DNA of 61,367 nucleotides, the filler included, from an uncultured Thermoplasmatales archaeon (lineage in GTDB: Archaea; Thermoplasmatota; E2; DHVEG-1): the NCBI GenBank assembly GCA_964517155.1. It is 5 parts of 5 records of this genome, joined end to end, with 100 filler letters (N's around TTAATTAATTAA, not from the genome) between each part and the next. Parts side by side here need not be neighbours in the genome. Positions count along the whole stretch, not along the records: positions 1 to 25,883 come from CAZFAZ010000052.1; positions 25,984 to 35,494 come from CAZFAZ010000054.1; positions 35,595 to 43,015 come from CAZFAZ010000058.1; positions 43,116 to 48,808 come from CAZFAZ010000060.1; positions 48,909 to 61,367 come from CAZFAZ010000061.1. The stretch is one strand, 5' to 3'. The translations under genes and the position numbers were made by a program. The notes beneath the pieces are model-generated. The model worked only from the letters and a program-made list of their open reading frames with translations, did no database searches and had not been told where the DNA came from. Below are positions 1 to 61,367 of this stretch, one piece after another (position 1 is the stretch's first letter; each line of letters begins with the position of its first letter).

Positions 1-3000
1 GTTCCATCGCCGTTGTCTGTTAGGCCGTATTGAGTTCCGTCTATTAGTAGCTCTCCGTTAAGTCCTGTTTCATCATTTTGTTCTTTGACAGTTATCACAA
101 TTTCATTTCCTGCAATAACAGTGTCATCTGCTTTGTTAGTGTATACCTCTTCTATCTCGGGTGGCGTTGTGTCAAGTGTGAAACTACAAGTGCTTGACCA
201 ATCACTAAGGGATCCACCTGTATATATTATAGCTACATGCCAGCACCATTTACCATCATCACTGCCATCATCAAGCAAATCACTTGACAAATCATATTCT
301 GTACCGGTTACATTCTTATGGTATATAGTAGATGAATCTTCTTTCCACCATTCAACTCTATAGGTGTCATGGTCTCCAACTGGATTCCACTCTAATGTAG
401 GTGTACTATCAAGCATTGCACCACATTCAGGTGCTACAAGCGTTGGATGCTCGCCTACTTCACCATGCACAATGAATGTTTCATTGTCATATGCAGTATT
501 ACCAAGACAATCCTCTGCTTTTACATACAAATAGTGCGTGCAGTGTTCATCAAAAGTAATGTTTCCATCATATGGTTGCCATCCTGTGTTGTTATCCCGG
601 TATTCTATCATATATTCTAAAGTTACACCACCAACTGCACAGGGTTCCTCTTGATCAACAGCATTAAGATTTATTTCAGTATCAGTTGTAACCCACCAGG
701 TTTCGTTATCATCTGAAATACTTGGTTCACCAACGGTTTTAATTATATTTGGTGGTTGAGAATCAACACGATGCTCTTGTACATGCATGATTGTATTAGC
801 AGTGATTTTTACATTGTCAACAAGACCATAATCCCGTGAGCATTTTTTGCTTAAATCATACATCCGGAATCGGATTTGTACTTCTGGTTGATTGTTTGCA
901 CCTGGTCCTAATTCAACTTCATAAGAATCCCAGTTGTTGTCATCAGATAGTGAAACAAGAGTATCCCAGGAACCTGATGATCCAACACGGTATTGAGCAG
1001 CTAAATAATCAGATGAACCCATATTATGGGTTTTTGCCTGAAATGATAATGTGATATCACTGTATCCTGTTGTATTAACTGAAGTTCTCAAACGTCCATT
1101 CCAGCCACCAATTGGTCCGGCTCGTATTTCTGCATAGTTGCCATCAATGCTGTGAGAATCATCTTCTAATGAAACACGATAACCGCTCCATTTACTAAGA
1201 TCTGTTTCAAAATCATCAAAGAACAAATTAACTGTTTTCTCAGTGTATTCTTCTTTGTTTCCTAGTTTATCAACTGAATACCAACGGATTTCATGCAAGC
1301 AATCCCCATGTATCTGGAATTTATGTTTTATTTGACCTTCAACATCATTTATATCACCTGTCTTGTTGTCAAAAATATTTTTACTCCAGACAAGGGTATC
1401 AATATCATATCCATTGCTTGCATTCCAAAGTTCCACATGAAGATAATCTACACCTACATCACATGGATCTTTTTTATCCTCTGTGTCTAATATAACCCAT
1501 GTATCATCGGCTCTTAGCCAGTAATCATCACCACATGTTTGTCCTTCAAAAGATTTTGTGGTTTCTGGTGGTTGTGAATCAACACGATGATACTGTACGT
1601 GTTCATCTTCAGTGTTACCAAGGTTATCTACAGCATACCAAGTAATTCTATGAAGACAATCCTCATTTATTGAAAACTCGTAATAGTAATCATCGACTTC
1701 TTCTTCCCATATCGTAGTCCAAGAGTCACCTTCATTTGTTGATCGTTCAAGTTTAACAAATAGTTGTTTAACACCGCTATCACATGGTTCTTCTTTATCC
1801 TCTGCAGAAATATTTATCACATTATGTTCTGCGCGTAACCAGAATTGTTCTATTTCATCACCTTCAAGATCAAAAGAGTCTATATCTTCTTCGGACGCAG
1901 GATAAGTTATACCATCAATATCTTTGGAACTTTCTGGTGGAGTGTTATCAACATAAAAGATTTGGCATTTTTCGGATTCTTTGTTTCCAAGGCAGTCAAC
2001 TGCATAATATCTTATTTTATGTTCACAATCCTGATCGAATGGACTTTCCAAATCATTCATAGTTATTTCTACATCTTCACCTACAGTTCCATGTATCCAA
2101 TCTGACCAATCAGTATCGTCGTACCAGATTTGGTAATAAATTGTGTATCCGCCTACTGCACAACAACCTGAATCAGTTGCATTTAGATAAATCGGTGTAT
2201 CCGATGTTATAAATCGTTTTTCGGATTCAACATGTTGTGGTTTACCATATTCTTTTTCTGTTTCCGGTGGTGTGTTATCTACATAAAATGTTTGATTATG
2301 TGTTTCTTCTGTGTTTCCAAGGTAGTCTTCTGCATAGTATTCAATATAATGTTTACAATCATTACTAACATTGACACAATCATCAATATCATTCATGGTT
2401 ATTGCTACATCTTGGCCCATTCCACCCTGCTTCCAACTGGTCCATTGTCCATCATACCATATTCTATAATGTATAGTATAGTTTTCAACAGCACAAACGC
2501 CAGGATCAGTTGAGTTTAAATAAATCGGTGTATCAGATGTGATAAATGTGTTTCCGGATGGTGTACATGTTGGATGTCCATATTCTTTTTCTGTTTCCGG
2601 TGGTGTGTTATCTACATAAAATGTTTCATTATCAAAAACACTTGTTCCACTGTTTCCCAGAATGTCTTCTGCATGAAATGTTACATAATGAATACAGTCC
2701 TCTCCAACACCGGCACTTTCAAAATCAAATGAAACATTGATATCTCCTTCTGAAACATTATACCATGTATAATTCCAAATGCCATCATACCATATACCAA
2801 CTTCCATGCTTATGTTTTCAACATTGCATGGCCAGTTATCAGGATCATCAGTTGCATTTATCCAAATCAAGGTATCATTTCTAACGTAGTAATCACCTGC
2901 GGGTAGTCCCCATGAACTTTTTGGTTCTCCTACATCTTTTTGTACAACTGGTGGAAGCGTATCTACTTTAACCCATTGTTTTTTTACTCCTTCCATATTG

Positions 3001-6000
3001 TCAAAATGATCATAAGTTCTATGCCAAATCATATGCATGCAGTCTTCCAATATAGAGATATTAATTTCTACAAATCCACTGCTGTCATCATGATCACCAG
3101 TAACACGAACATGTCCATCATCATAAATGTAGTCTTCATCACCATCATAGACAAAACCACTTGCAATTGCGTCATCAATGTCACCGTTATCATCTGTACT
3201 ATAAACAATCCATTCAATTTTTTCTACACCGACACCACCAATACCACAGCCTCTATCCTCAGTAGTAATAACTTTTACAGTTTCATTATTTATATAATCC
3301 CAATTTCCATCTTTGTAGGCTTGAGGAATATACTCTGAAGATGACACTGGTTTTTCTGTATCAACATAATGAGTTTGAGTGGTTACAGGTCCTTTGTTTC
3401 CAAGGCAGTCAACCGCATAAAACTCTAATTCATGTTTACATCCTTCTTCAAATGAAAACGAAGTTGAACCGCCATCGACAACAAATTCTTCTGTTGTTAA
3501 ATCTGGATATGTAATTGTATAATGAATACTCATATCTCCAACTCCGCAGTTTCCATTATCTGTTGCATTCAACCAAAACACAGTATCCGTACTTACAAAA
3601 TGATTGCCATCACGAGTATGTTGTGGACCAACAATGTCTTTGTTGACAGTTGGCCCTTCATTGTCTACATAAAAAGTTTGATTTTTGGTTGATTCCGCGT
3701 TTCCAAGGCAGTCTACCGCGTAGTACTCTATATAGTGTTCACATGAATTATTCCATGGTTCCCCTAAATCATTCATCGTTATTTCTACATCTTCGCCTAC
3801 ATCGCTAGTATTCCAACCAGTCCATTGTCCATCATACCATACTCTGTAGTATATTGTTGTATAATCAGTTACTGCACAGCCACCAGGATAGGTAGCATTC
3901 AAATAAATCGGCGTATCAGAAGTGATATAAGTTTCCTCAGATGGAGTACATTTTGGACTACCGTATTCTTTAACCGTTACTGGCGGCTGATTGACAACGT
4001 AATGAGTTTGATTAGTCACAGGTCCTTTGTTTCCAAGGCAGTCAACAGCCCAGAAACTAAGATTATGTTTGCATCCTTCAGTAAAATTAAATTCTGCGTT
4101 AGCATCATCTTCTGAATAATCACCAACTTTAACCCATCCTTCATTACTCCATCGCCATATAGTCCAATTTACAGATTCCACACATTGAGTAGAACAATTT
4201 TCATCTCCAACAATTGGATCAGTTGCATTAAGCCATATTTTAGTATCAGTTGTTACAAATTCACCATTGTTGCATTGTGGTTTACCTATGTCCTTGTTAA
4301 CTGTTGGTCCATCTGCATCAACTAAAAAATCATGGGTTGTCCAATCATAGTTACCAAAATGATCCTCACAATATGCATCGATTTCATGCCAGCAACTACT
4401 ATCAATATAAACTAAAACAGATATCTTTCCATCTTCATCTGCTATATTTTCAGAATCATCATGATATACTTTATAATAATCTTGTTCTTCATAGGAACTT
4501 GAATCATCAAAGTCACTACGTCGAAAAACCCAGAACTCTATAAAATCGCTTCCAACACCCTCATCAGTTGAGTTAACCCACACCGGTGTAACGCTACCAA
4601 CTCGGTCTAACTCACCCCAGGGCTCACCGGAATCATATGCATCTTCCTGTATTGGTTCTCCAAATTCAACGGTTTGGACAGGTTCTGTAAGATCAACTAT
4701 TACAATTTTTGTTTCAGTCTTGTTAATCTGCCCGCAGATACCTTGAACTTGAGAATAATAAGGATAAATCACTCCCTCTTCAAGGCCCGTAAATGTTGCT
4801 TCCAAGTCATTAACACTATTGTCATATGATGCTTTAATTTCTTGATCACTTAAAACACGATTCCAAATACGTACTTCATCTATTTTACCATTAAACCACT
4901 GGTCGTCATCAGCTTTATTTGCACCTATATATAACGGTTCTCCATCTTTCCATTCTGGAGGTCCGTCAGGAACATCAAGTGTTCCATCTAATTCTCCATT
5001 AACATAAATTTTGATTTCATCTTGATTATAGGTAGCAACAATATGATACCATTCATTAGTGTTTAAATCAGTATTACCGACTAATTGTCTCCAGTCATCA
5101 TCTATCCAGACTCCAAACTGTATATTATTACCATCGCATAATAGTTGATAGTTATCATACTCGTTGTCATCATCTTTTGATATTATGCGGTTATTTTCAC
5201 CGGAGCTTTCAAAACTATCTGCATTTATCCACGCTTCAAGAGTTAAATATTCCAAATCTGAACCTAGCTCTGAATGATCTCCAATTTCTACATAATTATC
5301 AGATCCATTAAAATCCAATGCATTTCCAAACTTACCATCTGTCCAAACAGGACCATTAGTAAGTGTTCCATCATTAGCAAATGTAGAATTATCATAAGCT
5401 TTGTTTCCTGTTTCTTCATTAAATGGCCAGTATCCTACAAGACTCTCGTTCCAGTTAATAAACGCTGAAAGCTCTCCGGCTTCACAATCGGTAGAAACTT
5501 TGATAGTAGTCTGATTTTCACCTATATACGGATAATAATCATTATGATCTTCATCTGGAGTTGGATCTACAAAATCAATTTCAGGTTCCAAAGGAGGGCC
5601 ACCAATTGCAACCATGTTGTGTTCAAAAACATCTATATCTTTGCCGTATGCGACAAGGTCAACTTCTACAGTTTCTCCTGCTGCAACCTCGATAGCACCA
5701 ACTACTGCAAAACCACTACGACTTATGTAGTCTGTATCGTCTTCACTGGCTATGTTTGATTTGGCAAGCATGACGGCCTCATCATCTTCTCCAACACGTA
5801 GTCCAACATTAGGTGCGGATCCTCCACTCGCAAAGTTCATGGCACCAGAAGCAGTTATTTTCCAAGTACCTTCCCCAAGTTCAAGCGTCTCGGTAATATC
5901 CGCATTTTGATAGGGTGAACTTGCTTCTCCATGGTCATCAGATGCTTTGATTTTTGTTACATTATCGGGGGTAGTACCAATTGCAACCATGTTGTGTTCA

Positions 6001-6866
6001 AAAACGGTTCCACCGTAAGCCACAAGCTCGACAGTGATAGGCCCGTCAACGGTTCCAACAACACCGAACCCGCCGCGACTTATGATATCCGCGTCGGCTT
6101 CACTTGCCAAGTTAGACTTGGCGAGCATGGTGTCAACTCCGTCAATCTCAGCGCGCAATCCTACGTTGGGTGCAAGATCTCCAGCGAAGTTCATGGCTCC
6201 TGAGGCAGTGATTTTCCATGTGCCCTCTCCAAGTTCAAGCGTCTCGATAGAGTCCGCATTTTGATAGTTTGAGCTTGCGTCTCCATGGTCATCAGATGCT
6301 TTGATTTTTGTTACACCATCGGGGGTAGTACCAATTGCAACCATGTTGTATTCAAAAACATCTATATCTTTGCCGTATGCGACAAGGTCAACTTCTACAG
6401 TTTCTTCTGCTTCAACCTCGATAGCACCAACAACTGCAAAACCACTACGACTTATGACCTCTGTATCGTCTTCACTGGCTATGTTTGATTTGGCAAGCAT
6501 GACGGCGTCATCATCTTCTCCAACACGTAGTCCAACATTGGGAGCAGATCCTCCACTTTCAAAATTCATGGCACCAGAAGCAGTAATTTTCCAAATACCT
6601 TCCCCAAGTTCAAGTGTTTCAATAGTAGTTTCGTCTTGATAAGGTTGGCTTGCGTCTCCATGATCATCAGAAGCTATGATTTCCGGACTAGTAGTACATC
6701 CTCTAATTGCTGCATCAATATTTTCAACAGGGTCTGTTGTAGAATCAGCAACAACAGGTGTTGCTAAAAACATTGTTATGGTCGTCATAGTTGATAGCAG
6801 CATTAATGTTGCTACAAAACTAGCGTTAATTTTTTTTCTATTATCATTTCTAATACTTTTTTGCAT
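1..6866 (-). CDS. Giant secreted/surface protein (at least 2288 aa, 3' end outside window): signal peptide, three ~120-aa repeats, LamG-like domain, many Cys-containing Ig-like repeats
   Basis: Not in ORF track (no stop in window). ATG at 6866 after GGAGG; starts MQKSIRNDNRKKINASFVATLMLLSTMTTITMFLATPVVA; same frame at position 1. LamG-like SLVGYWPFNE...GKFGNALDFNG at ~4830-5460; recurring YVDNTPPET...YAxDxLGNxE units. Confidence 0.9.
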   Translation of the reverse strand, partial: MQKSIRNDNRKKINASFVATLMLLSTMTTITMFLATPVVADSTTDPVENIDAAIRGCTTSPEIIASDDHGDASQPYQDETTIETLELGEGIWKITASGAMNFESGGSAPNVGLRVGEDDDAVMLAKSNIASEDDTEVISRSGFAVVGAIEVEAEETVEVDLVAYGKDIDVFEYNMVAIGTTPDGVTKIKASDDHGDASSNYQNADSIETLELGEGTWKITASGAMNFAGDLAPNVGLRAEIDGVDTMLAKSNLASEADADIISRGGFGVVGTVDGPITVELVAYGGTVFEHNMVAIGTTPDNVTKIKASDDHGEASSPYQNADITETLELGEGTWKITASGAMNFASGGSAPNVGLRVGEDDEAVMLAKSNIASEDDTDYISRSGFAVVGAIEVAAGETVEVDLVAYGKDIDVFEHNMVAIGGPPLEPEIDFVDPTPDEDHNDYYPYIGENQTTIKVSTDCEAGELSAFINWNESLVGYWPFNEETGNKAYDNSTFANDGTLTNGPVWTDGKFGNALDFNGSDNYVEIGDHSELGSDLEYLTLEAWINADSFESSGENNRIISKDDDNEYDNYQLLCDGNNIQFGVWIDDDWRQLVGNTDLNTNEWYHIVATYNQDEIKIYVNGELDGTLDVPDGPPEWKDGEPLYIGANKADDDQWFNGKIDEVRIWNRVLSDQEIKASYDNSVNDLEATFTGLEEGVIYPYYSQVQGICGQINKTETKIVIVDLTEPVQTVEFGEPIQEDAYDSGEPWGELDRVGSVTPVWVNSTDEGVGSDFIEFWVFRRSDFDDSSSYEEQDYYKVYHDDSENIADEDGKISVLVYIDSSCWHEIDAYCEDHFGNYDWTTHDFLVDADGPTVNKDIGKPQCNNGEFVTTDTKIWLNATDPIVGDENCSTQCVESVNWTIWRWSNEGWVKVGDYSEDDANAEFNFTEGCKHNLSFWAVDCLGNKGPVTNQTHYVVNQPPVTVKEYGSPKCTPSEETYITSDTPIYLNATYPGGCAVTDYTTIYYRVWYDGQWTGWNTSDVGEDVEITMNDLGEPWNNSCEHYIEYYAVDCLGNAESTKNQTFYVDNEGPTVNKDIVGPQHTRDGNHFVSTDTVFWLNATDNGNCGVGDMSIHYTITYPDLTTEEFVVDGGSTSFSFEEGCKHELEFYAVDCLGNKGPVTTQTHYVDTEKPVSSSEYIPQAYKDGNWDYINNETVKVITTEDRGCGIGGVGVEKIEWIVYSTDDNGDIDDAIASGFVYDGDEDYIYDDGHVRVTGDHDDSSGFVEINISILEDCMHMIWHRTYDHFDNMEGVKKQWVKVDTLPPVVQKDVGEPKSSWGLPAGDYYVRNDTLIWINATDDPDNWPCNVENISMEVGIWYDGIWNYTWYNVSEGDINVSFDFESAGVGEDCIHYVTFHAEDILGNSGTSVFDNETFYVDNTPPETEKEYGHPTCTPSGNTFITSDTPIYLNSTDPGVCAVENYTIHYRIWYDGQWTSWKQGGMGQDVAITMNDIDDCVNVSNDCKHYIEYYAEDYLGNTEETHNQTFYVDNTPPETEKEYGKPQHVESEKRFITSDTPIYLNATDSGCCAVGGYTIYYQIWYDDTDWSDWIHGTVGEDVEITMNDLESPFDQDCEHKIRYYAVDCLGNKESEKCQIFYVDNTPPESSKDIDGITYPASEEDIDSFDLEGDEIEQFWLRAEHNVINISAEDKEEPCDSGVKQLFVKLERSTNEGDSWTTIWEEEVDDYYYEFSINEDCLHRITWYAVDNLGNTEDEHVQYHRVDSQPPETTKSFEGQTCGDDYWLRADDTWVILDTEDKKDPCDVGVDYLHVELWNASNGYDIDTLVWSKNIFDNKTGDINDVEGQIKHKFQIHGDCLHEIRWYSVDKLGNKEEYTEKTVNLFFDDFETDLSKWSGYRVSLEDDSHSIDGNYAEIRAGPIGGWNGRLRTSVNTTGYSDITLSFQAKTHNMGSSDYLAAQYRVGSSGSWDTLVSLSDDNNWDSYEVELGPGANNQPEVQIRFRMYDLSKKCSRDYGLVDNVKITANTIMHVQEHRVDSQPPNIIKTVGEPSISDDNETWWVTTDTEINLNAVDQEEPCAVGGVTLEYMIEYRDNNTGWQPYDGNITFDEHCTHYLYVKAEDCLGNTAYDNETFIVHGEVGEHPTLVAPECGAMLDSTPTLEWNPVGDHDTYRVEWWKEDSSTIYHKNVTGTEYDLSSDLLDDGSDDGKWCWHVAIIYTGGSLSDWSSTCSFTLDTTPPEIEEVYTNKADDTVIAGNEIVITVKEQNDETGLNGELLIDGTQYGLTDNGDG
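5600..6675 (-). repeat. Three tandem intragenic repeats (periods 375 and 354 bp)
   Basis: Units ASDDHG(D/E)AS...ETLELGEG(I/T)WKITASGAMNF...NMVAIG; SDDH codons near 6661, 6286 and 5932. Confidence 0.95.
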
Positions 6867-7279
6867 AAATTTGCCTCCATATATGTGTGAGAATTTTTTT
6901 TTAAATTCTTTTTACTCTTTTTATTCCCCCATGGCGATAAAACTTACCGTCATAGCTGGAAAGTCAATGATAAAACAATATATAAAGCTTTTGATAAAAA
7001 TCTTTTTGAGATATTTGGCAGTATTTTTTTCTCTGTTATGTATATCTTATGTTTTGTATTTGTTCTTTTGTTATAGTGGCTTTGAAACATTTGTTGCATT
7101 TTCGCATAGATAATTTAATAAGAGCCTTGTTTGTGAATATATAAATATATTACCTTAGTTTTTATTATATTAATAGTCTTATAATATATACATAACTACA
7201 TAATATTGTAATTATGTATATTGTAAGTATGTATAAGATTATTATATATTGTAATATGAGACAGAAAATAAAAACTAAA

Positions 7280-7760
7280 AAAAGGCTTAAACCAGCCCAT
7301 CCCTGTTCACTCTGCGCGTCATCCAACAGAAGAAAAAACCCTTTTCCAATTGCGTTCATTCTGCGGGTCATAAATTCTCATTATATTTAAACCTGCGTTC
7401 GGTATGCGGGGCATAACCCTTGTTCAATACTCGGGTCATGCCTTGTTCAATATTCGAGTCATACTCAATATAGCCCTCATCCAAAATTTAGAGTATACAT
7501 GACATAGCCCTCATCCAATATTCGAGGCATACTGCCCCATTTTTTACCAAAATATCATCTTTTATTTTTGTTCAGAACTTGAGTCATGCCTCTTTCAAAA
7601 CTCAGTTCATGTGCAATACAAATCTTCGTCTAATATTCTAGTCTTACACGACAGAAACCTGGCCCAAAACTCAGCTCATACACAGTAAAATAGCTTCTAT
7701 CCAAACTCAATTGCTATTCTGTATAATACTTGGGCATACTCTTTGCAATGCTAAAGTCAT
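7280..7760 (-). repeat. Degenerate array of ~13 copies of an 18-bp motif (copy L of a dispersed element)
   Basis: Minus-strand units such as ATGACCCGAGTATTGAAC, ATGACTCGAATATTGAAC, ATGCCCCGCATACCGAAC start at 7760, 7737, 7679, 7645, 7610, 7587, 7530, 7496, 7462, 7439, 7414, 7371, 7322. Confidence 0.85.
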
Positions 7761-7796
7761 GTTATCCAATTTTTTCAATAGACTATAGTATTTTTT

Positions 7797-7845
7797 TGGG
7801 TGTAGGTCGTAAGCCACTTTAGACCAGTGTTTTCTTCTTATTTTT
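7797..7845 (+). repeat. Dispersed direct repeat site 1 (TGGGTGTAGGTCGTAAGC plus extension)
   Basis: 18-bp core 7797-7814; matches site 3 at 43 of 49 nt by my count. Confidence 0.9.
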
Positions 7846-7910
7846 TCAAATTTTTAAAGTTTTAAAGACGGAAGAACATATATAACATATATACTCAATA
7901 TCAAATTAAA

Positions 7911-8033
7911 ATGAAAGGAGATGAATTAGAACTCAGCGAACAAACAAAAAAAGAGATTGCTCAATTTCGTACTGAGTACAAAGCAGGTAAAACTCATTCT
8001 TTTGAAAAAATTAAGAAAATGTTGAAATTATAA
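7911..8033 (+). pseudogene. 40-aa remnant resembling the C-terminal half of an archaeal RelB-like antitoxin
   Basis: MKGDELELSEQTKKEIAQFRTEYKAGKTHSFEKIKKMLKL; no N-terminal DNA-binding part and no toxin follows. Confidence 0.55.
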
Positions 8034-8036
8034 ATA

Positions 8037-8456
8037 TTACCCTTCATCAATAATTTTTTCAATTTGTTTGTAAAATTGTTCAGCATCTTCAATTGCTTGT
8101 TGCGCTTCATAATCAGAAATAAGAAAATCTAATGCATATAGTGTGTTATGGCGATTTCTTCTATATGCATCAAGCTGGTTTGAAAGACTTCTTAACTTGG
8201 GATAAGTTTCACGGATATACGACACTATACATAGATGACTTCTTTCTTTTATTCCGTCTTTGAATAACAATGCTCTTGCAGAATGAAACATAGCAGTATA
8301 AGAACAAAATATGACAAGATTGTTATTCTTTATTTCAAAATTATCTTTTGCATTTTGAATATAATTCAGACTTGTTTCTAAAGATTTTACGGCATATTGT
8401 TTTGAAGGCTTTGTTTTTCTAAGCAAACCTTCTTTAAAGCAATCATTAAGTTTCAC
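8037..8456 (-). CDS. HEPN domain toxin (MNT-HEPN pair)
   Basis: SYTAMFHSARALL, RSH and RRNRHNTLY motifs; overlaps MNT stop. Confidence 0.9.
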   Translation of the reverse strand: MKLNDCFKEGLLRKTKPSKQYAVKSLETSLNYIQNAKDNFEIKNNNLVIFCSYTAMFHSARALLFKDGIKERSHLCIVSYIRETYPKLRSLSNQLDAYRRNRHNTLYALDFLISDYEAQQAIEDAEQFYKQIEKIIDEG

Positions 8457-9019
8457 GGCAATCCACTCCCATACAATACAATATGGTTTCTAACTACTGA
8501 ATCATAGAATATCTTATCCTTTTCTTTTATTTTTTGCCAATCTGAAATTGTTAATATTTGAGGTGATATTATTTTTTTAATTTTACTTTCTAATTTCTGT
8601 ATTGCATTTGTAAATTGTATTTTTTTATTTACAAGTATTAATAGGTCGATATCACTTTTTGAGTCATATTCTCCATTGGCATAAGATCCATATAATATAA
8701 TTGAGATTATTGAATCATCATTTTTTAGAAATTCCTCTGTTAATTTATTTTTTTTGAAGTTTATAATTGTGTTTAAAGTTTTCATTTGTTTTACTATTTC
8801 AGATTCATTATTAAGTTTGTACAAATGAACATTTCCCACAATTTCTTTTTTTAATATGTTATCCTTATGAATATTCTTTAAAAAAACATTTACTGTTCCT
8901 GATCCAATGCCGGTGTTCCTTGAAATCTCTTTCGTATAAAATGAATAGTCAGGATTGTTTAAAAATATCCTTAACAGGTTCCAATCTTTATATTTTTCAA
9001 ACATTTCTTCAATATGCAT
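8453..9019 (-). CDS. wHTH plus minimal nucleotidyltransferase (MNT) antitoxin
   Basis: GS-x10-DID (GSYANGEYDSKSDID); N-terminal HTH (TKEISRNTGIGSGTV). Confidence 0.9.
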   Translation of the reverse strand: MHIEEMFEKYKDWNLLRIFLNNPDYSFYTKEISRNTGIGSGTVNVFLKNIHKDNILKKEIVGNVHLYKLNNESEIVKQMKTLNTIINFKKNKLTEEFLKNDDSIISIILYGSYANGEYDSKSDIDLLILVNKKIQFTNAIQKLESKIKKIISPQILTISDWQKIKEKDKIFYDSVVRNHIVLYGSGLP

Positions 9020-9023
9020 ATTT

Positions 9024-9062
9024 TATAAAACTTTCGTTCTATATATAAAACTTTCGTTCTAT
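9024..9062. promoter_or_regulatory. Tandem 19-bp direct repeat, probable promoter/operator of the MNT-HEPN operon
   Basis: TATAAAACTTTCGTTCTAT at 9024-9042 and 9044-9062, directly upstream of the MNT start. Confidence 0.6.
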
Positions 9063-9089
9063 TAATAAAAAATTAAAGAAGAATGTTGT

Positions 9090-9107
9090 TGGGTGTAGGC
9101 CGTAAGC
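9090..9107 (+). repeat. Dispersed direct repeat site 2 (TGGGTGTAGGCCGTAAGC)
   Basis: Identical to the site 3 core; lies between the two TA operons. Confidence 0.9.
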
Positions 9108-9179
9108 CCCTGTGCAACATGAGAAAAATAAATTTTTCATGAAAGTATACGACAGAAGCAACAAATATGAAATATATGC

Positions 9180-9201
9180 TAGTTACCCTCTTTAGTAACT
9201 A
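9180..9201. promoter_or_regulatory. Inverted repeat, probable AbiEi operator
   Basis: TAGTTAC-N8-GTAACTA upstream of a TTTAAATA box and abiEi. Confidence 0.55.
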
Positions 9202-9238
9202 ACATAAATTTAAATACTGTTTTGTCTTGTCTTTTCAT

Positions 9239-9823
9239 ATGCCTATCATCAAATATAACAATATAATAAAAAAAATTACTAAAAAACCTGTATTTGGTGT
9301 TGATGATCTTGTACATCAAAACATACCGCGACAGTATGCAAAAAAAATCCTCCATGAACTATATAAGTCTTGTAAAATCACTCGCGTTGAACGTGGCAAA
9401 TACACTGTTTTTGATGATATTCTTACTGTAGCAACAAATCTTACACAACCATGTTATGTATCCATGTGGTCTGCACTAAGCATTCATAAATTGACTACAC
9501 AGATACCATTTTCAGTTGAAATTGTGACGACTCGGAAGCGTTTCAACAGAAAAATTATATTTAAAAATACGCCGATTATTTTTTATACCGCACAACCAAA
9601 AATGATGTATGGATATGAAAATATCATCTGGAAAGAACAGATACGAATACCTGTTGCAAAACCAGAAAAAATCATTATTGATGCTTTATACTTTAGAACA
9701 ATATCTTCTGAAGAACTTATAGAACCTATCGCGACGATGGATAAAAAACTCCTTTGCGCATATGCAAAATTGACACAAAATACATATGTTATAAAGACTT
9801 TGGAGAGTTTAGTTACATGCTGA
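9239..9823 (+). CDS. Type IV TA antitoxin, AbiEi family
   Basis: wHTH (ITRVERGKY), YVSMWSALSIHKLTTQIP, VAKPEKIIID; ATG 9239. Confidence 0.88.
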   Translation: MPIIKYNNIIKKITKKPVFGVDDLVHQNIPRQYAKKILHELYKSCKITRVERGKYTVFDDILTVATNLTQPCYVSMWSALSIHKLTTQIPFSVEIVTTRKRFNRKIIFKNTPIIFYTAQPKMMYGYENIIWKEQIRIPVAKPEKIIIDALYFRTISSEELIEPIATMDKKLLCAYAKLTQNTYVIKTLESLVTC

Positions 9824-10542
9824 CATCATCAGAACTAAAAAGCTATGCACATCTGCGTAGAATCAAACTAATAGATCAAGCTTGGAAAGATTACCTGCAG
9901 GATCTCACGCTGCACCTTTTATACAAAAAATATCCTAATATTCTTTTTAGAGGAGGCACCTGCATCTGGAAAGTGATGAAAGGAGACCGTTTTTCAGAGG
10001 ATTTAGATATCAGCCTTCAGAGTATACCTATCAACATTGACAATTATCTTATCAATGAACTCAAACTCTATGGTTTCACCTGCAAGATACTTAAGAAAAA
10101 ACAAACCGCAAACATGTTATTTCTTCACTGCAGTATCACCTCTCCAGCTCATCCACGAGAAATCTCATTATTTATTGAAATTCTTTCATCAAAAACATAC
10201 ATTAAGACAATAAATACTCTCACTTTATACTCACCGTATCCTGACATTCCTCCAATTGAAGTAAATGTGCCAAGCCATGAGGATATCATCGCAGATAAAA
10301 TCTCTGCAATATTACAACGAAATAAGGCTCGTGATGTACATGATCTTTATATCCTTCTTAAACAAGGTGGAATCATTGACCTTGAGTTGATCTTACGAAA
10401 GGCATCTGGATTTACACCAAAAACATTAAGAGAAAAAATCGCTGAGAAAAAAAACATATGGAAAAGCCTTGCACCATTAATAGTAACTAAATTACCATCT
10501 TTGGATGAAGAAATGACTTATATCCTTTCTTTCTTCAGATGA
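9817..10542 (+). CDS. Type IV TA nucleotidyltransferase toxin, AbiEii family
   Basis: FRGGT, RFSEDLD, ADKISA...RNKARDVHDL; ATG 9817 overlaps the abiEi end. Confidence 0.9.
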   Translation: MLTSSELKSYAHLRRIKLIDQAWKDYLQDLTLHLLYKKYPNILFRGGTCIWKVMKGDRFSEDLDISLQSIPINIDNYLINELKLYGFTCKILKKKQTANMLFLHCSITSPAHPREISLFIEILSSKTYIKTINTLTLYSPYPDIPPIEVNVPSHEDIIADKISAILQRNKARDVHDLYILLKQGGIIDLELILRKASGFTPKTLREKIAEKKNIWKSLAPLIVTKLPSLDEEMTYILSFFR

Positions 10543-10588
10543 ATATTTTTTTAATAATATTTGTAAATAATATATTATTTGAAGGTGA

Positions 10589-10637
10589 TGGGTGTAGGCC
10601 GTAAGCTTCTTTAGACTTGTGTTTTCCTCTTATTTTT
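10589..10637 (+). repeat. Dispersed direct repeat site 3
   Basis: TGGGTGTAGGCCGTAAGCTTCTTTAGACTTGTGTTTTCCTCTTATTTTT. Confidence 0.9.
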
Positions 10638-10677
10638 ACTATTTCTAAGCCAAATAAAATATTTATTTTAGTCCTAT

Positions 10678-10896
10678 TTACATTACTTTTTTTACTTTTT
10701 CAGATAGACTTAATTTTATATTTTTTGAAGTTTCTATTTTACTTAAAATATTTGATTTTAAAAGATCATTTACTATTCTATATTTAGTCATATGACTTAG
10801 ATTGTTATCTAGATTAAGTTTTTTGCAGTATACATCAGCTGTTCTTATAACACTTTGAATGCTTTTGCTTAACTTGTCTTTATGTTTTAGAAACAC
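10678..10896 (-). CDS. Small basic hypothetical protein, possibly wHTH-like or 5'-damaged
   Basis: 72-aa Lys-rich ORF; frame stays open ~13 codons upstream of the GTG. Confidence 0.4.
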   Translation of the reverse strand: MFLKHKDKLSKSIQSVIRTADVYCKKLNLDNNLSHMTKYRIVNDLLKSNILSKIETSKNIKLSLSEKVKKVM

Positions 10897-11145
10897 TATC
10901 GTTACAACGCTTGCGTATGTAGAAGACTTCGTTTTACCTTACCCCCATTACAATTTTTTGTATCATATTTGTTATAACAAATGTGATATAATAATGGACA
11001 TGATAAAGTTGTATTTAACGATTATGATTCTTGTTAATCCAAAGTCGATCTATAATAAAAAAATAAGTTGCGTATTTTTTTAACAAATATGCTATATTAA
11101 ATATTTGCACAATACTTAGAAATAAAACAGATTATAACATATTTG

Positions 11146-12015
11146 TTATAAATCTCTTTTCTTAAAAAGTAATGCTGAGAAAGCTAAAAACGCTGTCAAC
11201 CAAACAATAAGAACCAAGGTTAAAATTTGTGTAGAATAAAAGCTTGGATATGAAACCACTAATCCCTGTCCAATACTTGAAACTGATTCAATGTTAATTG
11301 ATACAAGTATATTATATGATGAAAGAGGATTTATCATTTCAACTGCATAATACCAATCAGGAATACCTGCTCCTGCAAATAAAGATTCAAGATTTCCAAC
11401 AGCCATAATTGCAATTCCAAGTGTTATTATACTCCATATCATAGTGAAAAAAAACCATAAAAATATCGAGATTCCCATTGCAGTAGACCTTCGTTTAAAA
11501 AGACTTGAAGCAAACAATCCTAAACTTATAAAAACCATGCCCATAAGAATCGATGATGCTAAAAAAATAAGGTATTCTACTATATTTATCTCACCAACGT
11601 TAATGCCAATGATAATACCAGCTATACCAAAACCTGCAGTAATAGATATTGCTAAAACAAAACTTAGTCCAAGAAACTTTCCAAGAATTATTTCAAATCT
11701 TTTCACAGGTAAAGATAAAAGTGCACTCATCGAGCCGCGCTCAATTTCACCAACAACTGCAGCATAACTAAGCATTAATGCAATAATAGGAATAAGATAC
11801 ATGACCAGAGACATCATACCTGCAATTGTAAAGCCAACAGATTGCCAGCCTTGTCCAAGTGATCCAAAATAAGAAACAATAAGTGTAAGAAATGCAAAAA
11901 CAAAAGTCATAACCAAAAGCCATTTATTTCTGATATTATCCATAATTTCTTTTTTAGCAATTAGAAGAACTGAGCTGGTCGGTAAATATTTTTTAAAAGA
12001 GCTATCTTTATTCAT
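11146..12015 (-). CDS. ABC-2 type permease (NosY-like)
   Basis: Multiple TM helices; GEIERGSMSALLSLPVKRFEIILGKF; ends FKKRDL. Confidence 0.9.
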   Translation of the reverse strand: MNKDSSFKKYLPTSSVLLIAKKEIMDNIRNKWLLVMTFVFAFLTLIVSYFGSLGQGWQSVGFTIAGMMSLVMYLIPIIALMLSYAAVVGEIERGSMSALLSLPVKRFEIILGKFLGLSFVLAISITAGFGIAGIIIGINVGEINIVEYLIFLASSILMGMVFISLGLFASSLFKRRSTAMGISIFLWFFFTMIWSIITLGIAIMAVGNLESLFAGAGIPDWYYAVEMINPLSSYNILVSINIESVSSIGQGLVVSYPSFYSTQILTLVLIVWLTAFLAFSALLFKKRDL

Positions 12016-13083
12016 CTAAGCATCAGCCTCCGTAAAATGCATAAACACATCTTCAAGAGAAGGATCCATTGTATGAATATCTAAAATATTTGCTTTTTTA
12101 TTCAAAAGCGTAAAAATCACTGTTGCTTTAACTTCTTTTTTGCAAAATACATCAAGCGTGTTTCTATATTGCTCAACAGAAGAAACCCCGTCAATTGCTT
12201 TAAGAGCTGTGATAAACTCTTCTTTTACAGATTCTAAAGAAATGATAAGCTTTGGCCTTAACTGCAAACGATTCTGAAGATTAAAAATATCATCCACTGC
12301 AGCAATTACTCCTTTATTGATAATTCCAACGCGATGACAAATCGTTTGGATTTCACTGAGGATATGCGATGAAATAAAAACTGTAGCTCCATGCTCATTT
12401 AATTTTTTAATTTTCTCTCTAACAAATACAACGCCTCGAGGATCAAGACCATTTGACGGCTCATCAAGAATAATAAAAGAAGGATTACCAATAACTGCTC
12501 TTGCCATACCAAGCCTCTGAGTCATACCTTTTGAAAAAGTTCCAACTTTCTGATTTATAGCATCAGCAAGCCCAAATTCTTTTAACAATTCTTTACATTG
12601 AAAGCGATCGGCATGTTTCATCTCAGCATAAAACTCTAGGTTTTGAAGTGCAGTAAGATTTTCATAAAAAGCAACTTTCTCAGGTAAATAACCAATATTT
12701 TTTTTCACATTTTTTTCATCATCAAAAATATTTTGGTTATCAATCAAAATCGTTCCATTATCAGGATACAATAAACCAAGAATAGCTTTTATAGTAGTAG
12801 TTTTACCTGCGCCGTTTGGTCCTAAAAAACCAAATATTTCACCTTTTTTAACTGAAAAAGATGCATTGTTCACTGCTTTTTTTCTGTTAAAAGATTTTGA
12901 GACAGAGTCTACCGACAGCATCAGTGAAGAAGAATCTTTTTTTTCAGATTCTTTTTCATGTGGAAATTGAAAAACACCTTTTGTACTGCAGTTTGAACAA
13001 GTGATAGTAACTGTTTCACCAGGTTTTCCAAAAATTTCTTGTTCGGAGCCGCAAGAAGGACATTTTACTTTTTTTTGATTCAT
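12016..13083 (-). CDS. ABC transporter ATP-binding protein with N-terminal zinc ribbon
   Basis: Walker A GPNGAGKT, signature FSKGM, Walker B IILDEP; N-terminal CPSC...CSNC. Confidence 0.95.
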   Translation of the reverse strand: MNQKKVKCPSCGSEQEIFGKPGETVTITCSNCSTKGVFQFPHEKESEKKDSSSLMLSVDSVSKSFNRKKAVNNASFSVKKGEIFGFLGPNGAGKTTTIKAILGLLYPDNGTILIDNQNIFDDEKNVKKNIGYLPEKVAFYENLTALQNLEFYAEMKHADRFQCKELLKEFGLADAINQKVGTFSKGMTQRLGMARAVIGNPSFIILDEPSNGLDPRGVVFVREKIKKLNEHGATVFISSHILSEIQTICHRVGIINKGVIAAVDDIFNLQNRLQLRPKLIISLESVKEEFITALKAIDGVSSVEQYRNTLDVFCKKEVKATVIFTLLNKKANILDIHTMDPSLEDVFMHFTEADA

Positions 13084-13161
13084 TTGAAATAAAACACCTC
13101 AAGTATTATATCTTGCTTAGAAATACAAAAGTGATATTAATTCTTAACTATCTTGAATTTT

Positions 13162-13902
13162 TTATGATATATATTTTTGTAAAAGTTTGTAAACTTTGTT
13201 TAAATCCTTTTCAAAAATTACAAAATCTGCATATTTTTTTACACAATCATCATCTGGGTTAAATGCAATACTTATGCCTGAAACTTCAAACATTGGTATA
13301 TCAAAACAAGAATTACCAACCGCAGCAATACAGTCAGTACTTATACCTACTTTTTTAGCAAGGCTTTCAACTGCTTCATCTTTTGCTTTAAGTTTCACAC
13401 CAATTATTCCTTCATCTGTTAAAAAACCGTTTTTATCAACACTAAGTCCATTTGAATAAACATAATCAATACCAAGTTTATCACCAACTCTTTCTGCAAG
13501 AATATCAAGACCTGCACTAATAATTGCGGTTTTAACATTTTTTTCTTTTAAAGAAGAAATACATTCTTTTGCACCATTCATTAAAGAAACATCTGAAAGA
13601 ATCTGGACTAATTTTTCTTTTTTTATAGGTTTTGCATTTTCTCGCCATAAAGCTGCGTCTCTTCTAATAAACTCCATATCATCGATTTCGCCTTTTAGAT
13701 ATGCATCAACTGATTTATCATTTGAAGTATTAAAAAAATCATGAACATGTTTCCAAGAGCTGTATGTATCTGTAAGAACGCCGTCCATATCAAATGCTAC
13801 TAGTTTTAGATTTATGTTTTTTTGATTGCTTTTTTGTTTTTTAAAACCTGTTTTTCTGTAGCAATAACTGCATTTTTTAGTAGTCATTTTAGAAAACCGC
13901 AT
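13162..13902 (-). CDS. HAD-IB phosphatase, phosphoserine phosphatase-like
   Basis: FDMDGVL, IISAG; late motif VGNSCFD (Asn for the usual Asp); start uncertain. Confidence 0.85.
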   Translation of the reverse strand: MRFSKMTTKKCSYCYRKTGFKKQKSNQKNINLKLVAFDMDGVLTDTYSSWKHVHDFFNTSNDKSVDAYLKGEIDDMEFIRRDAALWRENAKPIKKEKLVQILSDVSLMNGAKECISSLKEKNVKTAIISAGLDILAERVGDKLGIDYVYSNGLSVDKNGFLTDEGIIGVKLKAKDEAVESLAKKVGISTDCIAAVGNSCFDIPMFEVSGISIAFNPDDDCVKKYADFVIFEKDLNKVYKLLQKYIS

Positions 13903-13984
13903 AAATTAGAATGTATAATAAGTTTTAGAGGAAAAATTTATAATACATAATATATATTAATAATATTAAAGGGGTAAAATAATT

Positions 13985-15424
13985 ATGAGAAATATTGCCA
14001 AATTAACTATGTTAGGAATAATATTTGTTTTTTTTGCATCAAGCTTTTCGACAGTACTTAACGCTGAATTGATACAAACACAGGAAAGTTTATTAGATGT
14101 TTTTGCTGAAGATAGCGTCAAGTATGATTTATTGATAATTACTTATCCAGGTTTTTACAATGAGCTGCAGCCTTTAGTTAAACATAAACTAAACTATAAT
14201 CTTAGAACTAAAATTATTACTCTTGATGAAGCATATGCTATCGGTTTTATGGGTTATGATAACCCTGAAAAAATAAAGCTTTGCATAGAGCAATTCCACA
14301 GGCAAACCGGTGTTAGATACGTAATGCTTGTCGGCGATTACAAAAAAATGCCTGTAAGATATGTTTATAATGATGAGCCTAGTGATTATTATGAGCCGCG
14401 TTATATATCTGAGCTTTATTATGCAGATTTGTATAATGATACAGGTGTTTTTCAAACATGGGATGAAGACGGCGATGGCATTTATGGTGAATGGATTGCA
14501 AATCAGACAAGTGCTCGTGATAGATATATAGATTTAAGACCTGATGTTTGTGTTGGAAGGCTTGCATGTCGAAATATTTTTGAAGTAAAAATAATGGTTG
14601 ATAAAATTATAAAATATGAGTCGCAAACATATGGCTCTGATTGGTTTAATGATTTTGTAGTAATATCAGGTGATACTTATCCTGATGGACAGTATCCGTT
14701 TAATACATCAGGTTATGAAGGTGAAGAAAACACAGAAAGTGCAATTAAGAATATGACTGGTTTTAACCCTGTGCGCATCTGGATTTCAAACGGTAATTTA
14801 ACAGGACCTGCGGATGTGATAAATGTGATAAATAAAGGAGCAGGATTGATATTTTTTGAAGGTCATGCATCTCCTTTTGCTTGGGGTACACATAAGTATA
14901 ACAGCTATGAGATTATATATGGCCTTAAAAACACTCATATGTGGCGACTTTGGAATTTTTATAAACTACCTGTTGTTGTAGCTGCAGCATGTCATAACGG
15001 CATGTTTGATGTGACGCCTTTGAATATTTTAAATCCTTTAAAAGGAGAAGTAATGCATCCTGGTGATTGGGCCATGGAATGTTGGGCTTGGAAGCTTACA
15101 AGTAAGCCTTTTGGCGGCTCTATTGCAACTATTTCAAATACAGGCCTAGGGATGACAAAAGAAGATAAAAAATCAATGGAAGGTGCAGGTGATTATATCG
15201 ATCAGCAGTTTTTCTATGTATATGGTAACAATGAATCTGATATACTTGGTGAAGTTTGGGCTAAGACAATAAACAGGTATATTGATGCATATCCAGTTGA
15301 TTGGGATATAGAAGACAGCTCTGAGTTTGCACTTGATATGAAATATGATTTAAAAACTGCTCAGCAGTATACATTGTTTGGTGATCCAAGTTTAAAAATA
15401 GGCGGATATCCGCCACTATTATAA
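13985..15424 (+). CDS. Secreted peptidase C25 (gingipain family)
   Basis: Signal peptide; YVMLVGD, PDVCVGRL, FEGHASP (His), AACHNG (Cys), LFGDPSL. Confidence 0.9.
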   Translation: MRNIAKLTMLGIIFVFFASSFSTVLNAELIQTQESLLDVFAEDSVKYDLLIITYPGFYNELQPLVKHKLNYNLRTKIITLDEAYAIGFMGYDNPEKIKLCIEQFHRQTGVRYVMLVGDYKKMPVRYVYNDEPSDYYEPRYISELYYADLYNDTGVFQTWDEDGDGIYGEWIANQTSARDRYIDLRPDVCVGRLACRNIFEVKIMVDKIIKYESQTYGSDWFNDFVVISGDTYPDGQYPFNTSGYEGEENTESAIKNMTGFNPVRIWISNGNLTGPADVINVINKGAGLIFFEGHASPFAWGTHKYNSYEIIYGLKNTHMWRLWNFYKLPVVVAAACHNGMFDVTPLNILNPLKGEVMHPGDWAMECWAWKLTSKPFGGSIATISNTGLGMTKEDKKSMEGAGDYIDQQFFYVYGNNESDILGEVWAKTINRYIDAYPVDWDIEDSSEFALDMKYDLKTAQQYTLFGDPSLKIGGYPPLL

Positions 15425-15511
15425 TTTCACAATATTTTTTAGTTTTTGTTACTTTTTGCAATTTTATTTTTTAGTTTTTAGTCGTTTCGTGCCGAAAGTT
15501 TAATTAACTAG

Positions 15512-15540
15512 TTTAACTATAGTAATACTTACTGGTTAAA
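15512..15540. promoter_or_regulatory. Imperfect palindrome, probable AbrB operator
   Basis: TTTAAC..AGTAA-TAC-TTACT..GTTAAA abutting ATG 15541. Confidence 0.55.
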
Positions 15541-15777
15541 ATGATATCAAAAAATATACTTGCAAAAGGTCAAATAGTTATACCAAAAACAATCAGAGAT
15601 CTACTGGGAATAAACGTTGGTGATGAACTTTTAATAGATGTACAAAATGAAAAAATTATACTTTCAAAAAAAGAAAATTTAAACGATATTTTCTTAGAAG
15701 TATCTAAAAAAAATCCTAAAAAAATTTCAATGGGAAAAATCAAAAAAGAACTAAAAGAAAGGTACACGGAGGATTAA
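15541..15777 (+). CDS. AbrB/MazE-family antitoxin
   Basis: KGQIVIPKTIRDLLGINVGD. Confidence 0.9.
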   Translation: MISKNILAKGQIVIPKTIRDLLGINVGDELLIDVQNEKIILSKKENLNDIFLEVSKKNPKKISMGKIKKELKERYTED

Positions 15778-15780
15778 TTA

Positions 15781-16197
15781 TTGTATATAGACTCCAATGT
15801 TTTTATCTTTGCAGCGACAGATAAAGATAAAAAAGGTAAAAATTGCCGTAGAATAATTGAACTGATAAGTCAAAAAAAACTTATCTGCACTTCATCTTAT
15901 TTAGTAATAGATGAAGTTGTTTGGGTTTTAAAAAAACATATCGGTAAAAAAGATGCTATAAAAATTACAAAGGCTATGCTTTCTCTTCCTATAAAATGGA
16001 TAGAGCTAGATAAATCTATAATTTTAAAAATGATTGATATTCTTGAAAAAACAAATCTTGATCCAAGAGATGCAATTCATCTAGCTTCGATGATGCATTC
16101 AGGTTTATCATCTATTATAAGTGAAGATGCTGATTTTGATAAAATAGATGAGATTCAAAGAATTAATGCATCTAAGTTTATAGAAAAATATCAGTAG
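15781..16197 (+). CDS. vapC: VapC PIN-domain toxin
   Basis: YIDSNVF, IDE, RDAIHLA, SEDADFD. Confidence 0.9.
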   Translation: MYIDSNVFIFAATDKDKKGKNCRRIIELISQKKLICTSSYLVIDEVVWVLKKHIGKKDAIKITKAMLSLPIKWIELDKSIILKMIDILEKTNLDPRDAIHLASMMHSGLSSIISEDADFDKIDEIQRINASKFIEKYQ

Positions 16198-16239
16198 TGT
16201 TTTAGTCACTAAATAAAAAGAATTGTTTTTTTTGATCTT

Positions 16240-16404
16240 TTAGTTTTTAGCTCTAGCCCAGTTGTATTTTCTGATTTTTGCAGTTTTTCCAAAGCCACAG
16301 GCTGCACACACCCTTTTTTGAATATGATACGCATGTTTACCGCATCTTCTGCAAATAGTATGTGCTCTTTTACCACCCATTTTTGAAGCAGTTCCTTTTG
16401 TCAT
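16240..16404 (-). CDS. rpl37e: 50S ribosomal protein L37e
   Basis: Not in ORF track; [54 protein letters not shown]; follows the Sm gene. Confidence 0.97.
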
Positions 16405-16441
16405 AATCTACCAACCTTTAAAATATTATTTATCTAATTTT

Positions 16442-16660
16442 TTATGGTGAGACATATATTATATTGTCTCCTCTTAATATTACTGTATCGTGTTTGGCAC
16501 TTTCTTTGCCAGATATATTTTCTTCTGCGTTTTTAAGCACTAGATTCATGTGAGGAACATCATAGCCGTCTAAAATTCCGTGATATCCTCTTCCTCCTCT
16601 AAGCTCAACCATCACTCGCTTGTTAAGACTTGAATGCAGTATTTTAAGTGGTTTGTCCAT
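16442..16660 (-). CDS. Sm-like (LSm/SmAP) RNA-binding protein
   Basis: MDKPLKIL...GILDGYD..MNLVL...RGDNIIYVSP; start moved to ATG 16660. Confidence 0.95.
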   Translation of the reverse strand: MDKPLKILHSSLNKRVMVELRGGRGYHGILDGYDVPHMNLVLKNAEENISGKESAKHDTVILRGDNIIYVSP

Positions 16661-17006
16661 TTTGTATACCTTTGGAACCACGAAATATACTTCCTATTTA
16701 TAAGAGTTTGGGCTTAAGAAGTACCCCCGAATGTAGATTTTAAAAACCCATATTCTATAAAAATCCAATAATGTTATAATTCTATGTTAGTAAATCAGAT
16801 GTAAAAATAGGAGAAAAACAGTTAATTGCTCCTTAAAATCAAAAAAAAGTGGGATAGTCGCCTCTACTCTAAACTAATTATTAGAAAAGCTAAATAATTA
16901 TCAGGTAATTGATGATATACAAAGATGCTTTTATAGATGTAAAAATTTTTATAAAGAACTTTATAAATGGGTAATCATTATTTCTTAAACTGATGGGATA
17001 TTTGAA

Positions 17007-17348
17007 ATGAAAAATATGGATCAAAAAAAGATGGATGAAATATTCAAAGAAAATGAAAAAATGTCTGAGGATTTAGCATATTGTTATTACCAATTTTTAC
17101 TGGACCAGTATCAAAAATTTATTGAAGAAGATACTAAAGAAAACATTGGTTTCAATGCGTTTGTTGATGGCATAAGATTAGGACTTGATGTTACATTAAC
17201 GATGGTAGATGATCAAACAAGAATGGCAATTAAAGAAAAAATAAAATCAATGATAAAACACAGAAAGGAAGAGGAAATGTTGAAAATATCCACTGAAATT
17301 ATTAGAAAGTATAAGATAAAATCAAAGCAGAAAAAGGTTTTAACATGA
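17007..17348 (+). CDS. Hypothetical protein
   Basis: 113-aa ORF, ATGA overlap with the next gene. Confidence 0.65.
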   Translation: MKNMDQKKMDEIFKENEKMSEDLAYCYYQFLLDQYQKFIEEDTKENIGFNAFVDGIRLGLDVTLTMVDDQTRMAIKEKIKSMIKHRKEEEMLKISTEIIRKYKIKSKQKKVLT

Positions 17349-18670
17349 AAAAGGAAATATTTCAAGAAAGTGAAACAGTGGAATTGAAAAAGTCAACATC
17401 TGAATTAAAAGAAGCAATTATTTCTATTGCTGCAATTCTCAACAAAAACAATAAAGGCAAACTATACTTTGGTGTAAAAAATGATGGAACTATTATTGGA
17501 CAAGACATTGGAGAAAAAACGATAAGAGATATTTCTAAAACAATTTCTGATAATATTGAACCTAAAATCTATCCAAAAATAAACAAAATAAAAATCAATG
17601 GTAAAACATGTATTTATATCGAGTTTTTTGGAAATAATCCTCCATATTATGCCTATGGTCGAGGTTATATCCGGACAGCAGATGAAAATAAACAACTCAG
17701 TGCACAAGAGTTAGAAAACATTATTCTTAAAAAATATACTGGAAGATTGAGGTGGGATGCTGAGATATGCAAAGAAGCAACTATTGAAGATGTTAGTGTT
17801 GTAAAAATCAGGTCTTTTTTGAAAACAGCACAATTAAAATATGATTCTCTTGAAAATGCTCTTAAGAAATTACGTATTGTTCATGATGGCAAATTACTCA
17901 ACACTGCTGTGATGCTTTTTGGGAAGAAACCTCAGTCGTTTTTCCCTAATGCAAAATTACGATGTGCTGTATTTGGAACAATGGATACATCGTTTCCTAT
18001 AGATATGAAAGATTTTGAGGGTGATTTATTTTATCTCATTGAAAAAGCAGAGGAATATATCCTAAAAAACATTCATATCGGGATGAAAATAGAAGGTCTA
18101 AAAAGGATAGATATTCCTGAGATTAATCAAGAAGCAATGAGAGAAGCCATCATCAATGCTTTTTGCCACCGTGATTATTATGAATATGATTCTGTCAATA
18201 TTGCTATATTTAAGGATCGTGTTGAGATTAGAAACCCTGGGTTACTATATGGTGGTTTAACTATAGAGAAAATTAAAACAGAAATGATTTCTGAGCGAAG
18301 AAATGAACTCATTGCTGAATTATTTCATAGGGTGCATTACATTGAGAAATGGGGGCGAGGTATTCGTTTAATACTTTCAAAAGAACCTGATGCAGAATTC
18401 AAAGAAGTAGGTACTCATTTTATAGTTGTATTTAAACGAAAGGAAATATCAGCTAGTCCTAGTGAGGGAGTAAATGAGGGAGTAAGTGAGGGAGTAGATG
18501 CTCTTTTTGATTATATTAAAAATAATCCTGGTAATAGAACACCTCAATTTGAAGAAGCTCTTAGCGTTCCAGTTAAGACTATTGAACGTTGGTTAAAAAA
18601 ATTAAAAGATGAACAGAGAATAGAGTTTCGAGGTGCACCAAAAACTGGTGGATATTACATAAAAAAATAA
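17345..18670 (+). CDS. Schlafen/AlbA_2 + HATPase_c_4-like + C-terminal wHTH protein
   Basis: ESETVELKKS...GKLYFGVKNDG, REAIINAFCHRDY, RVEIRNPG, IEKWGRG, GAPKTGGY. Confidence 0.9.
   Translation: MKKEIFQESETVELKKSTSELKEAIISIAAILNKNNKGKLYFGVKNDGTIIGQDIGEKTIRDISKTISDNIEPKIYPKINKIKINGKTCIYIEFFGNNPPYYAYGRGYIRTADENKQLSAQELENIILKKYTGRLRWDAEICKEATIEDVSVVKIRSFLKTAQLKYDSLENALKKLRIVHDGKLLNTAVMLFGKKPQSFFPNAKLRCAVFGTMDTSFPIDMKDFEGDLFYLIEKAEEYILKNIHIGMKIEGLKRIDIPEINQEAMREAIINAFCHRDYYEYDSVNIAIFKDRVEIRNPGLLYGGLTIEKIKTEMISERRNELIAELFHRVHYIEKWGRGIRLILSKEPDAEFKEVGTHFIVVFKRKEISASPSEGVNEGVSEGVDALFDYIKNNPGNRTPQFEEALSVPVKTIERWLKKLKDEQRIEFRGAPKTGGYYIKK
18461..18496 (+). repeat. 3 x 12-bp in-frame tandem repeat (SEGV/NEGV/SEGV linker)
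   Basis: AGTGAGGGAGTA AATGAGGGAGTA AGTGAGGGAGTA. Confidence 0.9.
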
Positions 18671-18712
18671 CACAATTGTGATACATTTTTATACCAATTG
18701 TTAACATAGCAA

Positions 18713-18799
18713 ATGATGACAGAACCATTATCTAAAGAAACTATTAGAAAAATTCGTGAACTTGTTCTTTGTGGTATGTCTAAGCAACTTATTACATAA
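18713..18799 (+). pseudogene. Truncated HTH-like fragment
   Basis: MMTEPLSKETIRKIRELVLCGMSKQLIT stop; resembles the first helices of an HTH. Confidence 0.4.
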
Positions 18800-18891
18800 G
18801 AAAGTAATAATTCTGTGATAGATTTTTACATTTGGATGATGTTAAGAAAAAATAAAATTTTTATTAAACACTTATTAGTTTACATATAATT

Positions 18892-19389
18892 ATGGATTTT
18901 AAAATTAAGAATCGCCATAGGTTAAAAAACAAAGAAATACGAGAAATTGTTGAAAAACTTAAAAGTGATTTTGATTCTAGTTTTTTTTCTGTTGATTCAA
19001 TTGTTGAAACAGGTTTTTATGAAAACAACCAATTTTTATTTATCAATGGAAAAGCATATTTTATGTTTTATAATAATAGAATTGTTTTTACATTAAGCGG
19101 TTTAAATAAATATAAACCTGCAAACAAGCAAGTGGTTGTTGATATGGGTGCTGTAAAATTTGTAGCAAATGGTGCCGATGTTATGAGTCCAGGAATAGTT
19201 GATGCTGATGAAAATATAAAATTAGATGATATCGTGTGGATATGTGATGAAAAAAACAAAAAAGCCTTAGCAATGGGTTGTGCGTTGATATCTGGTGAGG
19301 ATATGTTGAAAAAGGAAAAAGGCAAGGCTGTATCTATTTTTCACTATGTTGGTGATAGTATATGGGATTTTGTCGCCAAAAGTTTATAA
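18892..19389 (+). CDS. PUA-domain RNA-binding protein (MCT-1/Tma20-like)
   Basis: VVVDMGAVKFVANGADVMSPGI...HYVGD. Confidence 0.93.
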   Translation: MDFKIKNRHRLKNKEIREIVEKLKSDFDSSFFSVDSIVETGFYENNQFLFINGKAYFMFYNNRIVFTLSGLNKYKPANKQVVVDMGAVKFVANGADVMSPGIVDADENIKLDDIVWICDEKNKKALAMGCALISGEDMLKKEKGKAVSIFHYVGDSIWDFVAKSL

Positions 19390-19443
19390 AGAGAAATATA
19401 TATATTGTTTATGAGTTAAAATACTTAGGAGTTGATCGTTATT

Positions 19444-19812
19444 ATGGGAATTGTTAACAAGATTTTTGGCGATAAAAAGTCTGGAGATGTAGAAGGATAC
19501 GTTGATTTGGAAAAATATGTAGAATCAACTGGTGGTGCAGATGCCGCAAGTATGTATGTTCGTGTCGGTGAAATTCAACGTTATGAAGATTTAAAAGAAT
19601 TTGCCGATTATGTTTATGGTGGTAATGTGCTTATTCTTGATTTTACACCTATTGCTGAAGAAGAAGTAATCTTAAAAAGAATAACTGGTGATTTGAAAAA
19701 ACTTGCAAAAGAGATAAATGGCGATATTGCAGGCATTGGAAACAACCTTATGATTGTTTCTCCTTCTAATGTAAAAGTTGAGCGAAGAAAACTTCGCGGT
19801 AAGTTTGCCTAA
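19444..19812 (+). CDS. sepF: Archaeal SepF cell division protein
   Basis: VYGGNVLILDF...INGDIAGIGNNLMIVSPSNVKVER; follows the PUA gene. Confidence 0.88.
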   Translation: MGIVNKIFGDKKSGDVEGYVDLEKYVESTGGADAASMYVRVGEIQRYEDLKEFADYVYGGNVLILDFTPIAEEEVILKRITGDLKKLAKEINGDIAGIGNNLMIVSPSNVKVERRKLRGKFA

Positions 19813-19839
19813 GATTTTTTTGTTTAGAGAAGTAGTAAA

Positions 19840-19886
19840 AGGAGTTATAAAAAATTAGGATAACTCCTCTTAATTCTTTTTTTTTT
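19840..19886 (+). terminator. Hairpin plus T tract after sepF
   Basis: AGGAGTTAT (19840-19848) / ATAACTCCT (19860-19868), then a T run. Confidence 0.5.
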
Positions 19887-20072
19887 AAAAAGAGTTATTG
19901 TTTTGGAGAGAAGGGAAGGGAGATCTGGAGGGTGGATGGTAAAGATGAAAGGAAGAAAAATTATTTTTTTCCAGACCTCTCTATGTTATACTTTCAATTT
20001 TTAAATATTTAAACGTTTCCTGTAATTTTGTCACATTGGAAAAAAACCACGGCAAAATATAAATATAAAAAA

Positions 20073-20146
20073 CGGACCCAGAGGGATTCGAACCCTCGTT
20101 ACCGGCTCCGAAGGCCGGTAGGATATCCAGACTACCTCATGGGCCC
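20073..20146 (-). tRNA. tRNA-Arg(TCG)
   Basis: GGGCCCA/TGGGTCC acceptor stem, CCGGC-CTTCGGA-GCCGG anticodon arm, GGTTCGAATCC T arm; CCA not encoded. Confidence 0.97.
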
Positions 20147-20441
20147 CCTTTGTTTTTTTCAGACAATTAAAAAAGAAGTTATAAACTTGTCTACAAATCT
20201 ACTTTTAAAATAAAATAAAATATTTGCAATTAAAGAAAGGTATAAATAGCATTTAAAGTATAACAAAAACTAGTTGGATGAGATGCGCATAAAATTTGTT
20301 TACCACTTATAACATCTTATTAAAAAACTTCAAAAAGGTAAACAAAAAAAATCAAATATTTAATTTGGAACGGGATGTGGATGCAGGATAAGACTAAACT
20401 GGAAAGCAGACATATTTTTAATAATTCTAGGAGGGGCTTTC

Positions 20442-23258
20442 TTGAGTAAAAATAAAAAATACAACAATGTATGTGAAGTAGAACGATTAGTTGATGAAAT
20501 AATTTTAAAAAACAAAGAAAAACTAGAAAAAACCTATCTAAACTCAATAAACTCAGATGACATATCTCCTAAAAACATCAAAAACAACGGCTTTTTTTAT
20601 ATTAAAAAAGATGAAAAACACAAACACAACAAACAAGATGATCTAAGCAATACAATCATTTCGCAAGCACGAGACAACCTTGGAGAAAAACCGCTAGAAA
20701 AAAAATATGAAAAAAAAATTCCTAAACTGCAGATAAAAAAAGAAAAAACTGATGATGAAAAAGCTAAAATACGATTTAGACTAGGCAAAAAAAGCAAAAA
20801 CTATGAAAATCAAGATAAACTGCAAAAGGCAGAAGACCTTCTAACTTCTGATGATTTTAACAAGGTTGTATCTGAAATTGAAAAAGAATCTTCACTTGAA
20901 TACAAACAAGATAAAGATGAAGAATCAAAATTTTTAGATAAAAAAATAAAAAATGAAGAACAAAAACAGCATGAAATTGAACTCTCAAACAATGCTGAAA
21001 AAAGCGCTTCAGATCTTGCAAAAAAACATGGATTTTTTGATACGAATGCTAAAAATGATGCTGTAAAAACCCAGAAAACACAAACATCTTCTTTAGAAGA
21101 AGATACAGGTTTTTCGGAAGATGAAAACTATGAAGCAAAAAGCTTAGATCAAAACATTGAAAAAACATATGCTGGAAAAACTGGCTCAGATACTTATAAC
21201 CAAAGCCAAACATTTGATTTTAAACCTAAGAAAAAATCGTTTTTTAAGAAAAAAAATTCTAACAAACAAACTGAGTATATTAACGATTACACAAAAGAAG
21301 AATCTTCTGATGTTACACCTGTTTTTAAACCTCGTTTTAAAGTTGAAAATATTCCTAATCTCAAAGATGATGAAAAAATTATAATTGAGGAAGGCATCAA
21401 AAAAAATACTGGTAATATTTCTGAAAAAAATGATTTTGATAAAGTTGAACAAAAAGCACATAAACTTTTTGAGGAGCATGTAAAGGATTTAAATGTCAAA
21501 AATTTTGAAAAACAGGATGAAGAATATACAAAAAAAGATATTTCCCTTGAGGTATCAGATTCTAAAAATGAACATGTATTTTTTGATGAAAATATAGATA
21601 ATTCTGATTTTAATGGATGGAGTCCACATTTAACTGAGAAAGAACGCAAAGAGCTTAAAGATTTAGCCGGTGAAATTGACAGCGCACCCCTGAGAGAAAT
21701 TAACGATATTGAGCTTCCAAAAGAAGTTCTAAGTGTTAAATCTGTGAAGCTTTCAGAGTTAGGTTTTTCTGAAAATGAATGGGAAGAACTTGATTTTTAC
21801 CCGTTAGTTGAACCCTACGCTTATGTTGAATTGCTTCGTGAGAAAGAAACACTTGAAAAATGTTATTTTTTAGTTGAAGCAGAATTATCCCAAGAAGAGC
21901 AGCAAACAATGGATTTTATAAATGATACAATTAGTAATATAGCAATTGATACAGAAGATTTTGAAGCCAAAGGCGATGATGAATATCTTGCTGAAAATAT
22001 AAATAAAGTTATAAAAGAATATAATCTTAAAATCAATAGTGAGTCGTTTCATAAAATATTATATTATCTTTCTAAAGCCTCACTTGGCTTAGGCAAAATC
22101 GATCCTTTAATGAAAGATCCTAATATTGAGGATATCAGCTGTGATGGACCGGGGGCTCCATTATTCTTATATCACCGTCAATTTGGCTCTCTTAAAAGTA
22201 ATATCCAATTTGATACAGCAGATGATTTAAACTCTTTTGTTTACAGGCTTGCTCAGAAATGCGGTAAGCATATTAGTATCGCAGAGCCGATGCTAGATGC
22301 AACAATGCCTGACGGCTCGCGTATCCAAATGACGCTAAGCGATGAAATTACTGCAAAAGGCAGTACTTTTACAATTCGTAAATTCCGTGCCGATCCATTT
22401 TCACCCCCAGATCTTGTTGAGTTTAATACTATGAGCTCTGAGATGATTGCATATATGTGGATGGCAGTTGAAAACGGTATAAATATGCTTTTTGCAGGTG
22501 GTACTGCAAGTGGTAAAACAACTAGTCTTAATGCATTATCCTTGTTTATTCCGCCTGAGGCAAAAGTTGTAAGTATTGAGGAAACCCGTGAGATAAATCT
22601 GCCTCATACAAACTGGATTCCTGGTGTTGCTCGTACAGGTTTTGGACAAGTTGTAGCAGATAAAGCAGTAGGCGAAATCGACCTTTATGATTTAATGAAG
22701 GCTGCTCTTCGTCAGAGACCTGAATATATACTTGTTGGTGAAATACGCGGTCGTGAAGCATATGTTTTGTTTCAAGCTATGGCTACCGGTCATGCAACAT
22801 ATAGTACCGTGCATGCAGATAGCGCCCATTCACTTATACATAGATTAGAAGGTAAACCAATTAACATTCCTCGTGTAATGCTACAATCCCTTGATGTAGT
22901 ATCCCTTCATGTAATAACTCGTGTTAAAGGCAAACGTGCCCGTCGCTGCAAACAGGTTATTGAAATTATTGATATCGATCCTACGACTAAAGAAATTTTA
23001 ACCAATGAAGTATTCCGCTGGGATCCTGTTGAAGATAAATTTACTTATTCTGGTAAAAGCTATGTTTTAGAAAGAATTCGTGCTGAAAAAGACATGAATC
23101 GCGAAGATATGACTCAAGAGATAAAAAGGCGAAAAGCAATAGTTGATCTTATGAACAAAGGAAATATTAGATCATTTAGAGAGGTTGCTCGTTTAGTCTC
23201 ACGATATTGTGAAAGCCCTGATCAAACCTTAAAAGAGTTGGAGAAGGTTGTTAAATAG
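20442..23258 (+). CDS. Type II/IV secretion (pilus assembly) ATPase, FlaI/VirB11 family, with ~430-aa charged N-terminal extension
   Basis: DPNIEDISCDG, GGTASGKT, SIEETREI, LRQRPEYILVGEIRG, MATGH. Confidence 0.93.
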   Translation: MSKNKKYNNVCEVERLVDEIILKNKEKLEKTYLNSINSDDISPKNIKNNGFFYIKKDEKHKHNKQDDLSNTIISQARDNLGEKPLEKKYEKKIPKLQIKKEKTDDEKAKIRFRLGKKSKNYENQDKLQKAEDLLTSDDFNKVVSEIEKESSLEYKQDKDEESKFLDKKIKNEEQKQHEIELSNNAEKSASDLAKKHGFFDTNAKNDAVKTQKTQTSSLEEDTGFSEDENYEAKSLDQNIEKTYAGKTGSDTYNQSQTFDFKPKKKSFFKKKNSNKQTEYINDYTKEESSDVTPVFKPRFKVENIPNLKDDEKIIIEEGIKKNTGNISEKNDFDKVEQKAHKLFEEHVKDLNVKNFEKQDEEYTKKDISLEVSDSKNEHVFFDENIDNSDFNGWSPHLTEKERKELKDLAGEIDSAPLREINDIELPKEVLSVKSVKLSELGFSENEWEELDFYPLVEPYAYVELLREKETLEKCYFLVEAELSQEEQQTMDFINDTISNIAIDTEDFEAKGDDEYLAENINKVIKEYNLKINSESFHKILYYLSKASLGLGKIDPLMKDPNIEDISCDGPGAPLFLYHRQFGSLKSNIQFDTADDLNSFVYRLAQKCGKHISIAEPMLDATMPDGSRIQMTLSDEITAKGSTFTIRKFRADPFSPPDLVEFNTMSSEMIAYMWMAVENGINMLFAGGTASGKTTSLNALSLFIPPEAKVVSIEETREINLPHTNWIPGVARTGFGQVVADKAVGEIDLYDLMKAALRQRPEYILVGEIRGREAYVLFQAMATGHATYSTVHADSAHSLIHRLEGKPINIPRVMLQSLDVVSLHVITRVKGKRARRCKQVIEIIDIDPTTKEILTNEVFRWDPVEDKFTYSGKSYVLERIRAEKDMNREDMTQEIKRRKAIVDLMNKGNIRSFREVARLVSRYCESPDQTLKELEKVVK

Positions 23259-23260
23259 AA

Positions 23261-25168
23261 ATGAATAAAAAAGTAGCTATCTGCCCAGGTTGTCATACAA
23301 AAATAGAGCTTCAGGGTGAACCAGGTGAAAAAGTAAAAGTTGAATGTCCTAAATGCGGTAGAGTAGGTAATGTTTCTTTTAAAGAAGAACTTGAGCAGCT
23401 TGATTTTTATCCTTTAAATGAGCCTTATGCATATGCAAAAATTTTAAAAAATACTGATACTCTTGAAAAATATTACAAAGTAATAGAGCCATATCTTTCT
23501 AACGAAGAGCAAGAAAAACTAAATTTTATCTGGGAAACACTAATGAAGACTTTTAATCTGAGACTTGATGAGCTTGACAGGAAAAAAATTGAAGTTTATC
23601 TTCATGAGCAGGTTGAACAAGTTATCAGCAGTTATGAACTTAAAGTTGATGCGGTTACTAAGAAAAAAATTCTTTATTATATACGACGTGAATCTCTGGG
23701 TTATGGAAAAATCGATCCTTTAATGCGTGATCCTAATATTGAAGATATCAGCTGTGATGGAGCAAATGTTCCAATATTTTTATATCATCGTAAATATGGT
23801 TCTTTGAGAAGCAATGTTATTTTTCATGATGAAGAGGAGCTTTCTTATTTTGTTATACGTCTTGCTCAGAAATGCGGTAAGCATATTAGTATCGCAGAGC
23901 CGATGCTAGATGCAACTATACCGGATGGCTCGCGTATTCAAATGACACTTGGTACCGAGGTTACTACAAAAGGAAGTACTTTTACTATTCGTAAATTCCG
24001 TGCTGACCCTTTCACACCTCCAGATCTTATTGCATTAAACACTGTTTCTTCTGAGATTATGGCTTATTTCTGGCTTGCAGTAGAAAACCGTGTTAATGCA
24101 CTTATTGCAGGTGGTACAGCTAGTGGTAAGACTACTATTTTGAATGCTTTAAGTTTATTTATCCCAAGAGATGCAAAAATTGTAAGTATTGAGGAAACCC
24201 GTGAGATAAATCTGCCTCATCCTAATTGGATTCCTGGTGTTGCACGCAGTGGTTTTGGTGAAATTGTTCAGGATAGAATGGTCGGCGAAATCGATCTTTA
24301 TGATTTAATGAAGGCTGCTCTTCGTCAAAGACCTGAATATATACTTGTTGGTGAAATACGTGGTAAAGAAGCATATGTTTTGTTTCAAGCTATGGCTACA
24401 GGTCATGCAACATATAGTACTGTGCATGCAGATAGTGCAAAATCCTTAATTCATCGTCTTGAAGGCAAACCAATTGAGATTCCTAGAGTAATGCTTCAAT
24501 CCCTTGACGTAGTATCTATTCATTTTACAACAAGGGTTAAAGGAAAAAGAGTGCGCCGTTGCAAGCAGATTATTGAAATTATTGATATCGATCCTACAAC
24601 TAAAGAAATTTTAACCAATGAAGTATTCCGCTGGGATCCAATTGAAGATAAATTCATTTATACAGGTAAAAGCTATGTTTTAGAAGGAATTAGAGCTAAA
24701 TGGGATATGTCTAAAGAACAAATTACTCAGGAGATAAGACAGAGAACCGAGATTTTAGAATGGATGCAAAAAAACGATGTAAGAACATTTAAAGAAGTTG
24801 CAAAAGTTGTATCAAGATATGCAGAAAATTCCGTTGATTTCTTAAAAAAGATGAAAGATGCAAAGAAAAAAAATGACAAAGGAAACAAAGCAAAAAAATC
24901 AAAATCTGAGGAGATCGATAAATCTTTTGATGAAACAGCAGATGTTTTACAGGATACTAAAGGATCTGTTGATATTGAGCATTCAACATCAGATGCCGAT
25001 GCATTTAAAGATGTATCTTCAATAACTTCAGATATCTCAAAATTATTAATTGATAAAGGATTTAAATCAATTGAAGATTTGAAAAATAGTTCTGTTAAAG
25101 AATTAACTAAAATAAAAGGTATAGATAAAAAAACAGCTAAGAATATACTAAAAGAAATTAAAAAATAG
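23261..25168 (+). CDS. Second pilus assembly ATPase with N-terminal zinc ribbon and C-terminal helix-hairpin-helix domain
   Basis: Same ATPase motifs; CPGC...CPKC; GFKSIEDL...ELTKIKGIDKKTAKNI. Confidence 0.93.
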   Translation: MNKKVAICPGCHTKIELQGEPGEKVKVECPKCGRVGNVSFKEELEQLDFYPLNEPYAYAKILKNTDTLEKYYKVIEPYLSNEEQEKLNFIWETLMKTFNLRLDELDRKKIEVYLHEQVEQVISSYELKVDAVTKKKILYYIRRESLGYGKIDPLMRDPNIEDISCDGANVPIFLYHRKYGSLRSNVIFHDEEELSYFVIRLAQKCGKHISIAEPMLDATIPDGSRIQMTLGTEVTTKGSTFTIRKFRADPFTPPDLIALNTVSSEIMAYFWLAVENRVNALIAGGTASGKTTILNALSLFIPRDAKIVSIEETREINLPHPNWIPGVARSGFGEIVQDRMVGEIDLYDLMKAALRQRPEYILVGEIRGKEAYVLFQAMATGHATYSTVHADSAKSLIHRLEGKPIEIPRVMLQSLDVVSIHFTTRVKGKRVRRCKQIIEIIDIDPTTKEILTNEVFRWDPIEDKFIYTGKSYVLEGIRAKWDMSKEQITQEIRQRTEILEWMQKNDVRTFKEVAKVVSRYAENSVDFLKKMKDAKKKNDKGNKAKKSKSEEIDKSFDETADVLQDTKGSVDIEHSTSDADAFKDVSSITSDISKLLIDKGFKSIEDLKNSSVKELTKIKGIDKKTAKNILKEIKK

Positions 25169-25193
25169 TAATTAAAGGTGGTGAATAGGAGAG

Positions 25194-25883
25194 ATGCCTC
25201 TTAATAATTATCAGAAGATGTGTTATCGATGGTTTGGTAATACTGCAGAAAATATTGCAAGCGATAAAATTAAGCTTGATCTGGAAAAGTCACATATGGA
25301 TATCAGACCTGGTGCTTATCTTTCGTATGTATGGATGAATACTATTTTAGCTGCTGTTATCTCTTCAGTTTTTTACGTGATTTTAGTAGTTTTTTTAAAT
25401 CCTCATTTTATTTTTATTATGCTGCTGGTATTAATTCCTGTTATGACTACTGTTTTTGCATATCTTTATTTTATGAGTTACCCTCATGGAAAAGCAAAAT
25501 CTAGGGGTAAAAAAATCGATATGCATCTTCCTTATGCACTTAATTTTATATCTGCAATGAGCTCAGCAGGAATTACTCCTACTGAGATTTTTAAAAGTCT
25601 TTCTAAACAAAAAATTTATGGTGAAATCCGCGAGGAGGCTTTATGGATATATAGAGATGTTGGGCTTCTCGGAAGAGATATCATTTCTGCAATTAAAGCA
25701 AATATACATAGGACTCCATCTGAAAAATTCAAAGAGTTTTTACAAGGAGCAATTGTAACTGTTCAATCCGGTGGTGCATTAAAACCATATTTTATGAGTA
25801 AAGCAGATCAATATACACGTGAGAATCGTGTTGCTCAAAGACAACTTATTGAAAGCCTTGGAATAATGGCTGAGGCATATGTT
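25194..25883 (+). CDS. TadC/FlaJ-like T2SSF membrane platform protein (3'-truncated by gap)
   Basis: Two TM helices, IDMHLPYALNFISAMSSAG, RTPSEKFKEFLQG. Confidence 0.9.
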
Positions 25884-25983
25884 NNNNNNNNNNNNNNNNN
25901 NNNNNNNNNNNNNNNNNNNNNNNNNNNTTAATTAATTAANNNNNNNNNNNNNNNNNNNNNNNNNNNNNNNNNNNNNNNNNNNN
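25884..25983. other. Artificial contig spacer
   Basis: N44-TTAATTAATTAA-N44. Confidence 0.99.
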
Positions 25984-26071
25984 GGCTGAAAGCCCTGGTC
26001 TAAAACAAGGTTCAACTTTTTATTTTACGATACCACTCAAAAAAGAAAAAATAGTTGTTCCTGAAAGTTAG
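25984..26071 (+). CDS. 3' fragment of a sensor histidine kinase (HATPase_c end)
   Basis: AESPGLKQGSTFYFTIPLKKEKIVVPES stop. Confidence 0.75.
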
Positions 26072-26108
26072 GTTAAATTTAAATAATTTTCATATGCTTC
26101 GTTTTTTC

Positions 26109-26669
26109 ATGATTTTATTAATGATTATTACCTGTGTTGTTCTAATTTTATTGTCATTAATTACAATTTTTATTGTAAGTTATAACAAGTTTCAAAGATT
26201 AGATAACGGTGCAGAAGCAAGTCTTAGCCAGATAAAAGTTGCTCTTAAAAAAAGACTTGATATGATTTCTCAACTTGCAGAAGTTGTCAAAGGTTATGCT
26301 AAGTTTGAAAGAAATGTAATGGAAAATATTACTAAAATGAGAAGTCTTGTTGGACAAGATATTGCAACTGGGGAAATAGATAAAATAAATGGTGAATCAA
26401 AAGGCATTCTTGAAAAAATTCTTGCAGTTGTTGAAAATTACCCGGATCTTAAGGCTTCTAAAAATTTTACTGATTTAATGGATGCAATAAAAGATGTGGA
26501 AGGGGAGATATCTAGACAGAGGTATACTTATAACAATATTGTTCAGGAATATAATACACGTTTAGGCGTTATTCCCTCCAATATTATTGGAAAAATTTTA
26601 TCTTATAAAAAGTTAGAATATCTTAAGTTTGAGGAAAAAGCCGAGCATAAACCTGATTTGGGGTTGTAA
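26109..26669 (+). CDS. lemA: LemA family protein
   Basis: N-terminal TM, YNKF, LKKRLDMI, ENYPDLKASKNF, RYTYN; start approximate. Confidence 0.93.
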   Translation: MILLMIITCVVLILLSLITIFIVSYNKFQRLDNGAEASLSQIKVALKKRLDMISQLAEVVKGYAKFERNVMENITKMRSLVGQDIATGEIDKINGESKGILEKILAVVENYPDLKASKNFTDLMDAIKDVEGEISRQRYTYNNIVQEYNTRLGVIPSNIIGKILSYKKLEYLKFEEKAEHKPDLGL

Positions 26670-26671
26670 CA

Positions 26672-28453
26672 GTGACTGAAAAAAAATTATTGACAATAAT
26701 ATTGGTTTTTGTGACAGTATTTGCAATCTTTGGATTTGCAGCTGCTGGTTTTTTTCAAAATTCAGGAGATTTGTTTGTAGAAAATTATATTGTTGAGCTG
26801 TTTTCAGATGGTAAGATTACTGAATCATATGAGTATAATGTTGGTGTTTCAGGTGAATACAGAATGCTTTATAGATATTGGAAAGAACCCGTAATCTATG
26901 ATTCAAGTTATTATCAGCCACATATAAAAGTGCTAAATGTTAGTTGTCCATACAATGCTTATGTAAAAGATTTTAAAGGAGATGCAGAGATATTAAATGG
27001 TAGTATCTATTATGAATCTACTGTTGAATATATGGCTTTTAATAACGAGATAGGATGTTATAATCCTAACTATTTTTCAAAAGGAAAATACGAAATAAAA
27101 ATTGATTATGAACTTTATCCACTGGTAAAATATGATGATGAATATTACCATATAAGCATAAAACTTGCAGATGACCATATTCCTTATAAAAATGTCAGAA
27201 TTATAATCTACGATCCTGAAAAGGATATAGTTAAACTTTACACACATCCGCATATGGATGTTACTAAAAGTTACAATCAGTACGTTATTACTGGTTCAAG
27301 CCCTAGTAACAGTCTAATAGAATTTGAAATTGTCTCAAAAAATATAGAATATGGTCATCAAACATATGAAGAAAACATATTAGAAAAAACAATAAATGCA
27401 AATAATAATTATGATTTAGGTTATCTAATATTTACTTTTCTAAACTATATGTTACTTGTTTTAACATTTGGTTTTGCAGCAATATTGCTTATCATTTATT
27501 TTTTAAAGGGCAAAGAAGAAAACTATGTTGTCCCAGAGTATCTTAGTTTTGTTCCAAAAAAAAGAAAGCCATGGCTTGTGAATTTAGTGTTTTATAAAAC
27601 AGAACATAAAATCGATGAAAATGCACTGTATGCTACTTTACTTGATTTTCATAATAGAAAAATAATTACTCTTAAAAATTATGATGGTTCATTAGAAATT
27701 AAAATCAATAAAACAAGTGAAGAATTAGATGAATATGAAAAAAGGGTGTTTTCTTTTATCCAAACATGGGGTGAAAATAACGCCTTTAATTTAGAGGCTT
27801 TTGCAGATAAAATTAAAGATAGAGATTATGACTATTCTAAAATAAATAAGATTAACAAAGAACTGAAATATCTAAGGAAAACCGCCGAATATAGTTTTTT
27901 AGAAGATTTTTTTGTAAGTGGTAAACACCATACTAAAATATTTATATTTTTAAGCATGATTTTAGTATCTGTATTGTTTTTTTCTTTTGTTAACTCAGCA
28001 AGCATATATCCAATGATTCATCAAACACTTATTTTATCCTTTATACTTTTAATTCAATCTTTTGTAGCATATTTGGCTCCACCTGCATTGTTTGGTCATT
28101 GGAAAAACGATTACTACAAAGAAAAACTTCAATGGGATTCATTTAGTAATTTTTTATCTGATATGGCTCAACTTAAAAAATATGAAATGCAGGATATTAT
28201 AATCTGGGAAGAATGGCTAGTATATGGCACTGCACTGGGCATTGGTAAAAAAGTTGCAAAAGCAATGGAAAAGTTAAACATAAATATTCACGAAGCAAAC
28301 TATGTCCCAGTTATGTATAGTTCATTTTACTCTGTTAATTATGCAATTATGTCCGCAAGACACAGCTCGGGTGGTGGATCTGGTGGTTTTAGTGGTAGAG
28401 GCGGCTTCGGTGGCGGTGGAGGTTTTGGTGGCGGAGGCGCCGGTGGAAGATAG
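26672..28453 (+). CDS. DUF2207-like membrane protein
   Basis: WEEWLVYGTALG, Gly-rich tail, adjacent to lemA. Confidence 0.85.
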   Translation: MTEKKLLTIILVFVTVFAIFGFAAAGFFQNSGDLFVENYIVELFSDGKITESYEYNVGVSGEYRMLYRYWKEPVIYDSSYYQPHIKVLNVSCPYNAYVKDFKGDAEILNGSIYYESTVEYMAFNNEIGCYNPNYFSKGKYEIKIDYELYPLVKYDDEYYHISIKLADDHIPYKNVRIIIYDPEKDIVKLYTHPHMDVTKSYNQYVITGSSPSNSLIEFEIVSKNIEYGHQTYEENILEKTINANNNYDLGYLIFTFLNYMLLVLTFGFAAILLIIYFLKGKEENYVVPEYLSFVPKKRKPWLVNLVFYKTEHKIDENALYATLLDFHNRKIITLKNYDGSLEIKINKTSEELDEYEKRVFSFIQTWGENNAFNLEAFADKIKDRDYDYSKINKINKELKYLRKTAEYSFLEDFFVSGKHHTKIFIFLSMILVSVLFFSFVNSASIYPMIHQTLILSFILLIQSFVAYLAPPALFGHWKNDYYKEKLQWDSFSNFLSDMAQLKKYEMQDIIIWEEWLVYGTALGIGKKVAKAMEKLNINIHEANYVPVMYSSFYSVNYAIMSARHSSGGGSGGFSGRGGFGGGGGFGGGGAGGR

Positions 28454-28517
28454 GAAGATAACTACTTTTTTTTAATGGCAAAAAGTTATTAATCAAAATT
28501 ATTTTTCACACATTGTT

Positions 28518-28589
28518 GCGGATATGATCTAGCGGCTATGATACAAGCTTCCCAAGCTTGTTGCTCGGGTTCGAATCCCGGTATCCGCA
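28518..28589 (+). tRNA. tRNA-Gly(CCC)
   Basis: GCGGATA/TATCCGC acceptor stem, CAAGC-TTCCCAA-GCTTG anticodon arm, GGTTCGAATCC. Confidence 0.96.
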
Positions 28590-28639
28590 TAACTTTAGAA
28601 ACGGACTATCTTTATAAACTTTCATTATATTTAGGGGTG

Positions 28640-29206
28640 ATGTTTGAGGTGAATTCATTGAGTATATACATTGCAGATAAAATAAAAGTTATAAATGAAA
28701 ATCTTAAAAAAGGCTTACAAAACAAAGATGTAGAAACTTTAGAGTTGATTAAAAACCCAATAGAACAATTACATACTCACATAAGAGATTCTATACAGGC
28801 AAGTCTAAGAGAACCTATAACTAATCTTATACGAAAACTCAAAAAGAACGAGCCGCTCTCCGGAGAAGATATCAGAGCAATTGAAAAATGGATAATAGGA
28901 GACGCACAGCATTACACAGAAATAGAAAATAATTTTCAGGATTGGATTAAAGAATGTGAAAGACTTGGCAATCTTTTAGCAGGATATGCAAATCCAGATC
29001 TAAATCAAGACGAAACACAACTGTTTAAATTAAATGCATTTTTAACAGATTTGGAATTTACAATAGATGATGTAATGCGATATATAGAATCAGTAAACAG
29101 GATAAACAGGTTTAGAGAATCACTTGGATCTGGAAATATCGGTGAAGACGAAAAGAAATGGTTAGTTGATTTAATAGAAAAACAACTTGTATCATCAGAT
29201 TTCTAA
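28640..29206 (+). CDS. Hypothetical helical protein
   Basis: Start moved downstream of the tRNA, next to GGTGA motifs. Confidence 0.75.
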   Translation: MFEVNSLSIYIADKIKVINENLKKGLQNKDVETLELIKNPIEQLHTHIRDSIQASLREPITNLIRKLKKNEPLSGEDIRAIEKWIIGDAQHYTEIENNFQDWIKECERLGNLLAGYANPDLNQDETQLFKLNAFLTDLEFTIDDVMRYIESVNRINRFRESLGSGNIGEDEKKWLVDLIEKQLVSSDF

Positions 29207-29225
29207 AAAAATTTCAGGTGAAAAA

Positions 29226-29423
29226 ATGACTGAAAAAGTAAAAATTGGGGATAGAATAGAGCTTTTAGAAATGATGGATACTATGACACGACTTGTAAAA
29301 GGGTCAAAGGGAACTATTACAAAAATAGAAGAAGACCAGGAACTTATCTGGGTAGATTGGGATAACGGCGAAAAACTAGCATTGCTGCAGGGTATTGACA
29401 AATTCAAGATTTTAAAAAAATAA
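29226..29423 (+). CDS. DUF4314-like small protein
   Basis: GDRIELLEMMD...GSKGTI...VDWDNGEKLALLQGIDKF; GGTGA RBS. Confidence 0.75.
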   Translation: MTEKVKIGDRIELLEMMDTMTRLVKGSKGTITKIEEDQELIWVDWDNGEKLALLQGIDKFKILKK

Positions 29424-29432
29424 GGGGGAATT

Positions 29433-30161
29433 TTGATTAAAAGAAATCTTTTGCTTATAAGTAACTCAACTCTACATGGTAGTGGATATCTTGATCATTG
29501 TGAAGATGAAATTAAAAAGTTTTTAGGCGATAAAAAAAGTATTTTGTTTATACCATATGCAAGACCTGGGGGTATTACTCATGATGAATACACAAAAATT
29601 GCTAAAGAAAGATTTGAGAAAATGGGAATAAAACTTTCAGGTATTCACAAGCATTCTGATGCAAAGGCTGCTGTAAAAAACGCTGAAGCAATTTTTATTG
29701 GCGGCGGAAACACATTTGTTCTTTTATCAGGATTATATAAAGCAGATATAATAAACTTAATACGTAAAAAAGTATCAGAAGGAACTCCTTATATTGGGAC
29801 TAGCGCTGGTTCAAACGTTGCAACAAAGAGCATTAAAACAACTAATGACATGCCTATAATGTATCCGCCAAGTTTTGATGCGTTAAATCTCGTGCCTTTT
29901 AACATTAATCCTCATTATCTGGATCCTGATCCAAACAGTAAACATATGGGTGAAACCCGTGAGACAAGAATAAAAGAGTTTCATTTTTATAACTCAGATT
30001 ATGTAGTAGGTCTTCGGGAAGGCGGTATACTGCATGTAAAAGATGATAAGATAACACTTAAGGGAACAACTGGCGCAAGGCTTTTTAAAAATGGTGAAGA
30101 GCCAAAAGAGTATAAACCTGGTGACTTGCTTAGTTTTATTTTAAATAAAAATGTTGAATAA
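29433..30161 (+). CDS. pepE: Dipeptidase E (peptidase S51)
   Basis: FIPYA, GGGNTF, GTSAGS, INPHY, HMGETRETRIKEF. Confidence 0.95.
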   Translation: MIKRNLLLISNSTLHGSGYLDHCEDEIKKFLGDKKSILFIPYARPGGITHDEYTKIAKERFEKMGIKLSGIHKHSDAKAAVKNAEAIFIGGGNTFVLLSGLYKADIINLIRKKVSEGTPYIGTSAGSNVATKSIKTTNDMPIMYPPSFDALNLVPFNINPHYLDPDPNSKHMGETRETRIKEFHFYNSDYVVGLREGGILHVKDDKITLKGTTGARLFKNGEEPKEYKPGDLLSFILNKNVE

Positions 30162-30167
30162 AAAACT

Positions 30168-31190
30168 TTAGAATAATGTTTTTTGTTTCATCATATAATC
30201 TACATTTGAAAATTTTGCAAGTGTCGGCTCTACTCGCTCTTTTTTAAAGTGATGTTGGTCGCATAGTATTTTTAAGACTTTTTCTTCGTCTGCACCAGGC
30301 CATTCTAATGTATAGTCGTCTGTTATTTTTGGCTTTAAAAATATGTTTCTTATTTCTTTTATTTCTTCAAAGCTTGGTGGGTTTTCTGCACCTATTTTTG
30401 CAAGTACGTTTTCAACGTTTCCATTCTTTTTTATAAGATTAAGGCTTTTTTTAGGGCCTATTCCTTTTATTCCATCGTTAAAATCTGTGCCTATTAGTAT
30501 CGCCATATCTACTAGTTGTTTATGTGTAATCCCAAGGCTTTTTAGATTTGTTTTAAGTCTTATTTGTTTTATATATACTTTTGCATAGGCTTCTTTACCT
30601 GGCAGTTTTCGTCTTTCAGAAGAGGTAAGATTACGTACTAAAACTGGTGCTCCTACTAGTAAGCAGTCGTAATCTTGTGAACCTGCTGCATATGCATCAC
30701 CTTTTTTGACCATGTAGCTTGCTTGTGCTTCTCCTTCCATTGGCGCTTGAACCCAGGGTATTCCTAGTGCATCAAGCAGGTCTTTGCTTTGTTTTACCAT
30801 TTCATCTGTAAGCCTTGATGTTTGTTGGGCTTTTGAGCGTGCTTTTTTAAGGTCTCCTTCTTCTATCGCCTCGAGGTATTCTTTTTCTGCTTGTTCTTTT
30901 CTTTTTTGTCTTTCTTTTATTGTTTTTGCTTTTAGCAGATGAGGTGTTCCATCAAAAGAATAAACTGGGCGGATTCGTGCTTCTACAAGGTTTGCTGTTC
31001 TTTGAAAAAGTCCTGATAAATGTGATGTGATTTCTCCTTTACTGTTTTTTAGTGGTGTTCCATCTTGCTGGCGTATGCTTGCTAGAAACTGGTGAAGCAC
31101 GTTGTATGCATCTATTACTATGACTCGGTCATGAAGAGTGTCAAAACTTATTTTTTCTTCTTTGAAGAGTTCACCTATTTTAACTCCCAT
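30168..31190 (-). CDS. fen: Flap endonuclease 1
   Basis: MGVKIG start, IDAYNVLHQFLASIRQ, EGEAQA, SQDYD, GTDFN, PIP box KQKTLF. Confidence 0.97.
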   Translation of the reverse strand: MGVKIGELFKEEKISFDTLHDRVIVIDAYNVLHQFLASIRQQDGTPLKNSKGEITSHLSGLFQRTANLVEARIRPVYSFDGTPHLLKAKTIKERQKRKEQAEKEYLEAIEEGDLKKARSKAQQTSRLTDEMVKQSKDLLDALGIPWVQAPMEGEAQASYMVKKGDAYAAGSQDYDCLLVGAPVLVRNLTSSERRKLPGKEAYAKVYIKQIRLKTNLKSLGITHKQLVDMAILIGTDFNDGIKGIGPKKSLNLIKKNGNVENVLAKIGAENPPSFEEIKEIRNIFLKPKITDDYTLEWPGADEEKVLKILCDQHHFKKERVEPTLAKFSNVDYMMKQKTLF

Positions 31191-31308
31191 CTTTTCAAGT
31201 GTTATATCAAAAATTTGTTTATAAAATATTGTACAATTATTGTTTTTATAAAAAAAATCAGTTTGCTCTGCGATATATTTAAAGAAGAAAAAGCCATTCC
31301 CTGCTTTC

Positions 31309-32217
31309 ATGAAACGCGACATTATTTCAATGCTTGATGTAAAAGATGATTTAGAAGAAATTATTGATCTTGGCATTAAACTTAAAAAGAAGTCTAAAAA
31401 AGGCGAAAGTATAGAACTTTTAAAGGGTAAAACTCTCGGGATGATTTTTGAGAAAAGTAGTACTAGAACCAGAGTTAGTTTTGAAACTGGTATGACAAAA
31501 CTTGGCGGCCATGCAATTTTTTTGGGTAAATCTGATATTCAGCTTGGCCGTGGTGAAACAATTGAGGATACCGCACTTGTTTTGTCGCGTTATGTAGATA
31601 TTATCATGTTTCGTGCTATGAAAAATTCTGATATGAAAGAGCTTGCAAAACATGCAACGGTCCCTGTGATTTCTGGCCTTGATGATAAAGAGCATCCTTG
31701 TCAAGTTATTACTGATCTTATGACGATTAAAGAACACAAAGGAAAACTCAAGGGTCTTTCTTTTGTGTATCTTGGAGATGGCGCAAATAATATGTCTCAT
31801 TCCTATCTTTTGGGTTGTGCAATTGCAGGCATGAATGTTAAAATTGTCTCTCCTAAGAAATATTGGCCTAACAAGTATTATGTTGATGAGGCAAAAAAGT
31901 TTGGTGTCAAAGTAGAGGTTACAGACGTTGTAGAAAACGCAACAAAAGATGCAGATGTTATTGCAACAGATACATGGGTTTCAATGGGCGATGAATCTCA
32001 AAAAGAAAAAAGACTTAAAGAATTCAAAGGATACACTGTTGATAAAAAACTTATGAGTATTGCAAAACCTGATGTAATATTTTTGCATTGTCTGCCTGCG
32101 TATTATGGTTATGAGGTCACAAAAGATGTGGCTCATGGCCCCCGGAGTGTTATTTTTGATGAAGCAGAAAATCGTATGTGGGCACAAAATGCTATGATGA
32201 TTACAGTCTTAAAATAA
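31309..32217 (+). CDS. argF: Ornithine carbamoyltransferase
   Basis: STRTR, HPCQ, DTWVSMG, HCLP, EAENR. Confidence 0.96.
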   Translation: MKRDIISMLDVKDDLEEIIDLGIKLKKKSKKGESIELLKGKTLGMIFEKSSTRTRVSFETGMTKLGGHAIFLGKSDIQLGRGETIEDTALVLSRYVDIIMFRAMKNSDMKELAKHATVPVISGLDDKEHPCQVITDLMTIKEHKGKLKGLSFVYLGDGANNMSHSYLLGCAIAGMNVKIVSPKKYWPNKYYVDEAKKFGVKVEVTDVVENATKDADVIATDTWVSMGDESQKEKRLKEFKGYTVDKKLMSIAKPDVIFLHCLPAYYGYEVTKDVAHGPRSVIFDEAENRMWAQNAMMITVLK

Positions 32218-32224
32218 TTATTTT

Positions 32225-33049
32225 TCAGATATAATCATCAATAAAATCTTTCATAAACAAATTAACGGGCACATAATTAAAGAAACAATTTTGGCATAGG
32301 TGTGGTTTGTTTTTACTATTGCAATCAAGATCACATAGTTCAAAGGGATTTGGATCTATCACTGGATTATCCATGTCTTTTAACATTGCCTCTATATTTA
32401 CTCCATTCTTATTTACTGTATTAATATGATCCATTATATGTTTGAATTCAGCCTCTTTTTTCTGTTTTGAATAGATATATAAAAGGCCAATTAATGGAGC
32501 AACATCATTAAAGTTTTGATATAATGAAGCTTTGAAACATTTTTCTGCTTTTTCATAGTCCTTCATCTTAAGATAGAGAATCCCTAAGAAATAAAATTTA
32601 TAAAATTTTTTACCCCAAAGACTTGGATTTGGACCTGAAAAGCTTATGTTTCCCACTACTAGTTTTATAAAATCCGTCTGATCATTTGATGAACACCAGT
32701 TTCCACCTTTTAGAATACTGTAAAGGGCTTGAGAGCCGTATGTATCTTTGATAACATGGTTTAAAAAAGAGTGTCTTTCTTCTTTATTTTCAGCACCTAA
32801 AACTAATCTCATATATCCTATAAATGGCAGTTTTGAAAAATAACCCTCGCCTCCTGTAAACATTGCTCTTACAACAGGGAATTGTAGAAGGGGATGAGTT
32901 AAATCATGTAAATAAACTTCTACGTTGTGTTTTTTTAATTTATCAGTTACATTTTTAATTTCTACTTTATGGTTTATATTATACATGCTTTCTATCTCAG
33001 TTATTGATTTTTCACCTGCACAATGTGTTTTTAAATATTTTCCAATCAA
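32225..33049 (-). CDS. YcaO C-terminal-like fragment + TPR + Cys-rich tail, possibly 5'-truncated
   Basis: VEVYLHDLTHPLLQFPVVRAM; YFLGILYLKMKDYEKAEKCFKASL; CDLDC...CQNC. Confidence 0.6.
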   Translation of the reverse strand: MIGKYLKTHCAGEKSITEIESMYNINHKVEIKNVTDKLKKHNVEVYLHDLTHPLLQFPVVRAMFTGGEGYFSKLPFIGYMRLVLGAENKEERHSFLNHVIKDTYGSQALYSILKGGNWCSSNDQTDFIKLVVGNISFSGPNPSLWGKKFYKFYFLGILYLKMKDYEKAEKCFKASLYQNFNDVAPLIGLLYIYSKQKKEAEFKHIMDHINTVNKNGVNIEAMLKDMDNPVIDPNPFELCDLDCNSKNKPHLCQNCFFNYVPVNLFMKDFIDDYI

Positions 33050-33732
33050 AAAACCATTAAACTATTTTCATAATTTACAGTTATCTCATTTGCAACAGAC
33101 CATGCCATCAGTTCATCATCAAATATGGATAGATTATCATCAACTTTTTCAGATATATCATTATGAAAATCTCCATGAGGAAAACCACCAACAACACATA
33201 ATATATTTTTATGACCTTTCTTCTTTAAATTATCAAAATAATTTGACAACTTTACTTTTCTGCCGTTTTTTGAAAAAGCTAAAACAAAATCTTTTTTTTC
33301 TTCATCAATTATTTTCTCAAGATATTTATTTTCTTTTATTTCAAACAGTGTTTTATCATCTGCTTGTATCTTCTTTTTTTCAAAAAGCTGCTCAAAAAGT
33401 CCTACAAAACGAGTGTAATTTCGCATCAAACGAGTATCTGGATGAATATAAACTGCTTCGTTGTTGCGTGTATGAATAATGATTTTTAAATCATTTTTTT
33501 TATTTGCTATTGATTCAAGTAAATTTAAAAGAACAATATGAACTATATCTGGTCGACCGCGCCTTTTCCAATCATTAAGTTTTTTCATAGCATTATGATG
33601 AAAGTTACTATCAAGAAGAATCATGCCTGGTTTTTTATTATGCTGTCGAGCATAGCTGACAGCTACAGGATGATTCCAAATAGAACGAGGCATTATTTCA
33701 AGTTCTGCTTCAGCTATAACTATTGTTAACAA
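33046..33732 (-). CDS. nep1: Nep1/Emg1 rRNA pseudouridine methyltransferase
   Basis: LDSNFH, RGRPDIVH, RNYTRFVGL, VGGFPHGDF. Confidence 0.95.
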   Translation of the reverse strand: MLTIVIAEAELEIMPRSIWNHPVAVSYARQHNKKPGMILLDSNFHHNAMKKLNDWKRRGRPDIVHIVLLNLLESIANKKNDLKIIIHTRNNEAVYIHPDTRLMRNYTRFVGLFEQLFEKKKIQADDKTLFEIKENKYLEKIIDEEKKDFVLAFSKNGRKVKLSNYFDNLKKKGHKNILCVVGGFPHGDFHNDISEKVDDNLSIFDDELMAWSVANEITVNYENSLMVF

Positions 33733-33754
33733 ATAAAAAACCTCATATTTTACT

Positions 33755-34822
33755 TTAGCTTAAAATTTCATGCAACAAGTTTTTCTTAGTTGCATATTTT
33801 ATTTCTTGTGCGATTCTACGCCCAGTAGAAAGATCAGGTTGAATCATCTCAGAATAAGGTGAACCTGCAATATATGGATTAGTCCCTGCTACGATACGAG
33901 CAGAAATTTCAAAGACTTTAAATTCAAGTTCTTCAGTGACAACAGTCTCAAGACAAAAACTACCAATTACTCCGCCGAAAAGCTCAATGCTTTTTTCAAC
34001 AACTGCTTCACCCATCTCAAATACTTTTGGAAGAAGACTTTCACGCATAACAATAGGAATATTTCCTGTTACAACAAAAGTTGGATGAATGCCTAACTCC
34101 TCTAATTCAGATATACTACCAATACGCTGAACCTCATCAATTGTTGTTTCATCACGCCTATCCATACTAAGAAGTTGAAGACTGCCTTTTGAAAGTTTAT
34201 ATGCATTATTTTGTATTGGACTGTAAAAATAATGAAGGTAATACCTGGTACCCATTACAAACTCTTGAATTGCATACGCCTTACTTTCATCGACACGACG
34301 TTTAAACTCTTCATAGGTTTTTGCAATAAAAAAACCTTTGCCACCTTTTGCACCATGATACTTAACTATAACCGGTTTTTCGATATAATGCGGATCAGTA
34401 ATCTCCTGAGGCATGGTAACACCTGCACCCTCAAGCCATTGTCTTTCAATTTTGCGATCTGACTCCCACATCAAGACTTTGCGATTTCCAAAAGTTGGTA
34501 GATCAAGTTTCAAAAACTTGTCAGCACCAAGATATTCAACAAAAGAACCATGAGGAATAACAATTACGTTTTTCTTGCGAAGCTCCGCGGTACATTTTAA
34601 AATGTCTTTGTAATCATCAACAATTAAAAATTCATCAGGGCGGCCTAATGGAAAAGCATCATAAAATTTCTTTTTCTCACCAACTGCAATTCCTAGTGTT
34701 TTAAATCCTTCTTTTCTTGCGCCATTAAAAATCTGAAGAGAAGAGTGACTACAAACAGTACATATCGTAAGGTTTTTTTTATCGTAAGATGTAAGCATGT
34801 CGGATATATTTTTCTGAGTCAT
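33755..34822 (-). CDS. purP: PurP-family formate-dependent FAICAR synthetase (ATP-grasp)
   Basis: CSHSSLQI, PHGSFVEY, GAKGGKG, RESLL, EISARIVAGTN. Confidence 0.93.
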   Translation of the reverse strand: MTQKNISDMLTSYDKKNLTICTVCSHSSLQIFNGARKEGFKTLGIAVGEKKKFYDAFPLGRPDEFLIVDDYKDILKCTAELRKKNVIVIPHGSFVEYLGADKFLKLDLPTFGNRKVLMWESDRKIERQWLEGAGVTMPQEITDPHYIEKPVIVKYHGAKGGKGFFIAKTYEEFKRRVDESKAYAIQEFVMGTRYYLHYFYSPIQNNAYKLSKGSLQLLSMDRRDETTIDEVQRIGSISELEELGIHPTFVVTGNIPIVMRESLLPKVFEMGEAVVEKSIELFGGVIGSFCLETVVTEELEFKVFEISARIVAGTNPYIAGSPYSEMIQPDLSTGRRIAQEIKYATKKNLLHEILS

Positions 34823-35186
34823 AAAGGCGACACCCTTACACCCCCAGAATAACCGTAACCTTTTTTATAGTTTCGATTACAGAAAAAATGGACGTTTTTG
34901 TAAATAATCTGGGAAAGACTTGTACAACAACGCTTTAAAAGCTTGAAAACAAACATTATGTTTGATAACTATGTTGATTGTGGGACAAGTCAATAATAAA
35001 GAAGAAGCAAATGAGATTACTTTTATTGCAAAACTTTTTGTTGTAGGTCAAAGAGCACGTGATCTTGCTCGTGAGACAACTAAAGATAAAGCTTAAAAAA
35101 AACAAAAAATATGATTTTTGTTATTTTTTATTCAATAAACTTTATTTAGTCACAGTTGTTTAAAAAGCATTCAACGGTGATTAAAG

Positions 35187-35494
35187 CTGGTAAAATTAAC
35201 GTTTTATGGCGGAGTAAAAGAAATTGGTGGAAATAAAACTCTTCTTGAAGATAATGATACAAAGATTTTTTTAGATTTTGGCATGAGTTTTGGCCGCCGA
35301 GGAAAGTTTTTTGAAGAATTTCTCACACCAAGAACTGCAAACGGAATTGGGGATTTTCTTACAATGGGGCTTATCCCAGATATAAATGGCGTTTATCGTG
35401 ATGATCTGCTGGAACATTTTGGTCGTAAACCTCAAAAGCCTGATGTTCAAGGAGTGATACTTTCACATGCTCATGCGGATCATGCAAACTATGT
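35187..35494 (+). CDS. Metallo-beta-lactamase fold hydrolase (RNase J-like), 3'-truncated by gap
   Basis: KLTFYGGVKEIGGNK...LDFG, SHAHADH; frame extends upstream of the track ATG to CTG 35187. Confidence 0.85.
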
Positions 35495-35594
35495 NNNNNN
35501 NNNNNNNNNNNNNNNNNNNNNNNNNNNNNNNNNNNNNNTTAATTAATTAANNNNNNNNNNNNNNNNNNNNNNNNNNNNNNNNNNNNNNNNNNNN
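35495..35594. other. Artificial contig spacer
   Basis: N-TTAATTAATTAA-N. Confidence 0.99.
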
Positions 35595-35677
35595 TATAAA
35601 ATCGTCAAAAAACGACAATATTATAATTATGCTCCAGTAAATATTAAAAATACCGTTTGTTTAACAAGAAATGTTAA

Positions 35678-36979
35678 ATGAATGAAAAGCAAAAAACAAT
35701 AAAGATTGCGATACTTGCATCTGAGCCACTTGGTTGGGGTTCAGGTAAGCATTATTTTCTTATGATACTTGATGGTTATTCATGGAATTCTTCAAGTAAA
35801 AAATATAATTTTATTACTGAGTATATCTATGATAAGGATATATTAAAAGGTAGGCTTTCTACTAAAAATTATGATGTTTTGCTTGCCCCTGGTGGAGGTG
35901 TAGGTGATGGCCAGGCTATCTCAAAAGGCTTTATGTTTTCTTTTAAAACTCGTAAATGGAAAAATCAAATCCAAAAATTTGTAAAAGATGGCGGCGGGTA
36001 TATTGGAATTTGTGGAGGTACTGCTCTTTTTACAGGTCTTGATACTGGTAAAAATAGTAATCCTAAAACTTTCCTTGAAAAGTTATATGAGAATAGTTCG
36101 TTGGATCTCTCTGCAGTTAAGCATTTTTATAATCATCTTGCTTTTCCACTTTTTTATCCTTTTCAGTATAATTATCCTGAGCGTATAGGTGCCACTGGTT
36201 ATGTTTTTTCTTTTTCACCTGGTGAGACTACAGATAAAGTATTGTTTCACGCTGGTGGCGTACCTGTTGATTTTAATATTTTAAAAGATAATCCAATATT
36301 TTCTGATTATCCTAAAGATTTCCTTCGTATCCGCTGGTGGGGCGGGCCAGGTATTACTTTGCCTGATACTTCGGATAGATTTTTAAAAGCATGTGCAACT
36401 TATCCTAAAAAGGATTTTTCTACAGATAGTAAGACTAAAATTTATGCTTGGTCGTATAGTGGCGGATTTTTTGGTCTTATTAGGTCTTTTTTTTCTTCTC
36501 TTAGATTTGTTAAAAAAGAAAAAATTGGTTTTAAAGATATATTTATGTATATATATTTTTTTGCCAAACCTTGGAAAAAAAGTAACAAGATTATTGATTT
36601 AGATTTTTCGGGAAGGCCTTCAATTACAATAGAAGAATATCCAAATGAAAATAAGGGTAGAATTGTTCTTTGTACGTCTCACCCAGAGTATATGATCTGG
36701 TGGGATGGAAATATAAATGAGGTTGAAGAAAGCAAAGAAGTCTGTCTTGGCACAGGGTTTCATAAATGGAAAAATGTTAAACCGTTCAGCAAAGATTTGG
36801 TCGATGAATTTACATACACTTGGTGGGTGGTAAGAAGATTTGTAGCATGGGCTGGAAAAGTTTCAGATAAAGACATGCCTCCAATTGAAAAAGGAAAAAT
36901 AAACAAAACCGCGAAAAAGATAATTAAAGAAAATGTTTATTGGGATAAAACCCTTATTAATCAAATGAAAAACATTTAA
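35678..36979 (+). CDS. BPL-N-like class I glutamine amidotransferase-fold protein
   Basis: YDVLLAPGGG, GGGYIGICGG nucleophile elbow, WWGGP, GRIVLCTSHPE. Confidence 0.75.
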   Translation: MNEKQKTIKIAILASEPLGWGSGKHYFLMILDGYSWNSSSKKYNFITEYIYDKDILKGRLSTKNYDVLLAPGGGVGDGQAISKGFMFSFKTRKWKNQIQKFVKDGGGYIGICGGTALFTGLDTGKNSNPKTFLEKLYENSSLDLSAVKHFYNHLAFPLFYPFQYNYPERIGATGYVFSFSPGETTDKVLFHAGGVPVDFNILKDNPIFSDYPKDFLRIRWWGGPGITLPDTSDRFLKACATYPKKDFSTDSKTKIYAWSYSGGFFGLIRSFFSSLRFVKKEKIGFKDIFMYIYFFAKPWKKSNKIIDLDFSGRPSITIEEYPNENKGRIVLCTSHPEYMIWWDGNINEVEESKEVCLGTGFHKWKNVKPFSKDLVDEFTYTWWVVRRFVAWAGKVSDKDMPPIEKGKINKTAKKIIKENVYWDKTLINQMKNI

Positions 36980-36990
36980 GGTGATAAAAA

Positions 36991-37986
36991 GTGGGCTCAA
37001 AAAAATCGTTTTTAACAAGTCCTTTAAATTTCCTTTCTCATTGGCGTTCACTTCCACCTTATGAACTGATCAGCTACGTCTTTATGTATGCAAGTGTGCC
37101 AATGCTTGCATATGGTATGAAGCCTTATGATATGCAAATACTCAAAATTATTATTTTTACGATTATTACATTATATGCTGGTTTTTTTGCAGCACTTATT
37201 TGGAATGATATAACAGATGCAGATATCGACTCTGTTGCCCATCCTGATAGGCCAATTCCTTCAGGTAGAATTAGTAAAAATAAGTTTTTTGCAATTGCAC
37301 TTGTCTTTTCTGCATTAGTTTTTATCTTTGCGATTCTTGTAAGTGTACTTTGTTTGGTAATTGTTTGTGCAGCTGCTTTATTTGTTACATTTCATGATAA
37401 ATATCTCAAAAAACGTGTTAAGATACCTGCTTATTCTGAGATTTTTACGCCTGTGCAATGGGTTGTTGTAGCAGTTTTTGGTTTTTTTGCAATATGGACT
37501 GCAATTCCTCAGAGCTATTCAGTTTCAATAGATATTTCTTTTATTGGTGTAATAAACACTAATAAAGATGCAGTTATACAAATGATAATTCTTGTTTTAT
37601 TTACATACTTTGCAGATAATGCACATGATCTTGCGGAAGGAATTGTTGACTCTGATGGTGATAAAAAACATGGTGTTCGAACATACGCTACAAGTTTTGG
37701 TGATAAAATGGCAGCAAAAATATCTTTTGTCTGGTTTTTAATATCAGGTATCTTAAGTTTTATATTATTTTATAAAACGATGTTATCATATGTTTTTTTA
37801 ATTCCTTTTATGCTATTGTGGATTTATATTATGAATTACTCTTATAAACTCTTAAAATCAGATAAAAAAGATATTAAAAAGAACGCCATCCTTGTAGGCA
37901 GAAAAGGCTTTGATTATTTTCTGTTTTCATATAATTTGATATTTTTAGATGTTCTAATTCAAATGAGTATATCTAATTTTTATTGA
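36991..37986 (+). CDS. UbiA-family prenyltransferase
   Basis: NDITDADID...HPDRPIPSG and DSDGDKKHGVRT; multiple TM helices. Confidence 0.9.
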   Translation: MGSKKSFLTSPLNFLSHWRSLPPYELISYVFMYASVPMLAYGMKPYDMQILKIIIFTIITLYAGFFAALIWNDITDADIDSVAHPDRPIPSGRISKNKFFAIALVFSALVFIFAILVSVLCLVIVCAAALFVTFHDKYLKKRVKIPAYSEIFTPVQWVVVAVFGFFAIWTAIPQSYSVSIDISFIGVINTNKDAVIQMIILVLFTYFADNAHDLAEGIVDSDGDKKHGVRTYATSFGDKMAAKISFVWFLISGILSFILFYKTMLSYVFLIPFMLLWIYIMNYSYKLLKSDKKDIKKNAILVGRKGFDYFLFSYNLIFLDVLIQMSISNFY

Positions 37987-38047
37987 TTTAATACAAAAAT
38001 TTTAAGATAGATTTTTATTATCCAATCTTTATAGGTTAGTAAATATT

Positions 38048-38704
38048 ATGAAAGATGATAAAAAAAGCTGGTTATTTTCATTTGCAAGCGGTATCTTCTA
38101 TGATCGTATATCTCCAAAATTTCGTACCGGTTCATTTAAAAATTTTATGGATTATGCATATGTTATATTTGAAAAAATTGTGGTACATTTTGAAACTTTT
38201 TACATGAGTTATATAAATGTTTATCAAGAATTAGTTGAAAAAGAAGTAAAAGCTTCTGATATATCTTCTGATGATTCTATCCTAATTATTGGTTCTGGTT
38301 CAATTCCTGCTACTTCAATTTTAGTTTCAAAGAATTCAAGCTCGAAAAATATTGTTTCTATTGATTATGATGAAGGAGCAGTTAAAAATTCTATTAGTTT
38401 TATAAAATTTTCAAGTTTTGATAAGAATTTAAAATTTGAACATGCGGATGGGCTAAAGTATCCTGTTGGTAGTTTTGATGTCATATTTGTTTTATATGGT
38501 ATTAGAAAACAAGATGAGATGCTAAACTATATTTCTGAGAATATGCGTAATTCATCTCGAGTTATTTTTAGAACTACAAATGATTCTTTGGTTAAATTCC
38601 TTGGTGGAAAAGATTTTCTTGAAAAATATTTTAAGATACAACACACAATTATTTCAGAAAAATTTAGTGATACCATTTCTTTTCTTTTGAAGAAAAAATC
38701 TTAA
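38048..38704 (+). CDS. Class I SAM-dependent enzyme, nicotianamine-synthase-like fold
   Basis: LVEKE...ILIIGSGSIPATS, SIDYD, FDVIFV, VIFR. Confidence 0.7.
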   Translation: MKDDKKSWLFSFASGIFYDRISPKFRTGSFKNFMDYAYVIFEKIVVHFETFYMSYINVYQELVEKEVKASDISSDDSILIIGSGSIPATSILVSKNSSSKNIVSIDYDEGAVKNSISFIKFSSFDKNLKFEHADGLKYPVGSFDVIFVLYGIRKQDEMLNYISENMRNSSRVIFRTTNDSLVKFLGGKDFLEKYFKIQHTIISEKFSDTISFLLKKKS

Positions 38705-38798
38705 TTTTACTGCTTTTTGTGATAAAACTAGAATATCTATTTATATCATATCTAATATAGGTTTTTTTCATCATCGATATGTTGGGGAAACATCAGGT

Positions 38799-40047
38799 TA
38801 TGAAAAACAAGGTAGTTTCAAATTGGGAAAAAGTCGCAGAGTCAGGATTTGGCGATAAAAATAACATGTGTATTTGGTCGATGATAAAATATAAGGATTT
38901 TATTTATGTTGGAACTTTGAATTTTACTAATGGTTGTGAGGTTTACAGGTCTAAAACTGGTGATAAGGATGATTGGGAAAAAGTAAGTGAAACTGGTTTT
39001 GACAAAAAATGTAAATGTGAAGGCGCGCGAACTATGCTTGTCTATAACAATCTTTTGTGGATTGTTACTTATTCTAGATTACATGGTTCACAAGTATGGG
39101 TAACTAATGGAGAATATATTGATAAAAAAGGTATTCTTATCTGGAAAAAAGCAAATTTAAACGGCTTTGGTCAAGGAGAAAAAATACCTGGTTCTCGAGC
39201 TATTGTTGTTTATAAAAATAAATTACATGTCGGAACTCAATACAGGGGAGAAGTGCCTAGAATCTACAGATATGATGGTAAAATAGATCTAGATAAAATT
39301 GAACCAGAAAAATGGACTTGGATAAACAAAGATTGGCAGGAAGATAAATACAGTATTGCAGCTTTTTCACTAATTGGGGAGATGCTGACTTTTAAAACAC
39401 CAGAAAATAAAGAATATATTTATACTTCAATTTACTCTGAAGTTGCTCATCTTGTAGGTCAATTCAGGAGAACTCCTAATTTTAAAACAATTAAAGAAAT
39501 TATAAAATTCTTTTTAAAGATGAGATGCAGCATCTGGAGATACGACGGTAAAAAATGGGAAATGGTAAGCAAACCAGGATTTGGCAGAAAAAACATAATG
39601 GCTATGGCTTCTTTGACTTTTAAAGATTCAATTTACTTTGGGACAACAAAGATACTTGGCGGAGAAATTTGGCAATCAAAAGATGGTTTAAACTGGCAAA
39701 GAATAATGAAAAGAGGTTTTTCTTACCCGTTTAATTTATCTGTTTGGAAACTACATGTATTCAAAGATAAATTAGTAGTAGGCATGCAGAATCAATGGCT
39801 GGGCTGTCAGATATGGGTAAGTAAAGATGATAAACCAAATAAAAATAAGGATTTTTTTAAGATATCTAAAACAGGTATGGTCAAGAGACTGCAGATTAAT
39901 CCATTTAAATTAAAGCAAGACGGCATAAAAACAATGGAAACATTCAATGGCAAGTTGTATGCGGGAACTTCGTCTTATATGAATATTTTAAACAGTGGAA
40001 CTATAATTGGTCCGGGTTGTGAAATCTGGAGAATTAATGAAGTCTAA
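38799..40047 (+). CDS. Beta-propeller-like repeat protein
   Basis: Repeated YxGT...G(C/S/G)(E/Q)(V/I)(W/Y)...W...GF units; start approximate. Confidence 0.7.
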
Positions 40048-40049
40048 TT

Positions 40050-40685
40050 TTATTTCTTTTTGTAATTTGCTTTTCTTTTATGAGGAAATGGTACTTCTGG
40101 TATAGGTTTATCTAAAAAGTTGCATAATTTTTCCCATTGATCTCCACCAAATAAATTGAATACTAACAGCTGAGAATGCTTGTCTTTAAAATATTTGAGT
40201 ACATCTTCTTTATGATCATTATATTCCTTAATAAGATTATCTTTTTCTTCTTTTGAGTTGATACTCCACGGAGCATTGCTAAAATAATTGTCCCAACTTT
40301 TAACAAGTGATTTAGGATCACGAACTGTTAATATGAATTTACTATTGGGAAATTCTTTATCAAGTTCTTTAAAAAAGCCAGAAAAGTATATGGGTGCATC
40401 TGAAAAAGCATCGTATGGGCTTTTTTTAATGTATTCTATCCAGCCTTTTCTTGGTTTAATATGTGCATGTGGCCAGTGAATAGGTTGATAACCAAGTATG
40501 TATAATGCTTTATCAAGCGATGTAGTACCTGTTTTTGAAAATCCTATGCAAAAAATCATTGGATTTTGTTTTTCTTTTTTAAATCTGACACGTAAACTAT
40601 GAAAATACTGCAAAAATATAATCATTCTTCGGTATAGATTTGCCAATATTAATATCAACCGTGATCTTAAATTTTTATTACTCAT
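40050..40685 (-). CDS. Sulfotransferase family protein
   Basis: CIGFSKTGTTSL, SKFILTVRD, WEKLCNFLDKPIPEVPFPH. Confidence 0.85.
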   Translation of the reverse strand: MSNKNLRSRLILILANLYRRMIIFLQYFHSLRVRFKKEKQNPMIFCIGFSKTGTTSLDKALYILGYQPIHWPHAHIKPRKGWIEYIKKSPYDAFSDAPIYFSGFFKELDKEFPNSKFILTVRDPKSLVKSWDNYFSNAPWSINSKEEKDNLIKEYNDHKEDVLKYFKDKHSQLLVFNLFGGDQWEKLCNFLDKPIPEVPFPHKRKANYKKK

Positions 40686-40709
40686 CCTTATTTTTACCCC
40701 TAACTTTAA

Positions 40710-42086
40710 CTATTTCGCCATCTTTGAAATTACAACTGGTGATTCAGCGGCGGTCCTAGAACGAATCGTTTGTATTTTCTCGACTTCTTTTACATTTATT
40801 TTCATGTTTTTACCTATTTTTTGCTGCAGTTGTTTTTTCAGTTCTTTAAATATTATCTCGTTTTTTGGTCCAACATTTTTAAGTTTTTTATCTAAAACTA
40901 ACAAAACTTCTATTTCGTTTATTTTTTCTTGAACTATCTGAAATTGTAGAAGTTTATCTGTTTTAAACATATGCATTACTTTGTGAGGTATTCCTGTTAA
41001 TGTAAAAGGTGGAATTAAATCTCCATTAGGTAGGGCTATTGAATCAACTTTTCTTCCACCAATATATTCAATTATTGAAGTATTCATGCCGCAGTCGCAT
41101 TTTTTCTCAGATGATTTTATAAAATCACTAAGCCCAGTGTATCTTATAATTGGTGTACCTTTGCCGTACAAACGAGTGATGATTAGGTTTCCACCGTCGC
41201 CATATTTTTCTTCTTTTTCTTTATAGTCGATGTATTCTAAGTACGCATAATCATCATTTACATGATAATTTTCATTTTTACATTCAAATGCTATTGGGCT
41301 GGTTTCTGTTGCACCATACATATCAGCAAGTTTTGAACCAAATGCTTTTTTTATTTTTTCACGAGTGTATTTATCTAATACTGCGCCTGTTGTTACGACA
41401 AGTTCGGGTTGTAAGTTTTTTGCAAAACCTTGGGATTTAAGAGTTGCAAGTATACTTAAGTTGGAAGGATAGCCGCCGATGAACTCTGGATTGAATTCTT
41501 CTAATTTTTTTATTAAAACCTCTGGTTTTTCACTAATGTCAAATACTTTCATATTCTCAAAAGAAAGAAACTTGCTTAGACTCGACATTCCAAATCCTGT
41601 GAAAAAAGCACTTTCAATACTGTCTGGTGATAAATCCGCAAGTGTTGCAAGTCTATTTTTTCTCCAACTTAAATCATGTGCTCTAAGAATTCTTATGAAG
41701 CCTATTAAAGAGTGATATATTGTAAAAGGCTCGTTGTAAAATGTTGCAGGTTGACCGGTTGAACCTGATGTTGTCGATACTAAATATCTGTTTATATCTT
41801 CGTCTTTTGGCAGCAAACTTTCAGATGTTTTACCTCTGAAATCTTTTTTTGAAACCATTGGTAGTTTTTCAATATCTTTAATTCTATGGATATCACTTGG
41901 ATGAATACCTGCTTTTTTGTATTTATCATGATAAAGCGGGATTGTATATGCATATTTTATCAATGCTCTTATTTGTTTGTCTTGATACTTTTGAATTTTT
42001 TCTTTTTCTTTCCATGATCTGTTAGTATCTGAAATATAGCTTTTTGCAAGTTTTGTAAGTAATAATGGGCTGACCATAAACATCAT
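40710..42086 (-). CDS. Phenylacetate-CoA ligase/F390 synthetase-like adenylating enzyme
   Basis: TTSGSTGQP, GYPS, YGATE, PIIRY, GRKVD. Confidence 0.88.
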   Translation of the reverse strand: MMFMVSPLLLTKLAKSYISDTNRSWKEKEKIQKYQDKQIRALIKYAYTIPLYHDKYKKAGIHPSDIHRIKDIEKLPMVSKKDFRGKTSESLLPKDEDINRYLVSTTSGSTGQPATFYNEPFTIYHSLIGFIRILRAHDLSWRKNRLATLADLSPDSIESAFFTGFGMSSLSKFLSFENMKVFDISEKPEVLIKKLEEFNPEFIGGYPSNLSILATLKSQGFAKNLQPELVVTTGAVLDKYTREKIKKAFGSKLADMYGATETSPIAFECKNENYHVNDDYAYLEYIDYKEKEEKYGDGGNLIITRLYGKGTPIIRYTGLSDFIKSSEKKCDCGMNTSIIEYIGGRKVDSIALPNGDLIPPFTLTGIPHKVMHMFKTDKLLQFQIVQEKINEIEVLLVLDKKLKNVGPKNEIIFKELKKQLQQKIGKNMKINVKEVEKIQTIRSRTAAESPVVISKMAK

Positions 42087-42090
42087 CTTT

Positions 42091-43015
42091 TTAAAAGTTG
42101 AAATCTTGTTTGTAGTATCTTCTAAAGTTCACGTTTGTTCCTGCTGGAAGCAAGCCGCCTATTATTCCTGCGGTTTTAAATATTTTAATATTTCTCTTTA
42201 TTATATTTGGCCATGAGTAGCATTCTTTTGAAAACCTGCGTGTACCTTCATATAATTCTTTTACAGTCATGTTTTTTGGTTCATAAACGATTTCTACTTG
42301 ATTATATTTTGACCAGTCTTTTGTAAATATTCTGCCTGCCTTGTCAAGTCTTTCAAAAAGCGGTGTACCAGGGTAAGGTGTTAATATATTTATCTCAATG
42401 GCATCCATATCAAGTTCATTTATTTTTTGAGTCGTTGTATCAAAAATATCTGGTTTATCTTCATCAAAACCAAAGATTATTCCACCTTGAATTGTCATAT
42501 CATATTTATGCACTCTTTTTATCATTTTTTCAAAATCTTCAACTTTGTTATGTGTTTTTTTGATACCATTTAACGCTGCTTGGCTTACTGATTCAAAACC
42601 TACGAACCATTCAACGCATCCTGCTTTTCTTGCAAGGTCTAAAAATTCATCATCTGCTTTTAATAAAACGTTTGTAGTGCCGTTTGCGACCCATTTTTTG
42701 TTAATTTTATTTTTTATCATTTCTCTGAAAAGCTCTTTTGCATATTTTCTGTTGGTTGTTATATGAGGGTCATGTATTATAAATATTCTATTATCCATTT
42801 GTTTAAGTTCTTCTATAACGTTTTTTATAGGTCTCTGTTTTACACCGTGTTCGCAAAAACTACTTATTGCACAGAATTCACATTTATTTGTGCATCCTCT
42901 TGTTGTTTGTATGGCTCCAAGCATAGGATTATGCTTTATTAAATCACGTCTGATTGGAGGTATTTTTGCCATATCAAAGTTTATATCTTTTTCATATATC
43001 TTTTTGAGTTTTCCT
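42091..43015 (-). CDS. Radical SAM protein resembling the B12-binding class (5'-truncated by gap)
   Basis: RGCTNKCEFC, GFES, IFGFDED, LTPYPGTPL; frame open to the gap. Confidence 0.88.
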
Positions 43016-43115
43016 NNNNNNNNNNNNNNNNNNNNNNNNNNNNNNNNNNNNNNNNNNNNTTAATTAATTAANNNNNNNNNNNNNNNNNNNNNNNNNNNNN
43101 NNNNNNNNNNNNNNN
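43016..43115. other. Artificial contig spacer
   Basis: N-TTAATTAATTAA-N. Confidence 0.99.
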
Positions 43116-43204
43116 TTGTTTTTTGGGTTTATATAAATAAGATAAAAACAAAGAAAGAGATTAGCAAACAAAGCAGTCAGAGGAAGATAAGAATATAAAT
43201 TCAT
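43116..43204 (-). CDS. 5' fragment of a membrane sensor (HisKA_7TM-like N terminus)
   Basis: MNLYSYLPLTALFANLFLCFYLIYINPKN; ATGA overlap with the upstream gene. Confidence 0.6.
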
Positions 43205-45681
43205 TTTTTACCACCTTCCAGTTTCTTTATTTTTTCTTTTAATTCAATCATCTTGATTTCTCGACCGACTGTTACTTTTTTGTATCTTTCAAGCTCCTCG
43301 ATTTTTTCTTTCAACTCATTTTCTTTTCTTTTTTCTTCTGTTATATCAAGTATTATTCCATCAAAAAAGACAGGATTTTCATTCTCATCACGTCTAATCA
43401 TGGTTCTGTCATAAATCCACTTGACTTCTCCTTTTTTTGTGATAATACGATAATCCTGAGTAAACTCGTTACATTTTTTATCTTCAGAATATTTTTTTAC
43501 CTCAGAAACAACTCTTTTTAAATCATCAGGATGTATTGTTTTTGAGAAAGAAATTTTTCCATCGATAAATTCTTTTTTACTATAGCCAAATAAATCTTTT
43601 ACATTATCAGAAACATAATCAACAGGCCAATTCTCCTCATTCTTCCAGGTAAAAGCAATAATTGGGCTTTTGTTTATTATACCATATGATTTCCTTAGTT
43701 TTTCCTCAGTTTCTTTAATAAATGAAATATCTCTAAAATCTTCAATAATGCCAATTGTGTTTCCACTAATGTCTTTGAAAGGCATTGCTTTTAAAAGACA
43801 AGGAATCTTTTTTCCCTCTTTTGTAATCATTAACAACTCTGTTTGAAAACTCTTCCCTGTTCTTAGAACAGTCGCAAGAGCACAATCTTTAGTTTTACAT
43901 TTTTCTGAACTAAATACATCACTGCATTTCTTATCTTTTACTTTGTCTGAATTTATCCCACACATCTCTGCAAGAGTTTTATTCATCTTTACAATATTAT
44001 ACGATTTATCAATAATTCTTATTCCATCTGCTGCAGCATTTAAAATAGATTCATTTTCTTCTTCATTTTCTTTTTGTTTTGTGATATCTCTAAAAAAACC
44101 GATATTACATTTTCTCCCATCAATTAAAGTTCCAGTTGAATTAACCTCTGCATATAGTATAGATCCATTCTTTTTTAAACAGGGAATATTTTTTGCTAAT
44201 ATTTTTTCTCCTCTAGATTGTGCTTCAAATTCAGAAAGCACATATTTCAAGCTTTCTCTTGGATGTATATCTTGGACACTCATCCTGCATAATTCTTCTT
44301 TTGTATAACCTAACAAGTTACAGATAGCAGGATTTGCATCAGTAAAGGTCCTGGTTGTAATATCTGCTATTAAAATACCATCGGCACTTGATTGAAATAA
44401 TGTCTTGTATTTTTCTTCTGATTTTTTCTGCTCAGTAATATCTGTATGAACTCCAACAAGGGATGTTATATTACCATTATTGTCTATGTTTGGATATGCC
44501 TTCAGATAGATATCTCTAACCAGGCCGTTTCTTGTAAGCATCTTTAATTCACCAGTCCACGGCTTGCCAGACATAATGGTTCTAAAAACCTCTTGACCAA
44601 CTTTTTTATCAACGTAAATACTTTCAACAGGGCTTTCTCCGATGTTGCCAAACATTTGTTCAAAAGCTTTGTTTTGATAGAAATGTTTACCCTGTGCAGT
44701 CGAAATTCCAATAGCATATGTTGCGTTATCAAGAGAATTTTTATACATTTTCAAAATTTCTTCGAGCATCTTATGCTCAGTAATATCTCTAAAAATACCT
44801 CTTGTAGAAAATGGTTTTCCATCTTTGAATTTACAGCTAATAGAACCTTGAAGATGAATCTTTTTACCATTTTTAGTTAAAAAAGTAGTTTCTATATCAT
44901 TAACTTTTTCTCCAGACATTATCCTTTTGAAAACTTCTTTACAATGGGGAATACTTTCTTTGGACATTACATCAAAGACATTAAGATTGGAGAGTTCTTT
45001 ATCAGTATAACCAAGTGTTTTTTTCCAGGAAGAATTAACATATAAAAAAGAACCATCAGGCCTTACCGCCTGTATTAAATCATTTGCGTTTTCAAATAGG
45101 TCATGATATAGATCTTCAGACTCTTTTGTTTTTTTCAATGAAACAATCTCAAGTGTTTGTTTTACAACAACTCCTGCTCTTTTTAAATTGTCTTTTAAAA
45201 CATAGTTTGAAACGCCCTTTTTTAAATAAGAAATCGCCTCATCTTCATTTAGTTTGTCTGCTACTAGAATTATAGGCGTTTCTGGCTTTGTATTTTTTAC
45301 AATTGAAACAATTTTTGACAGGTTTATCCTGGATAGAATATAATCTGCAAGAATAATGTCCCAGTTATCATCATGAAGATTTTCTCCAAATTCGTTTTCT
45401 GAAGAAACACATTTTATATCAACAGAATAACCGGATTTTTTAAGTTGAAGCAAGATTTTATTATAATTCTCTCCAGAGATTCCTAAAAAAAGAGTTTTGA
45501 TATGCATAGTAGATTCAAATTTTGTATCTTCTTCTGCAAATCTTACTGTTTTTTCTTCTACTTCCTCAGAGTTATCATCAACTTTATCATCATGGCTAAT
45601 AAGCTCTTGAATACTGCAATGGAGAACACCAATTTTTTCCTCCTCCCTTAACATTTTAACAATATCTGGCTCATCCACCAT
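43201..45681 (-). CDS. Receiver + five PAS domains + C-terminal coiled coil
   Basis: WDIILADY REC; PAS units ending RDITE, TDITE, RDITK, RDISF, LDITE; tail EELERYKKVTVGREIKMIELK. Confidence 0.9.
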   Translation of the reverse strand: MVDEPDIVKMLREEEKIGVLHCSIQELISHDDKVDDNSEEVEEKTVRFAEEDTKFESTMHIKTLFLGISGENYNKILLQLKKSGYSVDIKCVSSENEFGENLHDDNWDIILADYILSRINLSKIVSIVKNTKPETPIILVADKLNEDEAISYLKKGVSNYVLKDNLKRAGVVVKQTLEIVSLKKTKESEDLYHDLFENANDLIQAVRPDGSFLYVNSSWKKTLGYTDKELSNLNVFDVMSKESIPHCKEVFKRIMSGEKVNDIETTFLTKNGKKIHLQGSISCKFKDGKPFSTRGIFRDITEHKMLEEILKMYKNSLDNATYAIGISTAQGKHFYQNKAFEQMFGNIGESPVESIYVDKKVGQEVFRTIMSGKPWTGELKMLTRNGLVRDIYLKAYPNIDNNGNITSLVGVHTDITEQKKSEEKYKTLFQSSADGILIADITTRTFTDANPAICNLLGYTKEELCRMSVQDIHPRESLKYVLSEFEAQSRGEKILAKNIPCLKKNGSILYAEVNSTGTLIDGRKCNIGFFRDITKQKENEEENESILNAAADGIRIIDKSYNIVKMNKTLAEMCGINSDKVKDKKCSDVFSSEKCKTKDCALATVLRTGKSFQTELLMITKEGKKIPCLLKAMPFKDISGNTIGIIEDFRDISFIKETEEKLRKSYGIINKSPIIAFTWKNEENWPVDYVSDNVKDLFGYSKKEFIDGKISFSKTIHPDDLKRVVSEVKKYSEDKKCNEFTQDYRIITKKGEVKWIYDRTMIRRDENENPVFFDGIILDITEEKRKENELKEKIEELERYKKVTVGREIKMIELKEKIKKLEGGKK

Positions 45682-45758
45682 ATAAAACACCATAACTTTA
45701 TGGCTAAACAACCACCCGTTAATTCACCCACTCATCCTAGTTTAAGATAACATACTTA

Positions 45759-45778
45759 TGTAATGTTTTTACATTACT
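45759..45778. promoter_or_regulatory. TGTAAT-N8-ATTAC(T) palindrome
   Basis: Upstream of the REC-PAS gene; same geometry as 48456-48475. Confidence 0.55.
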
Positions 45779-45843
45779 AATGTATTGTATATAATTTAAG
45801 CATATATGTTTTTTGATTAATTATAAATAAAAAAAGAAAGCAT

Positions 45844-46221
45844 TTACTCGCCGACAATACTTTTAACCCTTTTTAACAAATCATCAATATCAAAAGGCTT
45901 TGTAATATAATCAGAAACATTAAGCTCATCAAGCATCTGTTTTCCCTTTTCTCTGAAAGCAGCAACTGTAAAAAAAGCAACCTTCAAATCCTTTAAATCA
46001 GAATCAGCACGAATTTTTTCACATACCTCACGCCCACTCATCTCAGGCATAAACATATCAAGTAAAATCAGATCCGGCTTTGCATCAGATTTTTTAAGAA
46101 GAGCAAGTGCATCTTTTCCATTATGCGCAAACATTGTTTCATAACCTTCAGACTCTAAAAACTTTCTGACCATGCCAACTGTATCAACAGTGTCATCAAC
46201 GATCATAATCTTTTTACTCAT
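45844..46221 (-). CDS. Single-domain response regulator
   Basis: IVDD, LLDMFMP, KPF. Confidence 0.95.
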   Translation of the reverse strand: MSKKIMIVDDTVDTVGMVRKFLESEGYETMFAHNGKDALALLKKSDAKPDLILLDMFMPEMSGREVCEKIRADSDLKDLKVAFFTVAAFREKGKQMLDELNVSDYITKPFDIDDLLKRVKSIVGE

Positions 46222-46988
46222 TTCTCATCACCAATTGTTTTATCCACAATCAAAGAAATATCATTAATTGTGCTTTTACCTAATTTTTCAATTTTACCGA
46301 CAAAAAAACCTTGTGACTCATTTGTCTTAATAAGAGAAGAAGTATCCTGGATAAACAAAGGTATTTCAAAATCTTTTATACCTTTCAGCTCTGAGATTTC
46401 ATCTACCACAACACAACGAGAGCCTTTTTCCTTTAAAATCCTATCAAGAGCCTTTTTTATATCATCAGGATTATTTTTAATGCTAGTACAATTTTCTGCA
46501 TCAGATTTAACCCCTGAAGCATCAATAAACTGCATAGACGAAGCATCAATATTATGAAAAGCAAGAGTTTTTACAACCTCTTTATAAGGATTTTTCAAAG
46601 TAACAAAACAAACATCTTTTACATCCTTTACAATTGATGCAAGTTTATCCTCATGACTTTTTTCAGAAGTAACAATAAAAGCCTGACCAAAATCAGAAAG
46701 CCCTCTTATAAGCATCTTAAGTTTAAACATACCTGCTGTAATAAAAAATATAAAAACAAGCATGAACACATTAGTAACAACAGGCATGTCTGATAGTATC
46801 TGATAACTTGACAAAATAGTAAATATTTCAAATACCACAAAAGAAACTATCGCTGCAAACAAAAGCATAAAACCATGACGAATATCATCTTTAGTTCTTT
46901 TTATTATGCCAAATAAAAAAATAATGGAAATTAATCCAAAAATAAAGCCGAACAGGCCAAATAATCCATTTATGTCAAAAGATACCAT
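46218..46988 (-). CDS. Three-TM protein with degenerate KaiC/DUF835-like domain
   Basis: Three hydrophobic helices; CFVTLKNPY, FIDAS, CVVVDEIS. Confidence 0.6.
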   Translation of the reverse strand: MVSFDINGLFGLFGFIFGLISIIFLFGIIKRTKDDIRHGFMLLFAAIVSFVVFEIFTILSSYQILSDMPVVTNVFMLVFIFFITAGMFKLKMLIRGLSDFGQAFIVTSEKSHEDKLASIVKDVKDVCFVTLKNPYKEVVKTLAFHNIDASSMQFIDASGVKSDAENCTSIKNNPDDIKKALDRILKEKGSRCVVVDEISELKGIKDFEIPLFIQDTSSLIKTNESQGFFVGKIEKLGKSTINDISLIVDKTIGDEK

Positions 46989-46990
46989 AA

Positions 46991-47194
46991 TTATTTGTTG
47001 CTAGCACTTTTAATAAATCTCTGCAAATCTTTTACAGATACATTCAAGACTTCGCTTGATTGGCTTTTATGGTCAAGCATTTTTCTAACGCTATCACGTA
47101 CTGCTTCAGATCTGTTTGGATATTCGCCGATGTTTACAAGCTCATCGATTCTTTCCAACATATTTTTTGTTAGTCTTATCTGCATTGTCTCCAT
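46991..47194 (-). CDS. Ribbon-helix-helix (CopG-like) regulator
   Basis: MQIRLTKNMLERIDELVNIGEYPNRSEAVRDSVR. Confidence 0.92.
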   Translation of the reverse strand: METMQIRLTKNMLERIDELVNIGEYPNRSEAVRDSVRKMLDHKSQSSEVLNVSVKDLQRFIKSASNK

Positions 47195-47252
47195 TTTTTA
47201 AATCACTCCTTTAATTTTTTCATATTTAATTAATTGTTTGTGCTCCCATTTG

Positions 47253-47270
47253 CATTACAAAGCAATTACA
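47253..47270. promoter_or_regulatory. ATTACA direct-repeat site upstream of the RHH gene
   Basis: CATTACAAAGCAATTACA; near copy AATTACAAATCAATTACA at 48469-48486. Confidence 0.6.
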
Positions 47271-47314
47271 TATAATCTATTATTGTTTTATAAAACTAAC
47301 GTTTTAAAATAAAT

Positions 47315-47905
47315 CTACTTTTTATTTTTTTCAACAACAAAACGCTTAAGGTCATTTCCCGAAACTTTCAGCTTAGAAATTCTTCTATGTTCCAACAATA
47401 AAGCAATAATTGTAACAATCAAACCACCTAAAAGAATAAATTCAATAAATCTCTGCTCATCTTCTGTAACCTTTTTTGAAACACTAAAAGATATACTTGT
47501 AAAGCATTCTTCCGTCCCATCAAGTGAAGCAACAGTTGCTTTTAAAATATAAAAACCTTCATCAACACTCTCAGGTATCTTAAGATTCTCTGAAAAAGAA
47601 CTCAGAGTTTCGACTGCAACAGTGGTAGCTTTAGTAGAAACCATATGTCCACTTTCAGTTAAAATCTCATACGTGAGAATAACATCCACGCGACCTTCTG
47701 CCTTTGAATTACGAATTTCAGTTATCGTGTGAAATGTATCTCCTGCAATAAAACTATCTCCTTCTACAATTGATATTTTCACAGCATAATTTGCTTGAAT
47801 TTCAGCAGATGCAAAAGAGCAAACAAAAAAAAGATATAAAACTAAAAGCAATAACGAAAATCCATAATGTTTTTTCTTGCATCCCTGAAACAATTTTAGT
47901 TTCAC
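47315..47905 (-). CDS. Membrane-anchored protein with Ig-like domain
   Basis: Signal-like N terminus, beta-rich core (LKIPESVDEGFYIL), C-terminal TM. Confidence 0.7.
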   Translation of the reverse strand: MKLKLFQGCKKKHYGFSLLLLVLYLFFVCSFASAEIQANYAVKISIVEGDSFIAGDTFHTITEIRNSKAEGRVDVILTYEILTESGHMVSTKATTVAVETLSSFSENLKIPESVDEGFYILKATVASLDGTEECFTSISFSVSKKVTEDEQRFIEFILLGGLIVTIIALLLEHRRISKLKVSGNDLKRFVVEKNKK

Positions 47906-47947
47906 CCTCTTATTTATTAGTGATACTATTAATTTCTTTAATAGTAT

Positions 47948-48331
47948 TTATGATACTTTAATTTGCTTTTCTGATAGTATATTATTTACGGTTTCAACTA
48001 ACTCATCATCTGAAAAAGGCTTTTTTATATACCCGGCTAGCCCCTGTACCATCAGATGGCATCTCCTTTTTTCAGATATGTCTAGAATACTTACAAAAAC
48101 AACCTTTGCATCACTTTTTTTCTCCTGTATTTTATCAAATACGTCCCATCCGCTCATGCCAGGCATCATAATATCTAGTAATATCAAGTCAAAGTCTGTT
48201 TTTTCAATTTTTTCCAAACAATCCCTTCCACTGCGCGCAATAGTTATATTGTATCCTTCTAATTCAAGGATTTTTTTGGTTAAACCTACCATGTCTTCTT
48301 CATCATCAACTACTAATATTTTATTTCCCAT
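47948..48331 (-). CDS. Single-domain response regulator
   Basis: VVDDE, LLDIMMPGMSG, KPF. Confidence 0.95.
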   Translation of the reverse strand: MGNKILVVDDEEDMVGLTKKILELEGYNITIARSGRDCLEKIEKTDFDLILLDIMMPGMSGWDVFDKIQEKKSDAKVVFVSILDISEKRRCHLMVQGLAGYIKKPFSDDELVETVNNILSEKQIKVS

Positions 48332-48455
48332 CTTTTATCATCCTCTTTTTTAATAGAAACAAACCATATTTTGAAAACTTATTCTATCGACTATCTTTAT
48401 TTTTGAAAACATAGTTTTTCCTGTTTTTTTATCCTTTGATTTCATCCCATCGTGT

Positions 48456-48486
48456 TGTAATTTATAAAAATTACAAATCAATTACA
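48456..48486. promoter_or_regulatory. Composite TGTAAT-N8-ATTACA palindrome plus direct repeat
   Basis: TGTAATTTATAAAAATTACAAATCAATTACA. Confidence 0.6.
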
Positions 48487-48700
48487 AAGAATCGCTTTAT
48501 TGCTTAAAAGTTTTCCGTTAATTGTTTTTTTACTTTATATTTGATACTTTTATCTACATATCTACCTCAGAATAAGCGGAATGATGCGAAAAAAGCACTT
48601 AAATTACAAAATCGACGGAATGCATATATTTAAAAGATGACGATTTAGTTAAACTATACAAAATAATTGAAAAACAAAAAATAAAAAAAGGGAATATTTT

Positions 48701-48808
48701 TTAGTTTAAAATTTCGTTTTTAACACCAAGTCTATCCTCTGTTTCAGCGATTTTAAGTCTTGTTTTTATAACTGTATCAGGATTTAGTGAAATACTATCT
48801 ATCCCACA
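48701..48808 (-). CDS. ppsA: 3' fragment of phosphoenolpyruvate synthase
   Basis: CGIDSISLNPDTVIKTRLKIAETEDRLGVKNEILN stop. Confidence 0.85.
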   Translation of the reverse strand, partial: CGIDSISLNPDTVIKTRLKIAETEDRLGVKNEILN

Positions 48809-48908
48809 NNNNNNNNNNNNNNNNNNNNNNNNNNNNNNNNNNNNNNNNNNNNTTAATTAATTAANNNNNNNNNNNNNNNNNNNNNNNNNNNNNNNNNNNN
48901 NNNNNNNN
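48809..48908. other. Artificial contig spacer
   Basis: N-TTAATTAATTAA-N. Confidence 0.99.
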
Positions 48909-50195
48909 ATCTTGAATTTTTAATGCCTCTGCACCATTATTTGTCAGAGTAACAGTTAATTCTATTGGCTCTCCTTCTCTAAATTCTTGTTTTTCAAAAT
49001 TTATTGTAAGAGAAGGCTCTACAAAGAGTTTTCTTAACACAAAACTTACAAATATTTCTTCTGCAGATTCAACTTCTACAAGTTCTGTTGCTTGAGTATA
49101 TCCTTCTTTTGATGCTATAATTAAATATCTTCCTGGCTCAACATTTAATTCATATTCTCCTCTTTCATTAGTTCTTGTTTCACAGATGATTCCTGATCCC
49201 GGTGTAATATCAATTGATGCATCATATACTCTTACTAATGCATCTTCTATAGGTATGAACTGTGTAGCAGGGATCAATGGGTCTTGCCTCACTCTACCAT
49301 ATATATATGCGTTTTCTGGCTCTGAATCATGATATCCGCCAATTATGAACAACTCATGTTGCTCTGAAAATAGTTTTCCTTCAAAGATTATTTCAGTATT
49401 TGCAGTGGATGCAGCACCATTAGATTCATAAATTCCTATAATTTGATATGTACCAGTTTCAAATATATAATCATTGGATTCTTCATCGACAAAAAGCCCT
49501 GGCTCAGTTATATCATCAACTCTCACAGAATATATTTCACCTGGATTTATTCTCACAGTTTCAGGTAATTTTCTAATCCATCTGCTTGTGTTAAAAAGAA
49601 GTGTTTTTGAATCAGGTGTTGTTATTTTATAATTTAATGTTTTGATTTCTAATCCCATTTCACTTACTATTATTGCATCTTCTCCATTGTTTGTAAGTTT
49701 TGCATCAATTCCCACTGGTTGTGGAATCATAGCATCAATTATAGGTAAAGGCTCTATTTCAAAAGAAATTTTTATTTGAGGCCCTGGTACATCATCAATT
49801 TTTTTTATGTCAGTTAATATTATTGGTAATGCCCTGAAACGAATTAATGAATGAATTCCTGAAACACTTAATATATTATTAATCATTAATTTTGCAGTGA
49901 ATTCTACTTTTAATCCATCTTTTTTGAATTCTTCAAAATCATCTAAATTAAGCGGCAAATATCTTTTAAATATTCTACCAGCAAATTCGGTTCCTTTCTC
50001 ACATTCATCTATAATATATGTAGCAGAATTACGGCTATCAACCATTTGATCAAGGCAGCGCATAACTCCTCTGTCAGATATTTCTGCTTTTGGACTTGAA
50101 CTGTTCATAAAAACACCTGCGTATGCAGAGCTGGTTACACCTGCAATAAAAAGGCAAACTACTAGCGTTATTGCTAAAGATTTTTTACATTTCAT
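48909..50195 (-). CDS. Secreted protein with Ig-like and carboxypeptidase-regulatory-like domains (3'-truncated)
   Basis: Signal peptide; IYGRV...PIEDALV...TNERGEY...PGRYLIIASKEGY. Confidence 0.75.
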
Positions 50196-50316
50196 TTTTT
50201 ATCACCTAATTTTTTTAACATTTTTATTTATAATTTATATATTTACTCATTTATAAATTTTTTGTTATTTTAAGGTATTAAAATTAAAAAATATGAAGAA
50301 ATGTGAAAAAAAGAAA

Positions 50317-51636
50317 TTAAAATTTTTTCAAAACAATATTTAAAATATCAAGAAACTTATCAATTTCTTCTCTAGATACAACCAAAGGCGGACGAAATCT
50401 AATGGTTTTTTCACCACAGCCAATAACAATAAGACCATTTGCATAGATTTTATTTTTAAGCTCATCTCGCTTCTGAGGAGAAACACAATCAAAAGCACAC
50501 ATGAGTCCTTTACCACGAGCATTTGATATCTTATCAGAATATTTATCAGCTAATTCAACAAGACCTGCAAGTAAATGTTTCCCTTGAATCTCTGCATTTT
50601 TAACAAGTTTTTCTTCTTTGATTACTTCAAGATATTTCTGAGCTCTAACCATATCAACCAGGTTTCCACCCCATGTAGAATTAAGCCTGCTTGGGACTTT
50701 AAAAACATTATCTTTAATTTTATCAACACGACTATTTACCATTATGCCACAGACCTGCGTTTTTTTGCCAAAAGCAAGAATATCTGGTTTGAAATCATAA
50801 TGTTCATATGCCCACATTTTACCAGTAAGACCTACACCAGATTGAACCTCATCTACGATAAACATCATTTCATACTCATCACAAAGCATTCTAAGTTTTT
50901 TGAAGAATTCTGTTCTGAAATGATTATCTCCACCCTCGCCCTGGATAGGCTCAATAATTAAAGCTGCTATATCATCAGGGTTATCAGAAACAGCTTTTTT
51001 GATTTCAGATAATGCTTTTTGTTCTAATTCTTCAACAGTTCTAAGATTCTCTTTGTTTAAAGGAAAAGTAACCTTTGGATTAGTAGCTCTTGGCCATTTA
51101 AACTTTGGAAAATACCTAATTTTATCAAGATTAAAAGTATTAGTCATAGAAAGCGTGTAACCTGTACGACCGTGAAAAGCCTCTTTAAAATGAATGACTT
51201 GATTGCCTAGTTCTTCTTTTTTACCGGCTTGAAAGTTTTTACGTATTTTCCAGTCAAAAGCAGTTTTAAGCCCGTTTTCTACTGCAAGTGCACCGCCACT
51301 TATAAAAAACAAATGCTTAAAACAACTTGGCATCGCGTTTTTACCAAAATAATCAATAAAATCTGCCATTTCTTGAGTATATATATCAGAGTTTGTCGGG
51401 TTATTTACAGCAACTTCACCTATTTTTTTGATATACTCCGGATTGTACAATGCAGGATGATTGCAACCAAGAGGAGCTGATGCAAAAAACGAAAACCCGT
51501 CAAGATAATCTTTACCACTGCGAGAGTCATGTATCTTACATCCCTGACTTTTTTTAAGATCAAGGACAAAATCAAAACCGTCTACAATTATATATTTTGA
51601 AAGCGTTTCATGAACTTTATCTGCTTTAATGCCCAT
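50317..51636 (-). CDS. lat: L-lysine 6-transaminase
   Basis: FFISGGALAVENGLKTAFDWK, AFHGRTGYTLS, EPIQGEGGD, DEVQSG, FGKKTQVCG, STWGGN; start after GGTGA. Confidence 0.92.
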   Translation of the reverse strand: MGIKADKVHETLSKYIIVDGFDFVLDLKKSQGCKIHDSRSGKDYLDGFSFFASAPLGCNHPALYNPEYIKKIGEVAVNNPTNSDIYTQEMADFIDYFGKNAMPSCFKHLFFISGGALAVENGLKTAFDWKIRKNFQAGKKEELGNQVIHFKEAFHGRTGYTLSMTNTFNLDKIRYFPKFKWPRATNPKVTFPLNKENLRTVEELEQKALSEIKKAVSDNPDDIAALIIEPIQGEGGDNHFRTEFFKKLRMLCDEYEMMFIVDEVQSGVGLTGKMWAYEHYDFKPDILAFGKKTQVCGIMVNSRVDKIKDNVFKVPSRLNSTWGGNLVDMVRAQKYLEVIKEEKLVKNAEIQGKHLLAGLVELADKYSDKISNARGKGLMCAFDCVSPQKRDELKNKIYANGLIVIGCGEKTIRFRPPLVVSREEIDKFLDILNIVLKKF

Positions 51637-51815
51637 ATCAATTTTCACCTTCATTAGAATCAACTGTGTTTCTAGATGTTAGTGGCGTATCTATCTTAAT
51701 TATAAAACGATATCGGTGAATAATTTTCAAAAAAATATGTGGAGGGAGAGGGGTTTTTAAAAAAAATAAAAATGTTGATGGGATGGGAATATGTAGTTAC
51801 CCCTCTCAATTTTTT

Positions 51816-53984
51816 TTAGTTTAATTCAACAGTATTTATTTCACTTAAATCCTGTAGATTATTAATTTTTACTAAATTGTCTGAAATTGTGTAAAGGACA
51901 TCGTTGATGTAAAGCGTTCTTTTTATTGAATTACCGTAATCTGAATACCAATAATAGTTGTACTCATCATAATTTGTAGTTTCTTCTCCATGCTCAATAA
52001 CTCCTTTGAGTTCTAAGCCACCTTCAAGTGTTATATTAAACACATATGCAGATTGTTTATAGTAGTCTCCAGTGGGTATAACTAAAAGGTTTTTTTCTTT
52101 GTCAAATAAGAAGGCTTTATGCTCACTTAATGCATAAGATTGCCCCCAGCCCCAATCGTTATCATCTTGCTTTATTATGTATTTTGAAAGCTCAACAGGG
52201 TTTTGTACATCGACAACATCAAATAATGATATTTTTATGTTATTGTTTTCCATTCCTATGCCTATTATATGTGTGCTATCGTATGGGTGAAGATATGTTG
52301 AATAACCTGGTATTTTTAGCTCTCCTAAAACTTCAGGGTTTCTTGGGTCTGATAAATCTATTACAAAGAAGGGATCTATCTCTCTGAAGGTTACTAGATA
52401 GCATTTATCAATTAAGAATCTTGTAGCATATATTGTTTCACCTGGTGCAAGACCTTCAAGTTTACCTATGATTTCTAAATCCATATCTAAAACATATATG
52501 TTGTTTTGTGTTTCTATAAACGAGTTAAGTATACTTCTAAACATCCATCCCTGTGTTGTTGATGATACTCTGAGTATTCCATTCCATTCGCTTAACGAGA
52601 ACTGGTTGCTTACTTGACCTGGAACCTGGCCTTGTGATTCATAAGTTATTTCACCGTCTTTTATAGCTATTCTATGTATTGTTGTTCTTTCAAATTGCAA
52701 TATTAGTTCTCTATGTAAATACATTTTTTCTTCTTCTGTTAAAGAGTTTGTAAAGTTTTGAAGTATCCATTCTGTTACAGTTTTTTTCTGATATTCATTT
52801 AATGTAGCAAAAGATTTAATTTGCTCAATTTCAGATTTGTAGTTATCTGGTAAAAGGGGTGTTAAAACTTCTTGAATTGTTGTCTGAAGTAAATTATAAT
52901 CATAATTGCTACTGTAGTATGTTATGTATATGTTTTCTTTTGAAACATATAAAACTTGGCTGTTTCCCAGAAGATATATTTTTGCATTAATCTCTTGCTC
53001 GTCATCATGAACATTTACTGATACGATATTTGTTAAAGTTTTACTTTCTTTAAGGATATCAACATAAATGATATCATCAAGAGCTATATCTTGAACTTCG
53101 TTGTTTATCATAATTCTTGGGATAATTGAATAATTTTCATCTAAGTTATAAAGCTCATAAGAATATTGGTTTGTAATTAAATATACAAAATCACCTATTA
53201 ATCTTGATCCTGAGAAATGACCTGGAACTACAACATTTTTGACTTCTTCAGGATTGTTTAAATCTTGTAAATCATAAACAAGTATATGGGTTTCAGGTGA
53301 GCTGTACCATATAACAGGTGATACAATATCATCTGTTATTTTTTCTATTTCATTTGAATCTTCATCTGTTACAGAGTCGTCTACACTGATAGGTTGAATA
53401 AAAACTGGTTCATCATATAGTATTGGATAATTATAATTATTACAAAAAATAACAAGTCTGTCGCCGCTTATAAAAATATTAATAATACTATGTGAACTAT
53501 CAACTGTTATCTCAGATATAATCTCTGCGTCATCTGCAGGATTTGCCTTTACAATAATTACTTTGTTATTAGATACAATATAAAGATATATTCCATCTGT
53601 TTTTACAATATCTGGCTCATCAACACCTGCGACTTGAACATTAGTCTGAGAGTAGTCAACAAGCTCTCCACCTTCTTTTGATATAGAACTTAAAAGATCA
53701 AAGTTGGAAAAATCAGCATCAATGCTTTCCGAATCAATACCAAGACGCATACCGCTGGTAAGCATACCTGAACTAGGCCAATAATAACTGGTTTGACTGG
53801 TTTCTTTTAAAAATCTTGTAAATTCATTATAAGAACTAAAAGTTTTAAGATCAGAATATTTAGGAATAAAATTAACAGATTCACCTGTTACAACAGGCTG
53901 CATATTCATACTATATACAAAACTAACAATTATTATAATGCTTGCAAGAAACAATCCGCTTATTTTCAAATTTTTATCATTCAT
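51816..53984 (-). CDS. Secreted beta-propeller domain protein
   Basis: YSQTNVQVAGVDEPDIVKTDG, NQFSLSE, GELKIPGYSTYLHP. Confidence 0.9.
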   Translation of the reverse strand: MNDKNLKISGLFLASIIIIVSFVYSMNMQPVVTGESVNFIPKYSDLKTFSSYNEFTRFLKETSQTSYYWPSSGMLTSGMRLGIDSESIDADFSNFDLLSSISKEGGELVDYSQTNVQVAGVDEPDIVKTDGIYLYIVSNNKVIIVKANPADDAEIISEITVDSSHSIINIFISGDRLVIFCNNYNYPILYDEPVFIQPISVDDSVTDEDSNEIEKITDDIVSPVIWYSSPETHILVYDLQDLNNPEEVKNVVVPGHFSGSRLIGDFVYLITNQYSYELYNLDENYSIIPRIMINNEVQDIALDDIIYVDILKESKTLTNIVSVNVHDDEQEINAKIYLLGNSQVLYVSKENIYITYYSSNYDYNLLQTTIQEVLTPLLPDNYKSEIEQIKSFATLNEYQKKTVTEWILQNFTNSLTEEEKMYLHRELILQFERTTIHRIAIKDGEITYESQGQVPGQVSNQFSLSEWNGILRVSSTTQGWMFRSILNSFIETQNNIYVLDMDLEIIGKLEGLAPGETIYATRFLIDKCYLVTFREIDPFFVIDLSDPRNPEVLGELKIPGYSTYLHPYDSTHIIGIGMENNNIKISLFDVVDVQNPVELSKYIIKQDDNDWGWGQSYALSEHKAFLFDKEKNLLVIPTGDYYKQSAYVFNITLEGGLELKGVIEHGEETTNYDEYNYYWYSDYGNSIKRTLYINDVLYTISDNLVKINNLQDLSEINTVELN

Positions 53985-54264
53985 TTTTTTATCACACCTT
54001 TTTTAACCTGTATTTTATGATTATATCTGTTTTGCTTTATATATAGTTTGAAAACGTTTGGGAAAAACCGAACGAAAATCCTAATAGAGAGTACAATAAT
54101 TATATGATATTATTTATTTTTAAATTTTTATTAATACTTTCAATGATCCCTATAACAGATATATAAATGACAAAAACATCTAATTTTTAGAGTTCCTTAG
54201 AAAAATATTAATATTTGAACATAACATACATAATATACGTAATAAACGTAAAAGGTGATAAAAA

Positions 54265-54489
54265 ATGGTTAGCATGACATTAGCAATCCCAAAAGAATTG
54301 AAAAAAGACATGGAACTCTACCCTGAAATAAATTGGTCAGAAGTTGCAAGAGCCGCAATTAAAAGAAAGATACAAATCTTAAAAGAGATGAATAGACTTC
54401 TTGCAAATAGTACATTTACCGAAGAAGACGCAATAATATTCGGTCATAAAGTAACAAAGAAAGTTGCAAAAAAATTTGAGAGAGTATGA
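54265..54489 (+). CDS. RHH-type antitoxin
   Basis: MTLAIPKELKKDM...EINWSEVAR; upstream of PIN gene. Confidence 0.85.
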   Translation: MVSMTLAIPKELKKDMELYPEINWSEVARAAIKRKIQILKEMNRLLANSTFTEEDAIIFGHKVTKKVAKKFERV

Positions 54490-54492
54490 TGA

Positions 54493-54903
54493 ATGGATCT
54501 AGTTATTGATGCAAATATATTATTTTCAGCTTTAATAAAAAATGGAAAAACAAGAGAGCTTATGCTATTTGATAGACTTAAATTATATAGTGCAGAATAT
54601 TTATTCGAGGAATTTGAAAAACATTTTAATGAAATTAAGTTAAAAACTAATGTAGATACTATTGAATTAAAAGATATCTTAGAATTGTTAATTTTAGAAT
54701 CAAACATCACAATTATAACTATGCAAGATATTAAACCTTTTAAAGAAACAGCAAAGAAAATATCTCCAGATCCAAAAGATGCTTTCTATTTTGCAGTAGC
54801 TTTAAAATTAAATTGTGCTATTTGGTCTAACGATAAGAGATTAAAGAACCAAAAATATGTAAAAGTTTATTCGACATCTGAACTTATACAAATTTTAAAA
54901 TGA
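54493..54903 (+). CDS. PIN-domain toxin
   Basis: VIDANILFSAL, PDPKD, IWSNDKRL. Confidence 0.9.
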   Translation: MDLVIDANILFSALIKNGKTRELMLFDRLKLYSAEYLFEEFEKHFNEIKLKTNVDTIELKDILELLILESNITIITMQDIKPFKETAKKISPDPKDAFYFAVALKLNCAIWSNDKRLKNQKYVKVYSTSELIQILK

Positions 54904-54911
54904 AAATTATT

Positions 54912-56237
54912 TTAGATCGCTTTAATTTCTTCCTTAAATTTAATACCAATTCCTTCAAGTTCATCAAGAATTGGATTATAAATCTGGGGAATAACTGGTA
55001 TATGCACCCCTGTGATATTTATTTTACCTGAAAGTATCATTTTAACTGCAATTGCTGCAGGTATACTAACCGTTCTTGCAACAGATGAATCATCACCAAG
55101 AATTCCATAATCAACCAATGTTGAAGTAATATATTCTTTTTTAGAAGGATATTTGGCAACAAACTCATGATGCATAACAATCATATCTCGCTCATTTTCA
55201 CCAAGTATCATCTTTTTTAGTGTTAAAACATTTAGATAATCAAGCGGGTTATCTTTATCAGATGGTAGTTTTTCATCGCTAAATAATCCAAGCCACTCAA
55301 GTCTTTTAATAACAGTTGAATAAGGTTTAAGACCTAAAAATTTAGCAGTTACCTTAACTAATTCATCATTTGGCTTGGCATCAACTAATTTTTTTGTTAC
55401 ATCAGCATATGTTTTACCTTCAAAATTTTTCAAAGGCTCTTCAGACAACCAGCCAAGTGCTACAACATTTCTCATGGTTTCACACCAACCAGTCATGCGA
55501 AATGTTCCACGATAAACAGTATTTGCATCTTTAAGACCATATATTTCTTTATACGGCACAGAGTTGCGGTTAGGATAATTTTCAAAACTTCCAACACCGG
55601 GTACATCCTGTATGTAATAGTTTTCAAAAAGTTCTTCACCAGGATACTCTTTTATTTTACCATCTTCAAGCCATCTAGAAGGATTTTTAGATGCCAAAAG
55701 TACACCTCGGGGCGCCCAAGAAAACTTATAGCCAAAAGGATTATTGTTTACTTCATAAGAGGGAAGTGCACCAGTGGATGATTTAAAATTTGTAACCTTA
55801 CCGCCTTTTTCCTCAACCTCATGTATAACCCGCATAGCACTCATATGATCAATACCTGGGTCAAGACCGCATTCGTTAAGAATTAAGATACCAGCATTTT
55901 TTGCAATTTTATCAAGTTCTTTCATTGCATCTGATACATAAGATGTTGTAACCATAGGTTTTTTGTGTTTAATACAGTACACTGCAACTTTAACATGATA
56001 TGTATAAGGCAGAAGACTTACAGCAATATCTGATTCAGATACCAACTTTTCAAGCAATTTATCGTCTTTAACATCAAGTTTTACTGCTTTGCCTCTTGGA
56101 TTTTTTGCAATTATCTTTTCTACTTTTTCAACTGTTCTACTAGCCATTACTACATTAAAATCGGTTTTTTTAAAAAAATATTTAATCATTGGTCTTGAGA
56201 CCATTCCTGCGCCAAGAACCAAAACTGTTTTTGTCAA
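54912..56237 (-). CDS. Saccharopine dehydrogenase (glutamate-forming type)
   Basis: VLGAGMVS, VTTSYVS, ECGLDPGIDH, YKFSWAPRG, YPNRNS; TTG start 56237. Confidence 0.92.
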   Translation of the reverse strand: MTKTVLVLGAGMVSRPMIKYFFKKTDFNVVMASRTVEKVEKIIAKNPRGKAVKLDVKDDKLLEKLVSESDIAVSLLPYTYHVKVAVYCIKHKKPMVTTSYVSDAMKELDKIAKNAGILILNECGLDPGIDHMSAMRVIHEVEEKGGKVTNFKSSTGALPSYEVNNNPFGYKFSWAPRGVLLASKNPSRWLEDGKIKEYPGEELFENYYIQDVPGVGSFENYPNRNSVPYKEIYGLKDANTVYRGTFRMTGWCETMRNVVALGWLSEEPLKNFEGKTYADVTKKLVDAKPNDELVKVTAKFLGLKPYSTVIKRLEWLGLFSDEKLPSDKDNPLDYLNVLTLKKMILGENERDMIVMHHEFVAKYPSKKEYITSTLVDYGILGDDSSVARTVSIPAAIAVKMILSGKINITGVHIPVIPQIYNPILDELEGIGIKFKEEIKAI

Positions 56238-56302
56238 AATTTTCTTACCCCCCTGTAATTTAATTATGCATATCATTTTCAAGCCGGGGAAAAGAAAATT
56301 GG

Positions 56303-57601
56303 CTATAAATATTTACTGATATATTGATAATCAGGTGTCAGTTTACCCTGATGTAAAATAACTGCTTTTTTTATTTCAGCAGGTAAATCTAAGCTTTCAA
56401 AAGTTGATTTGTAATCTGCTTTAACAATATTTGGAACAAAATTTATAAGTGAATCGCTAAAAGCAGTTGATGACTCGCGTGGTAGCTCACAAGGCAGGTT
56501 ATCAACAGACATTACAACAACCCCGCTTCCCTTATATCCATCGATTATATCATCTCTTATAGGATTGTAGATAAATACCGGATTTCCCGGTGTTGTGATT
56601 TTTTCTGTAAATTCTATTGCACCGTTTACATCAACACTTATATCACCTACAGCCTGCAGCTTCATTTCACCGGTGTAGTTTTCCTCTAAAAATTCTTTTG
56701 TTATAAGCCTAGGATAACGTTCATCCCAATATATACAATTCATAAGAATAGATAGTTTTCTGATATATTTATGAAATATACTTCTGTAAAGATGAGGTTT
56801 ATTGTAATATTCTGAAAGATTAAACATTACTTCATTTGATACAGGCTCAACCATGTCTTCTTCCTTAAATACTACTTTGTAGATTACTTTATCAGAATAG
56901 TTTTCATGGATTGCCTCAAGTTGACGTGGGCCTATTTCTTCAACAGGCAGCATATCAAGTATTTCTTGAGCACCTTTTGAAACATTACCATATCCTGCAA
57001 AACCAACAACAATTGGTGCAAGAAAATCAGGGATTGTCTCTTGCTGTATTTTTTTTCCGATTTCTCGCAGATGCTTTTTTGCTTCATCAAGACTGCTGTA
57101 GTTCATCGTTTGTTTAATTTCACTGAGAGGTGTTTCTATTCCTCGCCATTTAACATGTTGGCCAAAAGCCCATAGTGTATCTATCATACCTGCAAGACCT
57201 GCGTATCTGCCAAAAAACACTAAACGACGGTTTTTATCATCTGTTATTTTTTCATAATCAATAAGTGTGCAACTTTGTTTCATCATATGTTTTAACATTG
57301 GCATGTTTTTTTCTTGACCTTTTATGACATGAGCAAAAAAAACATATGTTTTGTTTTTTTCAAAAAAATCAATTGGCATTTCTTTTACTGCAAAAACTAC
57401 ATTTGCATCTTTTAGGTTTTCATCAACTTTTGCACCTATTTCTTCGTATTCTTCATCATGAAAAGTTCTTATTTTTGACGGCTGAATTATAGTATTTATA
57501 TCATGTTTTTCTTTTAATTTTTTAACATGCTCAGGAATAATTGGTACTCTTTTTTCCCAGATGTTTTTATCTTCCCTTCTTATACCAAGTGTAAAGCTCA
57601 T
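56303..57601 (-). CDS. Lysine-ketoglutarate reductase-like (AlaDH/PNT fold)
   Basis: GIRREDKNIWEKRVP, LIDYE, FGRYAGLAG, GYGNVSKGA, DISVD, VDNLPCELPRESS. Confidence 0.9.
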   Translation of the reverse strand: MSFTLGIRREDKNIWEKRVPIIPEHVKKLKEKHDINTIIQPSKIRTFHDEEYEEIGAKVDENLKDANVVFAVKEMPIDFFEKNKTYVFFAHVIKGQEKNMPMLKHMMKQSCTLIDYEKITDDKNRRLVFFGRYAGLAGMIDTLWAFGQHVKWRGIETPLSEIKQTMNYSSLDEAKKHLREIGKKIQQETIPDFLAPIVVGFAGYGNVSKGAQEILDMLPVEEIGPRQLEAIHENYSDKVIYKVVFKEEDMVEPVSNEVMFNLSEYYNKPHLYRSIFHKYIRKLSILMNCIYWDERYPRLITKEFLEENYTGEMKLQAVGDISVDVNGAIEFTEKITTPGNPVFIYNPIRDDIIDGYKGSGVVVMSVDNLPCELPRESSTAFSDSLINFVPNIVKADYKSTFESLDLPAEIKKAVILHQGKLTPDYQYISKYL

Positions 57602-57671
57602 GAGGATAAAACCTCCTATATCTTAGGCCTTCATCTAGTTTGGTTTTAAAAATGTTATCTAATAAAAAAAA

Positions 57672-58082
57672 TTACTTTTTGATTTGTTTAAGATATTCGT
57701 CAGATTTCATAATTTTTATTAATTTATATTTGTAATTCAAGAGATCCTTGTCCCCCGTGATAATATATTTACACTTTGTAGCTTTGGCGCATGCAATTAC
57801 ATGTGCATCATATTTATCTCTTAAACTCTCAAAAGTCTTAATTTCCTTTTCGTAAATCTTCCTTTTAATAACTTCCATTTCAGATGTTTTTATGAATTTT
57901 TCAAACATGTGTAGATACTCTGGAAATTTTTTCATAAAAACTCGGGTTGCTTCTTGCATTATGTGTTCTGAAATGTAAATCTTATCTCCTTCACTTATAC
58001 AGCGGATTATCAATTCTAATTCTTTTTTATCAAATACAATTGCAGAGATTATTATGTTTGTATCTATAAATATTCTATTCAT
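57672..58082 (-). CDS. PIN-domain toxin
   Basis: IFIDTNIIISA, RDKYD, ITGDKDLL; TAATG coupling to the antitoxin. Confidence 0.9.
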   Translation of the reverse strand: MNRIFIDTNIIISAIVFDKKELELIIRCISEGDKIYISEHIMQEATRVFMKKFPEYLHMFEKFIKTSEMEVIKRKIYEKEIKTFESLRDKYDAHVIACAKATKCKYIITGDKDLLNYKYKLIKIMKSDEYLKQIKK

Positions 58083-58333
58083 TAAGTCCAAACTTCTTTA
58101 CGAGATTCAAAAATGACTTTTTCGATTTCTTTTTTTGTAATCTTTTTATCTTTGGCACTTTTCTGGATTATATCACTTATCTCTTTTAGTTTTAATCCAA
58201 CTTTTTTCATAATGATATAATCTCCGATTATATCTACTGCAATATATGTATCTTTATTTATATGCAATTTTTTTCTTACATGTGAAGGTAATGTTACCTG
58301 ACCTTTGCTAGTTACTTTTATTACTTCTGTCAT
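58082..58333 (-). CDS. AbrB/MazE-family antitoxin
   Basis: KVTSKGQVTLPSHVRKKL. Confidence 0.92.
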   Translation of the reverse strand: MTEVIKVTSKGQVTLPSHVRKKLHINKDTYIAVDIIGDYIIMKKVGLKLKEISDIIQKSAKDKKITKKEIEKVIFESRKEVWT

Positions 58334-58349
58334 ACAACACCATATTAAT

Positions 58350-58364
58350 GTAAGAATTCCTTAC
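58350..58364. promoter_or_regulatory. Palindromic AbrB operator candidate
   Basis: GTAAG-AATTC-CTTAC between a TTTATAAA box and the start codon. Confidence 0.6.
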
Positions 58365-58488
58365 TATTTATAAATTGTGCTAACACAATATAATAAAAAT
58401 AGCAAAATACGTCTCATAAAAAATTACTTTTAATAAACCCCCAACAACTAATAAATAACTAAAAAATGGTTAGGTTTTTTTATATCTT

Positions 58489-58761
58489 ATGAAAAATGAG
58501 GAAAAGATAGATAAAAATACTGTTATCTCTGCATCAGAGATAGGGCAATACTATTATTGCTCAATTGCGTGGCATCTTCAGAGAAAGGGTTTTAAACCAG
58601 AGTCTGAACTGCTTGAAAAAGGCCAGAAAAAACATGATGAATTAGGTAGGCTGATAAATAGAACTGAGAAAAAAATGGTAAAATCAAGGATACTTGCGGT
58701 GATGGGCTATATAATTTTATTTTTTAGTATTTTAATATTTATTTTTGAGGTGATTTTATAG
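58489..58761 (+). CDS. N-terminal half of a split Cas4-like nuclease, C-terminal TM helix
   Basis: ISASEIGQYYYC...GQKKH then ILAVMGYIILFFSILIFIFEVIL. Confidence 0.8.
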   Translation: MKNEEKIDKNTVISASEIGQYYYCSIAWHLQRKGFKPESELLEKGQKKHDELGRLINRTEKKMVKSRILAVMGYIILFFSILIFIFEVIL

Positions 58762-58769
58762 AAAAAATC

Positions 58770-59288
58770 ATGATTTTAAGTTTACTTATTATTTTTTCAA
58801 TTTTTTTGATTATACTCTCTAAAATTTTAAAAAATAAAGCTGAAAAAATTAGGAAGAAGAATAAAATTCAATCTGGTAAAATTACATATTCTGATATTCA
58901 TAGAATTGAACATGCCTTATTTTCAAAAAAATACATGATAGCAGGTAAACCAGATTATGTTGTTGAAAGAAAAGGATGCAGGATACCTGTTGAATTAAAA
59001 ACTGGATGCAGCAGTCGTCCTAAAAGCAATCATATCTATCAGCTTGCAGCATATTGTCATTTACTTGAGGAAAACTATGGTGCTTTTGTACCCTACGGAA
59101 TTCTTGTGTATAACAACTCTTGCGAATACAAGATACCTTTTGACCCAAAAATTCGTTTTGAGTTGGAAAATACAATTAAAAAGATGAGATATAGCATAAG
59201 AACAGGAAATATTACGTTAAATCATGATGATCCTCAAAGATGTATTGTATGCTCAATGAAAAATCATTGCGATAAAAAAATAATTTGA
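58770..59288 (+). CDS. C-terminal half of a split Cas4-like (PD-(D/E)xK) nuclease, N-terminal TM helix
   Basis: GKPDY, PVELKTG, QLAAY, CIVCSMKNHC. Confidence 0.88.
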   Translation: MILSLLIIFSIFLIILSKILKNKAEKIRKKNKIQSGKITYSDIHRIEHALFSKKYMIAGKPDYVVERKGCRIPVELKTGCSSRPKSNHIYQLAAYCHLLEENYGAFVPYGILVYNNSCEYKIPFDPKIRFELENTIKKMRYSIRTGNITLNHDDPQRCIVCSMKNHCDKKII

Positions 59289-59361
59289 TTTGTATTTTTT
59301 TAACAAATTTTATAAGTACTTATTTTATTACATAATATTGACCGTGGAGGCGGTTATTAGT

Positions 59362-59577
59362 ATGGGAGAGGATTTAACATTTCAAGATGGAATATTATTA
59401 TGTAAATATATCTATCAAAGTGCGATTGATAAAACACTTAATGGCGTAATTGAGCAAGAAGAAATATTTTACAAAGCCCATGATATGCTAAATAAAATTG
59501 ATAAAGGTTTTTCCAATGAGCGCCTTGAGCAATTACTTTATATGCTTAATATGGAAAAACTTTATGCAAAAATGTAA
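59362..59577 (+). CDS. Hypothetical protein
   Basis: GGAGG upstream of ATG 59362; 71 aa. Confidence 0.65.
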   Translation: MGEDLTFQDGILLCKYIYQSAIDKTLNGVIEQEEIFYKAHDMLNKIDKGFSNERLEQLLYMLNMEKLYAKM

Positions 59578-59581
59578 AAAA

Positions 59582-59776
59582 TTATTTTTTACCAATCATT
59601 TCAAATGCTTCATTTAGAAATGCTCTTTCTTCAGGTGTTGGTGACCAGCTAAAACCATCTTCTTCTTTTGTAAAATTTGGAGCAGTTTGATCAAATTTTG
59701 CAAGAAGGCTGAGTTTTCCAGTACTAGGATTGCGGCTTATCTCAAGTTTAATATGAATATTCTGGTTTTTATTCAT
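59582..59776 (-). CDS. Small hypothetical protein
   Basis: 64 aa, GAGGA RBS. Confidence 0.7.
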   Translation of the reverse strand: MNKNQNIHIKLEISRNPSTGKLSLLAKFDQTAPNFTKEEDGFSWSPTPEERAFLNEAFEMIGKK

Positions 59777-59999
59777 TTTTTATTCCTCTTTTCCACCTTT
59801 GTTTTTTAAAAGTAATTAGATTTGTTAGTATTATATTTTTTCATTTGTTTTGTGTTATAATGATAGATTTTATATGTAACTTATTTATATCAATTTGATT
59901 AGGAGAGATTATAAAACTATAAGGGTTGATTAATATGCAGGATGGCTCCATTGTAATTAAATTATTTAGAAATGGTCTTGAAAAGGGACCTGAGTATAA

Positions 60000-60500
60000 A
60001 GTTACTGTGTATGATAGTGGCCGGAGATATACTAGTTTTTTGAAATATGGAGGTTACGGCTTTTAGAGACGAAATATCGCCGAATCTGAACAGCGACATG
60101 CCGCGGATCCTGAAAATGAACCATGCCGCGAATACTGAACGACGGTCTTTATAGGATGAGATTTTATGCCGCAGAGATTGAATGCCATTGATGCATGCTT
60201 TTTGCCGCATGGATCGAATGATATTGATGATGCACGATATTTTGCTTTCTACGTAAGAAAACGCTTGTTGATATGCCGCGCTGTCTGAATAGCATTGATG
60301 CGGTTGTTATGCCGCACATGCTGAATGGCGATGCGGAAATTAAATATATTGCGCTAACGTAATGCCATTGATGCTGATGTTATGCCGCGCTGACTGAATG
60401 GCGTTGTGGATTTTCAAGGATTGCAATTTCTTCATGCCATTGATATATGTCTCATACCGCGCAGATCGAATGTCGATGAAAGGGTTTTAGGCTTTATTTT
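60000..60500 (+). repeat. Degenerate array of the same 18-bp motif with ~36-bp period (copy R of the dispersed element)
   Basis: ATGCCGC-N6-TGAA(C/T)-type units start at 60074, 60098, 60123, 60166, 60202, 60273, 60309, 60346, 60382, 60454. Confidence 0.88.
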
Positions 60501-60779
60501 TTGTTGTTGGTTGTTTATTGTTTTATGGGTTTTTAATCAAGTTGATGAATAAAGGTAGGTAAAACAGATGACAGTGTTTTTCAGTGACGGATATGGTAAT
60601 GGGTTAAAAACATTGTATATATCACAATTGAAGACGATCAGAGTTGATTGCTGAAAAAATGATGAAAAGATGTTTTTTTGTTTCCTATACCATATCTATG
60701 ATGTCTTAGATTATCCTTATCTTCTTTTATCTTCAATTGGTTATTATTTGATTTTAGATTATGCTTTTGAAATGCTTGT

Positions 60780-61367
60780 CTATCGTCTCCGTTTTTTGAA
60801 AAACAAAAATATACTTAGAGAAACTAATAGTATAATTGTTTCAAAACCTGGGGTGTCATTTAGATTACCCTCCTCCTTAGTAGAATCCTCTAACAGGTAC
60901 GCGCGAATTCCACCTCTATCACATGCTGCATATACGTATGTTCCATCGCCCCAAACCTCATAATATTGAATATCTAGATGGGGTGCTTTATCAGATTTAT
61001 CATAACGAGTATCGATCAAAGTAAACGTATTTCCATCAAAGGAATATGCACGAATACCATCTTCACCACATGCTGTATAGATATATGTTCCATCACCCCA
61101 GACATCTTGATATTCTCCGCCTTGGTGATGAGTGTCTATTAATGTGAAGGTATTTCCATCAAAGGAATATGCACGAACACCATCTTCGAGACATGCAGCA
61201 TAAATATAATTACCATCGCCCCACACATTCCAATAAGCTCCGCCTTGGTGGTGGGTGTCTATTAATGTAAATGTGTTTCCATCAAAGGAATATGCATGGA
61301 TTCCTTCGGTACCACCTGCAGTATAGATATATGTTCCATCACCCCAGACATCTGCGCTTCCAATGTA
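60780..61367 (-). CDS. Beta-propeller (LVIVD-like) repeat surface protein with PGF-CTERM (5' end outside window)
   Basis: 41-aa (123-bp) repeats VWGDGTYIYTA...GIRAYSFDGNTFTLIDT; tail TPGFE-TM-KKRRR. Confidence 0.88.
   Translation of the reverse strand, partial: YIGSADVWGDGTYIYTAGGTEGIHAYSFDGNTFTLIDTHHQGGAYWNVWGDGNYIYAACLEDGVRAYSFDGNTFTLIDTHHQGGEYQDVWGDGTYIYTACGEDGIRAYSFDGNTFTLIDTRYDKSDKAPHLDIQYYEVWGDGTYVYAACDRGGIRAYLLEDSTKEEGNLNDTPGFETIILLVSLSIFLFFKKRRR

Follow-up and report, generated by a model that had tools for sequence, protein, structure and literature searches.

We propose that the repeat array found twice in the window, a stretch of 61,367 nucleotides joined from five records of an uncultured Thermoplasmatales archaeon, is the single working end of a mobile element that uses a RecB-type nuclease, a reading in which we infer binding, cutting and movement alike and to which we give a probability of roughly 55%. 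The pairing of array and nuclease likely marks an undescribed kind of jumping DNA, and it is small, amounting to 315 aa and about 150 bp. Known transposases work by DDE, HUH, serine, tyrosine or Cas1 chemistry, and RecB-type nucleases are not known to have any strand-transfer chemistry. If our reading is true, a RecB/Cas4-type nuclease with dispersed sites of its own would give uncultured archaea one more way of acquiring and reshuffling toxin-antitoxin (TA) and defence cassettes, and it would explain a widespread protein family whose members now bear the wrong name of IS1 transposase or just that of 'PD-(D/E)XK domain protein'.

Arrays in the window and in related genomes

Both arrays consist of 18-bp direct units around a TATA-like box, all on one strand. 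Copy A lies on contig C52 and copy B on contig C61, with these features (window coordinates):

7281..7688, minus strand: array copy A, 18-bp direct units, ending about 20-25 nt past the last unit in a T-run
7679, 7645, 7610, 7587, 7530, 7496, 7462, 7439, 7414, 7371 and 7322, minus strand: unit starts of copy A, the last four units spaced 25/43/49
7384..7391, minus strand: TATA-like A/T box at offset +24 of the core unit, within the 43-bp interval
8037..8456, minus strand: HEPN gene (Pfam HEPN, E 4e-14), cargo on the inner side of copy A
8453..9019, minus strand: minimal nucleotidyltransferase gene (Pfam Polbeta and NTP_transf_2), partner of the HEPN gene
9227..10542, plus strand: AbiEi-like and AbiEii gene pair (Pfam AbiEii, E 9e-21; AbiEi_4 weak, E 0.015), belonging to the same 3.7-kb island as the HEPN/nucleotidyltransferase cargo
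60002..60014, plus strand: 13-mer matching the 5' edge of copy A exactly
60098..60495, plus strand: array copy B, of the 36-bp-period subtype
60098, 60123, 60166, 60273, 60309, 60382 and 60454, plus strand: unit starts of copy B, spaced 25, 43, 107, 36, 73 and 72
60146..60153, plus strand: degenerate A/T box, offset as in copy A, from sequence and alignment

The first-pass annotation had proposed that the two copies are homologous, and this is borne out against a composition-matched null: the reverse complement of 7414-7347 in copy A aligns ungapped with 60123-60190 in copy B at 50 of 68 positions, and the local score of 46 is attained by 0 of 1000 dinucleotide shuffles (mean 20.5, sd 2.4, max 31). 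The common unit spacing of 25 then 43, the alignment of the last units (28/42 identical), the exact shared 13-mer (7688-7676 on the minus strand, 60002-60014 on the plus strand) and the location on different contigs were likewise recovered as it had described them, and a genome-wide nhmmer search links the two copies (E 1.4e-7 and 1.8e-6). Its view that the copies expanded different parts of one array probably does not hold, since each has closer relatives than the other. Copy A is nearest to five further arrays of its own genome (74-81% over 90-360 nt) and copy B to arrays from other genomes (71-73% over 79-113 nt), so that copy B is probably a separate acquisition and not a sister of copy A with another part expanded.

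The search of this and related genomes that the annotation had suggested places both copies in a larger family. There are eight arrays in this 1.6-Mb genome, the window copies being two of them, and a profile search finds arrays in 39 of 108 genomes of the family. A BLAST-type search with each window copy reached 2/60 and 2/107 other genomes, with one chance coding-region match, and a profile was therefore needed. Base spacing is more strictly kept than sequence: within this genome's family the spacings are fixed at 25, 43, 36 or 49, and in 56 arrays the commonest are 25 (73 times), 43/44 (60), 36 (34) and 23/24 (29). Periods vary inside one array, and the intervals are homologous between loci, not unique as in CRISPR/TIGR-type guide arrays, which also have one period. 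In keeping with their first description as unrecognised, the arrays match no Rfam family: over the window only two tRNAs elsewhere were found, and at E<=1 over four array loci nothing besides one chance miRNA match outside the array.

A candidate nuclease partner of the arrays

The suggestion that the arrays are a dispersed multi-site protein-binding DNA element is supported and gains a candidate partner protein. Its gene, which is absent from the window, encodes an intact nuclease of the RecB/Cas4 family to which an IS1-type zinc ribbon and an HTH are fused. The IS1/IS1595 zinc domain (NF050000) is found in 57 of 58 homologs, Cas4 in 40 and RecB-like in 47, and in this genome NF050000 has two matches only, both of them nuclease genes. 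The transpos_IS1 profile is matched at positions 1-81 of 199 only, below the cut-off, and it is because of this N-terminal match alone that some homologs carry the database label 'IS1 family transposase', others being labelled 'PD-(D/E)XK domain protein'. No DDE catalytic domain was found, whether in frame or after a frameshift; the protein's second half is a nuclease of RecB/Cas4 type, with the motifs E, D, DxK and QxxxY on a RecB fold. Residues E224, H241, D243, D256, K258, Q270 and Y274 are retained in 136-137 of 137 proteins, and four more cysteines are conserved in 89, 71, 71 and 127 of them. The fold matches a DinG-fused nuclease (Z 8.5, rmsd 3.5, 123 aligned), MGME1, Cas4 and AddA, all in a middling Z range of 6-8.5. 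A longer DDE- or helicase-fused form was not found among 3308 candidates, which hold just 3 longer homologs, none with a DDE family listed, and which make weak evidence on this point. Near copy B, at 58489-59288, a split Cas4-like gene had looked like a partner; it was rejected as a host gene, which G001 and G002 also have but with no array beside it.

The gene is patchy, occurring in 27 of 107 family genomes, in 0 of 90 others in the class and in two other archaeal phyla (8/401 and 4/61). A literature search, largely of open-access main texts, found no paper on this gene-array pair.

Arrays stand downstream of the gene in direct orientation at 41 of 157 loci, a count that includes the 25 downstream regions on which the matrix was trained, and at 37 of 68 loci at >=42% identity. 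Downstream-inverted arrays occur at 0/157 loci, upstream-inverted ones at 6/134 and upstream-direct ones at 2/134; the units therefore nearly always read away from the gene. No locus has both an upstream-inverted and a downstream-direct array. Among distant homologs (<42% identity), 85 of 89 are without a downstream array by this matrix, and a search with model R1 had no match in five distant genomes where the nuclease gene stands with divergent arrays. By genome, gene and array co-occur at 16/29 vs 23/79 (p 0.023), a value to be read with the kinship of these genomes and the use of some of them in training the model. Strong arrays (E<1e-8) occur in 25 genomes, and 12 of these, G088 among them, have no nuclease match.

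Protein and array also seem to vary together. When all protein columns were set against the 18 unit bases at 46 loci, the top pair was residue 19, in the zinc-ribbon hairpin, with base 2 (MI 0.93, corrected 0.56; next-best pair 0.38). At 60 loci, six of them with hand-picked upstream arrays, K or R at residue 19 accompanies G at base 3 in 44/45, and any other residue accompanies C in 13/15; G at base 2 goes with K in 24/33 and with R in 0/12. With kinship counted the link is not significant: of 4 and 6 independent pairs, 3.4 and 3.7 are concordant and none opposite, which gives median p values of 0.25 and 0.125; with a stricter detector blind to bases 1-3, 27/142 loci remain and no more than 1 and 3 pairs. 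Within this genome an AGG-type array accompanies the K19 gene of C2, and ATG-type arrays accompany the R19 genes, that of C91, at 2359-3306 of its contig, and that of C7. The units are very probably cognate sites that the nuclease protein would bind.

Insertions, cargo and competing readings

The proximity to TA modules that had been reported stands as a one-sided one: TA cargo sits on the inner side of the arrays. On C2, a cassette between nuclease gene and array matches 9066-8037 at 82% identity across 1030 nt, and in run X4 one contig links 7005 to 10708 with 219 other letters between, skipping the window island. At C36, 1.3 kb of cargo and array face 147 bp in G002, and at C91 3.3 kb stand in place of a DUF211 gene found in G001, G002, G068 and G018; whole insertions span 1.3-3.7 kb. 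Orphan arrays recur as near-identical pairs, in G088 (95.7% over 421 nt, starting exactly at the first unit in unrelated flanks) and in G018 (94% over 121 nt). Past the last unit, homology stops at +24, +24, +32, +10 and +5 nt in some pairs and runs to +122 and +223 in others, so the outer edge is not sharp. No second, inverted end was seen at any examined locus, and no consistent target duplication: in 9 arrays the longest edge-shared word is 4-7 bp at scattered distances, and the two 7-bp words were read as chance. Four contig sets, which cannot show absence, held no circle joint at C91. Arrays occupy the same two host sites in different genera, which fits old inheritance with losses or repeated insertion alike. 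Homing with co-converted flanks was considered at C36 and C91, where the flanks resemble genus g34 more than the genus to which this genome belongs; an empty g34 site shows the same likeness, and the flanks are therefore not evidence for homing.

In our model several copies of the protein would load on the phased units, the zinc-ribbon hairpin contacting bases 1-3 and the HTH the 3' half, which is conserved. The A/T box would be bent or opened by a host factor, for instance TBP, and the nuclease would cut near the array. The array would be pasted by host repair at A/T-rich intergenic sites, along with a stretch of inner-side DNA that varies in length and may hold TA cassettes or even the nuclease gene, or be absent altogether. 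On this model the two window copies, as relics or non-autonomous copies, would depend on R19-type proteins of C91/C7 acting in trans. More tentatively, and at somewhat less than even odds, this may be a single-ended mobile element of a new class: a DNA-reading module derived from IS1, joined to a RecB/Cas4 nuclease, would assemble on a phased array around a TBP box and move array and TA cargo without DDE, HUH, serine or tyrosine chemistry, and the hairpin residue would set the array type, giving a natural reprogrammable site-directed nuclease.

The anatomy of the array also lends itself to an operator-flanked promoter, through which the protein would control the outward transcript and restrain a selfish or defensive nuclease, orphans being relics of transferred islands minus the gene. 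The TATA-like box, at a match of at least 7/8, lies at one exact offset in 32 of 41 arrays (at most 4/41 at any other tested offset) with units on both sides, the first outer gene runs in the direction of the array in 26/39 cases (p 0.053), and TA genes are neighbours. We nonetheless consider this reading unlikely: the array is mostly behind the stop codon, pointing away from the gene, and therefore has no way to repress the promoter of that gene, the spacing is retained without the box in the subclade of L062, L091 and L101, and near-identical orphans in unrelated flanks have the first unit as their exact start.

Less probable still are arrays serving as self-markers or decoy sinks that hold the nuclease off the host genome or mark DNA to spare, as in a restriction-like defence or addiction system. 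Intact nuclease motifs, defence-type neighbours and several arrays per genome are compatible with this reading, yet a 1.6-Mb genome cannot be marked by eight arrays, the 27 lone units elsewhere reach only low scores of at most 15.6 bits, a sink needs neither strict spacing nor one-way orientation, and PADLOC matches the Cas4-like domain only.

Iteron origins and parC sites are generally built of phased direct repeats about an A/T-rich box, a plan that the array shares. A replication origin or partition site of an integrated plasmid or virus is very improbable, however, given that the protein has no match in viral contigs, plasmids or phages, that 89 scanned neighbours hold no replication, partition or integrase family, and that the insertions are merely 1.3-3.7 kb.

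The least credible reading is a repetitive ncRNA gene, such as a type III antitoxin or guide array, for which copy A offers a T-run and one terminator-like hairpin at its 3' end and some units able to pair with the following seven bases, whereas RNAalifold gave 0 consensus pairs in 21 array cores, single-strand folding z-scores are unremarkable (-1.44 and +0.51), the hairpins seen by eye in copy A fail in other lineages, and the Rfam result, the homologous spacers and the strictness of spacing over sequence all speak against it. The first-pass alternative of a repetitive ncRNA is thus not supported as far as a structured RNA is meant, with neither covarying pairs nor an Rfam family.

Comparison with known systems

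An array acting as the single working end of a nuclease-served element shares features with several known systems. The partner protein is like IS1/IS1595 in its N-terminal InsA-type zinc finger and HTH, which according to PMC12428005 bind the IS1 ends. Unlike IS1/IS1595, the array system has no DDE domain, no paired terminal inverted repeats and no consistent 8-9 bp target duplication, and the C91 insertion replaces a gene.

As in RAYT/REPIN systems (PMC3337134), a nuclease gene stands beside short repeats, here probably cognate ones, with more copies scattered in intergenic DNA, and there are several gene-repeat types per genome with signs of co-evolution. According to PMC3337134, RAYTs are HUH/tyrosine enzymes whereas the array partner is of RecB/Cas4 type, REPINs are inverted doublets of palindromes whereas the array units are direct, non-palindromic and phased, and the array system differs further in having cargo genes and a patchy rather than vertically kept gene. 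The arrays flank the enzyme gene and occur dispersed, but the protein is no HUH/tyrosine transposase, and units on one strand with 0 consensus pairs form no palindromic inverted-doublet hairpins.

IS91/ISCR elements transpose by a one-ended rolling-circle route, in which a fixed end lies downstream of the enzyme gene and the opposite side varies and captures neighbouring genes; the arrays may have a similar layout. The partner protein differs in lacking an HUH motif or catalytic tyrosine fold, and the fixed end would here be a multi-site array with a less sharp outer edge, near +24 nt in several pairs and from +5 to +223 overall. Tn7 and Mu ends hold several transposase sites and a host-factor site, and the arrays resemble them in their several spaced direct sites with an A/T-rich interval; they differ in that only one end was found, with no DDE partner, no conserved terminal dinucleotide and no consistently linked TnsC-like ATPase.

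Finally, Cas4-like nucleases fused to Cas1 and to UvrD helicases are described in passages of PMC5704561 on solo Cas4 and pfam12705 proteins, which mention neither an InsA-type DNA-binding fusion nor a cognate DNA array. With these proteins the partner nuclease shares its fold, its catalytic motifs and its mobile and defence contexts.

Two related arrays and their family

Five contigs make up the window. The arrays named in the first-pass annotation as homologous elements on separate contigs (copy A on C52, copy B on C61) are indeed related. The 50 of 68 identical positions were confirmed exactly (score 46 vs a mean of 20.5 and a maximum of 31 in 1000 shuffles), the last units align at 28 of 42 positions, and the exact 13-mer is present in both copies.

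7281..7688, minus strand: copy A, array of 18-bp direct units
60098..60495, plus strand: copy B, array of 18-bp direct units
3..6866, minus strand: reading frame, 2288 codons or longer, that runs off the contig; secreted protein with long internal repeats
57672..58333: AbrB-PIN pair, an array-less insertion missing from the corresponding site of the relative G001
58489..59288: Cas4-like gene broken into two frames; found also in the relatives G001 and G002, there followed by ABCE1

BLAST and nhmmer located five further copies in this genome, on contigs C18, C36, C40, C91 and C7. A unit-matrix scan gave seven clusters of 6-9 units with weak singletons elsewhere, and a broader matrix (329 matches) raised the number of arrays to eight, the sole addition being the C2 array, whose units are of a different type. 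The last four 18-bp units are spaced 25, 43 and 49 in all five complete A-type arrays; across 56 arrays the recurring spacings are 25 (73 times), 43/44 (60), 36 (34) and 23/24 (29), those of the tail being multiples of 36. Copy B, most closely related to arrays of other genomes, shares the 25-43 core and continues in multiples of 36 bp. In 32 of 41 arrays a TATA-like box lies at core-unit offset +24; other offsets reach at most four arrays each. One subclade shares the unit spacing and has no box. Spacing that is fixed while the sequence is free to vary suggests that proteins bind these sites as double-stranded DNA.

Window 9066-8037 is 82% identical over 1030 nt to the nucleotidyltransferase-HEPN pair that separates nuclease gene and array on C2, so copy A represents the C2 layout minus the nuclease. 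One contig of sequencing run X4 bypasses window 7005-10708, that is, the array and both toxin-antitoxin pairs. In runs X1 and X2 the contigs of greatest depth deviate from the window at seven places, at 10588 and 11212-11242, possibly an assembly difference. Copies A and B are two orphan members, with no nuclease gene beside them, of a gene-array system.

The partner nuclease gene and its coupling to the array

The route to the partner gene was a weak array match in the relative G030, directly 3' of a gene resembling those before the C91 and C7 arrays. In its 315-aa product a nuclease domain is joined to a zinc ribbon of IS1/IS1595 type and an HTH; the structure of the product is predicted confidently (pLDDT 89). 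Foldseek returned no match below E 0.001, RecB-family nucleases ranking highest; in a wide structure search the top match was a DinG-fused nuclease (Z 8.5, rmsd 3.5, 123 aligned), ahead of MGME1, Cas4 and AddA, and the HTH part matched domains of transposases and of Myb (Z 5-7). These Z values, obtained from a predicted model, are middling, yet agree with the sequence profiles. The nuclease domain is of the RecB/Cas4 family, its catalytic residues conserved in 136-137 of 137 full-length proteins. A DDE domain was sought in the gene family and not found, and the genome has no IS1-type zinc domain besides those of the nuclease genes. Named homologs occur in Thermoplasmatota, DPANN archaea and several bacterial phyla, with a patchy distribution: 27 of 107 family genomes and none of 90 others of the class have the gene, and in two further phyla it turned up in 8 of 401 and 4 of 61. 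Stop codons interrupt several copies.

Among 191 distinct loci, the array lies downstream with direct units in 41 of the 157 with sufficient downstream DNA and downstream-inverted in none; where upstream DNA sufficed (134), it is upstream-inverted in six and upstream-direct in two. Since 25 of those downstream regions served to train the matrix, there is some circularity in the first count, though not in the upstream-inverted cases. A de novo search of seven hand-chosen loci gave more upstream-inverted arrays, of divergent type, and no locus combines an upstream-inverted with a downstream-direct array. The first unit frequently abuts the nuclease stop codon; otherwise 1-2.8 kb of cargo intervenes. 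Below 42% identity a downstream array was detected with this matrix in just 4 of 89 loci, and the remainder may have divergent arrays or none.

Three kinds of locus stand apart. A fourth, distant homolog (L063, G000:C84:182-474, and L035) has S at residue 19 and, upstream and inverted, repeats of its own whose unit type differs and is not found again in the genome. One distant clade (L118, L185, L189, L192, L194, L199, L326) has, in place of an array, a conserved gene of 150-170 aa directly 3' of the nuclease gene, presumably resembling the four-helix-bundle proteins of intervening sequences. At L069 six same-strand array clusters, 0.3-2.3 kb apart and separated by toxin-antitoxin and small regulator genes, with a duplicated HTH gene, surround one nuclease gene, which looks like tandem accretion of cassettes.

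Protein and unit also appear to covary. Residue 19, on the first strand of the predicted zinc-ribbon hairpin, forms with base 2 the top pair among all protein columns and the 18 bases (46 loci). In a tally of 60 loci, six of them added by hand, base 3 is G with K/R at residue 19 in 44/45 and C with other residues in 13/15, the three exceptions being one failed register, one alignment gap and one alanine; base 2 is G with K in 24/33 and with R in 0/12. On the tree, five changes of the non-basic state are seen. Independent pairs (4 and 6; median p 0.25 and 0.125) all run in the same direction or show no difference, and with detection made blind to bases 1-3, 27/142 loci were retained, with 1 and 3 such pairs. 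The association is suggestive and falls short of proof. According to PMC12428005, InsA binds IS1 ends through the same two domains, zinc finger and HTH.

Distribution, neighbours and signs of movement

With a sequence-only model, 39 of the 108 family genomes prove to carry arrays; matches below 1e-8 occur in 25, 12 of them without a nuclease match. Genome G088 holds two orphan arrays, 95.7% identical over 421 nt, which start at the first unit within unrelated flanks, and G018 a pair sharing 121 nt. On C36, cargo and array take up 1.3 kb at a site that spans 147 bp in G002, and G035, of another genus, holds array and same cargo gene at the identical site. On C91 the place of a DUF211 gene, retained by G001, G002, G068 and G018, is taken by ATPase, nuclease and array; G018 carries an array of different type directly behind that gene. 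The C18, C40 and C61 arrays sit where gene order departs from G001 and G002. The outer homology edge falls at about +24 nt after the last unit, within a T-run, in several pairs (overall +5 to +223), and no consistent target duplication was found in nine arrays. About 12 of 182 loci have fragments of the nuclease-gene 3' end or of array repeat nearby in direct orientation, which suggests repeated events at one spot. At L208, L190, L126, L175, L192 and L131 the last 60-250 nt of the gene reappear, decayed, 0.5-4.6 kb downstream with cargo between.

The proposed adjacency to toxin-antitoxin modules held for inner neighbours (19 of 50 at E<=1e-5, the 50 hand-picked from 73) and failed for outer ones (2 of 39 at E<=1e-8, a third passing at a looser limit). 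Genes on the outer side frequently encode surface proteins.

Three observations concern the flanks. Host genes around the C36 and C91 loci (L334, L333) are 79-91% identical to genus g34 vs 67-80% to their own genus, the NAC gene being unlike, and the genome looks mosaic. At L333:3866-4127 (G000:C91) a non-coding leader of 200-260 nt, 73-91% identical in G001, G002, G018, G035, G068 and L090 and without an Rfam match, precedes a large surface-protein gene and is a candidate leader RNA or regulatory region. Past the C18 array (L336, G000:C18:10626-22700) lie a truncated radC and a series of defence-like genes, one of them a 1192-aa frame of restriction-modification type, all labelled by eye.

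A model for the array and its relation to known systems

We regard as established that the array exists with this geometry, that it is coupled to the gene in a set orientation, that the nuclease motifs are intact, and that there are filled and empty sites and orphan twins. The model that we favour, with a probability of roughly 0.55, is that the array marks a single-ended mobile element: the nuclease protein would bind the units, TBP may take part at the array, the protein would then cut DNA, and host repair would paste the element in. Three things weaken it most: the outer edge is blurred, strand-transfer chemistry is lacking, and the orphan twins sit in G088, where no nuclease was found (genome 88% complete). 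A regulatory operator-promoter is the less likely alternative, although the two are compatible, as a mobile end could contain the box as a promoter. We consider a self-marker or sink improbable and an origin more so. Least probable is an RNA, a conserved fold having been sought in the arrays and found absent; a search of the array against Rfam likewise gave no family match.

The gene-array system is real and widespread, and apparently undescribed. The zinc-ribbon/HTH-nuclease fusion goes unmentioned in the accessible parts of PMC5704561 and PMC4158269. Our literature search, of partial coverage and confined to main texts, found no description of the pair. IS91 moves by one-ended transposition, which the gene-array layout resembles. 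The system departs from RAYT/REPIN and IS1 in the enzyme and ends that define them, and from IS91 in the enzyme and in a less sharp outer edge; in organisation its closest likeness, judged from the portion of PMC3337134 available, is RAYT/REPIN.
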